Virus genome (UHGV): UHGV-1359478 | Source of the DNA: a virus | Length of the DNA: 28,912 nucleotides | Reading direction: 5' to 3' (one strand) | In this document: piece by piece, positions 1-28,912 of the stretch | How the letters are laid out: each line of letters opens with the position of its first letter | How positions within the stretch are numbered: position 1 is the stretch's first letter | Notes under the pieces: model-generated | Database searches by the model: none | Told to the model about the DNA's origin: nothing | What the model saw: the letters and a program-made list of their open reading frames with translations, nothing else | Made by a program: the position numbers and the translations under genes

Positions 1-193
1 AATTGATAAGCAATGCTTTTTTATAATGCCAACTTAGTATAAAAAAGCTGAACGACAAACAGAAAACATTGTAAATATCAATATGTTATAAAAGATTTAG
101 TCTAAATAATAGACTACATAATACTACAAAACACAACATATCCAGTCACTATGAATCAACCACTTAGATGGTATTAGTGACCTGTAACAGAGC
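1..193. other. attP: lambda-type attP region: P' arm (1-33), core (34-48), P arm with arm-type Int sites (49-~193)
   Basis: Reverse complement of 1-50 reads CAGCTTTTTTATACTAAGTTGGCATTATAAAAAAGCATTGCTTATCAATT, matching my memory of lambda attP core plus P' arm. Arm-type Int-site-like motifs CAGTCACTAT (143-152) and CAGGTCACTAATA (rc of 172-184). AT-rich. Confidence 0.75.
34..48. other. 15-bp att common core (GCTTTTTTATACTAA on the minus strand)
   Basis: Exact 15/15 match to the lambda core sequence as I remember it; flanked by an 11-bp inverted copy at 15-25. Confidence 0.75.
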
Positions 194-194
194 A

Positions 195-235
195 TTAGCG
201 CAAGGTGATTTTTTGTCTTCTTGCGCTAATTTTTT
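195..235 (+). terminator. Rho-independent terminator, tI/sib-like (would terminate int-direction transcripts coming through att)
   Basis: 10-bp perfect inverted repeat TTAGCGCAAG (195-204) / CTTGCGCTAA (220-229) followed by TTTTTT (230-235). Position relative to att matches lambda sib/tI. Confidence 0.5.
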
Positions 236-348
236 GTCAATGCACTGGGTTAGTTGAATTTACAACCATGCTCAGTATCTCGATAAGCGCAGGTAGATGA
301 TGCAGTGGTGGGCTGATTACATCGATGGTCGTGCAGGAGTGTAAGCCA

Positions 349-1380
349 TTACGCGAATTCTTCCACGATCGCCATGCCAGTAGCACCATCACCACCGGTA
401 AATGCCGTACCGGTAAACCCAAGGTCATACGCGCCACCACCACCGGATCCGGGAGCTGCGCCAGCAATACCGGCCTGAGAACCCGCCCGGCCACCGCCGC
501 CAAAATACGACGCCCCGCCGTTGCCCGTCAGAAGGCTTGAGCCTGTCTGTCCATCTGAGCCGGTACCACCGTTGATCCTGATATCTCCGGTCGCCGCCGT
601 ACCTCCGGCGCCGCCGGCGGTATTGGACACGCCTGACTTCACGCCGCCTTTCCCGCCAGGAGCTGAGAACAGGCTGGCAAACGAGGTGGCCCCACCATCC
701 GCACCACTTACTGCGCCAACTCCACCCTTACCACCCTTGCCGACAGTAATCGCATAAGAACTGGCAGCAGACAGGTCAACCCATACGATAATGGTCGCGC
801 CCGCGCCGCCGCCAGCACCGGAGAAGGTTTCGGTGTTATTAGATGCCTGGCACCCGCCACCGCCGCCACCGCCTCCGACCAACGTTACTTTTGCATAACG
901 GGCCAGAGGAGAGCGCGTATAGGTTCCGTTTGCATAGAACGCTTTTGGAGCGCCAAGAGAACGCCCGACAAAACCAGAGGAATCAGATATTCCGAGGTTA
1001 TAACGGGCTTCATTTACCGCATCCTCACCGGCATCTTTAATTTCTGACAGGTTATTGCTGATCTGCAGGAAAGATAATAAAGACCCGGCGGTCATTAAAT
1101 TCGCAACAATGTCATTCGTTGACCATACACGTGCCGTAGTTCCTTCCTGACCACGAATTACTGTCATCACGTCACCGGATACAGACGTGACGTGCATAAT
1201 TTCAGAAATTGTTTTCGTGGCCGCGTCGGTTATCGTTAATTTGAAATAACTCTGCCCTGATACAGGGGACGGGAATAAAGACCCCGCTCCAGTACCCACG
1301 GTAATAACGGTAGCGGACGCGCTAATACCCGCAGCGAGAACACTCTTTGCGTTATTATTGGCTAATAGCTTCAGCGCCAT
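349..1380 (-). CDS. Tail fiber protein 2: N-terminal anchor domain shared with fiber 1, glycine-rich C-terminal region
   Basis: 343-aa ORF. First ~100 aa align with the N-terminus of the 961-aa fiber (MAL.LLA.NNA.S.LA..ISA...GTGA...P...G.SYFKLT.TDAAT...GD..T..R.QEGT.AR.W..ND.VAN.MTA). C-terminal half is long Gly/Ala/Ser/Thr runs including a G8 run. Confidence 0.7.
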   Translation of the reverse strand: MALKLLANNNAKSVLAAGISASATVITVGTGAGSLFPSPVSGQSYFKLTITDAATKTISEIMHVTSVSGDVMTVIRGQEGTTARVWSTNDIVANLMTAGSLLSFLQISNNLSEIKDAGEDAVNEARYNLGISDSSGFVGRSLGAPKAFYANGTYTRSPLARYAKVTLVGGGGGGGGCQASNNTETFSGAGGGAGATIIVWVDLSAASSYAITVGKGGKGGVGAVSGADGGATSFASLFSAPGGKGGVKSGVSNTAGGAGGTAATGDIRINGGTGSDGQTGSSLLTGNGGASYFGGGGRAGSQAGIAGAAPGSGGGGAYDLGFTGTAFTGGDGATGMAIVEEFA

Positions 1381-1435
1381 ATATACCCCAGTTAAATAAT
1401 AGAATTATCGGAACGAACATCGCAGATAGTAAACG

Positions 1436-1711
1436 TCACGACGCCGATGACAGTAACATCGTCCAGGGCTNNNNNNNNNNNNNNNNNNNNNNNNNNNNNN
1501 NNNNNNNNNNNNNNNNNNNNNNNNNNNNNNNNNNNNNNNNNNNNNNNNNNNNNNNNNNNNNTTGGCTACCCTGCTTTGGCTTCAGGGAGATATCCAGTAC
1601 AACGTAACCACCAGATCGCTCGAAGACGAGCGTATTTGGACCGACATTGCAGATCGAGTTAACCGTTAATCGCTGTTCCGTGTAGTCCGTCGCCGGTGAT
1701 GGAAAGCCCAT
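1436..1711 (-). CDS. Hypothetical protein, interrupted by the assembly gap (true length unknown)
   Basis: ATG at 1711..1709 overlaps the stop of the upstream gene (TAATG); GGGGAGGG Shine-Dalgarno 7 nt upstream. The ORF runs through the N run at 1471-1561. Confidence 0.35.
   Translation of the reverse strand: MGFPSPATDYTEQRLTVNSICNVGPNTLVFERSGGYVVLDISLKPKQGSQXXXXXXXXXXXXXXXXXXXXXXXXXXXXXXXPWTMLLSSAS
1471..1561. other. Assembly gap (91 N)
   Basis: Run of n characters in the sequence. Confidence 0.99.
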
Positions 1712-1950
1712 TACAGAACCCTCCCCATGTTGGCCATCATCCACAGGCGGTTTTCGCTGTGCTCTGCCGTTTTGTCGACGAAATAAGACTGCTCACGTGC
1801 GATCCAGGCGTTAGCCTCCACCTCGGAAAAGTGGATGCCGCGCCGGCGCAGCGCTGACACAAAATCCTTTGTGTGCAGGTACTGGTATCCTTTGGGGTTA
1901 CGCAATACCGACTCGCGGAATGCCTGATTGATGTCTGACTGTCGAAGCAT
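1711..1950 (-). CDS. Hypothetical small protein (~79 aa), function unknown
   Basis: ORF MLRQSDINQAFRESVLRNPKGYQYLHTKDFVSALRRRGIHF... between the two fiber genes. Start is either ATG at 1950 or GTG at 1971. Confidence 0.5.
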   Translation of the reverse strand: MLRQSDINQAFRESVLRNPKGYQYLHTKDFVSALRRRGIHFSEVEANAWIAREQSYFVDKTAEHSENRLWMMANMGRVL

Positions 1951-2041
1951 GATCTGCCATCCGATGAACACTGTTTTTATATACAGTAGTTTTATCGAGA
2001 GGGAAGATCAACCCCGTTCAGTCTGCGTAGGTTTTTTGTGC

Positions 2042-2329
2042 TTAGAGGGCAACAGCCCCAGCAAACTCTTCAGCTTGCATAAGTTGCCCTTCAGCCTGTT
2101 CTGTCCACGGCTTTGATGACAAAGCGTCCAGAGTTACCGCATACTCTCCTGCGTTAACTTTCGCCGCATCATTATATCGAACAGATACTGAGGCTTTAAC
2201 TTGACCTGCATCATCCTGTCTGACGCTTTCTACTGCATAAATTAAATCTATTTCAACATCCTTGTCGCAGAGATATCCTCAGAGATAATAAATCTGGACA
2301 GTTTTTACTGCTGAAATTTTAAAAGCCAT
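2042..2329 (-). pseudogene. Small ORF directly downstream of fiber 1, interrupted by an in-frame TGA at 2279..2281
   Basis: AAGGA Shine-Dalgarno then ATG 6 nt later. MAFKISAVKTVQIYYL-TGA-GYLCDKDVEIDL... continues in the same frame for 78 more codons. The stop lies in the first copy of a direct repeat TATCTCTGAGGA/TATCTCTGCGAC. Confidence 0.35.
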
Positions 2330-2338
2330 GATAATTCC

Positions 2339-5224
2339 TTATGCTGCAGAGTAATATTTATCTCCGAATATGAGATTGGCAATCTTCCTTGCCGCGACTT
2401 TCAGCGTGTAGTCGAAAGTTACGGTGTACCCGTTATCGTTCATGTGGTTGTAGTTCCCAACCGGGACGTTATATACCGACGAGTAGCCGCCCACCTCTAC
2501 GCCATACTTAAAGAACGACTTTTCACAATCGGCGAGGAACGCGCCTTTTTGACGTGCGACGACCCTTTGCATATTATTCACCATTTCGAACCGCACATCC
2601 CCCTGCACCTTAACACCGCTGCCGGACCAGTCTTTTGTTACAAAGGAAACTGACGGTGCAGGGTAAAGAATATCCTCAGCGATGGACTGCAGGTTAACGT
2701 GCCGGATCGCTGTCGAGTAGCTTCCACTTGCCGGGATTGCCTCCTGGACAGTTATGGTATTCCGGTCAGAGGAAATGGCTGTGATAGTGTAGTTGCCGGC
2801 GTTGTCTCCGCTTTCTACGCGCAGAGTATGCCCTGGCTTCAGAATATCGCCGCCATAATTCGGGTTAGCAAAGTTACTTTGCGTGATAGTGTTAGCGACT
2901 GCGTCAAAGACATAATTACTTGTTACATTATATGTCCTAACTGGCCAGAACAGTGGGTTTCCGCCGGGGATTGTGGGATACGTTTGGGACATTTCTACGT
3001 TATGGTGCGGCGTAGTACAGATGATCGGTATCGCCCCCCGTGCCAGGCACAGGTCAACCAGCTCCTCTAGCGTCCGTTTCTGCCCCGGGAAAGTGAGTCC
3101 CATGTTGAAGTTGCCAACAGGTGCATCATTCATGCCGCCAACAATCAAAACAAAGTCAGAGGTTGAATAAGGCGAATTAGCTAACTGGGCAGCGAACTGC
3201 TGGAATGCCTGGGTCGGTATGCACTGGTTATCATCGATGATGTCGAACTCGCCATACTGCTTAAGCTCTTCCTTCAAGGCGTTGACGAACAGCGTGTTCG
3301 GAGCATAAGGAGCACCCGCCGCTCCGCCGCCAGTGGAACCAGCCCCAACACCCACAGAAGGCCCAATGGACGTACAAATTATCTGGCGCTTTGTGACGGT
3401 CTTTACCCCCGCGGACCAAGTTATAGCACCGAATGGCGACTGGTCTGAAGATACCCCGGTGCCCACGAGTTTATCCGCCAGAGCAGCATAAGGGTCTGTC
3501 AGCGCCCCCTTGAGGGTCGTAACGTCTTTTGAGAGGGTCTGTATATCTGTGGTTGGATCACCGGCATACAACAGCTTAAAGTTATTCTGCGGAGAGCCAC
3601 GGTATTGCACAGTGGCTGGCATTGCCGCCCGCAGTTCTCCACCAGTTAGCGCAGTATTCGCCCCTTTGAATAAGTTACGCGTGACTGTGTTACCGTACAT
3701 GTCGGTGATGACAAGAGTCATAGCACCTGTATTTGCAGCAACTGGCTCAAAAGTAAGCTGAGTTCCATCTCCAAGTAACCCGGGAATTGTTAATGCTACT
3801 GAGTTAGGACTGGTAGCATCACTGGTAACAGTTGCCTTTGAATAACCATTAAGTACACGACTTCTGTCAGCCGGGTAGGTCAGCATCCGAAAATCTGCTG
3901 ATGAAAAATTAAATTTGATTAAATACGTGTAGCCCGCTACCAAATCTCCCGCAGCGACGTTGGTCCCGTTATTTTGCTTAATCTGCCTCGCCGTACCACC
4001 ATTAACGGAAAGAGTTGGCGTGCGGGTTATATTAGTGGCGCTTGGCGTAAAAAGAAAGACACGATCAGACGCAACAATTCCAGGGATTGCAGATGCGGTA
4101 CCGGAATAGGCATCTCCAGTATTAGCAACGCCAGACAATAACGCTACGCTATTTAATTCAAGCGTGGAAATTCTTGACGCAAGTTCAGCAGCTACTGGGC
4201 CGGATGCCACAAGGACAAAATTGTTAGCAGTCCCAGTGCGGAATTCCATCAGTGCGGGCTGATTGAGAAGCAACTCATTCCCAACTAAAGCTGCATTATT
4301 TTGTTTCTGTATTGCCCGAGTAACCGAGTTCCCCCTGGCATCTGTCACGGTAACGCTAACAGCCGCCGTATTCAAAATAGGAGACAGGAAATAAATCAAA
4401 CTGCCATCCACTAATAATCCGGGGATAGTGATAGCAATGGTATTAGCCGCACCGCTACTCACAGCTGTAGCAGACTGGTAACCCATTGGCATTGCGGATG
4501 GCATTTTCCGTCCAGTAGGCTGCAGCGTTCCTGAGGTGTTAATAACCTCAATCGCAAGAGTTGCGTCGTCAGCGCTTCGATAATACGCGGTTGATCCGAT
4601 GGGGATATTTCCAGCGTCTGCATCAGCCTGCGCAGCCGCCAGCGTAGGGAATTCGCGTATGGTATTAGTTATAGATCCCTGTCCGGGGAACTCAGCAACC
4701 TCTTGTGCTACGCCTGAGTTATTTTTGTAATAACGGAAAGCAAGGACATTTCCTGTCCCCTGGGGAACGCGGAAGTATTGCCCGCTCGTCGTCGCTGCAA
4801 GTCCAGCCGCCGTATCAGCAAAGGTTGATTTATTGTCACCAAACTCCGACGCGCTAAGTGCATATCCCTGCGCCTCTTCCGCTGAATCAGATGCCTGTTT
4901 TGCAAAATCAGCGATCACATTCAGCGTGTCAGCGGTCATCATGTTGGCAACCATATCATTGGCCGCCCACGCTCGCGCCAGCGTCCCTTCCTGTGCGCGT
5001 TCAATCGTGAAGATGTCTCCAGCCTTGGCTGTCACGTTCACGATCTCAACCTGTGAGCCAGTGGCGGCATCGGTGAGAGTGAGCTTAAAGTAACTCTCGC
5101 CTGCCACAGCATCAGGGAACTCGGCACCAGTTCCAGCGCTAACGATCAGCGACGTGTCGGTTGCGCTGATAGCAGAAGCCAGCGTGCTTTCTGCGTTGTT
5201 TGTAGCCAAAAGGGTTAGTGCCAT
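2339..5224 (-). CDS. Tail fiber protein 1 (961 aa): shared N-terminal anchor, three internal tandem repeats, C-terminal domain with a GxND motif (possible SGNH-type esterase)
   Basis: Long ORF; likely start is ATG at 5224 with a GGAGGA Shine-Dalgarno (the track ORF starts 7 codons earlier at a non-ATG). N-terminus homologous to fiber 2. Repeated ~90-aa units containing IPGLL.DG...GN.VTR. C-terminal LIVGGMNDA motif. Confidence 0.8.
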   Translation of the reverse strand: MALTLLATNNAESTLASAISATDTSLIVSAGTGAEFPDAVAGESYFKLTLTDAATGSQVEIVNVTAKAGDIFTIERAQEGTLARAWAANDMVANMMTADTLNVIADFAKQASDSAEEAQGYALSASEFGDNKSTFADTAAGLAATTSGQYFRVPQGTGNVLAFRYYKNNSGVAQEVAEFPGQGSITNTIREFPTLAAAQADADAGNIPIGSTAYYRSADDATLAIEVINTSGTLQPTGRKMPSAMPMGYQSATAVSSGAANTIAITIPGLLVDGSLIYFLSPILNTAAVSVTVTDARGNSVTRAIQKQNNAALVGNELLLNQPALMEFRTGTANNFVLVASGPVAAELASRISTLELNSVALLSGVANTGDAYSGTASAIPGIVASDRVFLFTPSATNITRTPTLSVNGGTARQIKQNNGTNVAAGDLVAGYTYLIKFNFSSADFRMLTYPADRSRVLNGYSKATVTSDATSPNSVALTIPGLLGDGTQLTFEPVAANTGAMTLVITDMYGNTVTRNLFKGANTALTGGELRAAMPATVQYRGSPQNNFKLLYAGDPTTDIQTLSKDVTTLKGALTDPYAALADKLVGTGVSSDQSPFGAITWSAGVKTVTKRQIICTSIGPSVGVGAGSTGGGAAGAPYAPNTLFVNALKEELKQYGEFDIIDDNQCIPTQAFQQFAAQLANSPYSTSDFVLIVGGMNDAPVGNFNMGLTFPGQKRTLEELVDLCLARGAIPIICTTPHHNVEMSQTYPTIPGGNPLFWPVRTYNVTSNYVFDAVANTITQSNFANPNYGGDILKPGHTLRVESGDNAGNYTITAISSDRNTITVQEAIPASGSYSTAIRHVNLQSIAEDILYPAPSVSFVTKDWSGSGVKVQGDVRFEMVNNMQRVVARQKGAFLADCEKSFFKYGVEVGGYSSVYNVPVGNYNHMNDNGYTVTFDYTLKVAARKIANLIFGDKYYSAA

Positions 5225-5246
5225 GTATCCTCCGGGATTAGGCAAT

Positions 5247-5271
5247 AAAAAAACCGCAAGCGCGGCCTTTT
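5247..5271. terminator. Short GC hairpin flanked by A7 and T4 (weak bidirectional terminator candidate)
   Basis: AAAAAAA-CCGC-AAGC-GCGG-CC-TTTT. On the minus strand the stem is followed by T7. The stem is only 4 bp, so this is weak. Confidence 0.3.
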
Positions 5272-5273
5272 AA

Positions 5274-5552
5274 ATGGTGAATATTATGAATAATGCTTCT
5301 ATTGCTATTTTAAAAATACTTTTAGGAACTCTATCTACTTTATTAATACTCCTTTCGTTCGCCTTGCTTATTATTTTATTTGGATTTCTTTTTCAGCAAG
5401 GAATGCCGCCAATAGATATGATAAAAATGTCATCCATTTTGTTTTTATCAATAGTTGTGCTGTATATAATTTGTCAGAGCGTTAAATCACATCTGTATAT
5501 AACAATAGATAATCGAGATAAAAACCTAATCAAATATCTCAACCGTGACTGA
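5274..5552 (+). CDS. Moron: small hydrophobic (two predicted TM helices) protein encoded antisense to the late operon in an AT-rich island
   Basis: 92-codon open frame in a strongly AT-rich 300-bp segment, where random ORFs of this length are unlikely. Product MNNASIAILKILLGTLSTLLILLSFALLIILFGFLF... is highly hydrophobic. No minus-strand ORF longer than 14 codons in this interval. Opposite strand to all neighbours. Confidence 0.5.
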   Translation: MVNIMNNASIAILKILLGTLSTLLILLSFALLIILFGFLFQQGMPPIDMIKMSSILFLSIVVLYIICQSVKSHLYITIDNRDKNLIKYLNRD

Positions 5553-6230
5553 CTGGTAAAACGGCATGTGCAGCAGGCCGCTATCCATGGCCTGCTTGAA
5601 AAAAATGGCGAACTCGAAATCCTCAGTGATCACAAAGGCCGTGTCCTTCTGGTTGTACTTCCTGGAGTTATAGGCCGATGCATTGTAGATAGCGCTCCGC
5701 GTGAACATGCGGCGCCCTTTATAGATGGAAATCACGATACCGCCATCCACAAACTGGATCGAGATACTCCATCGCTGGTCGTTGAGAATGTCGGTGCCAT
5801 TCACTCCCAAAAGGAACCGCAGAATACGCCGCTTTATCCATGGGATAGAGAAATAGAAGCCGTCACCTTTGTAAAAATTCCAGGTCATGATCCGCTTAAA
5901 AAGGTCATCAGAGACAACAACCTGGTTTGACTGGTCAATCACCCGGTACTCATTGAATGCCAGCTGGTTAAATTCGAAGGTGTTATATGGGCCTATCTCC
6001 TGCTGATCGCTGCTGGAAATCACCGGCGGCAAAACGCCATAGATGCCATGGGCAATCCACCGGAGCTGATCTCCGGTGTTGTAGTCACCGATGAAAATCG
6101 GCAGGTTGGCATTAACCATCCAGTCATAAATGCCCTGCGCCATCGAGTTATACGCAGTAAAAAACGCCCGCAGATTTTCATCGTCGTTGTATTGCGTATA
6201 CATATACGACCGGATGATATCGTCCAGCAT
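5526..6230 (-). CDS. Baseplate / tail-fiber attachment protein (hypothetical)
   Basis: 234-aa ORF between a baseplate-wedge-like gene and the fiber; function inferred from gene order only. Confidence 0.5.
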   Translation of the reverse strand: MLDDIIRSYMYTQYNDDENLRAFFTAYNSMAQGIYDWMVNANLPIFIGDYNTGDQLRWIAHGIYGVLPPVISSSDQQEIGPYNTFEFNQLAFNEYRVIDQSNQVVVSDDLFKRIMTWNFYKGDGFYFSIPWIKRRILRFLLGVNGTDILNDQRWSISIQFVDGGIVISIYKGRRMFTRSAIYNASAYNSRKYNQKDTAFVITEDFEFAIFFKQAMDSGLLHMPFYQSVTVEIFD

Positions 6231-6231
6231 G

Positions 6232-7650
6232 CTACGCCCCTGTTACGATCACGCCATCCGACGCGATATAAAAATAACTGAACTTATCGCCGCTGATGAT
6301 ATTCGTCCCGGCATCCGGTGGCGTTATCACACCATTGATGGTGACCACGACGTTTAAAGTGCTGATCAGCCCCATGTCGATTGTCGAGTTAATCGCCTGT
6401 AAGAATGCGTCTTTCAGGTTGTTAACGTTCAGCGGTTTCCCGGCGAATATGCCGTTCACATACTGAATCGTAGGAGCCGAGACCAGAGAGGCGACCGTCG
6501 CATCAGTCAGGTAGTTAACACTTTCGGTCCCCCACTGATACGTCACAGTGACCCGCTGCAGCAATGGCGTCACGAACGGGATCACGTAGTTATCAGGCCA
6601 GTCATTCACCGTCACGGTATTGTTTCTGACGTTCGGTGTCACCTCGCCGCCGCCTCCCCAGGTCCCGGATGAAGTGGTATCAATCCCGATGGAAAAAGTG
6701 TGAGGAGACAGTACCGTCACGGTCAGAGGAACGTCATTAATACCCGTCATCCCGGTAACGCCAGTGATCCGGATAACCTGGCCGTCAGTGTAGCCATGAG
6801 TCAGGTCTGTGCTGACGACGCCAGGATTTGCATTCGTGATCCCAGTTACATTCAGTGAACACCCTTTCAGCCGGCTGATATCCCCCGCAGACTTATAGAG
6901 CGCGCCAGCAATATCGTAAATATCACCGCCGGCGCACATGACTATCCACTTATCCCCGTCCTGAATGACAGAAACCAGGCGCGCCTGCACGTTATCAAGG
7001 CTGGTGAGATATTGCCGGATAAATCCAGGATATCCCTGAACGGTGGCCATCTGCGCCTGCCATACGCGATCACGAAACTGATAGTTCGTTTCCGGGTCAG
7101 CACCAGGAGTGCCGGCGATCGGGTTGGTGCAGGTAATGGTTACGTCAGACGGTAGACTGGATATGATCTGGTTAACCGTATTTACCGGAACCGCCCAGGT
7201 CCCGGTCTCTGTTCCCTCGCATGATACGCTGGCAGACACTCCTGACGACGAGATTATCGTCGCATCACTGACTGAATAGGTATAGGTCCCATCAGAAACA
7301 ATAAACCCCTGTGGGATAACAAATCCCGCGGGGCCGGAAAACTGAACCGGGACTGTTGTTGTGCCAGCCGTTTTCTGCCCAGGAATACCAGCCTGCTGTG
7401 CGAGAAGCTCCAGCATGGCCAGGTTAGCCTTTAGTGGCCCCACCGAGTTAATCAGGTCAACCCTTGCTTGATCACAAACGATGAGCGCGCCGACATCGGT
7501 ACTGGCCACGTCCTCAATCAGAGATCCAGGCAAATCAGTTGTGAGTCCCGGAGATAGCGCAACTGCCTGAGAAACGAGCTGTGCTCTTAGCTCTTCCGGC
7601 GTCAGAGGAACCGGGCCTGCTGACGTATAGCTGACTGGTAAATCGCTCAT
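6232..7650 (-). CDS. Baseplate wedge protein (J-like) carrying an inserted ~60-aa module
   Basis: 472-aa ORF in the baseplate block. Contains HGYTDGQVIRITGV...TFSIG, a module also seen in two other virion proteins. Confidence 0.5.
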   Translation of the reverse strand: MSDLPVSYTSAGPVPLTPEELRAQLVSQAVALSPGLTTDLPGSLIEDVASTDVGALIVCDQARVDLINSVGPLKANLAMLELLAQQAGIPGQKTAGTTTVPVQFSGPAGFVIPQGFIVSDGTYTYSVSDATIISSSGVSASVSCEGTETGTWAVPVNTVNQIISSLPSDVTITCTNPIAGTPGADPETNYQFRDRVWQAQMATVQGYPGFIRQYLTSLDNVQARLVSVIQDGDKWIVMCAGGDIYDIAGALYKSAGDISRLKGCSLNVTGITNANPGVVSTDLTHGYTDGQVIRITGVTGMTGINDVPLTVTVLSPHTFSIGIDTTSSGTWGGGGEVTPNVRNNTVTVNDWPDNYVIPFVTPLLQRVTVTYQWGTESVNYLTDATVASLVSAPTIQYVNGIFAGKPLNVNNLKDAFLQAINSTIDMGLISTLNVVVTINGVITPPDAGTNIISGDKFSYFYIASDGVIVTGA

Positions 7651-7979
7651 ACGGCCACCTGTGTAATTATTTTTGAACCTGCGTTTGTGATTGCCGAGAT
7701 GTTATAAACAGGCGGGTCATCGCTGATCAGTGCAATCTGCAGCGAGGAAAAATACTGGCTGAACTGTTTTTGAATACGGTTTACGTAATACGTCGGCAGG
7801 ATTTGCTGGATCACCGACCCGGCGGCCGGTATTCCGTTGTTCGCATAAAAGGGTGACTCCTGCGGCGCCAGTTTCAGATTCTGGATCAGGGTGGTTAAAT
7901 ACACCAAGTCATTAAACCCATTTTCGTCGGTTTCCACCAGGACCCACTTCCCCTCAGAGTTTCGGCCATAGGTTCTCAC
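7647..7979 (-). CDS. Small baseplate protein (gp25/W-like by size and position)
   Basis: 110-aa ORF, translationally coupled (overlapping stop/start) with its neighbours. Confidence 0.45.
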   Translation of the reverse strand: MRTYGRNSEGKWVLVETDENGFNDLVYLTTLIQNLKLAPQESPFYANNGIPAAGSVIQQILPTYYVNRIQKQFSQYFSSLQIALISDDPPVYNISAITNAGSKIITQVAV

Positions 7980-8692
7980 TCGGTGATACTCCCGTTAAAC
8001 GTTGAAGTCGGCCCCCCGGTATCATTTCCATCGTTGCCGTTTGAATGTTCATGGCTGTTAAGCCAGGTCAGAAGCGACTGCCACCCGGCGTGCATGATTG
8101 CAGGGCTAGTACTGGCCACTGAATCCTGCAGGTGACCAGCCTGGCCTGAAAGGCTCCATTTGCTACCCGTCAGTGAGAAAACTGTCCCGCCAACGGTGAC
8201 GGTGAAGCTGTCAGGTGTGGAAATGGCGATGCTGTCAGGCTTCAGGAGAAACGTCGTGTTGCTGCCACTGTCGCGCAGCGTTACACCCTCCGGCCCGTAT
8301 ACCGTCACCACCTGTCCGTCGACACCCTGCCACTCGGTATTACTGATCGGCAAGAAAACGAGGGCGCTTAAGTTTGCTGGCGGAGTCATATCTGCAATGC
8401 CGCCTCCCTGACCGCTAACGCCGCCAATGTAAGTATCTGCGGGGATAACAATCCCCTTATCTCCCGGCTGCATAGGGTAACGAATATATTGAGGGCCAAA
8501 TAAGGGGATAGTCACTTGCGGCAAAACATATGGGATATCCCTTAGCTCGAAGGAGACGGTGATCATATTCCCAGTTTGCTTAACCACGCTCGCCGGAAGA
8601 ACTTTCCCTGATTTTTGAAGCGCATTTTCAATCTTTCTTTCAGTAAACCTGTTCATGCTTGAGGCAAAATTAAGCTTGTTGTCGATGCTCAT
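7976..8692 (-). CDS. Baseplate spike/hub candidate
   Basis: 238-aa ORF with a Gly-rich central segment and Ser/Thr-rich C-terminus; called from position in the baseplate block. Confidence 0.4.
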   Translation of the reverse strand: MSIDNKLNFASSMNRFTERKIENALQKSGKVLPASVVKQTGNMITVSFELRDIPYVLPQVTIPLFGPQYIRYPMQPGDKGIVIPADTYIGGVSGQGGGIADMTPPANLSALVFLPISNTEWQGVDGQVVTVYGPEGVTLRDSGSNTTFLLKPDSIAISTPDSFTVTVGGTVFSLTGSKWSLSGQAGHLQDSVASTSPAIMHAGWQSLLTWLNSHEHSNGNDGNDTGGPTSTFNGSITE

Positions 8693-9726
8693 GCACTACC
8701 TGCCTTAATGAAAGGGGAAGCCTCAATAATTGTTACCCATGCCTCTGCCGTTGGTTGCCTGCTATTCCCTAACAGGCGAACGGAGTTCACAATAAAGTCG
8801 CCAGTAAAGGCAGAGTCTTCTCGATACTGAGAGTACGAAGAGGCCTGTATCAACGGAGTGCTTTTTTTAGGCATCAGGATGTGATCGCCAACCTGAATAT
8901 CACCGCGCATTACGCACGCCATGCTGATTGTGTTAAATGCCACCCATGTCGGCTGCCCTATCAAATCCTTGAAATCTATTTGGGTTGGGCTGTTGCTTCT
9001 GGCTACGGCGCTGGAAACAGAAGTCTTATCCGGGTGGTTATCATAATCGTTATCCCATACCCGGATCTCATTACCATTCACTATTGCGATCTCTACACCA
9101 GAGTACCCGCTATCGCGAATTCTGGAACGTGAAAAAGCATTAAGGTCCTTGGCCAGGGTGACAATGTCATCACAAAACAGCCCCCGGTAATGATTAAGGA
9201 TTAGCCGGTCGCTTATGTTGATATTGAACGTATACCCTCTGATGTTCATAAAACACTGCGTGAGGGCTACAGAAAGCTTCTGCCCCTCCTTCCAGTCAAA
9301 GGTTAAAGGAAGGGGTACGGGTTTGTTATTTGGCACGTTCTGGACAGGACCAACCACGATTATGAAGTCAAGTCGTAACTCAATACCCTGCCAGTTACCA
9401 AAGACCTGATTTATCACGCCATCCAATACCAGTTTTGGTGCGGTAACCTTGCCAGCCAATGGCAGCCCGTCTTTCATCCCAAGGAATATTTTAATTTTTT
9501 TGCCAAAAAAATTCTGGCGAGCCTGCTGCATTTCTTTTGGGCCAATACCCCAGATGGTCAGGTGAGTTTCGCCCTGGGGAGTCGATTCACCGTACCTGAG
9601 GATATCAAACTCAATCATCAGGGCGCCGGGGTTGTAAACTCCGTTCTTATGGCTACTGTATTTTATCGTTCTTTCCGGAGAGGCACCTTCAGCAGGAATG
9701 GTTATCTCAATATCATAATATCTCAT
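8689..9726 (-). CDS. Baseplate/tail structural protein (hypothetical)
   Basis: 345-aa ORF, coupled to neighbours. Confidence 0.5.
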   Translation of the reverse strand: MRYYDIEITIPAEGASPERTIKYSSHKNGVYNPGALMIEFDILRYGESTPQGETHLTIWGIGPKEMQQARQNFFGKKIKIFLGMKDGLPLAGKVTAPKLVLDGVINQVFGNWQGIELRLDFIIVVGPVQNVPNNKPVPLPLTFDWKEGQKLSVALTQCFMNIRGYTFNINISDRLILNHYRGLFCDDIVTLAKDLNAFSRSRIRDSGYSGVEIAIVNGNEIRVWDNDYDNHPDKTSVSSAVARSNSPTQIDFKDLIGQPTWVAFNTISMACVMRGDIQVGDHILMPKKSTPLIQASSYSQYREDSAFTGDFIVNSVRLLGNSRQPTAEAWVTIIEASPFIKAGSA

Positions 9727-10001
9727 GAACTGTTTACCTCAATCAGTCCATTCTGTTCGCGCCAGTACATGGAGGACGAATTAAACACTCCGGAGATAAT
9801 ATTTATTCCACCGTTAAGCTCGGAGCCAACGAGCGGGGTATTTAGAATGGTATTCCCAGAGCCATCTGTAATGAGGACATACCACCTCAGCCCGGCAATG
9901 TTCCATTTAACCTGGCAGTTATAGACGGTACCATCAAGGATCGGTGTAAATGTCATGCTTTGACGATCATTGCCGGTAAACGGATAATTCTGGGTTGTCA
10001 T
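9723..10001 (-). CDS. Small tail protein (hypothetical)
   Basis: 92-aa ORF overlapping its neighbours by 4 nt. Confidence 0.45.
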   Translation of the reverse strand: MTTQNYPFTGNDRQSMTFTPILDGTVYNCQVKWNIAGLRWYVLITDGSGNTILNTPLVGSELNGGINIISGVFNSSSMYWREQNGLIEVNSS

Positions 10002-10708
10002 GGCCCTACCCCCAACTTACCCAATAGGCCGGTTATTGCTTCCGATACAGAGCTCCCGAGAGGCGTGTTGCCAAGAGCATTGGCGGTATTAGTCCAGGAT
10101 GGGTCGGTTACCATATCCCCGGCGCCAATCTTGTTTAAAAAATTGTTCACGGCCTGCTCTGCACCATTATCGGTTATCAGTGGCTGCTCGAAATCCCATA
10201 TCCATGAACGCTGTGGTAATGGATCGTTACCAGAGGTAATGTCCCTCACTACACGCAAAATGCAGTTGCTATAGATAACGGATGGGGTGGCGACGATAAA
10301 CGTGCCGCCTAAGTTAGAATGCGCCTGAAGGACAGACTGCAAAGCACTCATAGTGACGAGCTTTGTCATCGCCCCGGTGTTTTCATTGACCGGGGCCTCC
10401 ATTACCAACGAAACGCGCAAAGGCTGAGCAAGCAAGGCGTTCGCAGCTACTACCTGGTTGGCGAAAGGGTATCTGGCAATTTCATAATCAACCATTGTGG
10501 CGCCCTGAACCGGTCGCCAGTGGCAGAAATATTTATCCAGATCGGTTAGGTTTATGGCTCCTCCAAGCAGCCCCGTAACAAAGCTCGCGCTCTGTGTCAA
10601 AGCGACGATCGGGAGCATTCCTCCAGGAATGGCCTGCGCTATCCCTCCGCAAAGTATTACTGGGGATATTTCAAAACCCAGCTTATACATTTCACGTGTG
10701 AATCCCAT
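9998..10708 (-). CDS. Tail protein downstream of tape measure (hypothetical)
   Basis: 236-aa ORF whose start overlaps the tape-measure stop. Confidence 0.5.
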   Translation of the reverse strand: MGFTREMYKLGFEISPVILCGGIAQAIPGGMLPIVALTQSASFVTGLLGGAINLTDLDKYFCHWRPVQGATMVDYEIARYPFANQVVAANALLAQPLRVSLVMEAPVNENTGAMTKLVTMSALQSVLQAHSNLGGTFIVATPSVIYSNCILRVVRDITSGNDPLPQRSWIWDFEQPLITDNGAEQAVNNFLNKIGAGDMVTDPSWTNTANALGNTPLGSSVSEAITGLLGKLGVGP

Positions 10709-12525
10709 TACCTCGCCCCCAATTGCGCTGAAGTTACCACTGCATTCCCACCGGTATTGTTATAGATCTGAATGACTGTGCTCTCAGAAACTCTGCTACC
10801 AGCCCCTTCTTTTTGAGATATAGCAGAAATGAGTTTCGCGATAACCTGAGGATCATTGAGATTCAGTTTCTGATTCTCATTAAATCCAGTAGTTTTAACC
10901 ACATGCCGAATATACTCAGCGGTATTATTTTCCTTAGGAGGAGCCCATTTTCTTGCAATATCTCCTACCGTATTTATTCCTTTAGCGCCATACATTTGAA
11001 GTTGCTTTGTCGCCGCCAGTACGCCTTCATCCAGCGTTGGGAAGACGGCAAATTTACCGCTTCTCGTATTCTCGCTGCTGTATCCTTCAGCCCACCGCAG
11101 ATTTCCCGGATTATTAAATCGATCTGCAATAGTCCTGTTTCTGTCGGAAGTATTTGCAGGTGTGGGATCAACAGCTTTAACGGTTCCATCTTCAAAGAAG
11201 CGCCTAACACCCTTGAGCCAGCCCCATACATGCGGGTCATCATTGCTTCCAGGAGTATAGGATTTTCCCGTTTTCGGATCGATGATGGTGCTTGGGCTCA
11301 ACATCGTTGACCCGGATGATATATCCGCAGTAGAGATACTCGCTTTCCCTGTTACCCAATCAATAACCTTGCCAATTAGATTTCCCATTTTCTCTACTTT
11401 GTCCATAAAGTTGCTTACATCTGTGGAAAATTCAGGAGAAGCGAGGTAATTACCGAATCGCTCAATGCCGCCGGCAAGCGCATCAATCCACTTGCCGAGT
11501 TCGGGGGATTTCAGGACGGTATCGATCGCGCCTGACAGCGCATCAGACAGTTTTCTCAGTTGAGGTGTGAGAGGACCCAGGCCGCGCACAAACGTGTTTC
11601 TGATGCTCTGGCTGCTGTAATCGAGCTGGACGTTAAAATCCTGCCACTGACGCGCCTGCTGGTCGGTAATTTGCAACATACGCGCATCCTGCTGCGCGCG
11701 CTTCTCCATGGCGGTGATCTCCTCATCGCTCATGTTTTTGAAGCGGTTCAGGTCGTCCAGCGTAAAGAAGTTTGTCAGGCCGTGCGCCTGTGCGCCCTGC
11801 AGCGTGCTGCCGCTCTGCACGAAAATATCGCGCGCATTACGGATCATCTGCGGGAGCAGTTTGGCAGGGTCCTGGTCGGGATTGTTAATCCCCATCGCCT
11901 GAAACGTCCAGCGCTTAGACAGGTCCATCTGGGAATCGCGGATAGCGCCCAGCGTCCCCGCCGGATTACCCAGCGCTTTCTGGTAGTTTATGGCGGTGGA
12001 ATCAAGTGCGCCGATACTCGTCCCAAGCCCGAGAGAAGTAAACCGCTGGGCACCGGTGGTGGCAGCCAGGCGGTTGATGCCAAACAGGCCGCCAACGCCA
12101 AGGACGCCGGTAAATATCCCGACAATACCACCCCAGGACAGAAGGCTGGCCGTCGCTTCCTTGATATGCCCTGCCAGCGATTTAGCGTCTTTCGTCGCAT
12201 CGCTGAGGAAGCCCTTCGCAGATCGGGTGCTTTTGTTGAATTCGTCCTGCTTTTTCTTCGAGTCTTCCAGGTTGGTATTGAGCCGATCGATACCGCTGTT
12301 GATGGTCAGGATGGCCTCGGCCACGGCATTAAACTCCGCGCCTAACTCCTTCGCCTCACCTTTGGCTTTTTCGGTCTGCTTGCTGCTTTCACCAATACCA
12401 ACGGCAGCCACTCGCCAGGCTTCCGGTAAATCATCCAGCGCGCTCTGGTACTCGCGAAACCTTTCCATAAACGCGACAAACTTGTCGTCATTTACGTCAA
12501 TGTCGACGATCGACTTAGCTACCAT
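10708..12525 (-). CDS. Tail tape measure protein
   Basis: ~605 aa from ATG at 12525 (AAGAGG Shine-Dalgarno 8 nt upstream); the track ORF extends to 12591. Coiled-coil-like N-terminal half, Gly-rich hydrophobic segment LLSWGGIVGIFTGVLGVGGLFG, position after the chaperone. Confidence 0.7.
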   Translation of the reverse strand: MVAKSIVDIDVNDDKFVAFMERFREYQSALDDLPEAWRVAAVGIGESSKQTEKAKGEAKELGAEFNAVAEAILTINSGIDRLNTNLEDSKKKQDEFNKSTRSAKGFLSDATKDAKSLAGHIKEATASLLSWGGIVGIFTGVLGVGGLFGINRLAATTGAQRFTSLGLGTSIGALDSTAINYQKALGNPAGTLGAIRDSQMDLSKRWTFQAMGINNPDQDPAKLLPQMIRNARDIFVQSGSTLQGAQAHGLTNFFTLDDLNRFKNMSDEEITAMEKRAQQDARMLQITDQQARQWQDFNVQLDYSSQSIRNTFVRGLGPLTPQLRKLSDALSGAIDTVLKSPELGKWIDALAGGIERFGNYLASPEFSTDVSNFMDKVEKMGNLIGKVIDWVTGKASISTADISSGSTMLSPSTIIDPKTGKSYTPGSNDDPHVWGWLKGVRRFFEDGTVKAVDPTPANTSDRNRTIADRFNNPGNLRWAEGYSSENTRSGKFAVFPTLDEGVLAATKQLQMYGAKGINTVGDIARKWAPPKENNTAEYIRHVVKTTGFNENQKLNLNDPQVIAKLISAISQKEGAGSRVSESTVIQIYNNTGGNAVVTSAQLGAR

Positions 12526-12648
12526 TGAAGAAACCTCTTTCTTTGAGCGCGGCGAGTAGGTAGCGCTGCCGGTACTGCGCCGGGCTTGCATACTCCTCGC
12601 CGGTGATCTCCCTTATCACCTGCCAGAAACCCTCATTAGACGCCCAGT

Positions 12649-13221
12649 CTAAGAGGGTATAAATGACGTTTCCGGCTGGGCATTCTGGGTCGGGGTATCG
12701 GTATCCGGCTTCGACGTCTGCAACGAATCGCGGAACGCCGTACCGCTCGATGAGGTTAGTTGCCCATCGTACATTTTGATCACCGTTCCCACGGTCGGCG
12801 CGATCAGGTTTGCCTTCTGAATAGCAGAGGAAACCATAAAAAAAACCACTTCGCCTTCGACCTCGCGATACTCATCAGGGTCGATAATCCCCTGCTTGAA
12901 TGCCACCTCAAGAGGCGTGGTTTTCCACTGGCCGCCGACGTTATGGATAACGACCGTCAGTCGCTGAATTTCATCAACGATGTTCGGACCTGTCCGACCG
13001 TTATCGATTTCCGCTTTCAGACTCTGCCTCAGCATCATCGCGGCGATTCTGGCGGCGCCAAGACCACCCACCTGCGAGATGAATTTTGTGAACAGGTTCC
13101 CCAGCAGGATGCAGTGTTCTTCCACCACCTCATAGGGGAATGGCGTCACATGCAGGTATACGATCGAGCCGTCTTCGCGGGTAACGTTGGTGACCAGATT
13201 CAGTTTCTTGTCAATTTTCAT
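12649..13221 (-). CDS. Tail assembly chaperone candidate
   Basis: 190-aa ORF between the tube and tape measure genes; called from order only. Confidence 0.45.
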   Translation of the reverse strand: MKIDKKLNLVTNVTREDGSIVYLHVTPFPYEVVEEHCILLGNLFTKFISQVGGLGAARIAAMMLRQSLKAEIDNGRTGPNIVDEIQRLTVVIHNVGGQWKTTPLEVAFKQGIIDPDEYREVEGEVVFFMVSSAIQKANLIAPTVGTVIKMYDGQLTSSSGTAFRDSLQTSKPDTDTPTQNAQPETSFIPS

Positions 13222-13224
13222 GCA

Positions 13225-13662
13225 TTACACCCACATGTTGTCGTTGGTGACCATATAGCCGCTGATGGTTACCACAAAAGCCGGGTCCATCCCGCTGAAA
13301 GCCAGCTCGTTGAAGTTGACCAGATAGCAGTTGAGCAGCGTGATATTGCCGAACGTCGTTGCATCCGGCGTTACCACGATTTCACCCAGCGACGTGTCGG
13401 TTAAAAAGCGTTGCCGGTAGCTTTCGCCCAGCCCCTGAGTTTTCAGGAGATGCACGGTCAGCGTTACCTGCTGATACGGCGCCTGGCTGCCGACGGTTCC
13501 GGTCATCGTAGGGATGATGTCGGTCGCCGGGCCATCCGGACGCAGGCTAATGCCGTCCTTTGCCAGGTACGACGCCGAAACGTTCAGCGCCGGTGTGTCT
13601 GTGACGGAAAGAGCCCCGCGTACGCGGTTAAGGAAGCCCTGCGGTACTAATGGGTTCGCCAT
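13225..13662 (-). CDS. Tail tube protein candidate
   Basis: 145-aa ORF immediately downstream of the sheath-like gene. Confidence 0.5.
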   Translation of the reverse strand: MANPLVPQGFLNRVRGALSVTDTPALNVSASYLAKDGISLRPDGPATDIIPTMTGTVGSQAPYQQVTLTVHLLKTQGLGESYRQRFLTDTSLGEIVVTPDATTFGNITLLNCYLVNFNELAFSGMDPAFVVTISGYMVTNDNMWV

Positions 13663-13665
13663 TTT

Positions 13666-15060
13666 TTACGCCCCTACAAAGTTCGTTACGTTCACGTTAA
13701 ACGTGATGGATTCGAAGCCGCGGCGCGGCGTCATGACGGCGCTCAGCCCGTTATATTTGCCTTCCTGATAATCGGAGGGGTTCAGGCTGTTGTAGTTACT
13801 GAACGGCGCGGCGTTGATCACGGCGTTGCCGGCGTAAGTGCCTTTGTCATACTCGGTGTTGAAATCTTCCTGCGTCAGTTGCGTGTCGATGACGCGACCG
13901 AGGATCAGCCCGTAGCTGATGCCATTACGCAAGGTTTTCAGAGCACGACGCTGCAGGCGGTCAATGCCCTTCTGCTCGTAGTACAGCGGGTTAACGGTCG
14001 TGTTGGAGCCGTTGATGATTTCATTCGCCAGGTCGAGCTCAAGGTTGATCGCCGTCCACGCCACCGAATACCAGTAGTTGAACGGGTTACCATCGAGCAT
14101 GCGGCCGGTGAACAGCACTTTATTGCTGAGTCCACCTTCGGCGCCGGTGCCGATGTAGTTGATGTTGCTGTCCTGAAGCGATTTCAGCAGTGCGCTGTTG
14201 CCTTCCAGCGGGTACTCAGTCAGGCCGTACATAAAGCGGTACGACATCGGCGGCACCATGTTGCTCGACCCCGGGTCGTTTGCCAGGGACGACTGGAACG
14301 GGCCGGCCATGGAAAACTCGCTCGCCGGAATATCCGGAGCCTCGACGCCGGCAAAGACAGTTTTGTTTTTCGTCGCGACCCAATCCTGATAGGTCGCGAT
14401 CGTTGTGGTGACAAAGAAGTAAACCAGACTTCCCGGCGAAGTATAGAGGCTGGTCAGGGTTTTAAATTCATCGACCGAATCCCATTCGCGCGGCACCAGA
14501 TAGGAGAAAAACTTCTGGTAGGTGTTACCCAGGGAGACGTCTTCAGCAATGAAGGTTGTCAGCGCTGCGACAGCTGCCTCCATGGACACATCGCCCAGTT
14601 CCAGCACATAAACAGCCCGCGTTTTACCCTGGGCCCAGAACGAAGTATTCATCTGGGAAATTTCGGTCTGCACTACCGTTTTTACCGTTCCCATTGCCGT
14701 TGCGGTTCCTGGGTTGGTCGTCAGCGGATAGGTGAAGGTGTTGGCTCCTGTCACCGTAGCGGTATAGGCGCCATTGTACCCCGCCGGAGTCGCGCCGGAG
14801 ATGATCACCGGGACCTGCGACCCGTTAGTCCATCCGTGAGCGGCAGCCAGCGTGACGGTTACCACGCCAGTAGCCCAGGCGAGCGTCGAGATGGTTTTCT
14901 CCGGTGCAAGGATGTCGGCCAGGTCGGTTTCACTGGTCAGCAGCTGATATTCACCGGCATTCAGCGTCGTGCCGCCCATAGAAATCATCGCCCCGGACTT
15001 TAACAACTGCGAGGGCTTCGGCGGATTCGTCACCGACACGTTAATATTAACAATTGCCAT
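13666..15060 (-). CDS. Tail sheath protein candidate, carrying the shared ~60-aa module near its N-terminus
   Basis: 464-aa ORF preceding the tube/chaperone/tape-measure order typical of contractile tails. Module HGWTNGSQVPVIISGATPAGYNG...TFTY at aa ~58-130. Confidence 0.5.
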   Translation of the reverse strand: MAIVNINVSVTNPPKPSQLLKSGAMISMGGTTLNAGEYQLLTSETDLADILAPEKTISTLAWATGVVTVTLAAAHGWTNGSQVPVIISGATPAGYNGAYTATVTGANTFTYPLTTNPGTATAMGTVKTVVQTEISQMNTSFWAQGKTRAVYVLELGDVSMEAAVAALTTFIAEDVSLGNTYQKFFSYLVPREWDSVDEFKTLTSLYTSPGSLVYFFVTTTIATYQDWVATKNKTVFAGVEAPDIPASEFSMAGPFQSSLANDPGSSNMVPPMSYRFMYGLTEYPLEGNSALLKSLQDSNINYIGTGAEGGLSNKVLFTGRMLDGNPFNYWYSVAWTAINLELDLANEIINGSNTTVNPLYYEQKGIDRLQRRALKTLRNGISYGLILGRVIDTQLTQEDFNTEYDKGTYAGNAVINAAPFSNYNSLNPSDYQEGKYNGLSAVMTPRRGFESITFNVNVTNFVGA

Positions 15061-15064
15061 TTAC

Positions 15065-16003
15065 TTATTTCTCCGGGTCAATGGACGGAATTGCAGACGT
15101 GATCAACTGGCGCGCTAAATTACGCATCCGTTGCTGGTAGTAATTGATTTTGAATTTGATGGTCTTACGCATGGCAATGATGTTGAGCTCGTTCTGAGTG
15201 ACTCGCTCATCCTGCACGACGGGAATATTCATGATCCCCATCTCCGGGGCATCGCCGGTCGTGTAGTCCTGCACATACCGCACAAAGTCTTCAATGCTGG
15301 CGTTACGCAGGCCGGTGACCGAAAGCGTCACATCTTCCGATACCAGCTGATACTGGTTTTGCTTCTCGTCCAGATAGAAAGCGCCGGCGATCGGTGACGT
15401 GTTACTGCATTTCACCGTCGCATAGGGCGGAGAAAGGTTCTGCGTTGAGAGCATCGCCGGGAACATCGGCATGTACTGATTCAGTGCCAACCAGATCGGC
15501 AACGAGCTCGACACCACTACGTCAGAGAGGTCTATGTCATCCGCAGAGTTGATGATCTGCGACCGCATGTGCGGGAAAATTGCCTCTCCGGTGTAGTGGT
15601 ACAGGTTCGCCGGCTCATTCAGCCCGGTACGCCGGGAGAACGAGAACTGAACGCCAAAAAACTCGCCGATGTACAGCACCTCTGACCCGATGTCGTTAAA
15701 CGGGTCGATGTCCGCCTGTGCGGTGAACGTCACCACGTTGCGATCGTAAAGTTGCTCGTCGTCCTGAATGGTTTCTGTCGTCAGGTGCAAATAACCTTTC
15801 ACATCCACCGTATCCGGCTCATTGTTCGGATCGTCAGACAGGACCGAGGCTTTCACCCAGAACACGAAGCCATCGAGCGGAAGCACCTTTCTGATGTACT
15901 TCGTGAACGTGACCACCTGGAACCGGCTCAGATCATCCAGCCCCTGCGTCAGGGTAGCGTTAAGCTCGGTTTTGGCGTTCTGTAACTCACTCAGGGAAGG
16001 CAT
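15065..16003 (-). CDS. Head-tail joining / tail completion protein (hypothetical)
   Basis: 312-aa ORF between the capsid and sheath blocks. Confidence 0.45.
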   Translation of the reverse strand: MPSLSELQNAKTELNATLTQGLDDLSRFQVVTFTKYIRKVLPLDGFVFWVKASVLSDDPNNEPDTVDVKGYLHLTTETIQDDEQLYDRNVVTFTAQADIDPFNDIGSEVLYIGEFFGVQFSFSRRTGLNEPANLYHYTGEAIFPHMRSQIINSADDIDLSDVVVSSSLPIWLALNQYMPMFPAMLSTQNLSPPYATVKCSNTSPIAGAFYLDEKQNQYQLVSEDVTLSVTGLRNASIEDFVRYVQDYTTGDAPEMGIMNIPVVQDERVTQNELNIIAMRKTIKFKINYYQQRMRNLARQLITSAIPSIDPEK

Positions 16004-16433
16004 TCATCACCCCGCTTACCCAGGCGCGCATAGCTGCCTGATAGGTTCCTGTGTCAATGAACGAAGGGCGCGGCGGCCCCTTTTTGCCTTTAAAGCGCTT
16101 CGATATACCCTCAAGCGCGCGGCGCGTTGGAACACCAGGGAGGCCGTTCATCTCGGTGTTATCGAGGAAGCCGACAAAGAGATCGTGAACTTTGGACATT
16201 GACTCAGCGAGCGGGTCTTTTGCCGGCGGCGCGCCAGCGAACATGTTTTCAAGCGCTGCGGCCAGGTCTTTGCTCATCAGCTCAGCGATGTCGTTCCCGT
16301 AGCGGTCAAAGAACGTCTGCATAATCTGATACCTCGCTTCCAGCTCTTCCGCTACGCTCCCCGTCGTGGTGTCCTCGTCCTCGTAGGGGATATCGATAAC
16401 GCCCAGATGAAAGGTGATCATGACAAGCCCCAC
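15987..16433 (-). CDS. Head-tail connector protein (hypothetical)
   Basis: 148-aa ORF, overlapping coupling with neighbours. Confidence 0.45.
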   Translation of the reverse strand: MGLVMITFHLGVIDIPYEDEDTTTGSVAEELEARYQIMQTFFDRYGNDIAELMSKDLAAALENMFAGAPPAKDPLAESMSKVHDLFVGFLDNTEMNGLPGVPTRRALEGISKRFKGKKGPPRPSFIDTGTYQAAMRAWVSGVMNAFPE

Positions 16434-16846
16434 AGGCTACCGAACTGCTGAGCGATCATCAGGTAGCGACGGCCCCACGGGTCCTGGAGCATCTGCAGAT
16501 CTGCCAGCGACAGGTCTTTGAAGAAATCAGGGACCAGGCGCTGTGCGCTGGTAGAGTTATCCCCGGCTCCCGTGATAACCCCGGCTTTGAAGTCATTCAG
16601 CCCATATTGTTTACGGAACTCAGCAAACACAGCCTCTGTCCCGTAATTGATGAGAAACGATGCCCCAAGGTTATAAACCGCGATGCTGTACATGTTAGGC
16701 ATAACGCACGCGATGTCCGGGTTAACCCATTCAATGGCGCCGCCATAGGCGAGAGAAAAAGACGGCGAGTCGTCGGGAACCTTGTCGGGGGTGATTCCCA
16801 TATCAGATCGAACGAATTCGATGAATCCCGACAGACTGGTGGTCAT
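16418..16846 (-). CDS. Head-tail connector protein (hypothetical)
   Basis: 142-aa ORF. Confidence 0.45.
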   Translation of the reverse strand: MTTSLSGFIEFVRSDMGITPDKVPDDSPSFSLAYGGAIEWVNPDIACVMPNMYSIAVYNLGASFLINYGTEAVFAEFRKQYGLNDFKAGVITGAGDNSTSAQRLVPDFFKDLSLADLQMLQDPWGRRYLMIAQQFGSLWGLS

Positions 16847-17325
16847 TTCTTCTTGCTCCCGGCTTTCGGCGTGACAATTTTTTCGTTGATGGTCGGGTCG
16901 TCTGAATGGTCATCGCGCCCCTTGGCCTGCTCTGCGCTGAATTCCATGTCACCTTCGTAGCCGATACCGCTTTCGCGCAGTGTGTTATCCAGCGCGGCGA
17001 CGGATGCCTGCCGGCGGTTATGAGCCCCGCGGGTCAGATGACCATCGTTATCGCGAATGGTTTTCTCAATAACGCTGGCGGAAACGGGTTTGTTGATGCT
17101 GTAGCACAGGCCGACAAATGCCTGGCTCTGGTCGATTTTGGTTGAGTCAACCAGACCGTAAACCTGATGATGCTGAATAACCGCTTCGACTTCTTCGGTC
17201 GAGCCATCCAGAACCAGCATCTGTGAGCCGTGCTCAATGGGGATCTGGCGAAGGCGCCCGGTTTCCAGCTGGCGGAAAGTGAAGATGTGGCGCTGCTTGG
17301 TAGTGTTGGCGATGTACAGTTTCAT
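16843..17325 (-). CDS. Head completion protein (hypothetical)
   Basis: 160-aa ORF following the capsid terminator; Shine-Dalgarno GAAGGG upstream of ATG. Confidence 0.45.
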   Translation of the reverse strand: MKLYIANTTKQRHIFTFRQLETGRLRQIPIEHGSQMLVLDGSTEEVEAVIQHHQVYGLVDSTKIDQSQAFVGLCYSINKPVSASVIEKTIRDNDGHLTRGAHNRRQASVAALDNTLRESGIGYEGDMEFSAEQAKGRDDHSDDPTINEKIVTPKAGSKKK

Positions 17326-17339
17326 TGTTTACCCTTCGT

Positions 17340-17373
17340 AAAAAAGCCCCTGCACAGCGAACCATGCAGAGGC
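17340..17373 (-). terminator. Strong rho-independent terminator downstream of the major capsid gene
   Basis: Minus strand GCCTCTGCAT-GGTTCGCT-GTGCAGGGGC followed by TTTTTT: a 10-bp GC-rich stem with two G-U pairs. Confidence 0.6.
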
Positions 17374-17397
17374 TTAAGCACTTCTCAATTTCGAGTT

Positions 17398-18429
17398 TTA
17401 GTCGCTGTATTTCATCGACAGGATGGTGATAGCTTCCGGACGGACTGCCCAGCCAGCCGTAGAGCGCATTTCTGACAGCACGTCGATAGCGCCCCCGGGG
17501 ATTGGCGTCGGGATTTCCATCGGTGCCGCCATGTCGGTGAACATCAGGGCGTTCGCCGCCAGAGACGGGCTCAGTTTGGCGAATTCGTTGGTGTTCACGG
17601 TGGAGTTGGCCATCGGCACTTCCACTTCCGGGACGGTGATAACCACCGCGTCAGTACCGCCGGCACCGGCGCCGATCAGCGTGTCGTCGTACACCCAGTC
17701 AACCTGAACATTCGCGCCACGGAGAATCTCTTTCACGGTGCCGCCGACGGTATCAGTACCGCCGCCAGGACGCTGATAAGATGTCAGCTGAACGATCTGC
17801 TGAATCTCCATCGCGCCCAGCACTCGCTGCGGACCGAGGATAACAACACGCTGCTGGCGACCCAGTTGCATGGTGCGGGTCAGCGCGGCCTGTACATGGC
17901 CCAGCAGATAGACAGCCATCTGTCCATGGTCGTAGGTCAGCACAGTGGTGTTGCTGTTGCTGTCCGGCGGCAGGGTTTCGGTGGTCGCGCCTGCGGTGTT
18001 CAGCAGACCTTCGCCGCCTGCCGGGTTCATGCCGTACAGCAGCGCAGAACGCAACTGCTGGAAGATGCCCTGACGCATGCCGAGACGCTGAGCTTCTGGC
18101 AGAGCCACGTTCCAGTTACCGGCCGCCGCGGTGTCGTGGTGATCGTAGATACCACGGCAGCGGAACAGGTAGGTTGGAGTGGAGATCATGCGCGCCTCGA
18201 GCGCCACGCTCGGCAGCTGGTTGGCGTTGCCGGACTGGCTGGAGGTTACCTGGGTACGAATATCCAGGCGGCGCATATAAACGTACTGGTCGCCTACGCC
18301 AAGGCGGACCTGCGGGTTACCGCTGGCGATGGTTTCGAACGCACCGGACGCCTGCTGGTAACCAATGATCAACTCCGGCGCAATATACGACGGGTTGACG
18401 ATGGTGTAGCTGGGGGTAATTGCAGCCAT
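17398..18429 (-). CDS. Major capsid protein candidate
   Basis: 343-aa ORF downstream of the protease/scaffold gene, followed by a strong terminator (typical of highly expressed capsid genes). Confidence 0.55.
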   Translation of the reverse strand: MAAITPSYTIVNPSYIAPELIIGYQQASGAFETIASGNPQVRLGVGDQYVYMRRLDIRTQVTSSQSGNANQLPSVALEARMISTPTYLFRCRGIYDHHDTAAAGNWNVALPEAQRLGMRQGIFQQLRSALLYGMNPAGGEGLLNTAGATTETLPPDSNSNTTVLTYDHGQMAVYLLGHVQAALTRTMQLGRQQRVVILGPQRVLGAMEIQQIVQLTSYQRPGGGTDTVGGTVKEILRGANVQVDWVYDDTLIGAGAGGTDAVVITVPEVEVPMANSTVNTNEFAKLSPSLAANALMFTDMAAPMEIPTPIPGGAIDVLSEMRSTAGWAVRPEAITILSMKYSD

Positions 18430-18442
18430 TTAAAGCTCCCGA

Positions 18443-19303
18443 TTAAAGTAAGACCAGCGCGCAGCTGTCGGTGTTGTTCCAGGTAAGGAAGCCCGTAGCG
18501 CTGTCATAGCTGACAGTTTTAGAGTTCCCACTCTCGATGGAGATGACTTTCACTGGCAGGGTGATGTCTGCCTGAGCAACAGCGCCGATAGTGCCCTGCG
18601 TGGTCGCGGAGCCGCCCGGCGCGCTGGCAGGCGCATAGGTGAAGGTTGTCGTACTCGGTACGCTCAGCACAACGACGGTGCCGTTATAGGCAGTCGGAGC
18701 TACGCCGCTGATCTTCACGTACTGGCCTGCAGTCAGACCATGTGCAGAGGCAGTGGTGGCGGTGGCCACGCCGTTCGAGTAGGTAACAGCGGTCGTGTCA
18801 ATGTCAGCACCGGCAAAAGCCGCCGCGGCTGCGGTGGTCACCTGGTTATTGACGAAGTCCCACGCCAGCGGCGTTTTCACCGATGCGCCAGCGGTTCCGA
18901 GCGCTACCACCTGCGCTGAAGCTTTCAGCGGAACGCGCATGTTGGATCCAAGGCGGTAGAATGAAACGCTCATGCCGGACGCATACAGCGGAACCGGTGA
19001 TTGCGGAGTGGTAAGGCCGTTGTGGGCCTGGTTGAAGACGGTGAAGCCTTCGAGTTCAGCCAGTGACACAGCGCGACGAATAGTCGACCCGCGAGGACTG
19101 GAGTTCACGCCGGGCAGCAACTCGGCAACCGGCAGGCCACCCCACAGCGGTTTGGTTTCGGTGGCGGCGACAGTGCCGGACGCCAGGTTAAAGCGATTTG
19201 CCGGATCATCCAGAGCAACGCCCTGAATGAAGCCATCAGACTGCACACCGAAGGAACCAGCGGCATTCGTGGTCGCCATCGGGTTAAGAGATAAATTAGC
19301 CAT
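18443..19303 (-). CDS. Capsid-associated protein (possible decoration/cement protein) with the shared ~60-aa module
   Basis: 286-aa Ala/Thr/Gly-rich ORF between the scaffold and capsid genes. Module HGLTAGQYVKISGVAPTAYNGTVVVLSVPSTTTFTY. Confidence 0.4.
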   Translation of the reverse strand: MANLSLNPMATTNAAGSFGVQSDGFIQGVALDDPANRFNLASGTVAATETKPLWGGLPVAELLPGVNSSPRGSTIRRAVSLAELEGFTVFNQAHNGLTTPQSPVPLYASGMSVSFYRLGSNMRVPLKASAQVVALGTAGASVKTPLAWDFVNNQVTTAAAAAFAGADIDTTAVTYSNGVATATTASAHGLTAGQYVKISGVAPTAYNGTVVVLSVPSTTTFTYAPASAPGGSATTQGTIGAVAQADITLPVKVISIESGNSKTVSYDSATGFLTWNNTDSCALVLL

Positions 19304-19318
19304 GCTTCAGAGCTCCCG

Positions 19319-20935
<1,617 letters not shown>

Positions 20936-20944
20936 TTAATGCTC

Positions 20945-21766
20945 CTATGCTGCTTTCATGGACTCCAGGAACTTGCGGCCCTTCTGGGTCAGCATGTCCT
21001 CGGGAATGCTGCGGAGGTTGTACAGATAGGTGACGTAGCACCGACAGAAAACCTCTTCGCCAGGCTGCGTAATTTCGTCGAGATAGCCGGCAGGGCCAGC
21101 TTTGACATAGCCATTTTTCTGCGCCCAGTTCCCGCGGATGAGATAGATCAGCTTGTCCCTCTCCTTGTGATCTTCCCGGTAGTCGTACCCTGGCTGGCGC
21201 CAGTGGCTATGCCACTCGGCAGCAATCGCGTTGTTGCCCGTCGCGATGATGTTGTCGATATTGGCGATCAGCTTATGGCTCTGGTCAATCATCACGCGGC
21301 GCGCTTCATAGTCCACCTTCTCGGCGGCCTTCTGAATGTGCGCCGCCGTCTCCCGCATCGTTCCCTGAATGCCGGTCAGCGCAATGCTGTCTGCTGAGGG
21401 AATGCTGCTGGCCCATCCGCTAAACCGCGACAGAGTAGTGTCGATGGCTTTCTTGCGATTCAGCTTTATCAGGTCAGCGCTGGCCAGGATGCGGCGATCC
21501 AGCTCGCTGCGTAACTTCGGCTCCATGTAGTTCAGCGTGAAGCGCGAAAGCCCCTTGTGGCGCTCCAGCGCTCCAGCCTTGCTCACCTGCAGGTCATAGG
21601 TCTTACGCAACCGATCCGACACCATGCTCATGTAGTCGTCATCGGTTTCGCTTTCGGCCGCCTGCCGGATAATGGCCTGCCATTGCTCCAGCTCCTGCCT
21701 CGAGGTGTAGCCATTGCGCAGAAAGAACTTCACCGCCTCGCGTACGGTGCGCGTGAAAGTCTTCAT
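20945..21766 (-). CDS. Head morphogenesis / minor head protein candidate
   Basis: 273-aa ORF immediately downstream of the portal gene, the usual position of SPP1 gp7/Mu F-like proteins. Confidence 0.45.
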   Translation of the reverse strand: MKTFTRTVREAVKFFLRNGYTSRQELEQWQAIIRQAAESETDDDYMSMVSDRLRKTYDLQVSKAGALERHKGLSRFTLNYMEPKLRSELDRRILASADLIKLNRKKAIDTTLSRFSGWASSIPSADSIALTGIQGTMRETAAHIQKAAEKVDYEARRVMIDQSHKLIANIDNIIATGNNAIAAEWHSHWRQPGYDYREDHKERDKLIYLIRGNWAQKNGYVKAGPAGYLDEITQPGEEVFCRCYVTYLYNLRSIPEDMLTQKGRKFLESMKAA

Positions 21767-23178
21767 AGCATCATCCCGCCGCCGGGCTCTTCATCCCGTG
21801 GCTGTTCAGGCCGGTTAGCCTTTAACGAGTCGATATCGAGATCAAGTCGCTGCGGGAACAGGCTTTCGTTAGCGTTCGCGTTGGTCTGCGCCCACTCGAT
21901 AAGAAGCGCGCGGTTCTCATCATCCGTGTTGACCTGCGGGAGAAGGACTTCCAGCATGCTGACGATGGCCTTAAAGCGGATTTCGTCGACCTTCACTTTT
22001 TCGCTTTCCGGCTCTTTCAGGGATGACGGCCAGCGATATTCGAAGTTGTTAATCCATGAGGAGAAATACAGGCTGTACGTGTTTTTAAGCTCCGGGAAGT
22101 CAGCACGCAGAGAATTGAAAAACTCAATGCTCCAGGCGCGATACTGGCAAATACGGATGAAATAGTCATACAGCGGCTCAAGCCACTCGCGGATGTTGTC
22201 GATGTAGACTGCAACAGATCGAGCGTCTTCCGTCCCCTCGCCGAAGCCCTGGGCGAATGTTTCCGAGTTCAGAATGATAGCCGGCATGTCAGCTGCCGCA
22301 GCGATATTCTCCAGAATGTGATTCCGGGAGGAGTCGAGCGGCTTTTCCAGGTTGCTCAGGTCGATGGATTCGATGCTGTCATTTGCGCCGATCTGCAGGA
22401 CTTCGCCTGTCTTCCCTCGCTTCAGCATCATTCGTTTGATGCCGCTGAGCTTTTGCATCATGTTGTTGACGACTGAGCTAGGTCCCTGAATCTTCGTTAC
22501 CAGCAAGCCACCCTTCACGGAAACCATGTCATCGGTGCGCATGGTCTGGATGAAGGATTTCAGCGGGAACAGAGCGCGCTGGTAAACGCTGCGACCGGTA
22601 AAGCCAAAGGCAGCAGAGTTATAGGCCAGATAAATCGGGTCCTCGTTCTGTTGCACAACACAGCGGGATTTGTGATACGGCTTGCCCGCCACTCTGATCC
22701 CGTCGACCTTCTGAAAGTCCTGCGCGTTCGGATCCTGGTTCAGGACGATGCTTCCGGCAGTGTTCAGCGGGTCGAGAATGTTGAATGTCACGTTGTGCTT
22801 ATACAGCGTGCGGTAGTCCACCGCAGAGGACGGCTCCTGGTTATCAACCAGCATTGCGATCGCCGAAACACCGTAAATGCGAGAGATGCGCGCCGCATTA
22901 GCGATGTGCTTATCGGCGCCCAGTGCTTTCCACTCCCGCTCAAATGCATCGCGGAGACGCTGCTCAATGCCATACGCCTGCGAAATGTGAACCGTGCGCG
23001 ACTCGTTCATCGCCATCTTGATCGGGCGATCTACCATTTTCCCGCCCAACGGGTGGAAGAGGTAAATCGTTTTGCAGGTCTGATAGCCAGCCGACATACC
23101 CGGCTGAATGTCATCGCTGTCCAGGAGCGTGATCAGCTCCGGCGAGCAACTGCCGATTGCGATATCATCTTCGTTCAT
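21763..23178 (-). CDS. Portal protein candidate
   Basis: 471-aa ORF immediately downstream of large terminase, acidic C-terminus; called from size and order. Confidence 0.55.
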   Translation of the reverse strand: MNEDDIAIGSCSPELITLLDSDDIQPGMSAGYQTCKTIYLFHPLGGKMVDRPIKMAMNESRTVHISQAYGIEQRLRDAFEREWKALGADKHIANAARISRIYGVSAIAMLVDNQEPSSAVDYRTLYKHNVTFNILDPLNTAGSIVLNQDPNAQDFQKVDGIRVAGKPYHKSRCVVQQNEDPIYLAYNSAAFGFTGRSVYQRALFPLKSFIQTMRTDDMVSVKGGLLVTKIQGPSSVVNNMMQKLSGIKRMMLKRGKTGEVLQIGANDSIESIDLSNLEKPLDSSRNHILENIAAAADMPAIILNSETFAQGFGEGTEDARSVAVYIDNIREWLEPLYDYFIRICQYRAWSIEFFNSLRADFPELKNTYSLYFSSWINNFEYRWPSSLKEPESEKVKVDEIRFKAIVSMLEVLLPQVNTDDENRALLIEWAQTNANANESLFPQRLDLDIDSLKANRPEQPRDEEPGGGMML

Positions 23179-23189
23179 TGGTTTTCTCG

Positions 23190-24521
23190 CTAGAGTGCGT
23201 CGCCGCTACCGAACGCGATGATCAGCCCGTAGGTGTAATCATCCAGCAAATCGTCGGCGCGCTTGTGCGCGTTCTTATCGGCAAGGTGGAATCGTGATAC
23301 CTGCTTATGCAGATGGTTTGCTGTTTCGCCCTTGAAGACTGCCGTCTTCTCGTAGGCGTATCGGGATATTTTCGCCAGCCCGCGGTAGTGATACCCAGAG
23401 GCCATAATGGCGCGCTCGTCCTTCCCTTTGCTGGTCAGGGCGGATTCAATTTTGTTGACCGGCCATCCCAGGCTCTCGCCTTTCTGCAGGAGGATGCTGC
23501 CCATACTGGCGTCTTCAATGAAAACGCCGAGGCTGCCATTTACAGCGACGCACTGGCCGGATAGCTCATTCAGCCTGGTGAAAACGGACGGAATCCACTC
23601 TTCCAGCAGCGCGCCGTCGATCTGCACCACATCCCAGTCAAGAATGGTCAGGCGCTGAATTCCGGGCCGGGTGTCGACGGCGTAGTAAACCACCGCCGTG
23701 CCGTCGTGCTCTGTACCGCCCTTAACTGCGGTATCCATGACAGCGAAGACGGCCTGACACATCTCCGGGTAATCGACAGGCTGATCCTGGTTTTCACCCT
23801 CGAACCATTTGCGAACGTCGAAAAGCGACGCAGCGGACCAGTCGACGAACTCGGCTAGGAACTCCTGCCGGAAAACGCGCGGATCGTTGTTCTGTCGCTC
23901 TTTCTCCAGCTCCTCGGGAGGAACGAAGGGGTTTGATGACGTCGGCGCGTGATGCTCATGGAAGCCGAGGTCTTTGTTATGGCAGATGGCATAGAAGAAA
24001 TTTTCTTCGTCCACACCGTCAGGTGTTGAGAATACGTAAGCCCGGCCCTTTGTCGTCAGCAGCGTCGGCTTAATCGACTTCGGCCAGATTTCCTTCAGCA
24101 TTTCAGGCGACTTGGTAAAAGCCGCCTCATCGATCAGGATAATTTCGTACTCACGACCACGACCGGCCAGTTTGTTGTCGTTGGTGACCCAGAAGTCAAT
24201 CTTCCCGCCGTTCTTCAGCAGCAGGCGCTTTTCCTGCCGGCTAAAACTCTTTTTCAGCGGCAACAGGATTTCTTCCAGCTTGTCGTAGATCTCCTGGTAC
24301 TGGCGATACTCGGCAGTGAAGATACCGACCCGGCCGCCCAGCTCGATGTCCATGCCCGGGCGCCGAAACTGCGACGTTGCGTAGGTCACCGCGGCGCTCG
24401 ACAGCATGAAGGTTTTCCCCCAGCGTCGACCACAGCGAACCGCATTCAACTGGTGATCCCAGGAATCAGACCAGACCGTTAACTGCCCGTTGTGTAGCGT
24501 GGGTAGGTAAATGTCGGCCAT
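23190..24521 (-). CDS. Terminase large subunit
   Basis: 443-aa ORF with Walker A-like GRRWGKT and Walker B-like IILIDEA; follows the small terminase gene. Confidence 0.85.
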   Translation of the reverse strand: MADIYLPTLHNGQLTVWSDSWDHQLNAVRCGRRWGKTFMLSSAAVTYATSQFRRPGMDIELGGRVGIFTAEYRQYQEIYDKLEEILLPLKKSFSRQEKRLLLKNGGKIDFWVTNDNKLAGRGREYEIILIDEAAFTKSPEMLKEIWPKSIKPTLLTTKGRAYVFSTPDGVDEENFFYAICHNKDLGFHEHHAPTSSNPFVPPEELEKERQNNDPRVFRQEFLAEFVDWSAASLFDVRKWFEGENQDQPVDYPEMCQAVFAVMDTAVKGGTEHDGTAVVYYAVDTRPGIQRLTILDWDVVQIDGALLEEWIPSVFTRLNELSGQCVAVNGSLGVFIEDASMGSILLQKGESLGWPVNKIESALTSKGKDERAIMASGYHYRGLAKISRYAYEKTAVFKGETANHLHKQVSRFHLADKNAHKRADDLLDDYTYGLIIAFGSGDAL

Positions 24522-24524
24522 GAT

Positions 24525-25265
24525 TTATCTTCCCGGTATTGGCAGCGAGTTATGCACGACGATCGCGTTATCCTTGTCGCCGTCTTTCAGTACATCAATT
24601 TCGAGCTCAACCTTTTCGGTCGCGGCTTCGCGGTAAGCGGCATCAACGCGCTGCTTGATAATCGCCGCCTTGGTGTACTCCAGCGACTCAATGCGCGCAG
24701 TGTTGCGATGCATGGCTTTCTGCGCCTGAGAGATGAGGTCGTGCAGATCTTTGGCCTGCTCGCTGGCGGCTGTCTCCAGCTCTGTCTGCCAGCGCCCGAT
24801 ATTCTCTGCCGCTGTCAGGCTCGCCGCTCGCAGCCAGAAAAGCTCATCGTCGAGCGTGAGCATCTTGGCATCTTCGGTGATGGCGTCAGATAGCAGCATC
24901 CGGCGGCCATAGCCACCATGCTTTAATGCGTTCTGGTTGCCAGGCTGGAAGGCGTTCGTCGGCGGAGCAGTGCGCGATCCGCGTATCGGTTTCGTTTCTG
25001 GAGATTTTGAGTGGGCGCCTGTGTCGGGCTGGTTTTTTTTCACCTCCCCGTTTTTACTGACCCCGCCTTTCTCCTTCTGCGAATTCGCAGATTTGTTCGC
25101 ACTTTTTTTTTGCGAATTCGCACCGTAAGTCGTTACTTTGATATAGCGTTTCGCAGATGAGTAATTCAGTCCCTGCGCTGCGCACCAGTCTTTCGGGGAT
25201 ATTCCTGTTTTGGCATGCTCGGCGAGGAACTGGTGTTGCAGTGCTCCCCAGTCCGGTTTTGCCAT
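24525..25265 (-). CDS. Terminase small subunit
   Basis: 246-aa ORF with N-terminal helix-turn-helix-like region, low-complexity basic linker, FQPGNQNALKHGGY motif resembling small terminases; GAGGTAAGGA Shine-Dalgarno. Confidence 0.6.
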   Translation of the reverse strand: MAKPDWGALQHQFLAEHAKTGISPKDWCAAQGLNYSSAKRYIKVTTYGANSQKKSANKSANSQKEKGGVSKNGEVKKNQPDTGAHSKSPETKPIRGSRTAPPTNAFQPGNQNALKHGGYGRRMLLSDAITEDAKMLTLDDELFWLRAASLTAAENIGRWQTELETAASEQAKDLHDLISQAQKAMHRNTARIESLEYTKAAIIKQRVDAAYREAATEKVELEIDVLKDGDKDNAIVVHNSLPIPGR

Positions 25266-25322
25266 AGTCCTTACCTCGTTGTGACATTATCGAGCCACCT
25301 CTGGAAGTGGCTCTGTAATGCC

Positions 25323-25790
25323 TTACTTCAGGCACTGCGTGGTGATGTATTCCTGCAGGGCTCTCAGGGCTGTTTGGTCGCTGAGGATTCCGGACCGGAT
25401 ACCGAGAACGTTTCGTCCAGCAACTGCAGAGAGTTCGACGGTGGCATCATTGCCCATGCCGGAGGCGCTGGAGGTTTTGGCTGAGGCTGGCACAGGGCAT
25501 TTTCCTTTGACGAGCACCCGACCACCATTATCAAGCTTGCGCCGAAGAGCATCATTTTCAGCTTTCGCATCAGCTAACTCCTTCGTGTATTTAGCATCGA
25601 GTACATCAGCAGCACGCTGGCGTTGCTGCATGTCAGTAATGGTGGCGGTCGCCTGCTTCAGCTCACTGACTTTTTTATCTCGCTGCTCTTTGTAGGCGAT
25701 GGCGTTATCACGGTAATGATTAACAGCCCATGACAGGCAGACGATGATGCAGATAACCAGAGCGGAGATAATCGCGGTTACTCTGCTCAT
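25323..25790 (-). CDS. Rz: Spanin inner-membrane subunit Rz
   Basis: 155-aa ORF with N-terminal TM segment and coiled coil; high similarity to lambda Rz from memory; overlaps the R stop. Confidence 0.85.
25364..25570 (-). CDS. Rz1: Spanin outer-membrane lipoprotein Rz1, embedded in the +1 frame of Rz
   Basis: Lipobox-like MVVGC followed by a Pro-rich stretch [11 protein letters not shown]; lies wholly inside Rz. Confidence 0.7.
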
Positions 25791-26263
25791 ACCTCAATCT
25801 CTCTGACCGTTCCGCCAGCTTCTTTGAATTTTGCAATCAGGCTGTCAGCCTTATGCTCGAACTGACCATAACCAGCCCCCGGCAGTGAAGCCCAGATATT
25901 GCTGCAACGGTCGATAGCCTGACGGATATCACCGCGATCAATCATCGGTAAAGCGCCACGCTCTTTAATCTGCTGCAATGCCACAGCGTCCTGGCTTTTG
26001 GGAGAGAAGTCTTTCAGGCCAAGCTGCTTACGATAGGCATCCCACCAACGGGAAAGAAGCTGGTAGCGTCCGGCGGCTGTTGATTTGAGTTTGGGGTTTA
26101 GCGTGACAAGTTTGCGAGGGTGATCGGAGTAATCAGTGAATAGCTCTCCGCCAACAATGACGTCATAACCATGATTTCTGGTTTTCTGCCGTCCGTTATC
26201 AGTTCCCTCCGACCACGCCAGCATATCGAGGAACGCCTTACGTTGATTATTGATTTCCACCAT
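25787..26263 (-). CDS. R: Endolysin (lambda R-type lytic transglycosylase)
   Basis: 158-aa product [51 protein letters not shown]... nearly identical to lambda R as I remember it. Confidence 0.9.
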
Positions 26264-26570
26264 CTTCTATTCCGGCTTTTTTAGCAGCGAAGCGTTTGAT
26301 AAGCGAACCAATCGAGTCAGTACCGATGTAGCCGATAAACACGCTCGTTATATAAGCGAGATTGCTACTTAGTCCGGCGAAGTCGAGAAGGTCACGAATG
26401 AACCAGGCGATAATGGCGCACATCGTTGCGTCGATTACTGTTTTTGTAAACGCACCGCCATTATATCTGCCGCGAAGGTACGCCATTGCAAACGCAAGGA
26501 TTGCCCCGATGCCTTGTTCCTTTGCCGCGAGAATGGCGGCTAACAGGTCATGTTTTTCTGGCATCTTCAT
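26247..26570 (-). CDS. S: Holin/antiholin (lambda S-type) with dual-start MKM motif
   Basis: 107-aa product [39 protein letters not shown]... nearly identical to lambda S as I remember it; overlaps R start. Confidence 0.9.
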
Positions 26571-26690
26571 GTCTTACCCCCAATAAGGGGATTTGCTCTA
26601 TTTAATTAGGAATAAGGTCGATTACTGATAGAACAAATCCAGGCTACTGTGTTTAGTAATCAGATTTGTTCGTGATCGATATGCACGGGC

Positions 26691-26725
26691 AAAACGGCAG
26701 GATGTTGTTAGCGCGACCTCCTGCC
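26691..26725 (-). promoter_or_regulatory. GC-rich hairpin followed by GTTTTG in the late leader (attenuator/terminator candidate)
   Basis: Minus strand GGCAGGA-16 nt loop-TCCTGCC then GTTTTGCCC, ~130 nt upstream of S. Confidence 0.3.
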
Positions 26726-27020
26726 ACCCGCTTTCACGAAGATCATGTGTAGAAGGCCGCAGCGTAACTATCACTGATGAATTCAGGATAGCCAGTGGCT
26801 ACGGCTCAGTTTGGGTTGTGGCGGCCGGAATCGAACCGGCTTCCATCGGTGCGCTGCCGATTGCAGTACGCGCGGCGGTCAGCTACATGACTAGTATTTT
26901 CACTGTCGCCTATCTGCTAGCTCGCCATTGAGCTTCACCACAACGATAAGAGCACTGCGCGGCACCTTTCACCAATTCCGCGAGGTCTGCTGGTTCAATG
27001 CTCTTACCTGTTGTGCAAAC

Positions 27021-27058
27021 AAAAAAAGCCACCGTTGCAACTTAAGAGTCACTAACGG
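27021..27058 (-). terminator. Promoter-proximal terminator candidate (T7 tract after a weak stem) in the Q-S intergenic region
   Basis: Minus strand CCGTT...AACGG stem then TGGC-TTTTTTT. The stem is weak and the loop long, so this is tentative. Confidence 0.25.
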
Positions 27059-27072
27059 CAGCTTATGCGAAT

Positions 27073-27101
27073 AGTGTTGCTCATTTGCTCAATGATGTCA
27101 A
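27073..27101 (-). promoter_or_regulatory. Candidate late promoter (pR'-like) immediately downstream of Q
   Basis: Consensus -35 TTGACA at 27096-27101 (minus strand) directly after the Q stop; the -10 17 nt downstream (AACACT) is poor. Confidence 0.25.
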
Positions 27102-27107
27102 CACGTT

Positions 27108-27596
27108 CTATGCTACATGTTTAATTTTCTCTACACGTTTCCGATTTTTAAACGCACTATCCAGAACCGGGTAAATCATAAACAACGAGGCGTTAAGGAT
27201 TTCGTCAACTTCCCGTCGACAGGTTGCGAGCGATGGTTTTTGAATGCGCCCACCGCCACGGCATAACATCTTGCGAGGTCTTGCGACGCAATGATAGTAA
27301 GATGCAATGGCGTGCTTGGAAGAGCCATGAGCGTAGTAGCTGAGGAGGATACCAAAGGCTTTCTTGTCAATGCACATGACGGAATCGACGACCTGAGAAA
27401 TCAACATTCCATCATCATCATTACACATTGGCCTTGTCATAACTCTTCCCGGCTCTACGCTCTCCATGAACTTCGCTATTACGCTGCTCATGCGCTTTTC
27501 CAGACGACCTGAATAAACCCATGCGCCCCACAGTTCAAGCCAGCCATTCAGCCACTCATGCTGTTCTTTGGTGAGGTTTAGTTCTCTTATGCCCAC
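27108..27596 (-). CDS. Q: Late-gene antiterminator Q, QuuD/phage 21/82-like type (not lambda Q type)
   Basis: 162-aa ORF between ninI and the late leader. Motifs [24 protein letters not shown] resemble the QuuD/Q21 family as I remember it. Overlaps the ninI end. Confidence 0.65.
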
Positions 27597-28258
27597 GCGC
27601 CTTCTCCCTGTACCTGAATCAATGTGAGGTTTCCGCAGAACACTGCGCCGGTATCGATATACATCTGGTTGGCAAATTTGAGTGGTTTCACTGCTGGCGT
27701 ATGACCAAAGATGAACGTGTCCGCGCCTTTGATTTCTTTCACGATCCCGTCTTGTGAGTTGCCGATTCGTTCGCGGTTCCAGATTACCTGCTGATGATCA
27801 ACTGGCTTTCCAAACTCGTATTCATCACAAGGATAATCGGCGTGGCAAATGACATATTTTTTACCTTTGCTCACCAGTTCGATGATTAACGGAAGTTCTT
27901 CTGCTTTATGGGAAAGAGCTTTAGCCAGAATTTCTTTGTCGTAATCGAGATTAAAGAACCAGCCACCGCCATTAAGCAGCCAGTGATTGACGTTTCCACG
28001 CTCTGATAAGCCATCAATCATCATGTGTTCATGGTTTCCACGTACAGCTCTGAACCAGGGGAATGTGATTAATTCCAGGCATTCGACGTTCTCTGTACCG
28101 CGATCGACCAAATCGCCCACCGAGATAAGCAGGTCTTTTTTGTTGTCGAATCCAATCGTATCCAGTTTGTTCATCAGGTTCGTGTAGCATCCGTGCAGAT
28201 CGCCAACTACCCAAATATTTCGGTATTTGCTGCCATCAATTCTTTCGTAGATATTCAT
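27587..28258 (-). CDS. ninI: Ser/Thr protein phosphatase (lambda NinI / lambda-PPase homologue)
   Basis: 223-aa product with metallophosphatase motifs GDLHG, GDLVDRG, GNHE; near-identical to lambda phosphatase as I remember it. Confidence 0.9.
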
Positions 28259-28860
28259 GCAGCCTCACTTCTGCTGTTTCGCAGTTTTTTAAGTTTCTGT
28301 TGATACTCCGCCTTGATGGTCCTGCACTCTTCGACAGTCCAGCGATGGCGGTTATGGTTTGATTCGATTTCGTCTACTGCTTCCTGCCCGATGCGGTCAA
28401 TCAGTTCGACGCGATACGGAACGAGATTTCCGCTTTTGTGCTGGTTGCACACCACGCATTGCTTGTGAATATTGCGTTCATCAAATCGGAGTTGAGGCGC
28501 CGCAGCAGTTGTCCGGTAATGCCCGGCATCCCACTGAGCAGACGTGAGCGTTCCGCACGAGATACATGGTAAGTCGCGGTCTCTTTCTCTGATGAAGGCG
28601 TTTACGGCTTGTTGGGCTTGTTTAATCCAGTAACTGCGGGGCTTTAAGGCGAGTTTTCGAATCTTCAGTTTATCTTTCTGTTTCTGCTCCTCTCGTCGTC
28701 GTTTCTTCTCTGCTGCTTTTTCCGCTTTTTTTCGCTGTTTACTTTGTAGTTTGAGTGCTAACTGAGTTCCGTGTTCCGGGCAGCACCACCACTGATTTGA
28801 GAATGCCGGGTGAAACCATTCCTTGCATATTTTGCATTTCCTTCGCGCTGGTTTAGCCAT
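28255..28860 (-). CDS. ninG: NinG (Rap-like recombination-associated protein)
   Basis: 201-aa product [10 protein letters not shown]...CISCGT...CVVCNQHK with Cys clusters and basic [13 protein letters not shown] segment; matches lambda NinG from memory. Confidence 0.85.
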
Positions 28861-28912
28861 CGTCTTCTTCCTCGTACATTGAGCTATTCGGATCGCTCAT
28901 CAGTTCTGCGCA
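28853..28912 (-). CDS. 3' end of an upstream nin-region ORF (partial, runs off the window)
   Basis: Open frame ending ...MYEEEDDG with TAA overlapping the ninG start (ATGGCTAAA). Too short to assign. Confidence 0.3.

Follow-up and report, generated by a model that had tools for sequence, protein, structure and literature searches.

What kind of element joins an attachment site, nin genes and lysis genes like those of phage lambda to genes for a contractile tail, and is that combination real? The question is raised by UHGV virus genome UHGV-1359478, here called the window, the whole stretch of 28,912 nucleotides that was analyzed. The window covers the larger part of the late half of a temperate phage of E. 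coli. In it, att, nin and lysis genes of lambda type are combined with a 20-kb virion module for a contractile tail that is already known in phages of Klebsiella. The combination is real, functional-looking and quite ordinary, such as arises when lambda-like phages swap modules. We consider it very likely that these ~29 kb belong to a ~45-kb lambdoid phage of E. coli, assembled from exchangeable modules and present in the non-integrated (attP) configuration.

Lambda-like segments at both ends of the window

The genes from nin to the lysis cassette occupy the right end of the window.

25323–26570, minus strand: lysis cassette, with S 26247–26570, R 25787–26263, Rz 25323–25790 and embedded Rz1 25364–25570 (PF05106, PF03245, phrog_126, phrog_90, phrog_13)
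26813–26871, minus strand: tRNA/tmRNA-like T-arm and acceptor fragment at the mosaic break point (RF00023, 20 bits, under the gathering score of 47)
27019–27101, minus strand: candidate late promoter (−35 TTGACA, 27101–27096) and tR′-like hairpin with U7 (27064–27019), read from the sequence
27108–27596, minus strand: antiterminator Q (PF06530 Phage_antitermQ, E 4e-25)
27587–28912, minus strand: ninI 27587–28258, ninG 28255–28860 and the 3′ end of ninF (identity to lambda; PF00149, PF05766, E 4e-89)

Nucleotide comparison with lambda (NC_001416, blastn) gave matches of 91–97% over about 2.8 kb in the att, lysis and nin segments, a level of identity that would permit recombination. They comprise the attP core, P1, P2, the tI hairpin, S, R, the 5′ part of Rz, ninI, ninG and ninF. 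The sequence-only reading had called these elements lambda-identical; they are lambda-like, but at this level they are closely related alleles and not identical ones. Its view of the genome as a mosaic was borne out, as no blastn or tblastx match to lambda lies anywhere in 240–25440. Conversely, lambda 1–27533, which holds cos and the head and non-contractile tail genes A, B, E, V, H and J, has no match by either program, placing the phage outside the genus Lambdavirus. The gene order ninF-ninG-ninI-Q-S-R-Rz-terminase...fibers-att is nonetheless lambdoid, and the succession nin-Q-lysis-virion genes-fibers-att is that of lambda.

At the right end, 25543–26820 corresponds to lambda 46213–44936 at 95.7% (S, R and the 5′ two-thirds of Rz), 27594–28249 to ninI at 96.6%, and 28255–28912 to ninG and the 3′ end of ninF at 92.0%. 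The interval 26820–27594 has no DNA match to lambda by blastn, and Q does belong to another family, as had been proposed (PF06530 here, PF03589 in lambda). Further differences from lambda are the absence of ninH (lambda 43043–43233 has no blastn counterpart in the window), a non-lambda allele of the Rz 3′ third with its embedded Rz1 (25364–25570), whose reading frame has a VVGC lipobox, and the lack of cos, nu1 and A; lambda's head, non-contractile tail and b-region genes are all missing. At 26814–26820 homology is lost both to lambda and to relatives of the L019 type; ARAGORN finds no tRNA in the tRNA/tmRNA-like fragment there. The hairpin just downstream of Q (fold −21 kcal/mol, z −2.1) and the −35 hexamer are the evidence for a putative late promoter and terminator; a generic promoter scan did not call this promoter.

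Judged by sequence identity, the flanks resemble other lambdoid phages and prophages of E. coli more than they resemble lambda (94–98% to PDP110P1 and PDP110P2, 98.5% to the ST540 prophage). The Lambdavirus PDP110P1 (OZ035751) and the Wanchaivirus PDP110P2 (OZ035745) match 1–1470 at 97.9%, 1563–4663 at 86% and 25300–28912 at 94–97%, thereby sharing att, the glycine-rich fiber, the C-terminal part of the tailspike, the lysis genes, Q and nin. Both have a siphoviral virion module (lambda-like or HK97-like) and share none of 4663–25295, except that PDP110P2 matches 227 nt of the small-terminase gene weakly, at 71%. The same NinG-NinI-Q-S-R-Rz cassette precedes three or more different virion modules.

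The virion module is that of Felixviridae

Most of the remaining genes encode packaging, head, tail and fiber functions.

349–1380, minus strand: glycine-rich tail-fiber-type protein, 343 aa, last late gene (PF21722, E 3e-15)
1392–1711, minus strand: UmuD′/HumD-like gene of 105 aa with Ns at 1471–1561; coordinates mapped from relative L018
1711–1950, minus strand: 79-aa gene (phrog_3893, E 3e-40), called in all related prophages
2339–5224, minus strand: chimeric tailspike/fiber, 961 aa, with a GDSL/SGNH-esterase-like region (PF13472, weak; PGAP calls homologs SGNH/GDSL hydrolase)
5526–10708, minus strand: baseplate genes, including Baseplate_J 6232–7650 and hub 8689–9726 (PF04865, E 6e-12; phrog_6; phrog_196, E 3e-33)
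10708–12591, minus strand: tape measure with lytic transglycosylase domain (phrog_7694, phrog_2276, phrog_873; PF01464 SLT on homologs)
13225–13662, minus strand: predicted tail tube protein, directly after the sheath gene (AF2 model, pLDDT 71)
13666–15060, minus strand: tail sheath (phrog_205, E 8e-52)
15065–19303, minus strand: neck and head-completion genes, major capsid protein 17398–18429 and a 286-aa head protein (phrog_6671, phrog_264 major head; PF09950, weak)
19319–20932, minus strand: NUDIX fused to a DUF2213/Pa193_gp24 head protease- or scaffold-like region (PF00293, E 3e-16; PF09979, E 2e-5)
20945–23178, minus strand: MuF-like head morphogenesis protein 20945–21766 and portal 21763–23178 (phrog_324, E 4e-29; PF06381, E 2e-20; phrog_146, E 4e-69)
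23190–25265, minus strand: large terminase 23190–24521 and small terminase 24525–25265 (PF03237 Terminase_6N; phrog_2; phrog_370, E 3e-84)

The morphogenesis block had been described as unrelated to that of lambda and of contractile type, and its sheath, tube, tape measure, baseplate hub and Baseplate_J genes agree with this. A contractile tail is predicted from the sheath, tube and baseplate genes, which are the evidence in the window, and from the literature on relatives. The sheath is 97% identical in amino acids to those of RothC and Chronis, and the baseplate genes (5526–10708) are 97% identical to those of Chronis. The gene after the sheath probably encodes the tail tube; the best PDB matches of its model in Foldseek are the tail of phage 812 (neck and neck-tail junction entries), a GTA virion and Hcp (E 2e-4 to 1e-3). 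The NUDIX-fusion gene also matches the head maturation protease families phrog_530 and phrog_2229.

The closest phages over this block are vB_Kpn_Chronis (Chronis, MN013086), RothC and RothD (PP934563/4), of the Felixviridae subfamily Maevirinae, which match 5528–25322 at 95–97% nucleotide identity and are collinear gene for gene. The module shared with Chronis and RothC runs ~20 kb from the small terminase to the baseplate, the exception being the central part of the tape measure gene. Felixviridae and Maevirinae are ICTV 2025 taxa, the family being defined by a conserved structural core of ~20.2 kb with myophage-like proteins (PMC12629751), and this core (RothD gp1–gp24) is present at 5528–25322. 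Chronis had been assigned to the ‘lambda-like supercluster’ (PMC7163006). Felixviridae thresholds of intergenomic similarity (at least 45% for a subfamily, at least 70% for a genus) apply to whole genomes; 77% of window 1–25000 aligns to Chronis at 95.6%, the whole window being 29 of about 45 kb, with an early half expected to be unrelated, as in ST540.

The sequence-only reading had suggested SfV-like and Mu-like phages for comparison. The virion block proved to be the conserved Felixviridae core (Chronis, RothC/D, PdC23) and not of SfV or Mu type: both phages are absent from the sheath homologs (14 of 50,697 phage records by tblastn) and from the nucleotide searches. Their likeness is one of concept: they too are temperate phages of enterobacteria whose tails contract, and SfV also has lambdoid regulation.

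Chronis and the Roth phages share the temperate lambdoid layout (int-xis...cI-cro-cII-O/P-nin-Q-lysis-terminase in Chronis and RothC), and they likewise have a 79-aa gene, a UmuD′-like gene and a glycine-rich fiber gene near the integrase end. They differ in host (Klebsiella, as opposed to E. coli here), in integration (a DUF4102-type integrase in Chronis, lambda att/int here) and in lysis (a different holin and an R21-like endolysin in RothC, lambda S/R/Rz here). The Q allele is different as well, and so are the middle of the tape measure and the part of the tailspike that binds the receptor. The tailspike is itself a chimera: 4911–5255 belongs with the virion block, and 2339–4663 is common to the siphoviruses PDP110P1 and PDP110P2 at 86%. 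With a G+C content of 55–60% and 95–97% identity to the Klebsiella phages, the module has probably passed between the lambdoid pools of Klebsiella and E. coli in recent times.

The same combination recurs in E. coli genomes

Identity breaks abruptly at ~240–258 and ~25320 with a step in G+C between blocks, as might be seen if assembly or binning had fused a lambda-like phage with an unrelated myovirus. This explanation is effectively refuted, because both joints recur in independent assemblies: relatives L014 and L018 are 99.9–100% identical to the window across 30–15224, and the prophage of ST540 is contiguous with it across 21783–26617, including the joint between small terminase and Rz. Furthermore, the virion block, which occurs in 43–56 of 5426 complete E. 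coli genomes (about 1%), adjoins lambda-family lysis genes in over 40 complete genomes besides that of strain 361. The joints between modules lie at or near gene boundaries.

The relatives also show what lies beyond the window. The same phage (99.9–100% over 30–15224) is integrated at lambda attB, beside ybhB/bioA, with a B′-O-P junction, in GCA_030178115.1 (contig SSJF01000003.1). ST540 (NZ_CP007391, 3144148–3189560) holds a complete 45-kb relative of 96–99% identity, bounded by ybhB and ybhC, whose early half contains cII, cro, cI, N, cIII, kil, xis and int. Its int-xis is 98.6% identical to lambda, and the att-int-xis stretch of ST540 and PDP110P1 is 96.8–98.6% identical to lambda. Related prophages thus integrate like lambda at attB between gal and bio. 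By contrast, the prophage of strain 361, which shares 4911–25320 at 99.2%, sits at argW; argW prophages have IntS in place of lambda Int and other tailspike alleles.

A partly masked gene and the loss of ninH might point to an element that is defective or cryptic, for instance a prophage in decay or a remnant resembling a tailocin. We regard this as highly improbable. All 26 of the 26 late genes are open and none is frameshifted, including those of the virion block when compared with Chronis, and gene sizes in that block equal those of this plaque-forming phage except for three (273 versus 276 aa, 148 versus 144 aa, and the tape measure, 627 versus 655 aa). The att sites are conserved, the complete relative has int, xis, repressor and replication genes, and ninH is dispensable in lambda.

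The att joint

The attachment site occupies the left end of the window.

1–33, minus strand: beginning of the P′ arm of attP, truncated at the window edge, with the C′ core-type site and some of the IHF H′ region; identical to lambda 27739–27771
34–48, minus strand: 15-bp common core of attP, GCTTTTTTATACTAA; exact match, the sole one in the window, 15/15 with lambda 27724–27738
49–189, minus strand: attP P arm, with Int arm-type sites P2 (138–157) and P1 (170–189) conserved
187–243, plus strand: tI/sib-type hairpin and trailing U run, located at the outer end of the att module; near-perfect match to lambda 27534–27585

Overall, 1–239 matches lambda 27771–27534 at 91.2% (blastn). Identity is 20/20 in P1, 19/20 in P2, 33/34 in the core footprint and 24/24 in the next 24 nt of P′; the interval 58–136, which in lambda holds Xis, Fis and IHF-H2 sites, has diverged (62/79). 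Since bases 1–33 are lambda P′ and not bacterial B′, the joint reads as P-O-P′, that is attP, and neither attL nor attR. The E. coli relatives are integrated, with attL and attR, and in copies L004 and L014 bacterial B′ sequence (cttcccgtttcgctcaag) takes the place that P′ has at window 1–33. The P-core-P′ joint proposed earlier is therefore confirmed; that attP is intact cannot be read off the window, because its P′ arm there is 33 nt long, the edge falls about 40 nt past the core centre, and P′1–P′3, int and xis lie beyond base 1. The window copy is presumably able to integrate, as its relatives have done.

Nor does an attP joint by itself prove the free or excised genome that had been proposed with it, as a single P′-O-P place exists in 7 of 5426 complete E. 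coli chromosomes. The window could thus come from tandem prophages (attL-phage-attP-phage-attR) or a duplicated or rearranged prophage fragment within a bacterial chromosome and not from a free or virion genome. The chromosome of ExPEC XM holds xis-int-attP-tailspike, and ST540 has, besides its attB prophage, an 11-kb attP-joined copy of the sister phage at 104–115 kb. We think a chromosomal source very unlikely. Such joints are rare (7 of 1912 genomes with any match, two or more of the seven being laboratory strains), the ST540 copy is full of frameshifts and looks like an assembly artifact, the sole public contig with an identical tailspike is a simple attB insertion, and attP is expected by default in any phage-genome record. 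The window's attP form was not found in exact-pattern scans of three collections.

The b region, as had been noted, is almost absent: homologs of lambda ea47, ea31 and ea59 are lacking, and the last fiber-type gene ends at 349, about 110 bp from the start of the lambda-like tI/P-arm segment. The tI/sib-type hairpin (fold −24.2 kcal/mol, z −4.4) would lie at the meeting point of the plus-strand int transcripts and the minus-strand late operon.

Expression, packaging and integration

We envision a scenario in which Q, acting at the promoter and terminator just downstream of its gene, allows RNA polymerase to read a single ~27-kb minus-strand late operon, through S-R-Rz/Rz1, terminase, head, sheath, tube, baseplate and the two fiber proteins, and to stop at the hairpin next to att. 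Packaging would probably be headful, because the terminase is of the Terminase_6N type and lambda cos, nu1 and A are lacking. Int, encoded just beyond base 1, would recombine the core with attB between gal and bio, where integration does take place since an identical prophage sits there.

The glycine-rich fiber matches the tail-fiber families phrog_863, 6202 and 454 (best E 1e-65), and over its first ~100 aa it shares 48% identity with the N-terminus of the tailspike (E 2e-32). Two small non-structural genes lie between the two fiber genes. The N run at 1471–1561, which hides part of one of them, exceeds the corresponding stretch of relatives by 2 nt; the unmasked copy of this UmuD′/HumD-like gene (L018:13514–13831) matches phrog_3469 (UmuD-like, E 2e-46).

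Lambda-like flanks around a Felixviridae-type virion block

The comparisons establish the parts of this phage, their family assignments and its attP configuration. The mosaic genome proposed in a sequence-only reading was a correct observation and an essentially right interpretation. All long open reading frames with a known-family match in a scan of the whole window lie on the minus strand, and they are ordered as follows.

Gene order in the direction of transcription (28912 to 1, minus strand)
First: ninF 3' end, ninG, ninI, Q, S, R, Rz with embedded Rz1
Next: small and large terminase, portal, MuF-like protein, NUDIX-protease/scaffold fusion, capsid and neck genes
Next: sheath, tube, tape measure, baseplate genes
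Last: 961-aa tailspike, two small genes, glycine-rich fibre protein, hairpin, att site

Segments matching lambda (blastn against NC_001416)
1-239: attP region; lambda 27771-27534; 91.2%
25543-26820: S, R and the 5' two-thirds of Rz; lambda 46213-44936; 95.7%
27594-28249: ninI; lambda 43888-43233; 96.6%
28255-28912: ninG and ninF 3' end; lambda 43043-42380; 92.0%

The att, lysis and nin segments had been described as near-identical to lambda; they are indeed lambda-like, matching at 91-97%, but identity was overstated, and the last third of Rz, with its embedded Rz1 reading frame (25364-25570, lipobox VVGC), is an allele different from lambda's. Pfam and PHROGs confirm the S, R, Rz, NinI and NinG families, and blastn against lambda finds no counterpart of ninH (lambda 43043-43233) in the window. 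Q (27108-27596) belongs to PF06530, whereas lambda Q, scanned likewise, belongs to PF03589, as expected from the claim that it is of a non-lambda family. For the flanks, other E. coli lambdoids are closer matches than lambda itself: 94-98% with the siphoviruses PDP110P1/P2 and 98.5% with a prophage of E. coli ST540. In other E. coli contigs the identical NinG protein, together with NinI-Q-S-R-Rz, precedes three or more unrelated virion modules, and the Felix-type module is sometimes preceded by a lambda-type Q.

Between the flanks, blastn and tblastx against lambda are blank over 240-25440, which agrees with the claim of an unrelated morphogenesis block. The sheath, tube and baseplate gene set is also present: sheath, hub and Baseplate_J by profile and the tube by predicted fold.

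Virion proteins assigned by Pfam and PHROG profiles
Small terminase: phrog_370, 3e-84
Large terminase: Terminase_6N (Pfam)
21763-23178, minus strand, portal: PF06381 Phage_portal_3, phrog_146
MuF-like protein and major capsid: PHROG/Pfam profiles
Tail sheath: phrog_205, 8e-52
Tape measure with transglycosylase domain: profiles
Baseplate hub: phrog_196; Baseplate_J: Pfam/PHROG

The sheath, tube and capsid proteins have no sequence matches among PDB chains. No annotated family covers the 145-aa gene that follows the sheath; among PDB entries, an AlphaFold model of its product, built on 29 homologues (pLDDT 71), is best matched by tail-tube/Hcp-fold proteins, so that this gene is a predicted tail tube on a model of moderate confidence only.

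The closest relatives of the block are Klebsiella phages: window 5528-25322 shares 95-97% DNA identity with vB_Kpn_Chronis and RothC/RothD, which define the family Felixviridae (ICTV). Members have in common a structural core of ~20.2 kb, like that of a minimal myophage, with little conserved outside it (PMC12629751), and Chronis, a temperate phage, has been placed in the "lambda-like supercluster" (PMC7163006). The Chronis and RothC records both show the lambdoid order int-xis...cI-cro-cII-O/P-nin-Q-lysis-terminase. By tblastn, only 14 of 50,697 phage records hold sheath homologues (Klebsiella phages, Yersinia vB_YenM, Pantoea PdC23 and a few distant ones). SfV-like and Mu-like phages, proposed earlier for comparison, appear neither among these nor in the nucleotide search, and that affiliation was rejected.

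Junctions fall at ~240-258, ~4663-4911 (inside the tailspike), ~25320 (the Rz stop), ~25543-25561, 26814-26820 and 27594, most of them at or near gene boundaries, and this phage documents their positions cleanly. An artificial mosaic, joined during assembly, is excluded, as independent assemblies cross both joints, ~240-258 and ~25320. It is also unlikely that the stretch is a defective remnant, because all late genes are open and free of frameshifts, and all but three match the gene sizes of plaque-forming Chronis.

The attachment site and its chromosomal relatives

The lambda core GCTTTTTTATACTAA occurs once in the window, at 34-48 on the minus strand. Agreement with lambda is 20/20 at P1, 19/20 at P2, 33/34 over the core footprint and 24/24 in the next 24 nt of P'; the stretch that in lambda contains the Xis, Fis and IHF-H2 sites matches at only 62/79. 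Window 1-33 is lambda P', whereas two integrated relatives have bacterial B' there, beside ybhB/bioA; the joint is therefore attP, neither attL nor attR, as had been proposed. The window stops ~40 nt past the core centre and the P'1-P'3 arm sites lie ~52-83 nt past it, which places these sites and int beyond the window edge. Of the attP that had been proposed to be intact, the window covers the P arm, the core and the first 33 nt of P'. An exact 41-mer search for this attP variant had no match in viral, genome or metagenome contig collections.

The exact tailspike protein is found in one public contig only, E. coli SSJF01000003.1 (GCA_030178115.1), which matches window 30-15224 at 99.9-100% and carries the phage as a simple insertion at lambda attB. 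This site is thus used by an identical prophage. E. coli ST540 holds a 96-99% relative, a ~45-kb prophage that is complete and bounded by ybhB and ybhC; its int-xis is 98.6% identical to lambda, and its match to the window runs unbroken through the small-terminase/Rz joint.

Could the window instead be a tandem or rearranged chromosomal copy that contains an attP joint? Among 5426 complete E. coli genomes, 7 have such a joint inside the chromosome; the ST540 assembly holds, away from its attB prophage, an 11-kb attP-joined copy (NZ_CP007391 104-115 kb; 415-11439 of locus L030). We nevertheless regard this origin as unlikely. The ST540 segment, which lies between truncated chromosomal genes and contains many frameshifts, joins the int and fibre ends of that strain's own prophage through the att core (P'-O-P) and is 99.6% identical to them; probably an excised phage molecule entered the assembly, or the segment is misassembled. 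ExPEC XM (NZ_CP025328 838-856 kb) has a chromosomal xis-int-attP-acyltransferase-P22-like tailspike arrangement whose joint is 95.7% identical to window 3-140, so the attP form also occurs inside a complete chromosome, in a podovirus-type lambdoid.

Proposed late expression and packaging

We envision a scenario in which Q acts at a candidate promoter just after its own stop codon (TTGACA, 27101-27096), one that a generic sigma-70 scan did not call, and overrides a hairpin-U7 terminator at 27064-27019. A single late transcript would then cover the lysis, packaging, head, tail and fibre genes and end at the hairpin beside att. This hairpin with its U run (187-243; -24 kcal/mol, z -4.4), just beyond which lambda similarity stops, corresponds by position and sequence to the lambda tI/sib region and is its putative functional counterpart. 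Packaging would be headful, since the terminase is of the Terminase_6N type and there is no cos, nu1 or A.

Neither Rfam at its gathering threshold nor ARAGORN reports an RNA gene in the window. The sole match of a relaxed Rfam scan, at 26813-26871 (minus strand), is a sub-threshold tRNA/tmRNA-like T-arm and acceptor fragment (GCCGGTTCGATTCCGGC...ACC; RF00023, 20 bits), exactly on the mosaic break (26814-26820) that separates Q from S. In related contigs tRNA-like sequence occupies the same place, and a tRNA gene once used as a recombination joint may have left this fragment.

Possible exchange of the structural core

Modular mosaicism is textbook knowledge for lambdoid phages, contractile-tailed members included, and the architecture seen here is their normal build. 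Its virion module is that of a family named before, and public databases already contain the module, its prophage relatives and, as a prophage, this same phage; as a discovery the genome therefore has little weight. It adds to the recently named Felixviridae module a branch from E. coli, which ~1% of complete genomes of that species carry and which here uses lambda's own attachment site. At >=80% coverage, 43 of the 5426 complete E. coli genomes contain the virion block, most of them at argW with IntS.

PDP110P1 (Lambdavirus) and PDP110P2 (Wanchaivirus) share window 1-4663 and 25300-28912, yet their virion genes are siphoviral; a family-level classification by structural core splits phages that have most other genes in common with Lambdavirus members. 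G+C is 55-60% in the virion block (12001-25000) against 46-50% in nin/Q (27001-28000) and ~44-52% in the fibre region, a profile compatible with a Klebsiella-type origin of the module. It is an even call whether the 20-kb Felixviridae core is a freely exchangeable cassette of one recombining pool of Klebsiella and E. coli lambdoids that recently moved between genera, a move suggested by the 95-97% nucleotide identity and Klebsiella-like G+C. On this reading the core is joined at gene boundaries, behind lambda S-R-Rz and a PF06530 Q and before lambda att-int. If so, a family-level taxon boundary runs through a single phage population, and lambda's regulatory, lysis and integration chassis drives siphovirus, podovirus and myovirus virions interchangeably in nature.

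Fibres, small genes and labels

Features discussed in this section
349-1380, minus strand: fibre with glycine-rich C-terminal part (PF21722)
1392-1950, minus strand: 79-aa gene and 105-aa UmuD'/HumD-like gene (pre-processed UmuD' size), between both fibre genes
2339-5224, minus strand: tailspike with GDSL/SGNH-esterase-like C-terminal part
5274-5552, plus strand: 92-aa strongly hydrophobic reading frame
19319-20932, minus strand: 537-aa head-module protein

The N-terminal ~100 aa of the two fibre-type proteins are 48% identical (E 2e-32) and their C-terminal parts are unrelated. Because of this shared N-terminus both probably dock to the same baseplate site, a hint that one baseplate adaptor carries two receptor-binding proteins; the virion would then recognise receptors with two specificities, one of which belongs to a GDSL/SGNH-type esterase. 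The tailspike is also a chimera: over its C-terminal ~775 aa it shares 86% nucleotide identity with PDP110P1/P2. We rejected a reading of the glycine-rich, UmuD'-like and 79-aa genes as an accessory or defence island replacing the lambda b region: the glycine-rich protein matches tail-fibre families and has the tailspike N-terminal domain, and is therefore better read as a second fibre. The 79-aa and UmuD'-like genes are conserved beside four different integration modules. An N run at 1471-1561 masks part of the latter and spans 91 nt against 89 nt in every relative, so that its frame is unreadable here.

The 92-aa reading frame lies where the last baseplate gene and the tailspike gene are separated by 280 bp of AT-rich DNA. 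It matches no Pfam or PHROG family, is not called as a gene in an identical contig, and could be a moron-type membrane protein or non-coding.

In the 537-aa protein a DUF2213/Pa193_gp24 region that resembles a head protease or scaffold is fused to an N-terminal NUDIX hydrolase domain (PF00293, residues 9-112); in related E. coli prophages whose head modules differ (L020, L022), the Pa193_gp24 protein lacks the NUDIX domain. The fusion could represent a virion-associated NUDIX enzyme delivered together with the DNA. In RefSeq E. coli homologues, PGAP labels the portal (21763-23178) 'anti-CBASS protein Acb1 family protein' and Baseplate_J 'ubiquitin-activating E1 FCCH domain-containing protein'; both labels are misleading for virion proteins.

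Follow-up and report, generated by a model that had tools for sequence, protein, structure and literature searches.

DNA inversion in phages Mu, P1 and P2 gives alternative tail-fibre ends behind a constant N-terminal part, and with them a wider host range. Receptor-binding proteins of the T7/K1F type keep an N-terminal anchor of ~100-150 residues, and their receptor-binding or enzymatic distal domains are swapped horizontally (PMC6872550). Two receptor-binding proteins per virion are carried by K1-5, K1E and SP6, as dual tailspikes on an adapter, and by KP32, KP34 and G7C, in an anchor-branch arrangement (PMC6872550). Closest to the locus described here are the Felixviridae phages RothC, RothD and Chronis. 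Two genes, fibA and fibB, are studied below. The description of RothD independently lists the fibB orthologue, gp33, as a short tail fibre whose domain is polyglycine-rich (PMC12629751), and a preprint flags the fibA orthologue, gp28, as a receptor-binding protein (10.1101/2024.12.02.626457); both orthologues are already flagged in these sources as predicted receptor-binding proteins. The passages of the Roth phage papers at hand make no mention of an N-terminal domain common to the two fibres.

We analysed a stretch of 28,912 nucleotides (UHGV virus genome UHGV-1359478, hereafter the window), which is a Maevirinae-type temperate myovirus of the recently named Felixviridae (E. coli/Klebsiella). 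Its contractile tail is represented by PHROG matches to sheath, hub and wedge, and its baseplate proteins are 84-99% identical to those of the described phages. The gene order is also the same, comprising a long variable spike, accessory genes, a umuD-like gene, a glycine-rich fibre of ~350 aa, the attachment site and the integrase. The window, an E. coli version, differs in its lambda-type attachment site and in its spike tip, which is of another, SGNH type. Both fibre genes lie where the first-pass annotation had placed them:

5526-7650, minus strand: baseplate wedge genes directly upstream of fibA (Pfam and PHROG matches)
2339-5224, minus strand: fibA, long spike/fibre gene of 961 aa (ORF; tail-fibre PHROG matches)
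4910-5224, minus strand: fibA N-domain, residues 1-105, paralogous anchor (55% identity to the fibB N-domain)
4487-4825, minus strand: fibA linker, residues 134-246 (PHROG matches)
3506-4483, minus strand: fibA shaft with two repeats of ~110 aa (repeat alignment)
2342-3391, minus strand: fibA C-terminal SGNH/GDSL-like putative esterase region, residues ~612-961 (motifs, Foldseek)
2042-2327, minus strand: small 95-codon gene directly 3' of fibA (intact homologues)
1971-1986, no strand assigned: LexA (SOS) box CTGT-N8-ACAG (sequence reading)
1711-1950, minus strand: 79-aa gene, phrog_3893, first behind the SOS box (ORF, PHROG, RothC annotation)
1392-1711, minus strand: umuD-like gene, S24 peptidase/HumD-type (similarity to RothC UmuD)
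349-1380, minus strand: fibB, short fibre gene of 343 aa (ORF; tail-fibre PHROG matches)
1066-1380, minus strand: fibB N-domain, residues 1-105, ancestral-type anchor (closeness to single fibres)
352-963, minus strand: fibB glycine-rich distal domain, residues ~140-343, predicted receptor-binding tip (Gly_rich_2)

The two proteins share their N-terminal domain. BLASTP aligned fibB residues 1-134 with fibA residues 1-127 (65/134 identities, 49%, E 2e-33) and returned no significant segment beyond this match, so the distal parts, repeats and an esterase-like region in fibA and a glycine-rich region in fibB, are unrelated as had been claimed. Over residues 1-105 the alignment is gap-free, with 55% identity (58 identical columns; 57% over residues 1-100), and the motifs G.SYFKLT.TDAAT, R.QEGT.AR.W and ND.VAN.MTA, from which the first-pass annotation had proposed a residue-for-residue match, all fall among the identical columns; the pairwise alignment it had suggested is thus significant. 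The nucleotide divergence that it reported was also recovered, with 59% identity in the coding DNA of the shared part and saturated synonymous sites. No DNA repeat joining fibA and fibB was found, which together with the low nucleotide identity argues against gene conversion between them.

Judged by its alignments, the N-domain is a widespread tail-fibre N-terminal module. Its family comprises 15,316 clusters at E<=1e-3, and nearly all of the best 150 of these carry the match at residues 1-104, in proteins of 180-880 aa. No Pfam model matched it, the T7 anchor model included, and an AF2 monomer model reached a pLDDT of <50. The only relative in a solved virion structure is PDB 8jov, an entry with 18 chains, in which residues 6-128 of 8jov_1, a 'putative tail fiber protein', align to the fibA N-domain at E 1.9e-10 and to that of fibB at E 3.6e-7 (5e-10 with a profile). 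This homology, and the conservation of the domain in the single fibre that follows the same baseplate genes in more distant relatives, make an anchor role on the Felix-type baseplate well founded. An independent pair occurs in an alphaproteobacterial contig (L014), with N-termini 58% identical and unrelated remainders.

Beyond its anchor, fibA is organised into linker, repeats and esterase-like domain. The protein starts at an ATG (961 aa), with a TTG further upstream that would give 968 aa, and its homologues are common among prophage fibres of E. coli and Klebsiella. The linker matches PHROGs 14987, 9750, 3257, 31290 and 33908 and is also common to the N-terminal part of many unrelated spikes; it matches upstream spikes of other backbones over 44-56 aa at 57-70% identity, and the PDP110P1 and lambda-Stf spike types over ~130 aa. 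These matches suggest that it is likely a recombination junction for swapping the distal module. Two shaft repeats (residues 248-356 and 461-573) are 39% identical (E 1e-23), and the third, middle segment has no significant similarity to them. The C-terminal region gives a sub-threshold match to the GDSL model PF13472 (21.9 bits, cut-off 32.9), conserves SGNH blocks I, III and V, and has Ser623, G697/N699/D700 and H927 invariant among 25 homologues. Foldseek related its model (pLDDT 60) to SGNH esterases with a probability of ~1 but an E of only ~1e-3, and PGAP names close homologues SGNH/GDSL hydrolase; the region is a putative esterase. This distal end differs from strain to strain, with SGNH/GDSL, sialate O-acetylesterase and TolB-like types in at least 17 length classes across loci. 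Directly 3' of fibA, the 95-codon gene is interrupted in the window by an in-frame TGA at codon 17; its homologues are intact in loci L033 and L062 and frameshifted in L003.

The distal part of fibB matches Pfam Gly_rich_2 over residues 153-340 (57.1 bits, cut-off 24.3) and was modelled by AF2 with pLDDT >90. Foldseek placed this model with the cyanophage Pam3 fibre and Bxb1 tail-tip chains (E 3e-8), a profile search retrieved the Pam3 fibre at E 1.6e-8, and the model also weakly matches the ALK/LTK glycine-rich domain. The region is therefore predicted to be the receptor-binding end, resembling the polyglycine-II type tips of Pam3 and mycobacteriophage Bxb1 at an identity of 24-26%; gp38 of Salmonella phage S16 is another glycine-rich fibre tip (as cited in PMC12629751). 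As far as alignments show, the fibB anchor is unrelated to the attachment parts of Pam3- and Bxb1-type proteins. Across loci the fibB tip is of Gly_rich_2, Collar or gp53-like type. The whole protein is ~99% identical among E. coli prophages and 52-53% identical to the Klebsiella phage versions.

Compared with the T7/K1F type, in which the two versions sit in different phages, the window holds two paralogous anchors in one genome, and they belong to a different family. Like K1-5, K1E and SP6 and like KP32, KP34 and G7C, it is predicted from its genes to have two receptor-binding proteins of different specificities. In the K1-5- and KP34-type systems, however, the second protein uses a peptide of 7-11 residues to dock on an adapter or on a branching domain like that of T4 gp10, whereas both fibres here bear a full homologous domain of ~100 residues, and a profile of fibA homologues (residues ~130-961) detected no adapter or branching domain. 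As a lead only, the sequence MAL(K/T)LLA resembles the KP34 peptide 'MALxxLV'. A constant N-terminal part with alternative distal parts also recalls Mu, P1 and P2, but fibA and fibB are both complete and could be co-expressed, and no invertible segment, inverted repeats or invertase was found at the locus.

Both genes are present in 30 of 30 loci whose baseplate proteins are >94% identical. In ~39 more distant loci (baseplate proteins 52-77% identical), a sole N-domain gene directly follows the phrog_8212 gene, and the N-domain is the only conserved part of that single fibre; the same position is occupied in Saccharibacter, where the baseplate proteins are 37-40% identical. Of six single fibres tested, the N-domain is combined with Gly_rich_2 in three and with a gp53-like C-terminus in one; the other two lack a Pfam match. 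The fibB anchor is 64-77% identical to the single fibre of one-fibre relatives and that of fibA 61-68%. Since the one-fibre relatives carry one short fibre of fibB design, fibB looks ancestral in design, and fibA has the look of a chimera made from a duplicated anchor and a mobile esterase-spike module. dN/dS values of 0-0.10 in each anchor and 0.04-0.11 across the whole of fibB indicate strong purifying selection on both anchors. RothC, Chronis and two E. coli prophages have a fibA N-domain 100% identical to that of the window, at dS of up to 0.27, and in a Raoultella relative it is 90% identical. The wedge pair, made up of a phrog_8212 protein (234 aa) and a Baseplate_J protein (472 aa) that carries an E1_FCCH-like insert, is the probable docking platform and accompanies the N-domain fibre in every Felix-type locus. 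Its proteins have the same length and domains in two-fibre and one-fibre phages, so no additional docking site is visible.

Intact fibB was also found in at least five unrelated backbones with neither this baseplate nor the E1_FCCH insert. Of the 54 loci retrieved, mainly from IMG/VR together with phage and E. coli records, 24 are non-Felix. About 40% of fibB copies are in backbones that have no matching baseplate: fibB occurs in 73 E. coli genomes, the Felix baseplate together with the fibA anchor in 43. The same N-domain protein variants occur in Felix and non-Felix contexts, with dN/dS of 0.04 and 0.06, and fibB is disrupted in 3 of ~25 non-Felix copies (IS element, truncated ORF, frameshift) versus 0 of 30 Felix copies. 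Either the anchor is independent of this baseplate or these copies are passengers; probably they are passengers of spike-module exchange. Non-structural genes separate fibA from fibB, and fibB stands behind an SOS box, an uncommon setting for a late structural gene. The LexA box lies 21 nt upstream of the ATG of the 79-aa gene, and among the 53 fibB loci that extend 1 kb or more upstream of the gene, 32 have the same box ~600 nt ahead of it. The fibB ATG follows the umuD-like stop codon by 11 nt. The umuD-like product is 97% identical to the RothC 'DNA polymerase V subunit UmuD' over its unmasked N-terminal 61 aa; its frame is broken in the mechanical ORF list because of a masked N run (1471-1561), and its C-terminus was read by hand from the sequence. 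The first-pass annotation had foreseen neither the lineage design of fibB, the chimeric fibA and the unrelated backbones, nor the SOS/umuD-like neighbour.

Our preferred reading, to which we give a probability of roughly 60%, is that fibA and fibB are virion receptor-binding proteins on the baseplate, each incorporated through a paralogous anchor. The analysis directly shows N-terminal homology, retention of the gene pair, selection on each anchor, modular distal ends in both proteins and the fold of the fibB tip. The N-domain would trimerise and fix the fibre to the baseplate periphery, with the Baseplate_J-like and phrog_8212 proteins as its presumed partners. With its anchor and polyglycine-rich tip, fibB would retain the single original fibre design of the lineage; fibA would have arisen when a duplicated anchor was joined, by way of the conserved linker, to a spike module that moves horizontally and consists of repeats and an SGNH-type esterase, probably binding and deacetylating O-antigen or capsule. 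The anchors would since have diverged to 55-57% identity, each then being kept almost unchanged, which makes separate homotrimers with their own contacts most likely, rather than interchangeable ones.

Competition of both anchors for the same six baseplate positions, so that virions bear mixed or alternative fibre sets, corresponds to the reading of the first-pass annotation, which had proposed two alternative receptor-binding proteins at one baseplate site. The receptor-binding-fibre architecture, shared anchor and exchangeable tips hold, and the 58 identical positions and a baseplate unchanged between one-fibre and two-fibre relatives agree with a common site. The anchors nonetheless differ at ~45% of positions while each is near-invariant across hosts, pointing to distinct constraints; old paralogues conserved in this way are no less compatible with two trimers or sites that cannot replace each other, and fixation of the pair in all close relatives better fits two complementary functions. 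Competition for one site is improbable. Unlikely, too, is a branched attachment, in which only one anchor contacts the baseplate and its fibre carries the other, with fibB docked, for instance, on the fibA linker, the spike and short fibre forming one complex movable between phages as a unit. The N-domain variants common to both contexts and a baseplate without an extra docking domain are consistent with it, fibB and the distal portion of the upstream spike move together into the other backbones, where this spike in most loci matches fibA residues 134-246 over 44-130 aa, and paralogous N-terminal modules form branched complexes in CBA120- and G7C-type phages (PMC6872550). Yet the one-fibre relatives show the N-domain docking on the baseplate by itself, two loci (L063 and L069) carry fibB behind fibres without a linker match, and the profile of fibA homologues over residues ~130-961 detected neither a T4 gp10-like nor any other branching domain of solved structure. 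The non-Felix myovirus backbones, moreover, already have their own glycine-rich short fibre with its own anchor, so that fibB looks redundant there.

We consider it very doubtful that fibB is cargo, a relic or passenger fibre gene beside the attachment site, carried along in spike-module exchange and perhaps serving another purpose through expression from the SOS-regulated umuD-like unit. Its copies without a matching baseplate, their disruptions and its place after non-structural genes and a LexA box point that way, but its design is that of the only fibre of the lineage in Felix-type phages, it is kept in every close relative under strong purifying selection, and its tip is swapped among three domain types as in a working receptor-binding protein.

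If, as we prefer, both fibres serve on the virion, the strain-variable esterase spike encoded by fibA would make first contact with surface polysaccharide, and the species-conserved glycine-rich fibre encoded by fibB would bind a more constant secondary receptor; we infer that the two together may confer dual specificity. An anchor and exchangeable-tip pair is, in these phages, a conserved and fairly ordinary way to carry two host-recognition proteins.

Two genes in the late operon on the minus strand of the window encode fibre proteins that start with the same N-terminal domain and continue into unrelated distal parts:

2339-5224, minus strand: fibA, the long spike/fibre gene, an open reading frame of 961 aa from its ATG
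349-1380, minus strand: fibB, the short fibre gene, an open reading frame of 343 aa

The first-pass annotation had proposed that these proteins align residue for residue at their N-termini while their nucleotide sequences are diverged, and both points hold. Residues 1-105 align without gaps at 55% identity, and the motifs originally quoted are among the 58 identical columns. In pairwise comparison, fibB 1-134 matches fibA 1-127 at 49% identity (BLASTP, E 2e-33), which is far above chance, and the remaining local matches are noise. The anchor-coding DNA is 59% identical with saturated synonymous sites, and no direct or inverted DNA repeat connecting fibA with fibB was found.

This N-domain, which we regard as the anchor, also occurs in a solved structure. 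Residues 6-128 of 8jov_1, a 439-aa "putative tail fiber protein", are matched by fibA (E 1.9e-10), by fibB (E 3.6e-7) and by a profile of fibB homologues (E 5e-10). The entry, which we take to be the portal-tail complex of the Ralstonia podophage GP4, holds 18 chains of this protein, a number that would fit six trimers. A profile of both N-domains retrieved 15,316 representative clusters at E<=1e-3 (6,374 at E<=1e-10), and in nearly all of the best 150 of the 15,316 matches the domain lies at residues 1-104, the proteins themselves being 180-880 aa long. These architectures were taken from full-length and exhaustive searches, as a 110-residue N-domain query gave only short partial proteins. 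The Pfam scan of fibA and fibB had no match for the N-domain, and NCBIfam returned no name for either protein. The AlphaFold2 monomer model has pLDDT <50 in residues 1-110 and is unusable for fold comparison; such a failure would be compatible with an obligate oligomer, without being proof of one.

Beyond the anchor, Pfam matches and repeat alignment bear out the proposed dissimilarity, with repeats and a putative esterase in fibA versus a Gly_rich_2 domain in fibB. The latter (PF21722) covers fibB residues 153-340 at 57.1 bits against a gathering threshold of 24.3, and residues 140-343 are modelled with pLDDT >90 (AlphaFold2, 39 homologues). In Foldseek searches, this tip resembles the cyanophage Pam3 fibre and mycobacteriophage Bxb1 tail-tip chains (E ~3e-8) and, weakly, the glycine-rich domain of ALK/LTK; the Pam3 fibre was also recovered by the sequence profile of fibB homologues (E 1.6e-8). 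In fibA, the anchor is followed by a conserved linker (residues ~134-246) that matches many spike PHROGs, and by two repeats of ~110 residues with 39% identity (E 1e-23), separated by a segment with no significant similarity to them.

The C-terminal region of fibA is reasonably, though not conclusively, read as an esterase. It scores 21.9 bits against PF13472 (GDSL), below the threshold of 32.9, and NCBIfam gave no match. Many fibA homologues carry a precomputed PF13472 match, and PGAP assigns the name SGNH/GDSL hydrolase to close ones. SGNH blocks I (G621-x-S623), III (G697-M-N699-D700) and V (N924-x-x-H927) are invariant in 25 homologues, block V having Asn in place of the usual Asp. The AlphaFold2 model of this region is poor (mean pLDDT 60), and the SGNH esterases that Foldseek finds for it (Axe2, TesA, EstL5 and rhamnogalacturonan acetylesterase) agree with one another but are weak matches (probability ~1, E ~1e-3, ~150 columns).

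The observation of two genes with a shared anchor and unrelated ends is thereby confirmed, and the reading of them as alternative receptor-binding proteins is partly supported: fibA and fibB would form a dual receptor-binding set on paralogous anchors, and a plausible evolutionary history can be given for it. The combination of a conserved N-terminal anchor with exchanged distal domains is classical in T7 and K1F, and phages with two receptor-binding proteins include K1-5 and SP6, which use an adapter, and the anchor-branch systems of KP32, KP34, G7C and CBA120 (PMC6872550). Unlike in all of these, both proteins of the window carry a full-length paralogous anchor. The second protein of G7C, KP32 and CBA120 docks by a short conserved peptide, whereas fibB has a full domain of ~100 residues homologous to the anchor. 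At the sequence level, a profile of fibA homologues (residues ~130-961) matched no solved structure at E<=1, no T4 gp10-like branching domain or adapter was detected, and a search of solved structures with full-length fibA returned 8jov only. An invertible tail-fibre segment of the Mu Gin or P1 Cin kind was also considered and rejected, since positions 1-5700 contain no flanking inverted repeats and both genes are complete.

The phage has a contractile tail, with PHROG matches for sheath, hub and wedge, and its tail module is that of RothC and of the cultured phages RothD and Chronis, founding members of the Felixviridae (PMC12629751); within that family, the module is of the Maevirinae type. 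Gene order is identical and the DNA is 93-95% identical across matched parts. The wedge protein of phrog_8212 is 98% and the Baseplate_J-like protein 98-99% identical to their counterparts in these phages, and neighbouring baseplate proteins are 84-99% identical, apart from one gene at 48% in RothC. The RothD orthologue of fibB, gp33, is predicted there to be a short polyglycine fibre receptor-binding protein (PMC12629751) and that of fibA, gp28, a receptor-binding protein (10.1101/2024.12.02.626457); the passages searched in the published Felixviridae descriptions do not mention a domain common to the two.

Proteins identical to fibA and fibB are present in E. coli records, and both genes occur in 30 loci with baseplate proteins >94% identical to those of the window (RothC, Chronis, a Raoultella prophage, E. 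coli prophages and 24 IMG/VR contigs). Gene order does not vary among them: the wedge genes come first, then fibA and accessory genes, in most cases the phrog_3893 and umuD-like genes, and finally fibB and the attachment site. The Baseplate_J-like protein (6232-7650) contains an insert that matches the ubiquitin-E1 FCCH domain (residues 275-338, E 4e-14). A very hydrophobic 92-aa open reading frame (5274-5552, plus strand) lies antisense in the interval that separates fibA from the last baseplate gene; it is 44-99% identical in many Felix-type loci, has no family match in Pfam or PHROG, and may be a membrane protein expressed in lysogeny. Directly 3' of fibA, a 95-codon gene (2042-2327, minus strand) is interrupted at codon 17 by an in-frame TGA, at a position that reads GGA in two intact homologues; the PDP110P1 copy is frameshifted, and the interrupted gene may be an accessory or chaperone gene in decay, or the stop may reflect a sequencing error. 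An intact lambda-type attachment site (P' arm, core, P arm) lies within positions 1-237, with a sib/tI-like hairpin behind it at 187-237. The match of lambda and 434 begins at base 1 and that of integrated E. coli relatives only at base 30, so at this site the copy in the window has no junction with host DNA. In the head region, a 537-aa protein (19319-20932) combines NUDIX and DUF2213, an unusual fusion for a structural module.

Both anchors are under strong constraint while the tips vary. The fibA anchor is 100% identical between E. coli and Klebsiella phages at dS up to 0.27, the fibB anchor is 87-100% identical within its paralogue, and dN/dS is 0-0.10 for each anchor and 0.04-0.11 for the whole fibB gene. 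The distal part of fibA comes in SGNH/GDSL, sialate O-acetylesterase and TolB-like types, with at least 17 length classes in 30 loci. The fibB protein is ~99% identical among E. coli prophages and 52-53% identical to Klebsiella versions, and Collar or gp53-like tips are also found fused to its type of anchor. Because the distal end of fibA is variable and fibB is conserved within the species, a division of labour is suggested, with fibA as a strain-level polysaccharide-directed spike and fibB as a species-level fibre for a secondary receptor. The dN/dS values, the intact reading frames and the exchange of tips reject the idea that fibB is a decaying relic in Felix-type phages.

Relatives with a single fibre bear on the origin of the pair. 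In about 39 loci with baseplate proteins 52-77% identical to those of the window, one N-domain gene lies directly 3' of the phrog_8212 gene, and the same is seen in a Saccharibacter genome whose baseplate proteins are 37-40% identical. These fibres have 260-512 aa, and among six tips scanned with Pfam, three are Gly_rich_2, one is gp53-like and two have no match; their design is largely that of fibB. Since this sole N-domain fibre follows phrog_8212, and its anchor is 64-77% identical to that of fibB (61-68% to that of fibA), the N-domain is probably the native anchor of the Felix-type baseplate. In a model built on these sequence comparisons, fibB would be the ancestral type, the original Felixviridae fibre having been short and glycine-rich, and fibA would be a derived chimera in which a duplicated anchor was fused to a spike module. 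The E. coli/Klebsiella branch would thus have gained a strain-variable esterase spike through anchor duplication. No difference in baseplate protein length or domains was found between one-fibre and two-fibre phages. A metagenome contig of the alphaproteobacterium Stakelama (L014, 1879-5038) has two adjacent fibre genes of the N-domain family, with N-termini of ~130 residues at 58% identity and unrelated remainders, and is an independent occurrence of the two-fibre, shared-anchor arrangement.

A regulatory element lies upstream of fibB:

1971-1986: LexA (SOS) box of the form CTGT-N8-ACAG, CTGTTTTTATATACAG (minus-strand reading TACTGTATATAAAAACAGTG), 21 nt upstream of the phrog_3893 ATG

The box is presumably identical to the E. 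coli umuDC operator. Of the 53 fibB loci whose upstream sequence extends for 1 kb or more, 32 have the box ~600 nt before fibB, and it accompanies the umuD-like unit in every case. Judged against RothC, the umuD-like gene spans ~1392 to 1711. It contains a run of 91 Ns (1471-1561), not a multiple of three, which mis-framed the mechanical list of reading frames; on reading the sequence, it overlaps the phrog_3893 stop. The fibB ATG follows 11 nt past the umuD-like stop codon. A promoter and terminator scan of 1-5700 gave fewer sites than shuffled sequences and nothing between fibA and fibB, and no terminator was predicted between the phrog_3893/umuD-like genes and fibB. Given the upstream box, the 11-nt gap and the lack of a predicted terminator, transcripts of fibB may arise from late read-through as well as from an SOS-controlled promoter.

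The short fibre gene also occurs outside the family. Among the 54 fibB loci fetched, 24 have a fibB-type gene with neither a fibA-type anchor nor a Felix baseplate, and fibB occurs in 73 E. coli complete genomes versus 43 with the Felix baseplate and the fibA anchor. The foreign carriers include myoviruses (PDP110P1-type, J/DUF2612-type and Mu-like), siphoviruses whose tip protein has 825 aa, and the lambda J-lom-Stf type; a prophage of E. coli 20KM2222 is of the PDP110P1 type. In every foreign backbone fibB is the final gene before the attachment site, and in most of these loci, with two exceptions, the upstream spike matches the fibA linker over 44-130 aa. About 22 of 25 foreign copies are intact, and their anchor variants are shared with Felix copies. 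In a contig of the lambda type (L047, 9986-11446), a fibB-type gene breaks off after 152 codons, and a transposase-like reading frame comes next.

The simplest reading is that fibB is carried as a passenger when distal modules of the spike are exchanged: crossovers in the conserved fibA linker on one side and past the attachment site on the other would carry it along. The gene may nonetheless have a working role in these phages that does not depend on the backbone. Relaxed selection on foreign copies was not seen (dN/dS 0.07-0.11 versus 0.09 for the whole gene, 0.04 versus 0.06 for the N-domain), although frequent transfer could mask it. Foreign myovirus backbones have a glycine-rich short fibre and anchor of their own: in three unrelated temperate backbones, Gly_rich_2 fibres lie directly after the wedge genes (L003, 11161-12456; L028, 5202-6113; L037, 4318-5148), each with a different N-terminal anchor, so that the glycine-rich tip appears to be in general use among such enterobacterial prophages. 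We rejected a docking domain common to all fibB-carrying backbones. The E1_FCCH-like insert is confined to Felix-type phages, where it is kept in one-fibre relatives down to Saccharibacter; the other backbones carry J, DUF2612 or Mu gp48 proteins of the ordinary kind, and their J proteins lack the insert. A bolder alternative to passenger carriage, which we consider improbable, is a portable host-range cassette made up of the esterase spike module, the SOS-box/umuD-like unit and fibB, transferred in frame among unrelated temperate myo- and siphoviruses. The fibre would then be used in all of them, its anchor docking on a co-travelling part such as the spike linker and the LexA-controlled promoter transcribing it at prophage induction independently of the recipient's late regulation.

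Felixviridae are newly recognised, mostly prophage-borne and common in gut Enterobacteriaceae, and to our knowledge their host-recognition apparatus had not been worked out; our analysis of fibA and fibB provides a concrete, testable model for it. It also defines an N-terminal fibre-anchor family of more than 15,000 clusters that had no model in our Pfam search, and a Pfam-type model would improve the annotation of receptor-binding proteins and the design of chimeric fibres. The spread of fibB to other backbones and the location of the SOS box illustrate the movement of host-range modules between co-resident prophages.

Follow-up and report, generated by a model that had tools for sequence, protein, structure and literature searches.

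The small open reading frame behind the first tail fibre gene of UHGV virus genome UHGV-1359478 belongs to a conserved fibre-linked gene, and the stop codon that interrupts it is very probably a recent single-base G-to-T nonsense mutation that leaves the allele effectively null. In the window, by which we mean the whole 28,912-nucleotide stretch that was analysed, this frame (ORF1) lies on the minus strand, as do all the late-region genes around it, and runs from an ATG at 2329 through MAFKISAVKTVQIYYL to a TGA (2281–2279), after which 78 codons stay open up to a TAA at 2044–2042. The first-pass annotation had reported an in-frame TGA at codon 17 followed by 78 open codons, and the window sequence bears this out. 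Its further statement that no alternative start follows holds as far as position 2122, where the earliest in-frame ATG, GTG or TTG is a TTG, but starting there would leave just 26 aa. The features of the region are collected in Table 1.

Table 1. Features of the fibre region of the window, with the basis for each assignment.
Feature	Position	Strand	Basis or remark
Fibre 1: 961-aa tail fibre, SGNH/GDSL esterase domain	2339–5224	−	Lipase_GDSL_2 (weak match); tail-fibre PHROGs
Spacer of 9 nt, fibre 1 stop (TAA) to ORF1 ATG	2330–2338	−	AAGGA Shine-Dalgarno overlaps the stop
ORF1: conserved 95-codon gene, broken at codon 17	2042–2329	−	Homologue alignments; without a Pfam or PHROG family
In-frame TGA replacing the conserved Gly17 codon	2279–2281	−	Relatives have GGA or GGT/GGC
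Tandem quasi-repeat TATCTCTGAGGA/TATCTCTGCGAC	2264–2287	−	Codons of Y-L-(G)-G-Y-L-C-D
LexA (SOS) box TACTGTATATAAAAACAGTG, CTGT-N8-ACAG	1969–1988	−	Motif scan
ORF2: 79 aa, phrog_3893	1711–1950	−	PHROG match, E 3e-40
ORF3: UmuD′-like/HumD-like, 105 aa in relatives	1392–1711	−	phrog_3469, E 1.5e-46; N run interrupts the window copy
N run, 91 N	1471–1561		89 nt in L005 and L037
Fibre 2: 343-aa glycine-rich-domain fibre	349–1380	−	Gly_rich_2, E 3e-15; PHROGs
Lambdoid attP: P′ arm, core GCTTTTTTATACTAA (minus strand), P arm, sib-like terminator	1–345		Matches attP region of phage 434 and lambda-like phages

The interrupted gene and its family

An intact allele of ORF1 is carried by L005, a prophage that occupies the lambda attachment site (ybhB–bioA) and has the gene order of the window. 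Over positions 301–2499, excluding the N run (~2.1 kb), the window and L005 differ at one base, 2281: where the window has T on the minus strand, L005 has G, and the change turns a Gly codon, GGA, into TGA. The protein encoded by L005 (P0001) is 100% identical to the ORF1 read-through product with Gly17, and the TGA allele has zero further changes relative to L005. A recent pseudogene was among the options offered by the first-pass annotation, and a lone G-to-T change at Gly17 in a frame otherwise identical to the intact L005 allele supports it.

A protein search with the read-through sequence as query, codon 17 being set to Gly, returned 86 homologues (P0001–P0086), mostly 95 aa long, from E. 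coli, Klebsiella and Raoultella. Beyond these, a profile search of 1.84 billion representatives gave a single cluster at 50% identity, together with roughly six distant proteins (89–100 aa) of the same layout; matches in several stretches of giant proteins were taken as compositional and set aside. No family covering ORF1 was found in Pfam, NCBIfam, PHROGs or PADLOC, and a back-translated search for relatives in GTDB genomes produced 61 pattern matches of which tblastn confirmed 0. The family of ~95 aa is marked by the motifs MxFK..KTVQI.YLGGYLC...VESVRQD...EQAE, which the read-through product fits, while ORF1 as it stands in the window departs from the family's uninterrupted reading frame by its TGA at codon 17. 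Gly17 never varies across the 81 aligned members, and the alignment keeps a constant length around it; when the 81 aligned proteins are taken together with 33 related loci, codon 17 in the other relatives encodes Gly, and Ser once. The ratio pN/pS is 0.27 for codons 1–16 and 0.23 for codons 17–90, indicating purifying selection on both sides of the stop, so the first 16 codons belong to the protein itself and are not a separate element.

An AlphaFold2 (AF2) model of the ORF1 protein has a pLDDT of 91.7; in it a long beta-hairpin (strands 2–15 and 18–38) turns tightly at Gly17-Gly18. Foldseek found nothing below E 0.1 for this model in the PDB. In BFVD the best matches are uncharacterised proteins of ~90 aa from the Klebsiella phages P184, Kp2 and FBKp27 (E 3e-6 to 2e-4, TM 0.7–0.8).

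The stop lies in the first of two adjacent 12-mers, TATCTCTGAGGA (2287–2276) and TATCTCTGCGAC (2275–2264), which match at 9 of 12 bases and have an exact 8-mer in common. These direct repeats had been noted correctly, and the first-pass annotation had taken them to mean that a 12-nt slippage duplication introduced the stop. The tandem arrangement and the exact 8-mer are what speak for such an event, but the intact alleles read TATCTCGGAGGA TATCTCTGCGAC with the same number of codons as the window, and no length difference exists between ORF1 and the 81 aligned intact homologues. The proposed comparison with related phages thus refutes a duplication: since intact relatives of the same length already carry both 12-mers, nothing was inserted. 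Before the mutation the copies would have been alike at 8 of 12 bases with an exact run of 6 nt, and the direct repeat is the codons of the conserved Tyr-Leu-Gly-Gly-Tyr-Leu-Cys-Asp motif (YLGGYLCD). Nor is it remarkable for this window, which contains 18 adjacent exact repeats of at least 8 nt against 7.8 ± 2.5 in shuffles. The G-to-T change at 2281 does make copy 1 more like copy 2, T being the matching base there; it is conceivable that the quasi-repeat templated the change, though a match of this kind has a 1-in-3 chance of arising anyway and carries no weight. The related idea that the 16-codon frame is a conserved stand-alone element meets the finding that no relative examined has such an ORF. 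That either a slippage duplication made the stop or the short frame is an element of its own can be practically dismissed.

A third possibility is functional read-through, in which UGA would be decoded often enough to yield a useful 95-aa protein, as in the A1 protein of phage Q-beta. Of the stop codons, UGA leaks most in E. coli, and here 78 codons lie open behind it, much as a long open frame follows the in-frame UGA of Q-beta A1. Unlike that stop, however, the one in ORF1 is not conserved: it is found in 0 of 81 aligned proteins and 0 of 33 related loci, L037 being the only other record with it, and the other relatives have in its place the sense codons described above. The open frame is accounted for by recency, as zero other changes separate it from L005, and no conserved downstream signal was seen. 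Background misreading of UGA by near-cognate decoding most likely inserts Trp, which in the modelled structure would be unlikely to be tolerated at the Gly-Gly hairpin turn. Of the leaky UGA that had been suggested, a trickle of read-through may occur, but nothing points to programming. We consider functional read-through highly improbable and a programmed event very unlikely. A +1 or −1 frameshift at CTC TGA, in the manner of prfB, was also considered and rejected; the zero frame continues past the stop and relatives have a plain Gly codon.

The favoured reading is a nonsense mutation. A G-to-T change at 2281 in this E. coli lambdoid phage would have converted the Gly17 codon GGA to TGA, so that translation would end after 16 residues and re-initiation would be prevented by the lack of a start codon; for these two reasons the allele would be effectively null. 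Any traces of full-length ORF1 would come from background UGA misreading only, most likely with Trp at position 17. ORF2 and ORF3 would be spared, since a LexA box sets them apart as a unit of their own, and the phage would probably tolerate the loss of ORF1, as phages commonly do with accessory side-fibre functions. For annotation, this means that the ORF1 stop is best entered as a pseudogene made by a point mutation, or as a null allele, and neither as a recoding site nor as a duplication.

Reality and age of the base at 2281

The exact fibre 1 protein, WP_284627090.1 from E. coli in a protein look-up, led to a second record with the same stop. This is L037, an E. coli prophage (GCA_030178115.1) that matches the window at 100% identity along 7.6 kb, TGA included, and when it is set alongside the 33 related loci it is the only carrier besides the window. 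The two records differ at their ends: in L037 the core GCTTTTTTATACTAA is followed by bacterial attB flank, whereas the window has the phage P′ arm there. Because P′ arm, core and P arm are intact, the window, to judge by its attP, is the excised form of the phage and L037 the integrated form of the same phage. In both L037 and L005 the prophage sits at the lambda attB, between ybhB and bioA.

A sequencing or assembly artefact, with G as the true base at 2281 and ORF1 intact, had been listed as another option, and several observations are in its favour. The window is a draft whose N run, 700 nt away, has the wrong length; its allele is a single base from the intact one; the TGA allele is missing from the scans of GTDB, IMG/VR and JGI metagenomes; and the window and L037 may share a strain or even reads, in which case the two sightings would perhaps not be independent. 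Against this, the same T is present in L037, a separate record of an integrated prophage, while the window is the attP form, and a consensus error is unlikely given that the TGA occurs in records of both topologies. Elsewhere the late region consists of tightly packed intact ORFs, a substitution is atypical as a consensus error, and 2281 lies outside any homopolymer. The identical base in L037 therefore weakens the artefact option without fully removing it, as strain or reads may be shared, and we regard an artefact as unlikely. In our assessment the ORF1 observation is real but ordinary, namely a recent G-to-T nonsense change, with a base-call error the less likely reading.

Exact scans with a 40-mer carrying either G or T at 2281 found no copy in GTDB genomes or JGI metagenomes, and the same scan of IMG/VR found one copy, of the GGA allele. 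Since the database scans gave only that one GGA copy, the TGA allele is, on these sequence comparisons, both rare and recent.

The family has also been broken a second time, independently. A 1-nt deletion that shortens A5 to A4 at codons 8–9 frameshifts the ORF1 homologue in four records, namely E. coli 20KM2222, the phage records PDP110P1 and PDP110P2, and one IMG/VR contig from an isolate genome (L001, L003, L004 [4093–4130] and L017), and the NCBI annotation pipeline calls no gene at the frameshifted homologue. A homopolymer error is conceivable for any single one of these records, yet four agree. Two different lesions in so small a family suggest that ORF1 is dispensable in lysogens.

The ORF2–ORF3 unit and the N run

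ORF1 and the two frames behind it had been described as three coupled ORFs of unknown function. Coupling is seen between ORF2 and ORF3, where the ORF3 start overlaps the ORF2 stop (TAATG), but ORF1 and ORF2 are 91 nt apart (2041–1951) and the gap contains a LexA box. This box, TACTGTATATAAAAACAGTG (1988–1969), is a perfect CTGT-N8-ACAG that ends 20 nt before the ORF2 ATG; it has no second copy in the window, where chance would give 0, and it occupies the same position in ten relatives (L005–L010, L012, L015, L016 and L021). ORF2 and ORF3 follow ORF1 in many loci, not all, and the two units are accordingly separable. Taken together, the sequence features suggest that ORF2–ORF3 is an insert between two fibre genes with an SOS control of its own, and they place a LexA-box unit with a UmuD′-like gene in that setting. 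A promoter scan called no sigma-70 promoter for ORF2; a TTGATC-17 nt-TACTGT arrangement overlapping the LexA box, read by eye only, is a candidate.

As to function, the description stands for ORF1 and ORF2 but not for ORF3, which is UmuD′-like. It matches the PHROG named 'UmuD-like protein', and its residues 2–44 align with residues 25–67 of UmuD, so that ORF3 would begin at the start of activated UmuD′; against the NCBIfam HumD model it scores 44 bits where the cut-off is 120. The ORF2 family comprises 390 clusters, mostly from Klebsiella. ORF2 is predicted from its model to be a four-helix protein, and it has no PDB sequence match. The best Foldseek matches to its AF2 model (pLDDT 74) were calmodulin lobes at an E of about 1, which we rejected. 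Two members of the ORF2 family, P0191 and P0228, are rare fusions to C-terminal fragments of a resolvase/invertase, and these fusions suggest that in some prophages ORF2 may have recombined with a neighbouring invertase gene; BLASTP between ORF2 and the neighbouring invertase was negative.

The third frame does span the N run at 1471–1561, as had been reported, but the end given for the cassette, 1436, is a false stop; the true end of ORF3 is a TAA at 1394–1392. The run counts 91 nt in the window and the homologous stretch 89 nt in the near-identical L005 and L037; being 2 nt too long, it puts the frame across the gap out of register and creates the stop at 1436. With the end corrected, 11 nt (1391–1381) separate ORF3 from the start of fibre 2 (1380–349). 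The third ORF should therefore be read with the 89-nt gap-filling sequence, since any ORF called across the 91 N is out of frame.

Fibre association and comparison with known systems

For fibre 1 we took the ATG at 5224 as the start, which fits its 961-aa homologues, in place of the TTG at 5245 of the mechanical ORF call. The first ~110 residues of fibres 1 and 2 are 49% identical, and the two probably dock at one baseplate site, either in parallel or as alternatives to each other. An island of 30% GC (5251–5552), located between fibre 1 and the baseplate gene, contains a very hydrophobic 92-aa ORF on the plus strand (5274–5552), opposite to all late genes. Two relatives (L006 and L008) have a gene of 210–225 aa in this slot. 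The 92-aa ORF looks like a moron, and it had no PADLOC match.

The Shine-Dalgarno of ORF1 overlaps the TAA of fibre 1, which couples ORF1 to the fibre gene. In 25 of 29 fibre-module loci the ORF1 homologue begins 9 nt after a fibre of 850–1000 aa that ends in a conserved SGNH block, and in the remaining 4 a small ORF lies between fibre and homologue. Carriers of the family include phages whose baseplate is of the Baseplate_J type as well as others that have a TipJ-type tail tip, and in Klebsiella phage Magnus a weak relative (tblastn E 0.5) stands directly behind a pectin-lyase 'tail fibre' in a tailspike cluster. From these gene positions, ORF1 would work together with the receptor-binding fibre, helping its assembly or joining it as a small subunit. 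Klebsiella prophages commonly have SGNH fibres as receptor-binding enzymes, and two of these fibres were active esterases as purified recombinant proteins (PMC13123978). As the recombinant fibres were active, a helper is perhaps unneeded for catalysis and the role of ORF1 would concern assembly.

In a further E. coli prophage, L002 (NZ_LS992185.1, 1–7000), and also in L022, an 846-aa fibre and the ORF1 homologue are inverted relative to the genes for TipJ, the SGNH fibre and a 252-aa protein. The block has as neighbours a serine recombinase and a umuD of full length with a LexA box, and it looks like an invertible fibre segment comparable to Mu G or P1 C.

A more speculative suggestion, which we hold only tentatively, is that ORF1 represents an undescribed class of small receptor-binding-protein partners, a chaperone or fibre-tip subunit with no solved fold, present alike in temperate SGNH-fibre phages (E. 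coli, Klebsiella) and in lytic Klebsiella phages, and that its repeated loss, by two independent null alleles, is a tolerated or even selected switching-off of a fibre function in lysogens. What the present case does flag is a small and uncharacterised family, predicted to be well folded, that travels with SGNH-esterase fibres; its broader value is modest.

The start of ORF1 had been likened to the N-terminus of lambda Tfa. This resemblance is limited to the first 16 residues (50% identity to an approximate comparison sequence), and hhalign gives it a probability of 16%. Membership of ORF1 in the Tfa family is not supported: the hhalign match covers 16 columns at that probability, there is no match to Pfam Caudo_TAP (PF02413) at E ≤ 0.1, and no PDB fold was recovered. 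ORF1 nevertheless shares with the Tfa-type assembly proteins (lambda Tfa, Mu U and P2 G) its small size and its place directly downstream of, and coupled to, a fibre gene, though it is half their size.

ORF3 compares with UmuD′ and with HumD of phage P1 in having a start that aligns with that of UmuD′, a UmuD-like PHROG match and an upstream LexA box. It differs from them in being shorter (105 aa), in scoring below the HumD cut-off, in being paired with the 79-aa ORF2 and in having no adjacent umuC-like gene.

For the lesion itself, the comparison is with stf, the side tail fibre gene of lambda PaPa, which was reportedly found by Hendrix and Duda in 1992 to be inactivated by a single-base frameshift in a phage that is viable. 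There, too, a single-base lesion disables an accessory gene of the fibre module in a lambdoid phage that is otherwise intact and still excises. The difference is that the lesion in the window is a nonsense substitution in a small downstream gene, whereas that of stf is a frameshift in the fibre itself.

Follow-up and report, generated by a model that had tools for sequence, protein, structure and literature searches.

The tail fibre gene and its genomic setting

The window, that is, the whole stretch of 28,912 nucleotides of the UHGV virus genome UHGV-1359478 analysed here, carries on its minus strand an open reading frame for a protein of 961 amino acids, which starts with an ATG at position 5224 and stops at 2339-2341. 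The gene lies downstream of a baseplate J gene and a wedge-like gene, and residues 1-250 of its product match several PHROG tail-fibre families with E-values down to 1.5e-50. The 961-residue protein is a tail fibre (receptor-binding protein) with a C-terminal SGNH domain, and the enzyme domain thus belongs to a fibre of the tail/baseplate module. NCBI holds the exact protein as WP_284627090.1, which is encoded on a 391-kb contig of GCA_030178115.1, within a prophage adjoining ybhB and bioA. It is labelled there "hypothetical protein [Escherichia coli]", and a functional annotation is supplied here.

The structural module of the phage shares about 95% DNA identity with the Klebsiella phages vB_Kpn_Chronis and RothC/D, except in the fibre region. 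In the window, the end of the prophage (positions 1-350; 8280-8886 of locus L004) abuts ybhB (PF01161) and bioA, which we take to be the neighbourhood of the classical lambda attachment site in E. coli.

The fibre can be divided into an N-terminal anchor, a shaft and a hydrolase domain with an insert (Table 1). The shaft shows an internal duplication of about 37% identity between residues ~263-342 and ~470-555 (window ~3560-4480), as seen through the alignment with the Klebsiella fibre WP_255896696.1, and terminates in a short neck, DPYAALADKLVG. Pfam searches returned no family match for the excised shaft and nothing useful for the excised N-terminal anchor.

Table 1. Features of the fibre gene and its product (window positions; all on the minus strand)
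Feature	Residues	Window position	Strand	Basis or assignment
Tail fibre gene	961 aa + stop	2339-5224	-	ORF list, PHROG matches, gene order
N-terminal virion-attachment region/proximal shaft	1-247	4484-5224	-	PHROG tail-fibre matches
Shaft, repeated beta-rich modules	248-595	3440-4483	-	Collinear with the shaft of WP_255896696.1
SGNH/GDSL hydrolase domain with insert (~365 residues)	596-961	2342-3439	-	
Block I, GPS (in GPSVG)	G621-P622-S623	3356-3364	-	S623, predicted nucleophile
Block II, NQCIPT	N666-T671	3212-3229	-	Predicted oxyanion-hole position, Thr for Gly
Block III, GMND (GxND)	G697-M698-N699-D700	3125-3136	-	Conservation and PDB alignment
Inserted beta-strand domain (~85 residues)	~763-850	2675-2938	-	Model and split profile matches
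Block V, NYNH (full: NYNHMNDNGY)	N924-Y-N-H927	2444-2455	-	H927, predicted general base

The C-terminus is predicted to adopt an SGNH hydrolase fold

A preliminary description of this DNA had proposed that window positions 2342-3388 (residues 613-961) encode an SGNH-type esterase domain, and had named an HMM search and structure prediction as ways to check the proposal, with a non-hydrolase fold as the outcome that would refute it. That segment holds all four SGNH blocks, and the folded domain begins slightly before it, at about residue 596 (window 3439). The proposal was supported by HMM searches, profile-to-PDB comparison, structure prediction, a fold search and a 64%-identical fibre with esterase activity, and the refuting outcome did not occur.

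Taken by itself, the sequence gives a faint signal. The 349-residue fragment matched PF13472 (Lipase_GDSL_2) with an E-value of 1.9e-5 and 25.6 bits, below the gathering threshold of 32.9 bits, and only over profile positions 14-113, because the insert splits the SGNH domain. Searches of the fibre sequence against NCBIfam returned no relevant match, and single-sequence phmmer with residues 575-961 against the PDB returned only noise. An initial AlphaFold2 prediction, from a shallow alignment with just 17 close homologues, reached a pLDDT of 55, and its model was left out of the fold search. These results would suit a GxND sequence that had arisen by chance in a non-enzymatic tip or an intramolecular chaperone.

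The family to which the protein belongs refutes that reading, to which we give virtually no credence. The homologue search yielded 11 close relatives, a profile search then yielded 233, and an exhaustive profile search yielded 236 clusters at 50% identity. Among 65 diverse members, 56 matched PF13472 (counted at E ≤ 0.001; best E-value, 1.6e-17) and 16 matched PF00657, so the HMM check supports the assignment even though this sequence alone stays below the threshold. The family profile also matches solved SGNH/GDSL enzymes by sequence, and the alignments place all blocks.

Moreover, AlphaFold2 modelling of residues 596-961 on the 65-sequence alignment gave a pLDDT of 94.1 and a pTM of 0.90. 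The predicted structure is a three-layer alpha/beta/alpha sandwich with a central parallel sheet, in which the catalytic residues can be placed, and Foldseek against the PDB agrees with an SGNH hydrolase fold. We also considered that the C-terminus might be an intramolecular chaperone or a beta-helix depolymerase; neither fold was found among the structural matches. The best matches in the viral library (BFVD) are proteins with an "SGNH hydrolase-type esterase domain" from Vibrio phage 1.249.B (E-value 1.2e-19) and Escherichia phage K30 (F8R4T7; E-value 1.5e-16), each with a TM-score of 0.62 on the query and about 20% identity. We found no functional characterisation of either protein. Additionally, residues 619-786 match phrog_18703, a "tail fiber protein" family, with an E-value of 1.7e-13. 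Family profiles and the predicted structure together indicate that the C-terminus of the fibre is an SGNH-type hydrolase domain.

Catalytic blocks of the SGNH domain

The preliminary description had pointed to LIVGGMNDA as a GxND block (block III), and this peptide does lie within the open reading frame, at residues 693-701 (window 3122-3148). The motif is conserved at G697 (91 of 97 aligned relatives), M698 (91), N699 (96) and D700 (89), and the family consensus GMNDg aligns to the G(I/A/T)ND of 5jd3, 9otv and 4jgg (GANDG or GINDV; also GGND).

For block I, the segment IICTSIG had been put forward as a variant. The segment lies at residues 615-621. Its serine, S619, is not the nucleophile: S619 is unconserved, and its column is mostly Gly (72 of the 97 aligned relatives, with Ser in only 15). 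We therefore rejected the serine of "CTS" and assigned the nucleophile to S623, which is invariant, like G621, in all 97. The family consensus GSSVGvG aligns to GDSLTAG of 9otv, with S623 at the Ser of GDSL. The model puts S623 at the N-terminal end of the first helix, with strand 1 (RQIICTSI) immediately ahead of it (strand E18-25 followed by helix H28-31 in model numbering). The middle residue of the block is non-canonical, being Ser in the family and Pro in this protein.

Block II shows a second departure. N666 is kept in 85 of the 97 relatives, and the family consensus NqSvnGst aligns to NAGISGDT of 9otv and TesA. At T671 the column holds Gly in 91 relatives and Thr in 4. Where the block II motif could be scored among close relatives, IPTQ was present in 27 of 39, and these sequences indicate that Thr671 is fixed across a whole subclade. 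The backbone amide of T671 may nonetheless serve the oxyanion hole.

Block V was located through H927, which is conserved in 131 of 133 relatives. The stretch N924-Y-N-H927-M-N-D-N-G-Y aligns to D-x-x-H-P-N-x-x-G of solved SGNH enzymes, as the family consensus eyvHPNllGh does to DRIHPNLAGH of 5jd3. Three residues before the histidine, the relatives carry Glu (72), Gln (28), Asn (17) or Asp (9), and this protein has Asn924 for the canonical Asp. H927 lies in the loop preceding the last long helix of the model, and both S623 and H927 occupy their usual SGNH positions in this predicted structure. Blocks I and V had been called not canonical; GPS and NxxH do depart from the canon, but both blocks are recognisable once the relatives are aligned.

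A beta-strand domain is inserted in the SGNH core

Many relatives match the family profile in two pieces that omit positions ~220-305, corresponding to residues 763-848. The model shows a succession of beta strands here (E171-E248, residues 766-843), located between strand 4 and the helix preceding strand 5 of the SGNH core. The two-piece matches and the run of strands indicate that the core is interrupted by an accessory beta domain. A Pfam search with the excised insert gave no match. We infer that the insert may have a substrate-binding or lid role.

A close homologue from a Klebsiella prophage is an active esterase

SGNH-hydrolase domains are prevalent in the predicted tailspike enzymes of K. 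pneumoniae prophages (PMC12115436). Tail fibres with such domains are among the commonest enzymatic receptor-binding proteins of Klebsiella prophages, and in GWAS they serve as predictors of several K-loci (Otwinowska et al., PLoS Biol 2026; PMC13123978). Hydrolysis of p-nitrophenyl acetate, with no depolymerase activity on 118 K-types, is reported for two of these fibres, 164_08-KL2 and 174_38-KL55 (PMC13123978). According to S5 Table of that paper, 174_38 has 839 amino acids, a 1.0/1.0 match to WP_255896696.1 and a split PF13472 match at residues 487-638 and 728-818 (PMC13123978). We equated 174_38 with WP_255896696.1 through this accession and an exact prefix, since the accession has 839 amino acids and matches the 399 published residues of 174_38 at 100% identity. 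The motif peptides were also sought in the PLoS Biol supplements and none was found.

The window fibre is 64% identical to WP_255896696.1 over 726 amino acids, in an alignment that spans residues 248-958 and takes in the modules of the shaft and the entire SGNH domain. Both are tail fibres of temperate phages, and both have the same insert and the GGMNDA and NYNH motifs. They differ in the N-terminal anchor (residues 1-247 of the window fibre are non-homologous to that of 174_38), in 7- and 6-residue loop insertions, and in blocks I and II, where 174_38 has GSS and Gly and the window fibre has GPS and Thr. The host of 174_38 is K. quasipneumoniae, and GWAS links this fibre to KL55; the window fibre comes from E. 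coli. Hydrolysis of p-nitrophenyl acetate by 174_38 does not identify a natural substrate. Because the active 174_38 carries NYNH, an Asn for the Asp of block V is compatible with activity.

More distant systems resemble the window fibre less. The esterase tailspike gp63.1 of phage G7C (PDB 4QNL) is only 12% identical to it, comes from an N4-like virulent podovirus and has an unlike overall architecture; by sequence evidence it carries neither the insert nor the NxxH/GSS variants of the window fibre family. Generic bacterial SGNH/GDSL esterases and carbohydrate esterases (for example 3rjt, 1yzf, 7ddy AlAXEase, Axe2 and the CE3 enzyme 2vpt) are single-domain proteins of about 200 residues with canonical GDS, Gly and DxxH, unlike the present domain, which is fused to a fibre and has the ~85-residue insert, GPS, Thr and NxxH. 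RefSeq already gives the name "SGNH/GDSL hydrolase family protein" to a related copy from a complete genome of E. coli. A complete-genome match in E. coli was set aside as a disrupted or partly annotated copy.

The window fibre is thus a so far unannotated member of a kind that is already known and has a biochemically validated close homologue. With it, the recently described and widespread class of SGNH-esterase fibres from temperate phages of Klebsiella gains a representative in an E. coli prophage. Fibres of this class suggest that O-acetylation of the capsule or the O-antigen helps to determine host range, which can serve the prediction of phage hosts and phage engineering.

Proposed mechanism

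We propose that the gene encodes the fibre of a temperate, contractile-tail-type prophage with a polysaccharide-deacetylating SGNH esterase at its tip, a reading to which we assign a probability of roughly 85%. The analysis shows a predicted SGNH fold, catalytic residues that can be placed and are conserved, a setting within a fibre, purifying selection on the domain and close homology to a published active fibre. By analogy with the characterised fibres, we infer that this allele is active, that its substrate would be an acetyl ester and that its target polysaccharide would be capsule or O-antigen; the domain very probably strips acetyl groups from a polysaccharide of the host surface.

In this model, the N-terminal ~250 residues would dock the fibre to the baseplate and the beta-rich shaft would project the C-terminal esterase. 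At the host surface, the domain would bind an O-acetylated polysaccharide (capsule or O-antigen), and S623, activated by H927, would attack the acetyl ester, with N924 orienting H927. The tetrahedral intermediate would be held by the backbone amides of S623 and T671 and by the side chain of N699. Acetate would then leave and the glycan backbone would stay intact, that is, deacetylation rather than depolymerisation would take place. Through this step, the fibre may achieve recognition or processing of its receptor and draw the virion to the surface of the cell, as described for G7C gp63.1 (Prokhorov et al. 2017, as cited in PMC13123978). S623, N699 and H927 are singled out as the residues to mutate.

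SGNH-fold proteins can also act as acyltransferases, and the domain might instead transfer acyl or acetyl groups, or be a lipase/deacylase that attacks lipid A or the lipids of the membrane. We consider this very improbable: matches of these kinds score below esterases and carbohydrate esterases, an extracellular virion fibre would have no acetyl donor for a transferase, and the nearest characterised relatives, 174_38 and G7C gp63.1, are fibre-borne acetyl esterases.

Substitutions in the active site and selection on the domain

A more serious alternative to an active esterase tip is that the SGNH fold has been kept in a catalytically impaired allele that works mainly as a lectin-like carbohydrate-binding tip, because three substitutions fall in the active site: S622P beside the nucleophile, Thr in place of the oxyanion Gly and Asn as the triad acid. 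The first is unique among close relatives. The codon at window positions 3359-3361 (minus strand) is CCT for Pro622, where close relatives have TCT for Ser, a single T-to-C change; all relatives at least 91% identical have Ser at this position, including other members of the same 90% cluster. The second replaces the Gly that is kept in 91 of the 97 relatives, and the third stands in place of the usual Glu or Asp.

Against impaired catalysis, S623, N699 and H927 are all intact, and each substitution has a counterweight. At least one further natural cluster has GPS (among the 50%-cluster representatives, one other only), and proline leaves the amide of the following Ser in place. The oxyanion contact normally comes from a backbone amide, and Thr671 is fixed in the whole subclade, which is under strong purifying selection. 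NxxH is also present in 174_38, which hydrolyses p-nitrophenyl acetate. We therefore regard an impaired allele as unlikely and keep the active deacetylase as the preferred reading. Pro622 itself could be neutral, activity-altering or a sequencing error.

Selection was estimated over the 349-codon domain against the 88.9%-identical homologue of Wanchaivirus PDP110P2. With a dN of 0.031, a dS of 0.55 and a dN/dS of 0.056, the SGNH domain is under strong purifying selection.

It is conceivable, and we offer it only as a speculation with the odds well against it, that S622P together with the Thr at the oxyanion Gly slowed or abolished turnover, which would have yielded a tight receptor-binding tip, or that they retuned specificity after a Klebsiella-type fibre entered E. 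coli. In the first case, a receptor-destroying enzyme would have been turned into a binding tip; in either case, E. coli would harbour a naturally altered esterase.

Modular fibre ends and neighbouring features

A second fibre-like open reading frame of 343 amino acids lies at window positions 349-1380 on the minus strand, with a C-terminal glycine-rich domain (PF21722, E-value 3.4e-15). The first 134 residues of the SGNH fibre are 49% identical to its N-terminus, and this similarity suggests that the phage has two receptor-binding proteins that share an anchor module.

Within window positions 4484-5224 (minus strand), the first ~100-240 codons of the SGNH fibre gene share 92-97% DNA identity with fibre genes of E. 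coli prophages whose products are named sialate O-acetylesterase, SGNH/GDSL hydrolase or TolB family protein. The shared 5' end and the differing C-terminal enzymes suggest, at the level of sequence, modular swapping of tips on one anchor.

The small open reading frames that separate the two fibre genes are interrupted by 91 consecutive N (window 1471-1561), a masked or unresolved stretch; at this place, genes for 79 and 105 amino acids are called on the NCBI contig. Between the baseplate-wedge and fibre genes, a patch of low GC content (~0.44) holds an open reading frame for a strongly hydrophobic protein of 92 amino acids (window 5274-5552, plus strand). Its sole match is a weak one to TcpE (E-value 0.014), and it may be a moron or a membrane protein.

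Follow-up and report, generated by a model that had tools for sequence, protein, structure and literature searches.

An antisense gene for a small two-helix membrane protein in a polymorphic slot before the tail-fibre gene of enterobacterial prophages: a candidate superinfection exclusion moron

Introduction

The inner-membrane proteins known to act in phage exclusion, SieA, gp15 and Imm, form to our knowledge a very short list, and we know of none whose mechanism is fully understood. Imm of phage T4 is a small inner-membrane protein (about 83 aa) that blocks DNA injection by contractile-tailed phages; it comes from a virulent phage, where it is expressed early in infection, and not from a prophage moron. 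SieA of phage P22 is an inner-membrane protein made by the prophage, with 162-164 aa, three predicted transmembrane (TM) segments and a cytoplasmic FxRYPxEAxxFNK motif, and escape from it is seen with mutations in gp16 and gp20. The step at which SieA acts is the delivery of DNA, whatever the specificity of the tailspike (PMC10883804). On the P22 map, gene 16 is followed by sieA, which is antisense, tail-to-tail and has its own promoter, then by orf59a and mnt, by arc and ant, by a terminator and finally by the tailspike gene. In phage HK97, gp15 is a moron-encoded inner-membrane exclusion protein that blocks genome entry without blocking receptors, and between gene 15 and the tape-measure gene lies a terminator, 12 nt ahead of the latter (PMC3594210). 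The protein is YebO-like, with 62 aa and a single hydrophobic segment, and it is encoded in sense orientation between the chaperone and tape-measure genes. Accessory exclusion genes also lie beside receptor-binding or tail-fibre genes, as is the case for Llp of T5 and Cor of phi80 and N15, which are receptor-blocking lipoproteins; Cor is discussed as an exclusion gene in the same work on HK97 (PMC3594210).

Here we analyse the window, that is, the whole 28,912-nt stretch of virus genome UHGV-1359478, with respect to a segment before the tail-fibre gene that an initial annotation, made from the letters of the DNA, had read as an acquired moron for a small two-TM membrane protein. The phage that carries it is a lambdoid-regulated, contractile-tailed temperate phage related to the Klebsiella phages RothC/D and Chronis, a lineage reported to occur commonly in the human gut and only in Enterobacteriaceae (bioRxiv 10.1101/2024.12.02.626457).

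Results

A low-GC segment in the late operon

The gap at 5225-5525 (about 301-304 nt) is the sole large one in the minus-strand late operon, in which neighbouring genes otherwise either overlap or are separated by no more than 72 nt, and all sizeable genes of the 28.9-kb window other than the ORF described below are on the minus strand. When calculated over 150 nt at a time, the GC content is 0.28-0.34 across 5200-5550, compared with about 0.50-0.58 in the flanks, and over 200 nt at a time the segment is among just five stretches of the 28.9 kb with less than 40% GC, its own value being 0.28-0.31 against a mean of 0.53 for the window. These values bear out the initial description of an approximately 300-bp segment of much lower GC in an otherwise gapless operon. 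The low-GC cargo itself extends over 5267..5525, between a hairpin of the backbone (see below) and the stop codon of a 234-aa gene, and homology to sister prophages stops at either end of it.

The 234-aa late gene (5526..6230, minus strand; phrog_8212) forms the left border of this slot and lies directly downstream of the Baseplate_J gene; in the contexts viewed it always adjoins a Baseplate_J/E1_FCCH gene. The right border is the tail-fibre gene (2339..5224, minus strand), with its ATG at 5224 and a GGAGG ribosome-binding site at 5229-5233 on the same strand. Its 961-aa product combines a conserved anchor at the N-terminus with a region resembling SGNH/GDSL esterases, where the match to Lipase_GDSL_2 is sub-threshold (21.9 bits, cut-off 32.9), and its identity as a fibre also follows from RefSeq names.

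The antisense ORF is under purifying selection

The segment has only one sizeable ORF, at 5274..5552 on the plus strand (92 codons), which was recovered as initially annotated, opposite to the surrounding genes and converging on the end of the baseplate-region gene, where it shares 27 nt with the 3' end of the 234-aa gene, which is encoded on the opposite strand. An equally long stop-free run, in any of the six frames, arose in 70 of 20000 mononucleotide shuffles of the 286-nt segment. The position of the start had to be revised from ATG 5274: because alignments with the homologues begin at residue 5 in the 92-aa version, the true start is probably ATG 5286, which gives a protein of 88 aa (coding sequence 5286..5552, plus strand, stop codon at 5550-5552). 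The homologues share this ATG, a Shine-Dalgarno-like GGTGA can be read 5 nt upstream of it (5276..5280, plus strand), AAGGAG or GGTGA is found with equal spacing in relatives, and the NCBI annotation of Klebsiella calls an 88-aa product. A holin-style dual start, from upstream Met or GTG codons found in several alleles, was considered and rejected, since the Shine-Dalgarno spacing favours the conserved ATG.

All 25 distinct alleles among the collected loci are intact, with the ATG at the same aligned position. In the family alignment, the median dN/dS (Nei-Gojobori) is 0.29 and the maximum 0.58, whereas the other two frames of the same alignment give 0.62 and 1.75. The window differs from an allele of its own clade (L026) by 11 synonymous and 7 non-synonymous changes, with about 4 synonymous changes expected if the sequence were neutral (p=4.6e-4), and in this clade the invariant arginine R77 is preserved via a CGA/AGG double change. 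Taken together, these comparisons indicate that the ORF is a true gene on which purifying selection acts.

The predicted protein and its family

In a Kyte-Doolittle plot of the 92-aa reading, residues ~15-40 and ~52-68 stand out as two hydrophobic segments, and an AlphaFold2 model computed from a small alignment is a helical hairpin with helices at residues 3-38 and 42-87 (pLDDT 78.8; here and below in 88-aa numbering), in agreement with the hydrophobic two-TM product described initially. The first TM helix is predicted at residues ~7-36 (5304..5393, plus strand) from hydropathy and the AlphaFold2 helix 3-38, and the second at residues ~48-66 (5427..5483, plus strand) from hydropathy, the alignment and AlphaFold2. 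They are joined by the loop QQGMPPIDMIK (5394..5426, plus strand), with nearly invariant G39 and P41, which is predicted to be periplasmic from the alignment and the charge distribution. The positions conserved in the family alignment are K10, L13, G39, P41, F53, C65, K67, D75 and R77, and helix 2 is followed by a predicted cytoplasmic tail with conserved C65, K67 and D75 and the invariant R77. From the charge distribution we infer a topology with the two ends in the cytoplasm and a loop of ~10-12 residues in the periplasm. No signal peptide or lipobox was found in the window protein.

A word-index homology search with the single sequence returned only its own cluster, and an exhaustive phmmer search found 7 distant homologues with 35-45% identity (70-143 aa, most of them 95-98 aa). 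By profile search the family comprises at least 106 clusters, and all those with a named source are from Enterobacterales, the genera being Salmonella, Klebsiella, Enterobacter, Citrobacter, Kluyvera, Kosakonia, Scandinavium and Izhakiella. None of the 106 clusters has a Pfam domain or an informative name. Scans of the window protein and 15 members against Pfam, PHROGs, NCBIfam and PADLOC gave no family match, exclusion families included, and PADLOC-DB yielded zero matches for all 15 members at E up to 1. Sub-threshold matches to TcpE, DUF2207_C, Phage_holin_2 and AmaP, among others, are scattered over unrelated membrane families and were treated as compositional noise. The AlphaFold2 model had no Foldseek match among viral structures at E <= 0.001, which is uninformative because a helical hairpin carries too little information. 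With two family members as queries, tblastn found nothing in 50,697 isolated phage genomes. As hydrophobic helices may be hidden by its low-complexity filter, this result says little about the presence of the family in cultured phages. In the E. coli RefSeq records examined, the gene is missing from the PGAP annotation. As far as these searches go, the protein family is previously undescribed and confined to one gut-abundant phage lineage.

A terminator-like hairpin precedes the fibre gene

The hairpin with A/T tracts noted in the initial annotation is present just before the ORF, with the sequence CCGC-aagc-GCGG at 5254-5265, flanked by A7 on the left and T4 on the right, and with its tracts it occupies 5247-5271. 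Read on the late strand, it is a terminator-like hairpin, AAAAGGCCGC-GCUU-GCGGUUUUUU, followed by a U tract (5246..5271, minus strand) and located 13 nt upstream of the fibre ribosome-binding site, with a fold of -14.6 kcal/mol (z -1.7). In most relatives a GC-rich hairpin with T6-8 likewise lies directly upstream of the fibre ribosome-binding site; it is absent from the clades L008/L058, L054/L091, L009/L086, L010/L090 and L012/L094, and it is kept in loci where the slot is empty (L083, L085, L087-L089). Since empty slots keep it, the hairpin is, as judged from the sequences, a terminator-like backbone element of the late strand and not moron cargo, the cargo being inserted between the 234-aa gene and the hairpin; in this respect its role differs from the one implied by the initial annotation.

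RNAalifold gave a poor consensus for 16 hairpin regions because stem and loop lengths differ, and the case for the hairpin is built on the individual folding of each sequence and its fixed position in the relatives. It was not listed in a terminator scan of the window, probably because pairing between the A and T tracts lengthens the stem at the expense of the T tail, and an Rfam scan of 4900-5900 produced only a sub-threshold csRNA match on the minus strand (26 bits, gathering score 57, E=0.56). The window also contains a Q-like antiterminator gene (27108..27596, minus strand; phrog_943, E=2.6e-89), after which come holin (phrog_126), endolysin and Rz genes (25323..26570), and a Q-like gene could explain how late transcription passes an internal terminator. 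In lytic growth, Q-modified polymerase would read through the hairpin, and in the lysogen the hairpin would stop transcripts from sense-oriented cargo short of the fibre gene. The terminator ahead of the tape-measure gene in HK97 follows this scheme too.

The slot is polymorphic

The usual gene order is Baseplate_J (472 aa, E1_FCCH), the 234-aa gene, the antisense family member and the fibre gene, and it was found in prophages of E. coli, Klebsiella, Salmonella, Enterobacter and Kosakonia as well as in a metagenomic contig. All contexts viewed are prophages of one lineage, and a chromosomal context was never found. The exception to the usual order is one Salmonella group with a different baseplate and fibre module, in which the gene comes after a fibre-assembly gene and lies, again antisense, just inside a late-strand terminator.

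We surveyed the slot in 92 relatives of the 234-aa gene by measuring the distance to the fibre gene. It is empty (5-164 nt) in 16 of the 92 loci (including L011, L016-L018, L079, L083, L085, L087-L089, L092, L093, L095, L096 and L098), contains the two-TM family in 25 and holds more than 2 kb of additional genes in 12, while slots with other cargo measure 343-1067 nt and carry unrelated low-GC (0.31-0.40) genes in either orientation. The products of this unrelated cargo begin with lipoboxes (such as LSSGC, LVGC, LSGC and IAGC) or signal peptides, as judged by eye, and none of the alternative cargo proteins matched Pfam; one of 230 aa was suspected to be LprI/DUF1311-like, which Pfam did not confirm. 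Window-type cargo is present in 19 of the 43 E. coli genomes that have the same flanks, with something else in the rest, and RothC has a different cargo. The same or a near-same allele adjoins quite different fibres, the P0065 allele occurring with three different ones and the window allele with SGNH/GDSL-type or 'TolB family' fibres. These comparisons indicate that the slot before the fibre gene is polymorphic and recombination-prone.

In two relatives the two-TM gene has regulatory neighbours: the slot of L075 also contains an Arc-like repressor gene, on the same strand as the two-TM gene, together with Bro-N and ORF6N antirepressor-like genes, and in Salmonella L100 an Arc-like gene precedes the two-TM gene, which has a P22_AR_N antirepressor gene nearby. 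We also observed O-acetyltransferase genes in neighbouring regions of relatives and SGNH esterase domains in the fibres, which makes surface-polysaccharide chemistry a theme of the region.

Expression signals and the compact allele

In most alleles an extended -10 element (TGnTAnnAT) is found just after the hairpin, 30-37 nt upstream of the ATG, in the variants TGaTATAAT, TGgTAAAAT, TGaTACAAT, TGcTAAGAT and TGaTAGAAT, and is followed by a good Shine-Dalgarno sequence. The element is at -30 to -37 in L065, L069, L072, L074, L078, L104, L105 and L112, and TACAAT or TATACT occupies the corresponding site in L110 and L103. The distance from the hairpin to the ATG is 20 nt in the window compared with 50-60 nt in most relatives, and the stretch with the extended -10 is absent from the window clade, the 51%-identical L048 clade and the L058/L099 clade. 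A consensus scan detected no plus-strand promoter at threshold upstream of the window ORF, and the best candidate of a relaxed scan, TAGCCA-17-TATCCT (8 of 12), overlaps the fibre ribosome-binding site. At the 3' end, the window clade has lost the native basic/acidic C-terminal tail (...K.R.EDVxI) and the stop codon, and reads through for 27 nt into the 234-aa gene; by alignment, the C-terminal 10-18 residues are replaced in the window allele. No plus-strand terminator was found after the ORF, which runs into the 234-aa gene. The moron of the initial annotation is upheld as extra low-GC DNA in a variable slot, and the window allele has neither a terminator of its own nor a promoter at threshold.

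No disruption was found in any allele with the compact architecture, of which there are eight (L048, L049 and six of the window type). Because two diverged alleles share this layout and both are still under selection, we regard the compact form as an old arrangement that still functions, and not as the outcome of recent decay.

Discussion

The accessory-gene location and orientation proposed in the initial annotation equal those of P22 sieA. Both genes are antisense and tail-to-tail with the last virion-region gene before the receptor-binding gene, and in each phage a terminator precedes the tailspike or fibre gene. Moreover, sieA adjoins immI (mnt/arc/ant), and the window-gene relatives in L075 and L100 are flanked by Arc-like and antirepressor genes. 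The window product is predicted to be an inner-membrane protein, as SieA is, but the two proteins differ in size and architecture, the window protein having 88 aa, two TM segments and a K..D.R motif. An hhalign comparison of the family alignment with P22 SieA gave a probability of 0.3%, and the SieA motif is absent from the family alignment. The tail of the host phage is contractile, in contrast to the P22-type short tail with its ejection proteins.

HK97 gp15 is, like the window product, a small inner-membrane protein encoded in a low-GC insert in a lambdoid tail operon. It differs in its single hydrophobic segment, where the window protein has two, and in the sense orientation of its gene, where the window gene is antisense; hhalign gave a probability of 0.08% for homology to gp15/YebO, and no such Pfam match was found. 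The Pfam family Imm_superinfect, too, had no match in any of the 15 members at E up to 1. Llp and Cor resemble the window slot in their position beside receptor-binding or tail-fibre genes, and several of the alternative cargo genes of the slot also begin with lipoboxes, whereas the window protein is an integral two-TM protein without a lipobox, with almost no periplasmic mass and no tie to a fibre type. As for the criteria by which morons are recognised (PMC3594210), extra DNA and a deviating base composition are found here, and an own terminator is not; an own promoter is seen in most relatives, with no candidate at threshold in the window allele. We consider the element to be a classical moron, whose function likely falls within a known category.

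Since there is no homology to a characterised protein and the fold search is uninformative, the argument for a function is positional and architectural, and a shared position is a weak guide to function. We propose that a moron-type accessory gene in the slot encodes an 88-aa helical hairpin of the inner membrane, which would expose the conserved K67, D75 and R77 on the cytoplasmic face and turn the G-x-P loop toward the periplasm. Being antisense to a Q-antiterminated late operon, the gene would be expressible only while late transcription is off, i.e. in the lysogen, and in the lytic phase it would be overrun by late transcription. At the inner membrane the protein may interfere with related phages as they come in, at the level of their channel or ejection proteins, an action that would resemble that of P22 SieA and HK97 gp15 and not the masking of an outer receptor. 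Superinfection exclusion at the genome-entry step is hence the job that we tentatively assign to it, as a reasonable possibility suggested by analogy; an integral protein with little periplasmic mass and no link to a fibre type fits a block of genome entry better than receptor masking. The promoter element of most relatives and the Q-like gene agree with this reading, whereas the loss of that element and of the native C-terminal tail from the window allele, as well as the missing PGAP call in the E. coli records, count against it. Rather more doubtful is a broader version, in which the 82-105-aa family would be an unrecognised class of inner-membrane exclusion proteins directed against contractile-tailed temperate phages, the slot a lineage-wide exchange point for envelope-acting exclusion genes (two-TM proteins, lipoproteins, periplasmic proteins and immI modules), and the antisense orientation combined with a terminator read through by Q a lysogeny switch.

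The protein could instead modulate host physiology by tuning a transporter, a sensor kinase or an envelope-biogenesis enzyme, to the benefit of lysogen fitness or serotype, with AcrZ, MgtS and SgrT as models, as well as Iap of phage D3, which inhibits the O-antigen polymerase. Such a role would make sense of the conserved charges on the cytoplasmic face and the short conserved loop, which suit protein contact within the membrane, of the resemblance of other slot cargo to envelope proteins, and of the surface-polysaccharide theme of O-acetyltransferase genes and SGNH esterase fibres. It is nevertheless unlikely, given that the family lacks homology to such regulators, is seen only in prophages of one lineage and never in a chromosomal context, and has an allele unlinked to any particular fibre type. 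Two TM segments with predicted cytoplasmic ends and a charged C-terminal tail are also the architecture of a holin, and a membrane-active killer or gate, be it an abortive-infection effector, a toxin or a holin/antiholin-like depolariser, would be consistent with the weak sub-threshold Phage_holin_2 matches of 3 of the 15 members (best E=0.018) and the weak match of one member to the Saf_2TM effector domain. We consider this quite improbable, because these matches are far under the curated cut-offs and scattered over unrelated membrane families, the phage is already equipped with a cassette of holin, endolysin and Rz genes, and a gene antisense to the late operon has the wrong orientation for lysis; furthermore, no antitoxin or sensor gene is consistently adjacent, and PADLOC gave zero matches.

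The compact allele might also be a decaying remnant, whose promoter and 3' end were deleted in the window clade with loss of expression, in a family that is perhaps functional elsewhere. The 20 nt between hairpin and ATG, compared with 50-60 nt including the extended -10 in most relatives, the replacement of 10-18 C-terminal residues and the missing annotation in the E. coli RefSeq records examined agree with decay, but the promoter-less clade still shows a synonymous bias (11 versus 7, p=4.6e-4) and keeps the invariant Arg, the 51%-identical L048 allele has the same compact architecture and is also intact, and so are all 8 compact alleles, which together make this reading improbable. Finally, the ORF might be open by chance, within a T-rich spacer that does not code or within the 3' UTR of the 234-aa gene, given that T-rich DNA readily yields hydrophobic ORFs, that the segment is, on the late strand, a 3' UTR ending at a terminator, and that the weak sub-threshold Rfam csRNA match lies on the minus strand. 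This is very improbable: homologues at 26-51% identity share conserved motifs and the start position, dN/dS is well below 1 in the frame of the gene only, and just 70 of the 20000 shuffles were as long, and we regard the chance-ORF reading as effectively refuted by the homologue searches and dN/dS.

Clinical genomes of E. coli, Klebsiella, Salmonella and Enterobacter harbour prophages of this lineage, and if the family does block phage entry, as the exclusion role that we favour would have it, it would be relevant to predicting the host range of phages used in therapy and would be a non-homologous addition to SieA, gp15 and Imm. The gene escapes standard annotation in the E. coli RefSeq genomes examined, and the slot survey offers a ready set of candidate envelope-acting accessory genes for side-by-side comparison.

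Annotation of the two-TM gene and variable cargo of its slot

In the E. coli RefSeq records L001 (4075-4377), L005 and L006, the 301-nt gap containing the two-TM ORF bears no PGAP gene annotation, and in Klebsiella quasipneumoniae an 88-aa product is annotated (WP_420054454.1). The window allele differs from the commonest E. coli allele only at codon 25 of the 88-aa protein (window 5358-5360), which encodes Phe (TTC) in the window; the window-type clade has five further alleles, all with Cys (TGC) at this codon. A search of Rfam returned a sub-threshold match to csRNA on the minus strand (window 5245-5339; bit score 26.1, gathering score 57, E = 0.56), which stops at the late-strand hairpin, the terminator-like element upstream of the main fibre gene, and is most likely due to this element plus AT-rich sequence.

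In relatives, the slot between the 234-aa gene and the main tail-fibre gene is filled by low-GC cargo that belongs to six or more unrelated families and lies in either orientation (loci L002, L003, L007, L027, L053, L055, L057 and L061-L063; approximately 4700-5600 in each locus, downstream of the 234-aa gene). Several of these alternative cargo proteins have lipoprotein-like N-termini and others have apparent signal peptides, and none of the families has a match in Pfam or PHROGs; they are candidates for envelope-acting accessory functions. In two other related loci, the two-TM gene is adjoined by an immI-like module (L075, 4706-7169; L100, 4399-6294), composed of an Arc-like repressor and antirepressor-like genes of the Bro-N, ORF6N or P22_AR_N type. 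Together with the two-TM gene, this module parallels the sieA-mnt-arc-ant region of P22.

Fibre genes and possible polysaccharide acetylation

The window also contains a second fibre-like gene, of 343 aa (window 349-1380, minus strand), with a glycine-rich C-terminal part. Since its product matches tail-fibre and fibre-assembly PHROGs, and shares its type of N-terminal anchor with the main fibre (MALKLLANNNAKSVLAAG... in the second fibre, MALTLLATNNAESTLASA... in the main one), the window phage may have two fibres, used either alternatively or simultaneously. The window fibre and many other fibres include SGNH/GDSL esterase-like regions, and genes of the O-acetyltransferase type (Acyl_transf_3) adjoin the fibre genes in four related loci (L082, 6849-7871; L104, 381-1433; L106, 2282-3427; L111, 2100-3140). 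The presence of both hints at a polysaccharide receptor that is acetylated by the prophage, an acetylation countered by fibre-borne deacetylation (compare PMC13123978).

Lambdoid regions and possible origin of the window

A lambdoid late-control and lysis block is found at window 25323-27596 on the minus strand, comprising a Q-like antiterminator (27108..27596), a holin (26247..26570), an endolysin (25787..26263) and an Rz-like spanin (25323..25790), all on this strand, with a gene for a NinI-like phosphatase (27587..28258) upstream. The window phage therefore joins lambda-type regulation with a contractile-tail module.

At the opposite end, window 1-300 corresponds to a lambda/434-type attP region and the adjacent terminator region, as identified by its similarity to phage 434 (88% identity), in which the matched part is annotated as 'O core of attP' and 'terminator'. 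Two uncultured lambdoid records match this region at 98% identity. The attP core is presumably flanked here by both arms, which would mean that the source of the window is a phage genome that was not integrated, or a viral contig, and not the end of an integrated prophage. Further along, a run of 91 N (window 1471-1561), corresponding to masked sequence or an assembly gap, breaks a minus-strand ORF (1436..1744) whose N-terminus matches UmuD-like PHROG families.

Follow-up and report, generated by a model that had tools for sequence, protein, structure and literature searches.

A six-stranded beta-barrel module as an optional insert in three virion proteins of a temperate myovirus

Ig-like decorations of phages are promiscuous on head, tail, and baseplate; they are dispensable for assembly, and weak adhesion has been proposed as their role. 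Such domains on phage virion proteins, among them T4 Hoc and the C-terminus of lambda gpV, were reportedly described by Fraser and colleagues in 2006.

A second small domain found on virions is the FCCH domain. The Phage_tail_3 (PF08813) tail tubes of siphoviruses (NBD2 gp39, MED16 gp13; T1, FCWL1, 9L0F, 9JLF) carry this six-stranded barrel on a virion lattice protein as an N-terminal fusion to the non-contractile tube, and on the solved tubes it faces outward (PMC13576161). A comparable small barrel lies inside a larger phage structural protein in the endosialidases of K1F/NF and phi92 (PF12195), and of the three sites at which K1F binds polysialic acid, one lies in this barrel (PMC12632334).

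The window analysed here, 28,912 nucleotides of the virus genome UHGV-1359478, comes from a temperate phage of the vB_Kpn_Chronis/RothC group, a myovirus whose prophages reside in E. coli and Klebsiella; about 1% of complete E. coli genomes carry one. The same six-stranded barrel is found in the window, but whereas the T1-like tubes carry a terminal fusion, here there are internal inserts in the sheath, in a Baseplate_J protein, and in a cement-like protein, three per virion. The evolutionary pattern is that of the Ig-like decorations, although the module is a closed barrel of six strands, not an Ig sandwich, and is internal rather than C-terminal or added by frameshifting.

Three copies of one module

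All three copies lie on the minus strand, at positions 6625–6855 (residues 266–342 of the 472-residue Baseplate_J protein), 14668–14901 (residues 54–131 of the 464-residue tail sheath), and 18569–18802 (residues 168–245 of the 286-residue head protein). The peptides quoted in the initial annotation, which had assigned the segments to virion genes, were located in the open reading frames 6232–7650, 13666–15060, and 18443–19303. Its ranges correspond to residues 268–339, 58–131, and 176–246 of the baseplate, sheath, and head proteins, respectively; the places are right, but the head-protein range omits the first strand, and the module, estimated there at about 60 residues, measures about 75–85 residues in all three copies. 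No fourth copy was found in the six frames of the window.

With compositional adjustment, BLASTP aligned the sheath and head-protein modules over 78 residues at 41% identity (E = 9e-10), and the baseplate and head-protein modules with E = 0.005; the baseplate and sheath modules were the weakest pair (E = 0.5). When local alignment scores were compared with those of 2000 composition-preserving shuffles per pair, the three pairs gave z values of 11.9, 6.9, and 4.0, with 0, 0, and 5 of the 2000 shuffles matching the observed score. The profiles of the baseplate-type and the sheath/head-type modules were aligned by hhalign with a probability of 92% and E = 5.4e-7. The similarity thus stays significant after compositional correction (BLASTP, 9e-10 and 0.005), with all pairs exceeding their shuffles, and BLASTP and hhalign together bear out the proposal of one small homologous domain common to three virion proteins. 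It should be noted that in a MAFFT alignment of the 78-residue segments the baseplate copy was misaligned in its second half, and that trimmed segments of 60 residues align properly.

At the DNA level, one 12-mer is all that the copies have in common, so that no trace of recent duplication or recombination was seen, and they are therefore old, not recent, duplicates. We regard the homology of the three segments, as copies of a single module, and the status of each as an optional insert as well established.

Fold of the module

The baseplate copy matched Pfam E1_FCCH (PF16190) with E = 4.2e-14 (52.8 bits, residues 275–338) in the whole protein and with E = 1.4e-15 (57.5 bits) as a segment alone, in both cases above the curated gathering score of 29.5 bits. 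The match of the head copy was weak and below this score (14.9 bits, E = 0.028), and nothing in Pfam matched the sheath copy. These two copies form a divergent subtype missed by E1_FCCH, and their tie to the baseplate type consists only of the hhalign value given above and the match of an eight-sequence profile to UBA6; Pfam is likewise blind to the QDWS baseplate variant and to the alternative inserts described below. In the PDB profile search, the eight-module profile matched the UBA6/UBA1 FCCH at about 9e-5, and the family profile of the baseplate protein reached the UBA6 FCCH domain through its module.

The AlphaFold models agree with these searches. The head-protein module is predicted to consist of six strands (168–176, 179–184, 195–199, 208–217, 220–223, and 238–240; pLDDT 81–95), and the sheath module of six strands between residues 55 and 128 (pLDDT 90–96), so that the structure-prediction check gave discrete six-strand units for both proteins. 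With Foldseek, the sheath model aligned with the mouse UBA1 FCCH (2v31) over 81 columns with an rmsd of 2.5 Å and 22% identity, and the head-protein model with 7sol_A (UBA6/UBA1 FCCH) over 80 columns with an rmsd of 2.2 Å; the tail-tube chains 9l0f and 9jlf were also among the matches of the latter model. The same model matched the endosialidases of K1F, NF, and phi92 with a probability of 1.0 and 18–22% identity over about 120 columns.

The relation to the endosialidases is seen in Pfam as well. The head copy gave the best End_beta_barrel (PF12195) match in the window (15.8 bits, E = 0.013), which is far under the gathering score of 35, so that the relation to the sialic-acid-binding barrel is remote; of 72 representatives carrying the module, 17 reached E ≤ 1e-3, the best value being 1.1e-7. 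Unlike the endosialidases, the window proteins have neither the sialidase propeller nor the stalk. The 'endosialidase' label carried by the head-protein orthologues of PdC23 and a Yersinia phage is an over-annotation.

No BIG, PKD, or FN3 profile of Pfam matched at E ≤ 1, and the only related signal was Invasin_D3 at 0.024 in two of the eight segments. The initial suggestion of an Ig-like module is therefore replaced by that of another fold, on which three kinds of search (Pfam, PDB profiles, and Foldseek) converge: the module is a six-stranded beta-barrel of the fold class of the E1 FCCH and phage endosialidase beta-barrel domains.

The most conserved positions of the module, the His of HG, the Asn of YNG, and the Phe of TFTY (89–93% across 739 copies), are also kept in the eukaryotic UBA6 FCCH in the alignment from the PDB profile search, which suggests that they determine the fold rather than form a phage-specific ligand site. 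The module is like the UBA1/UBA6 FCCH in sequence motif and fold (4e-14 and about 9e-5; rmsd 2.2–2.5 Å over about 80 residues), but the adenylation and catalytic-cysteine context of E1 is absent, and the barrel alone is common to both. ThiF/E1 domains were not found in the three host proteins by Pfam, PHROG, or Foldseek, and a link to ubiquitin-like conjugation, considered since FCCH is a domain of E1, was rejected because neither the window nor the module's partner domains offered support for it.

Host proteins and occurrence of the module among relatives

The sheath gene (13666–15060, minus strand), whose product had been described as sheath-like, encodes a tail sheath according to both PHROG (phrog_205, E = 8e-52) and Foldseek. 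The whole model (pLDDT 84.9, pTM 0.85) had 29 top PDB matches, all of them phage, pyocin, or contractile-injection-system sheaths, with E down to 1.9e-11 and including the Bas63, Sf14, PhiTE, XM1, and E217 structures and the Lin1278 and DSY3957 sheath proteins; the PDB sequence-profile search with the sheath family gave no match. The product of 6232–7650 (minus strand), proposed to be baseplate wedge-like, is identified as such by Pfam Baseplate_J (PF04865, E = 6e-12, 45.8 bits vs. a gathering score of 21.1) and by phrog_6, a baseplate wedge subunit family (1.9e-24). Apart from UBA6, matched via the module, its family found only the diffocin protein TRI-2 among the PDB profiles, and weakly.

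The gene of the 286-residue protein (18443–19303, minus strand; phrog_6268) sits between two other head genes of the minus strand, one of which (19319–20932) encodes a NUDIX domain fused to a DUF2213 prohead-protease-like region (Pfam, 2.9e-16 and 1.8e-5, with PHROG head maturation protease families matching too), and the other (17398–18429) the major capsid protein (phrog_6671 and phrog_264, major head protein; Pfam Major_capside, weak, 9.7e-4), the PdC23 orthologue of which is annotated as major capsid protein. The two decoration genes of T1 are positioned alike. With Foldseek, the model matched 9kzj_I and 9kmg_b, the decoration/cement protein chains of T1 and FCWL1, with a probability of 1.0 but weak E values of 0.025–0.03 (TMt 0.55, 145 columns, and rmsd 4.0 Å for 9kmg_b; TMt 0.46 for 9kzj_I).

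No Pfam family, including PF22758 (Phage_cement), was matched at E ≤ 1 by the 131-member family of this protein; its core aligned with the T1 cement protein in hhalign with a probability of only 0.2%, and the PDB sequence-profile search with the family gave no match. With the window sequence as query, all matches of the protein search were near-identical proteins of E. coli and Klebsiella (92–99% identity), and the alignments for structure prediction were built from distant QDWS orthologue queries instead. Since the sequence searches were negative, the cement assignment rests on structure and gene position. We consider the protein a probable capsid cement/decoration protein on the basis of fold resemblance and gene position; its earlier description as capsid-associated is likewise no more than probable. 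A direct analogue of such an arrangement is T1 gp29, which combines a cement domain with a BIG2 display domain.

Comparison with orthologues shows that each of the three sites can be occupied or empty. The head-protein orthologues of Rac-SA53 (205 residues) and QDWS (198 residues), the QDWS sheath, and the Rac-SA53 Baseplate_J protein all have a clean gap in place of the module, whereas the QDWS Baseplate_J protein carries it. Among the 120 closely related sheath orthologues of the Burkholderia type listed, the module is missing in 93 (the 440–449-residue class) and is present at the same site in 19; it is missing in 112 of the 120 head-protein orthologues listed. The head/sheath/baseplate pattern is 1/1/1 in the lineage of the window, Chronis, the Yersinia phage, and PdC23, with all three copies kept from Klebsiella and E. 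coli through Yersinia and Pantoea phages, 0/1/0 in Rac-SA53, and 0/0/1 in QDWS. Gain or loss at each site is thus independent of the other two sites, and the module is dispensable for the folds of its host proteins. These clean collinear gaps, together with the discrete units of the AlphaFold models, agree with the earlier view of an independently folding insert outside the core folds.

The sites are not reserved for one insert. In the head-protein family, a divergent version of the module occurs at the same site (P0428, hhalign E = 3.4e-5), and for the insert of the P0479 type at this site hhalign gave no link to the module (probability 7%); the same loop of Burkholderia-type sheaths accepts an unrelated GSGYT-type repeat. 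Divergence rates of the module and the host proteins are similar and follow no consistent pattern, and there is therefore no sign of diversifying selection.

At a threshold of E ≤ 1e-3, 4107 representative clusters make up the module family. The 150 top-ranking proteins contain 739 copies, tandem arrays being common (up to 19 copies) and long arrays occurring in fibre-like giant proteins. Its partners are mostly phage tail and baseplate families, few of them non-phage, and include SPP1_Dit, Phage_tail_3 (tail tube), Baseplate_J, and fibres; the BFVD matches were baseplate J, wedge, fibre, tip attachment J, and Peptidase S74 proteins. The module is therefore widespread among phage structural proteins, as expected from the initially proposed spread by domain shuffling.

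Possible role of the barrels and alternative explanations

On balance, we lean slightly toward an explanation in which the barrels are optional decorations that give the particle weak binding to surface polysaccharide. Each barrel would be an optional insert in a loop of the cement-like head protein, the tail sheath, or the Baseplate_J wedge protein, and would project from the surface of the head, sheath, or baseplate in the same way as FCCH does on the solved T1-like tail tubes; outward exposure at the three sites, taken by itself, is likely. The barrels would be accessory, with the primary receptor-binding device lying elsewhere, and would provide the whole particle with weak, multivalent binding to capsule, O-antigen, or mucus glycans. 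Since the barrel of the K1F endosialidase has a site for polysialic acid (PMC12632334), glycan adhesion as such is plausible, but we would put it somewhat short of probable; this part of the explanation draws on the K1F barrel and on other phage decorations.

Several other explanations can be set against this one. It is scarcely credible that the likeness is an artefact of the composition of Thr/Ala/Gly/Val-rich strands or that three unrelated core folds each include one of the segments as an integral part: the segments are indeed rich in these residues and the baseplate–sheath BLASTP value is only 0.5, but the shuffles, the BLASTP and hhalign values of the other comparisons (9e-10 and 5e-7), the Pfam match above its curated threshold, the clean indels of the orthologues, and the discrete predicted domains refute both versions. 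A different role, in which the barrels reinforce the particle through lateral contacts of neighbouring subunits in the cement lattice, in the helix of the sheath, and in the baseplate and need no external ligand, is unlikely. Close orthologues assemble without the module (the sheaths and head proteins counted above and the Rac-SA53 baseplate protein), and lattice contacts make little sense for long tandem arrays in fibre-like giant proteins; on the other hand, the head-protein core resembles cement proteins, which stabilise, the conserved residues of the module appear structural, and the tail-tube papers on FCCH domains treat stability and mention neither adhesion nor carbohydrate.

It would be more surprising still if the barrels were largely neutral passengers, or a camouflage that changes surface antigenicity or hides conserved structural proteins from recognition by the host or the immune system, with no specific ligand, tolerated in permissive loops. 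The strong consensus of the module over thousands of clusters speaks for a functional, folded unit under selection, and the lineage of the window has retained its three copies across phages of several hosts, against which stand the patchy occurrence among close relatives, the unrelated inserts in the same loops, such as the GSGYT-type repeat of Burkholderia-type sheaths, and the like rates of evolution of module and host protein.

The favoured explanation of weak polysaccharide binding can be extended to the whole family, with the FCCH-type barrel, including the 'SG-x-x-P-x-x-YNGTY' subtype missed by Pfam, forming a large under-annotated family of phage glycan-binding domains, or phage lectins, placed in this gut-associated lineage on head, sheath, and baseplate at once. 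We regard this extension as doubtful. If true, it would mean weak multivalent adherence of the whole particle to capsule, O-antigen, and mucin, as a non-Ig counterpart of Hoc/BAM, and if the barrels bind glycans, they could be used to engineer adsorption or retention in mucus.

The case is one of fairly ordinary domain shuffling, since the barrel type is already known on the outside of other phage tails, and it leaves the current understanding of phage architecture unchanged. A non-Ig barrel, one subtype of which is poorly covered by Pfam, behaves like the classic Ig-like decorations in being optional, promiscuous, and often multicopy, and the module boundaries defined by the orthologues are ready sites for deletion or grafting. 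Three proteins gain a working annotation while related Klebsiella phages are being collected for therapy, and the 'endosialidase' label of the head protein in some phage records is corrected. In RefSeq, the seven genes under 13666–19303, the sheath and head-protein genes among them, are all entered as 'hypothetical protein'; the baseplate gene is already labelled 'putative baseplate J like family protein' in the Chronis GenBank record.

Homology and fold of the shared module

The three peptides lie in the reading frames at 6232–7650 (Baseplate_J wedge protein), 13666–15060 (tail sheath) and 18443–19303 (a 286-aa head protein), all on the minus strand; the coordinates given in the initial annotation fall within these frames, and the sheath and the Baseplate_J protein are firmly identified. 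In BLASTP with compositional adjustment, the sheath (14668–14901) and head (18569–18802) copies are 41% identical over 78 aa (E = 9e-10), and the baseplate copy (6625–6855) matches the head copy at E = 0.005 and the sheath copy at E = 0.5. When compared with 2000 composition-preserving shuffles, the three pairs had local alignment scores at z = 11.9, 6.9 and 4.0. A baseplate-type profile, built from the modules of the window, Pantoea phage PdC23 and the Shewanella phage vB_Sb_QDWS record (QDWS), aligned with the sheath/head-type profile in hhalign at 92% probability and E = 5.4e-7. These results confirm the shared module proposed in the initial annotation, with a length of 75–85 aa rather than ~60 aa. 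In sequence, the baseplate copy of QDWS (AGATPSAFNRTYTV) seems to lie between the two types. There is no fourth copy in any frame of the window, and no DNA-level similarity was found among the three copies.

The module is an FCCH/endosialidase-type beta-barrel. The baseplate copy matches Pfam E1_FCCH (PF16190) above the curated cut-off (E = 4e-14), the head copy gives only weak Pfam matches (End_beta_barrel, 0.013; E1_FCCH, 0.028), and the sheath copy gives none; among PDB sequences, an eight-module profile finds UBA6/UBA1 FCCH at ~9e-5. From 121 diverse sequences AlphaFold2 gave a confident sheath model (pLDDT 84.9, pTM 0.85), which contains a discrete six-strand unit at residues 55–128 (pLDDT 90–96). 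In Foldseek this model matches phage, pyocin and contractile-injection-system sheaths first (E down to 1.9e-11) and E1 enzymes next, with the isolated mouse UBA1 FCCH domain 2v31 aligned over 81 columns (rmsd 2.5 Å, 22% identity). The head-protein model (pLDDT 86.0, pTM 0.80) has six strands within residues 168–240 and matches UBA6/UBA1 FCCH (7sol_A; 80 columns, rmsd 2.2 Å), the K1F, NF and phi92 endosialidases (probability 1.0, 18–22% identity), and also T1 and FCWL1 tail tubes. No Ig-type family was matched by the module, so the Ig-like nature suggested at first gives way to these barrels.

The consensus reads T-x-T-T-x-x-A-H-G-[LF]-x-x-G-[QD]-x-V-x-I-x-G-A-x-P-x-x-Y-N-G-T-[FY]-x-[IV]...T-F-T-Y...P-G. 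Its His, Asn and Phe are conserved at 89–93%, and the same three positions are kept in UBA6, which argues that they are probably fold determinants and not a phage-specific ligand site.

Presence of the module among orthologues

The head-protein orthologues of E. coli phage Rac-SA53 (205 aa) and QDWS (198 aa) align on both flanks and lack window residues ~168–250. Residues ~275–342 of the Baseplate_J protein are absent from Rac-SA53 and present in QDWS; the Rac-SA53 sheath carries the module at a site identical to that in the window, and in the QDWS sheath it is missing, a second site carrying an unrelated repeat instead. Among the 120 sheath matches listed (59–94% identical to the QDWS sheath), 93 have no module (440–449 aa), 19 have it at residues 62–135 (515–519 aa) and five carry the other repeat four times instead (520–525 aa). 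Head-protein orthologues are shorter in 112 of 120 cases (110 of ~190–203 aa and two truncated); the remaining eight, of ~290 aa, have an insert at the window's module site. The insert of one orthologue, P0428, is related to the module but divergent (hhalign E = 3.4e-5); for that of another, P0479, hhalign established no link.

The head/sheath/baseplate pattern differs by lineage (1/1/1, 0/1/0 or 0/0/1): each of the three sites can have or lack the module irrespective of the other two, so it is not integral to the core folds. Collinear orthologues without the module at each site thus decide for an inserted domain, as was first supposed.

The other repeat (~40 aa) occupies a second insertion site in Burkholderia-type sheaths, namely that of QDWS (L006:13239–14561) and orthologues P0157, P0165, P0166, P0168 and P0179. 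It is a second decoration module of the sheath family, unrelated to the FCCH-type one, and has no Pfam match. Its sequence is GSGYTxAPxVTFSxP..GTTATGTA.I.NG.V, with two copies in 440-aa and four in 520-aa forms.

The head protein and the proposed role of the barrels

The 286-aa protein has no relative of known function at the sequence level. Its core matches 9kmg_b and 9kzj_I, the T1 and FCWL1 "decoration / cement protein II" chains, in Foldseek (TMt 0.55 and 0.46, probability 1.0, E = 0.025–0.03), and its gene lies exactly where T1 has two decoration genes, between the protease and major capsid genes. On the basis of core fold and gene position, it is probably a cement/decoration protein with a display barrel. 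The second T1 decoration protein, in which a cement and a BIG2 domain are fused, is a close architectural analogue. Orthologues in PdC23 (pdc_05, L002:16041–16913) and Yersinia phage vB_YenM_06.16-1 (OM046622) are called "endosialidase", an over-annotation, as the sialidase propeller is absent; the label evidently stems from the weak End_beta_barrel match of the inserted module.

Three virion proteins thus carry homologous, independently folding, optional barrels. These would point outward from the virion, by analogy with PF08813 tail tubes of solved structure, whose FCCH domains "orient toward the external surface" (PMC13576161). More tentatively, they might provide weak multivalent polysaccharide binding, because in the K1F endosialidase the barrel forms one of the three sites for polysialic acid and is a hotspot of host discrimination (PMC12632334) and because the module accumulates in fibre-like proteins and host-contact parts. 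Against such binding count the structural look of the conserved residues, the remoteness of the endosialidase link and divergence rates with no selection signal. We consider it unlikely that the barrels reinforce the lattice, and less likely still that they are neutral or camouflage inserts. The module-bearing loops also take unrelated repeats, as would be expected of permissive surface loops whether the barrels serve adhesion, reinforcement or camouflage or are neutral.

An exhaustive HMM search seeded with the three modules matched 4107 representative clusters, defined at 50% identity, with E ≤ 1e-3; for 558 the match is at ≤ 1e-10. The top 150 proteins, up to ~6500 aa long, contain 739 copies, with two or more in 149 and a maximum of 19 per protein. 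Among 72 small and mid-sized representatives, 50 match E1_FCCH and 17 End_beta_barrel; their partner families include SPP1_Dit, Phage_tail_3 and Baseplate_J, and a few non-phage ones, e.g., LTD, Glyco_hydro_64, Tad/TadE and VWA. BFVD matches fall in baseplate J, wedge, fibre, tip attachment J, FN3 and Peptidase S74 proteins, and the PHROG matches in the head protein agree with this picture. The occurrence of FCCH-type domains on phage tail tubes has been published before, and E1_FCCH is linked with phage proteins in Pfam too. Specific here are three copies within one virion, in sheath, Baseplate_J and cement-like proteins, the internal-insert architecture with well-defined boundaries, and a divergent subtype missed by Pfam. 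The value lies in annotation and in a handle for deletion or grafting; a phage structural biologist would not be surprised.

Genomic setting

The structural genes of a temperate myovirus make up the window, as a block lying entirely on the minus strand. PHROG and Pfam matches give the order terminase, portal, head-morphogenesis protein, NUDIX-DUF2213 protease fusion, 286-aa protein and major capsid protein, then four small genes, a 312-aa protein and the sheath, followed by the tape measure, which has a transglycosylase domain, by baseplate genes (hub and Baseplate_J among them) and by two fibre genes; tube and chaperone genes presumably lie between sheath and tape measure.

The 537-aa fusion (19319–20932, minus strand) has an N-terminal NUDIX domain (aa 9–112, Pfam 2.9e-16) joined to a DUF2213/head-maturation-protease-like region. 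It is unusual for a prohead protease or scaffold to carry a nucleotide-pyrophosphatase domain, and this one may be packaged into the head. The NUDIX region matches the PHROG "portal protein" family phrog_15528 (E = 8.8e-15), which suggests that NUDIX–portal fusions may exist elsewhere as well. The 627-aa tape-measure-like protein (10708–12591, minus strand) has a C-terminal lytic transglycosylase region: aa ~475–615 match phrog_873 (endolysin) as well as phrog_7182 (tail injection transglycosylase), and lytic transglycosylase is also the annotation of the Chronis orthologue. The two tail fibre or spike genes (349–1380 and 2339–5245, minus strand) share an N-terminal anchor region (49% identity, 134-column alignment, E = 2e-33) and diverge completely downstream; this suggests a common baseplate docking site, on which the products may be alternative or branched receptor-binding proteins.

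Klebsiella phage vB_Kpn_Chronis and phages RothC/RothD, a group assigned to a proposed gut-associated family (preprint), are ~96% identical to the window; Yersinia vB_YenM phages and PdC23 are remoter relatives. The 5.6-kb stretch 13666–19303 occurs in 49 of 5426 complete E. coli genomes, chromosomal in all, at ≥99% identity in 15 of the 49. All seven genes under it are "hypothetical protein" in RefSeq E. coli, including the sheath, major capsid and cement-like proteins.

Host labels look doubtful for the records of "Shewanella phage vB_Sb_QDWS", "Hujiaoplasma phage zrk29-1" and "Actinobacillus phage vB_Apl-pPE4" (OK094664, loci L004/L006; OP650936; PP818812, locus L007). The first two are 47,902 bp each, with proteins 93–100% identical to Burkholderia prophage proteins; the third is mostly collinear with E. 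coli phage Rac-SA53, with near-identical gene lengths.
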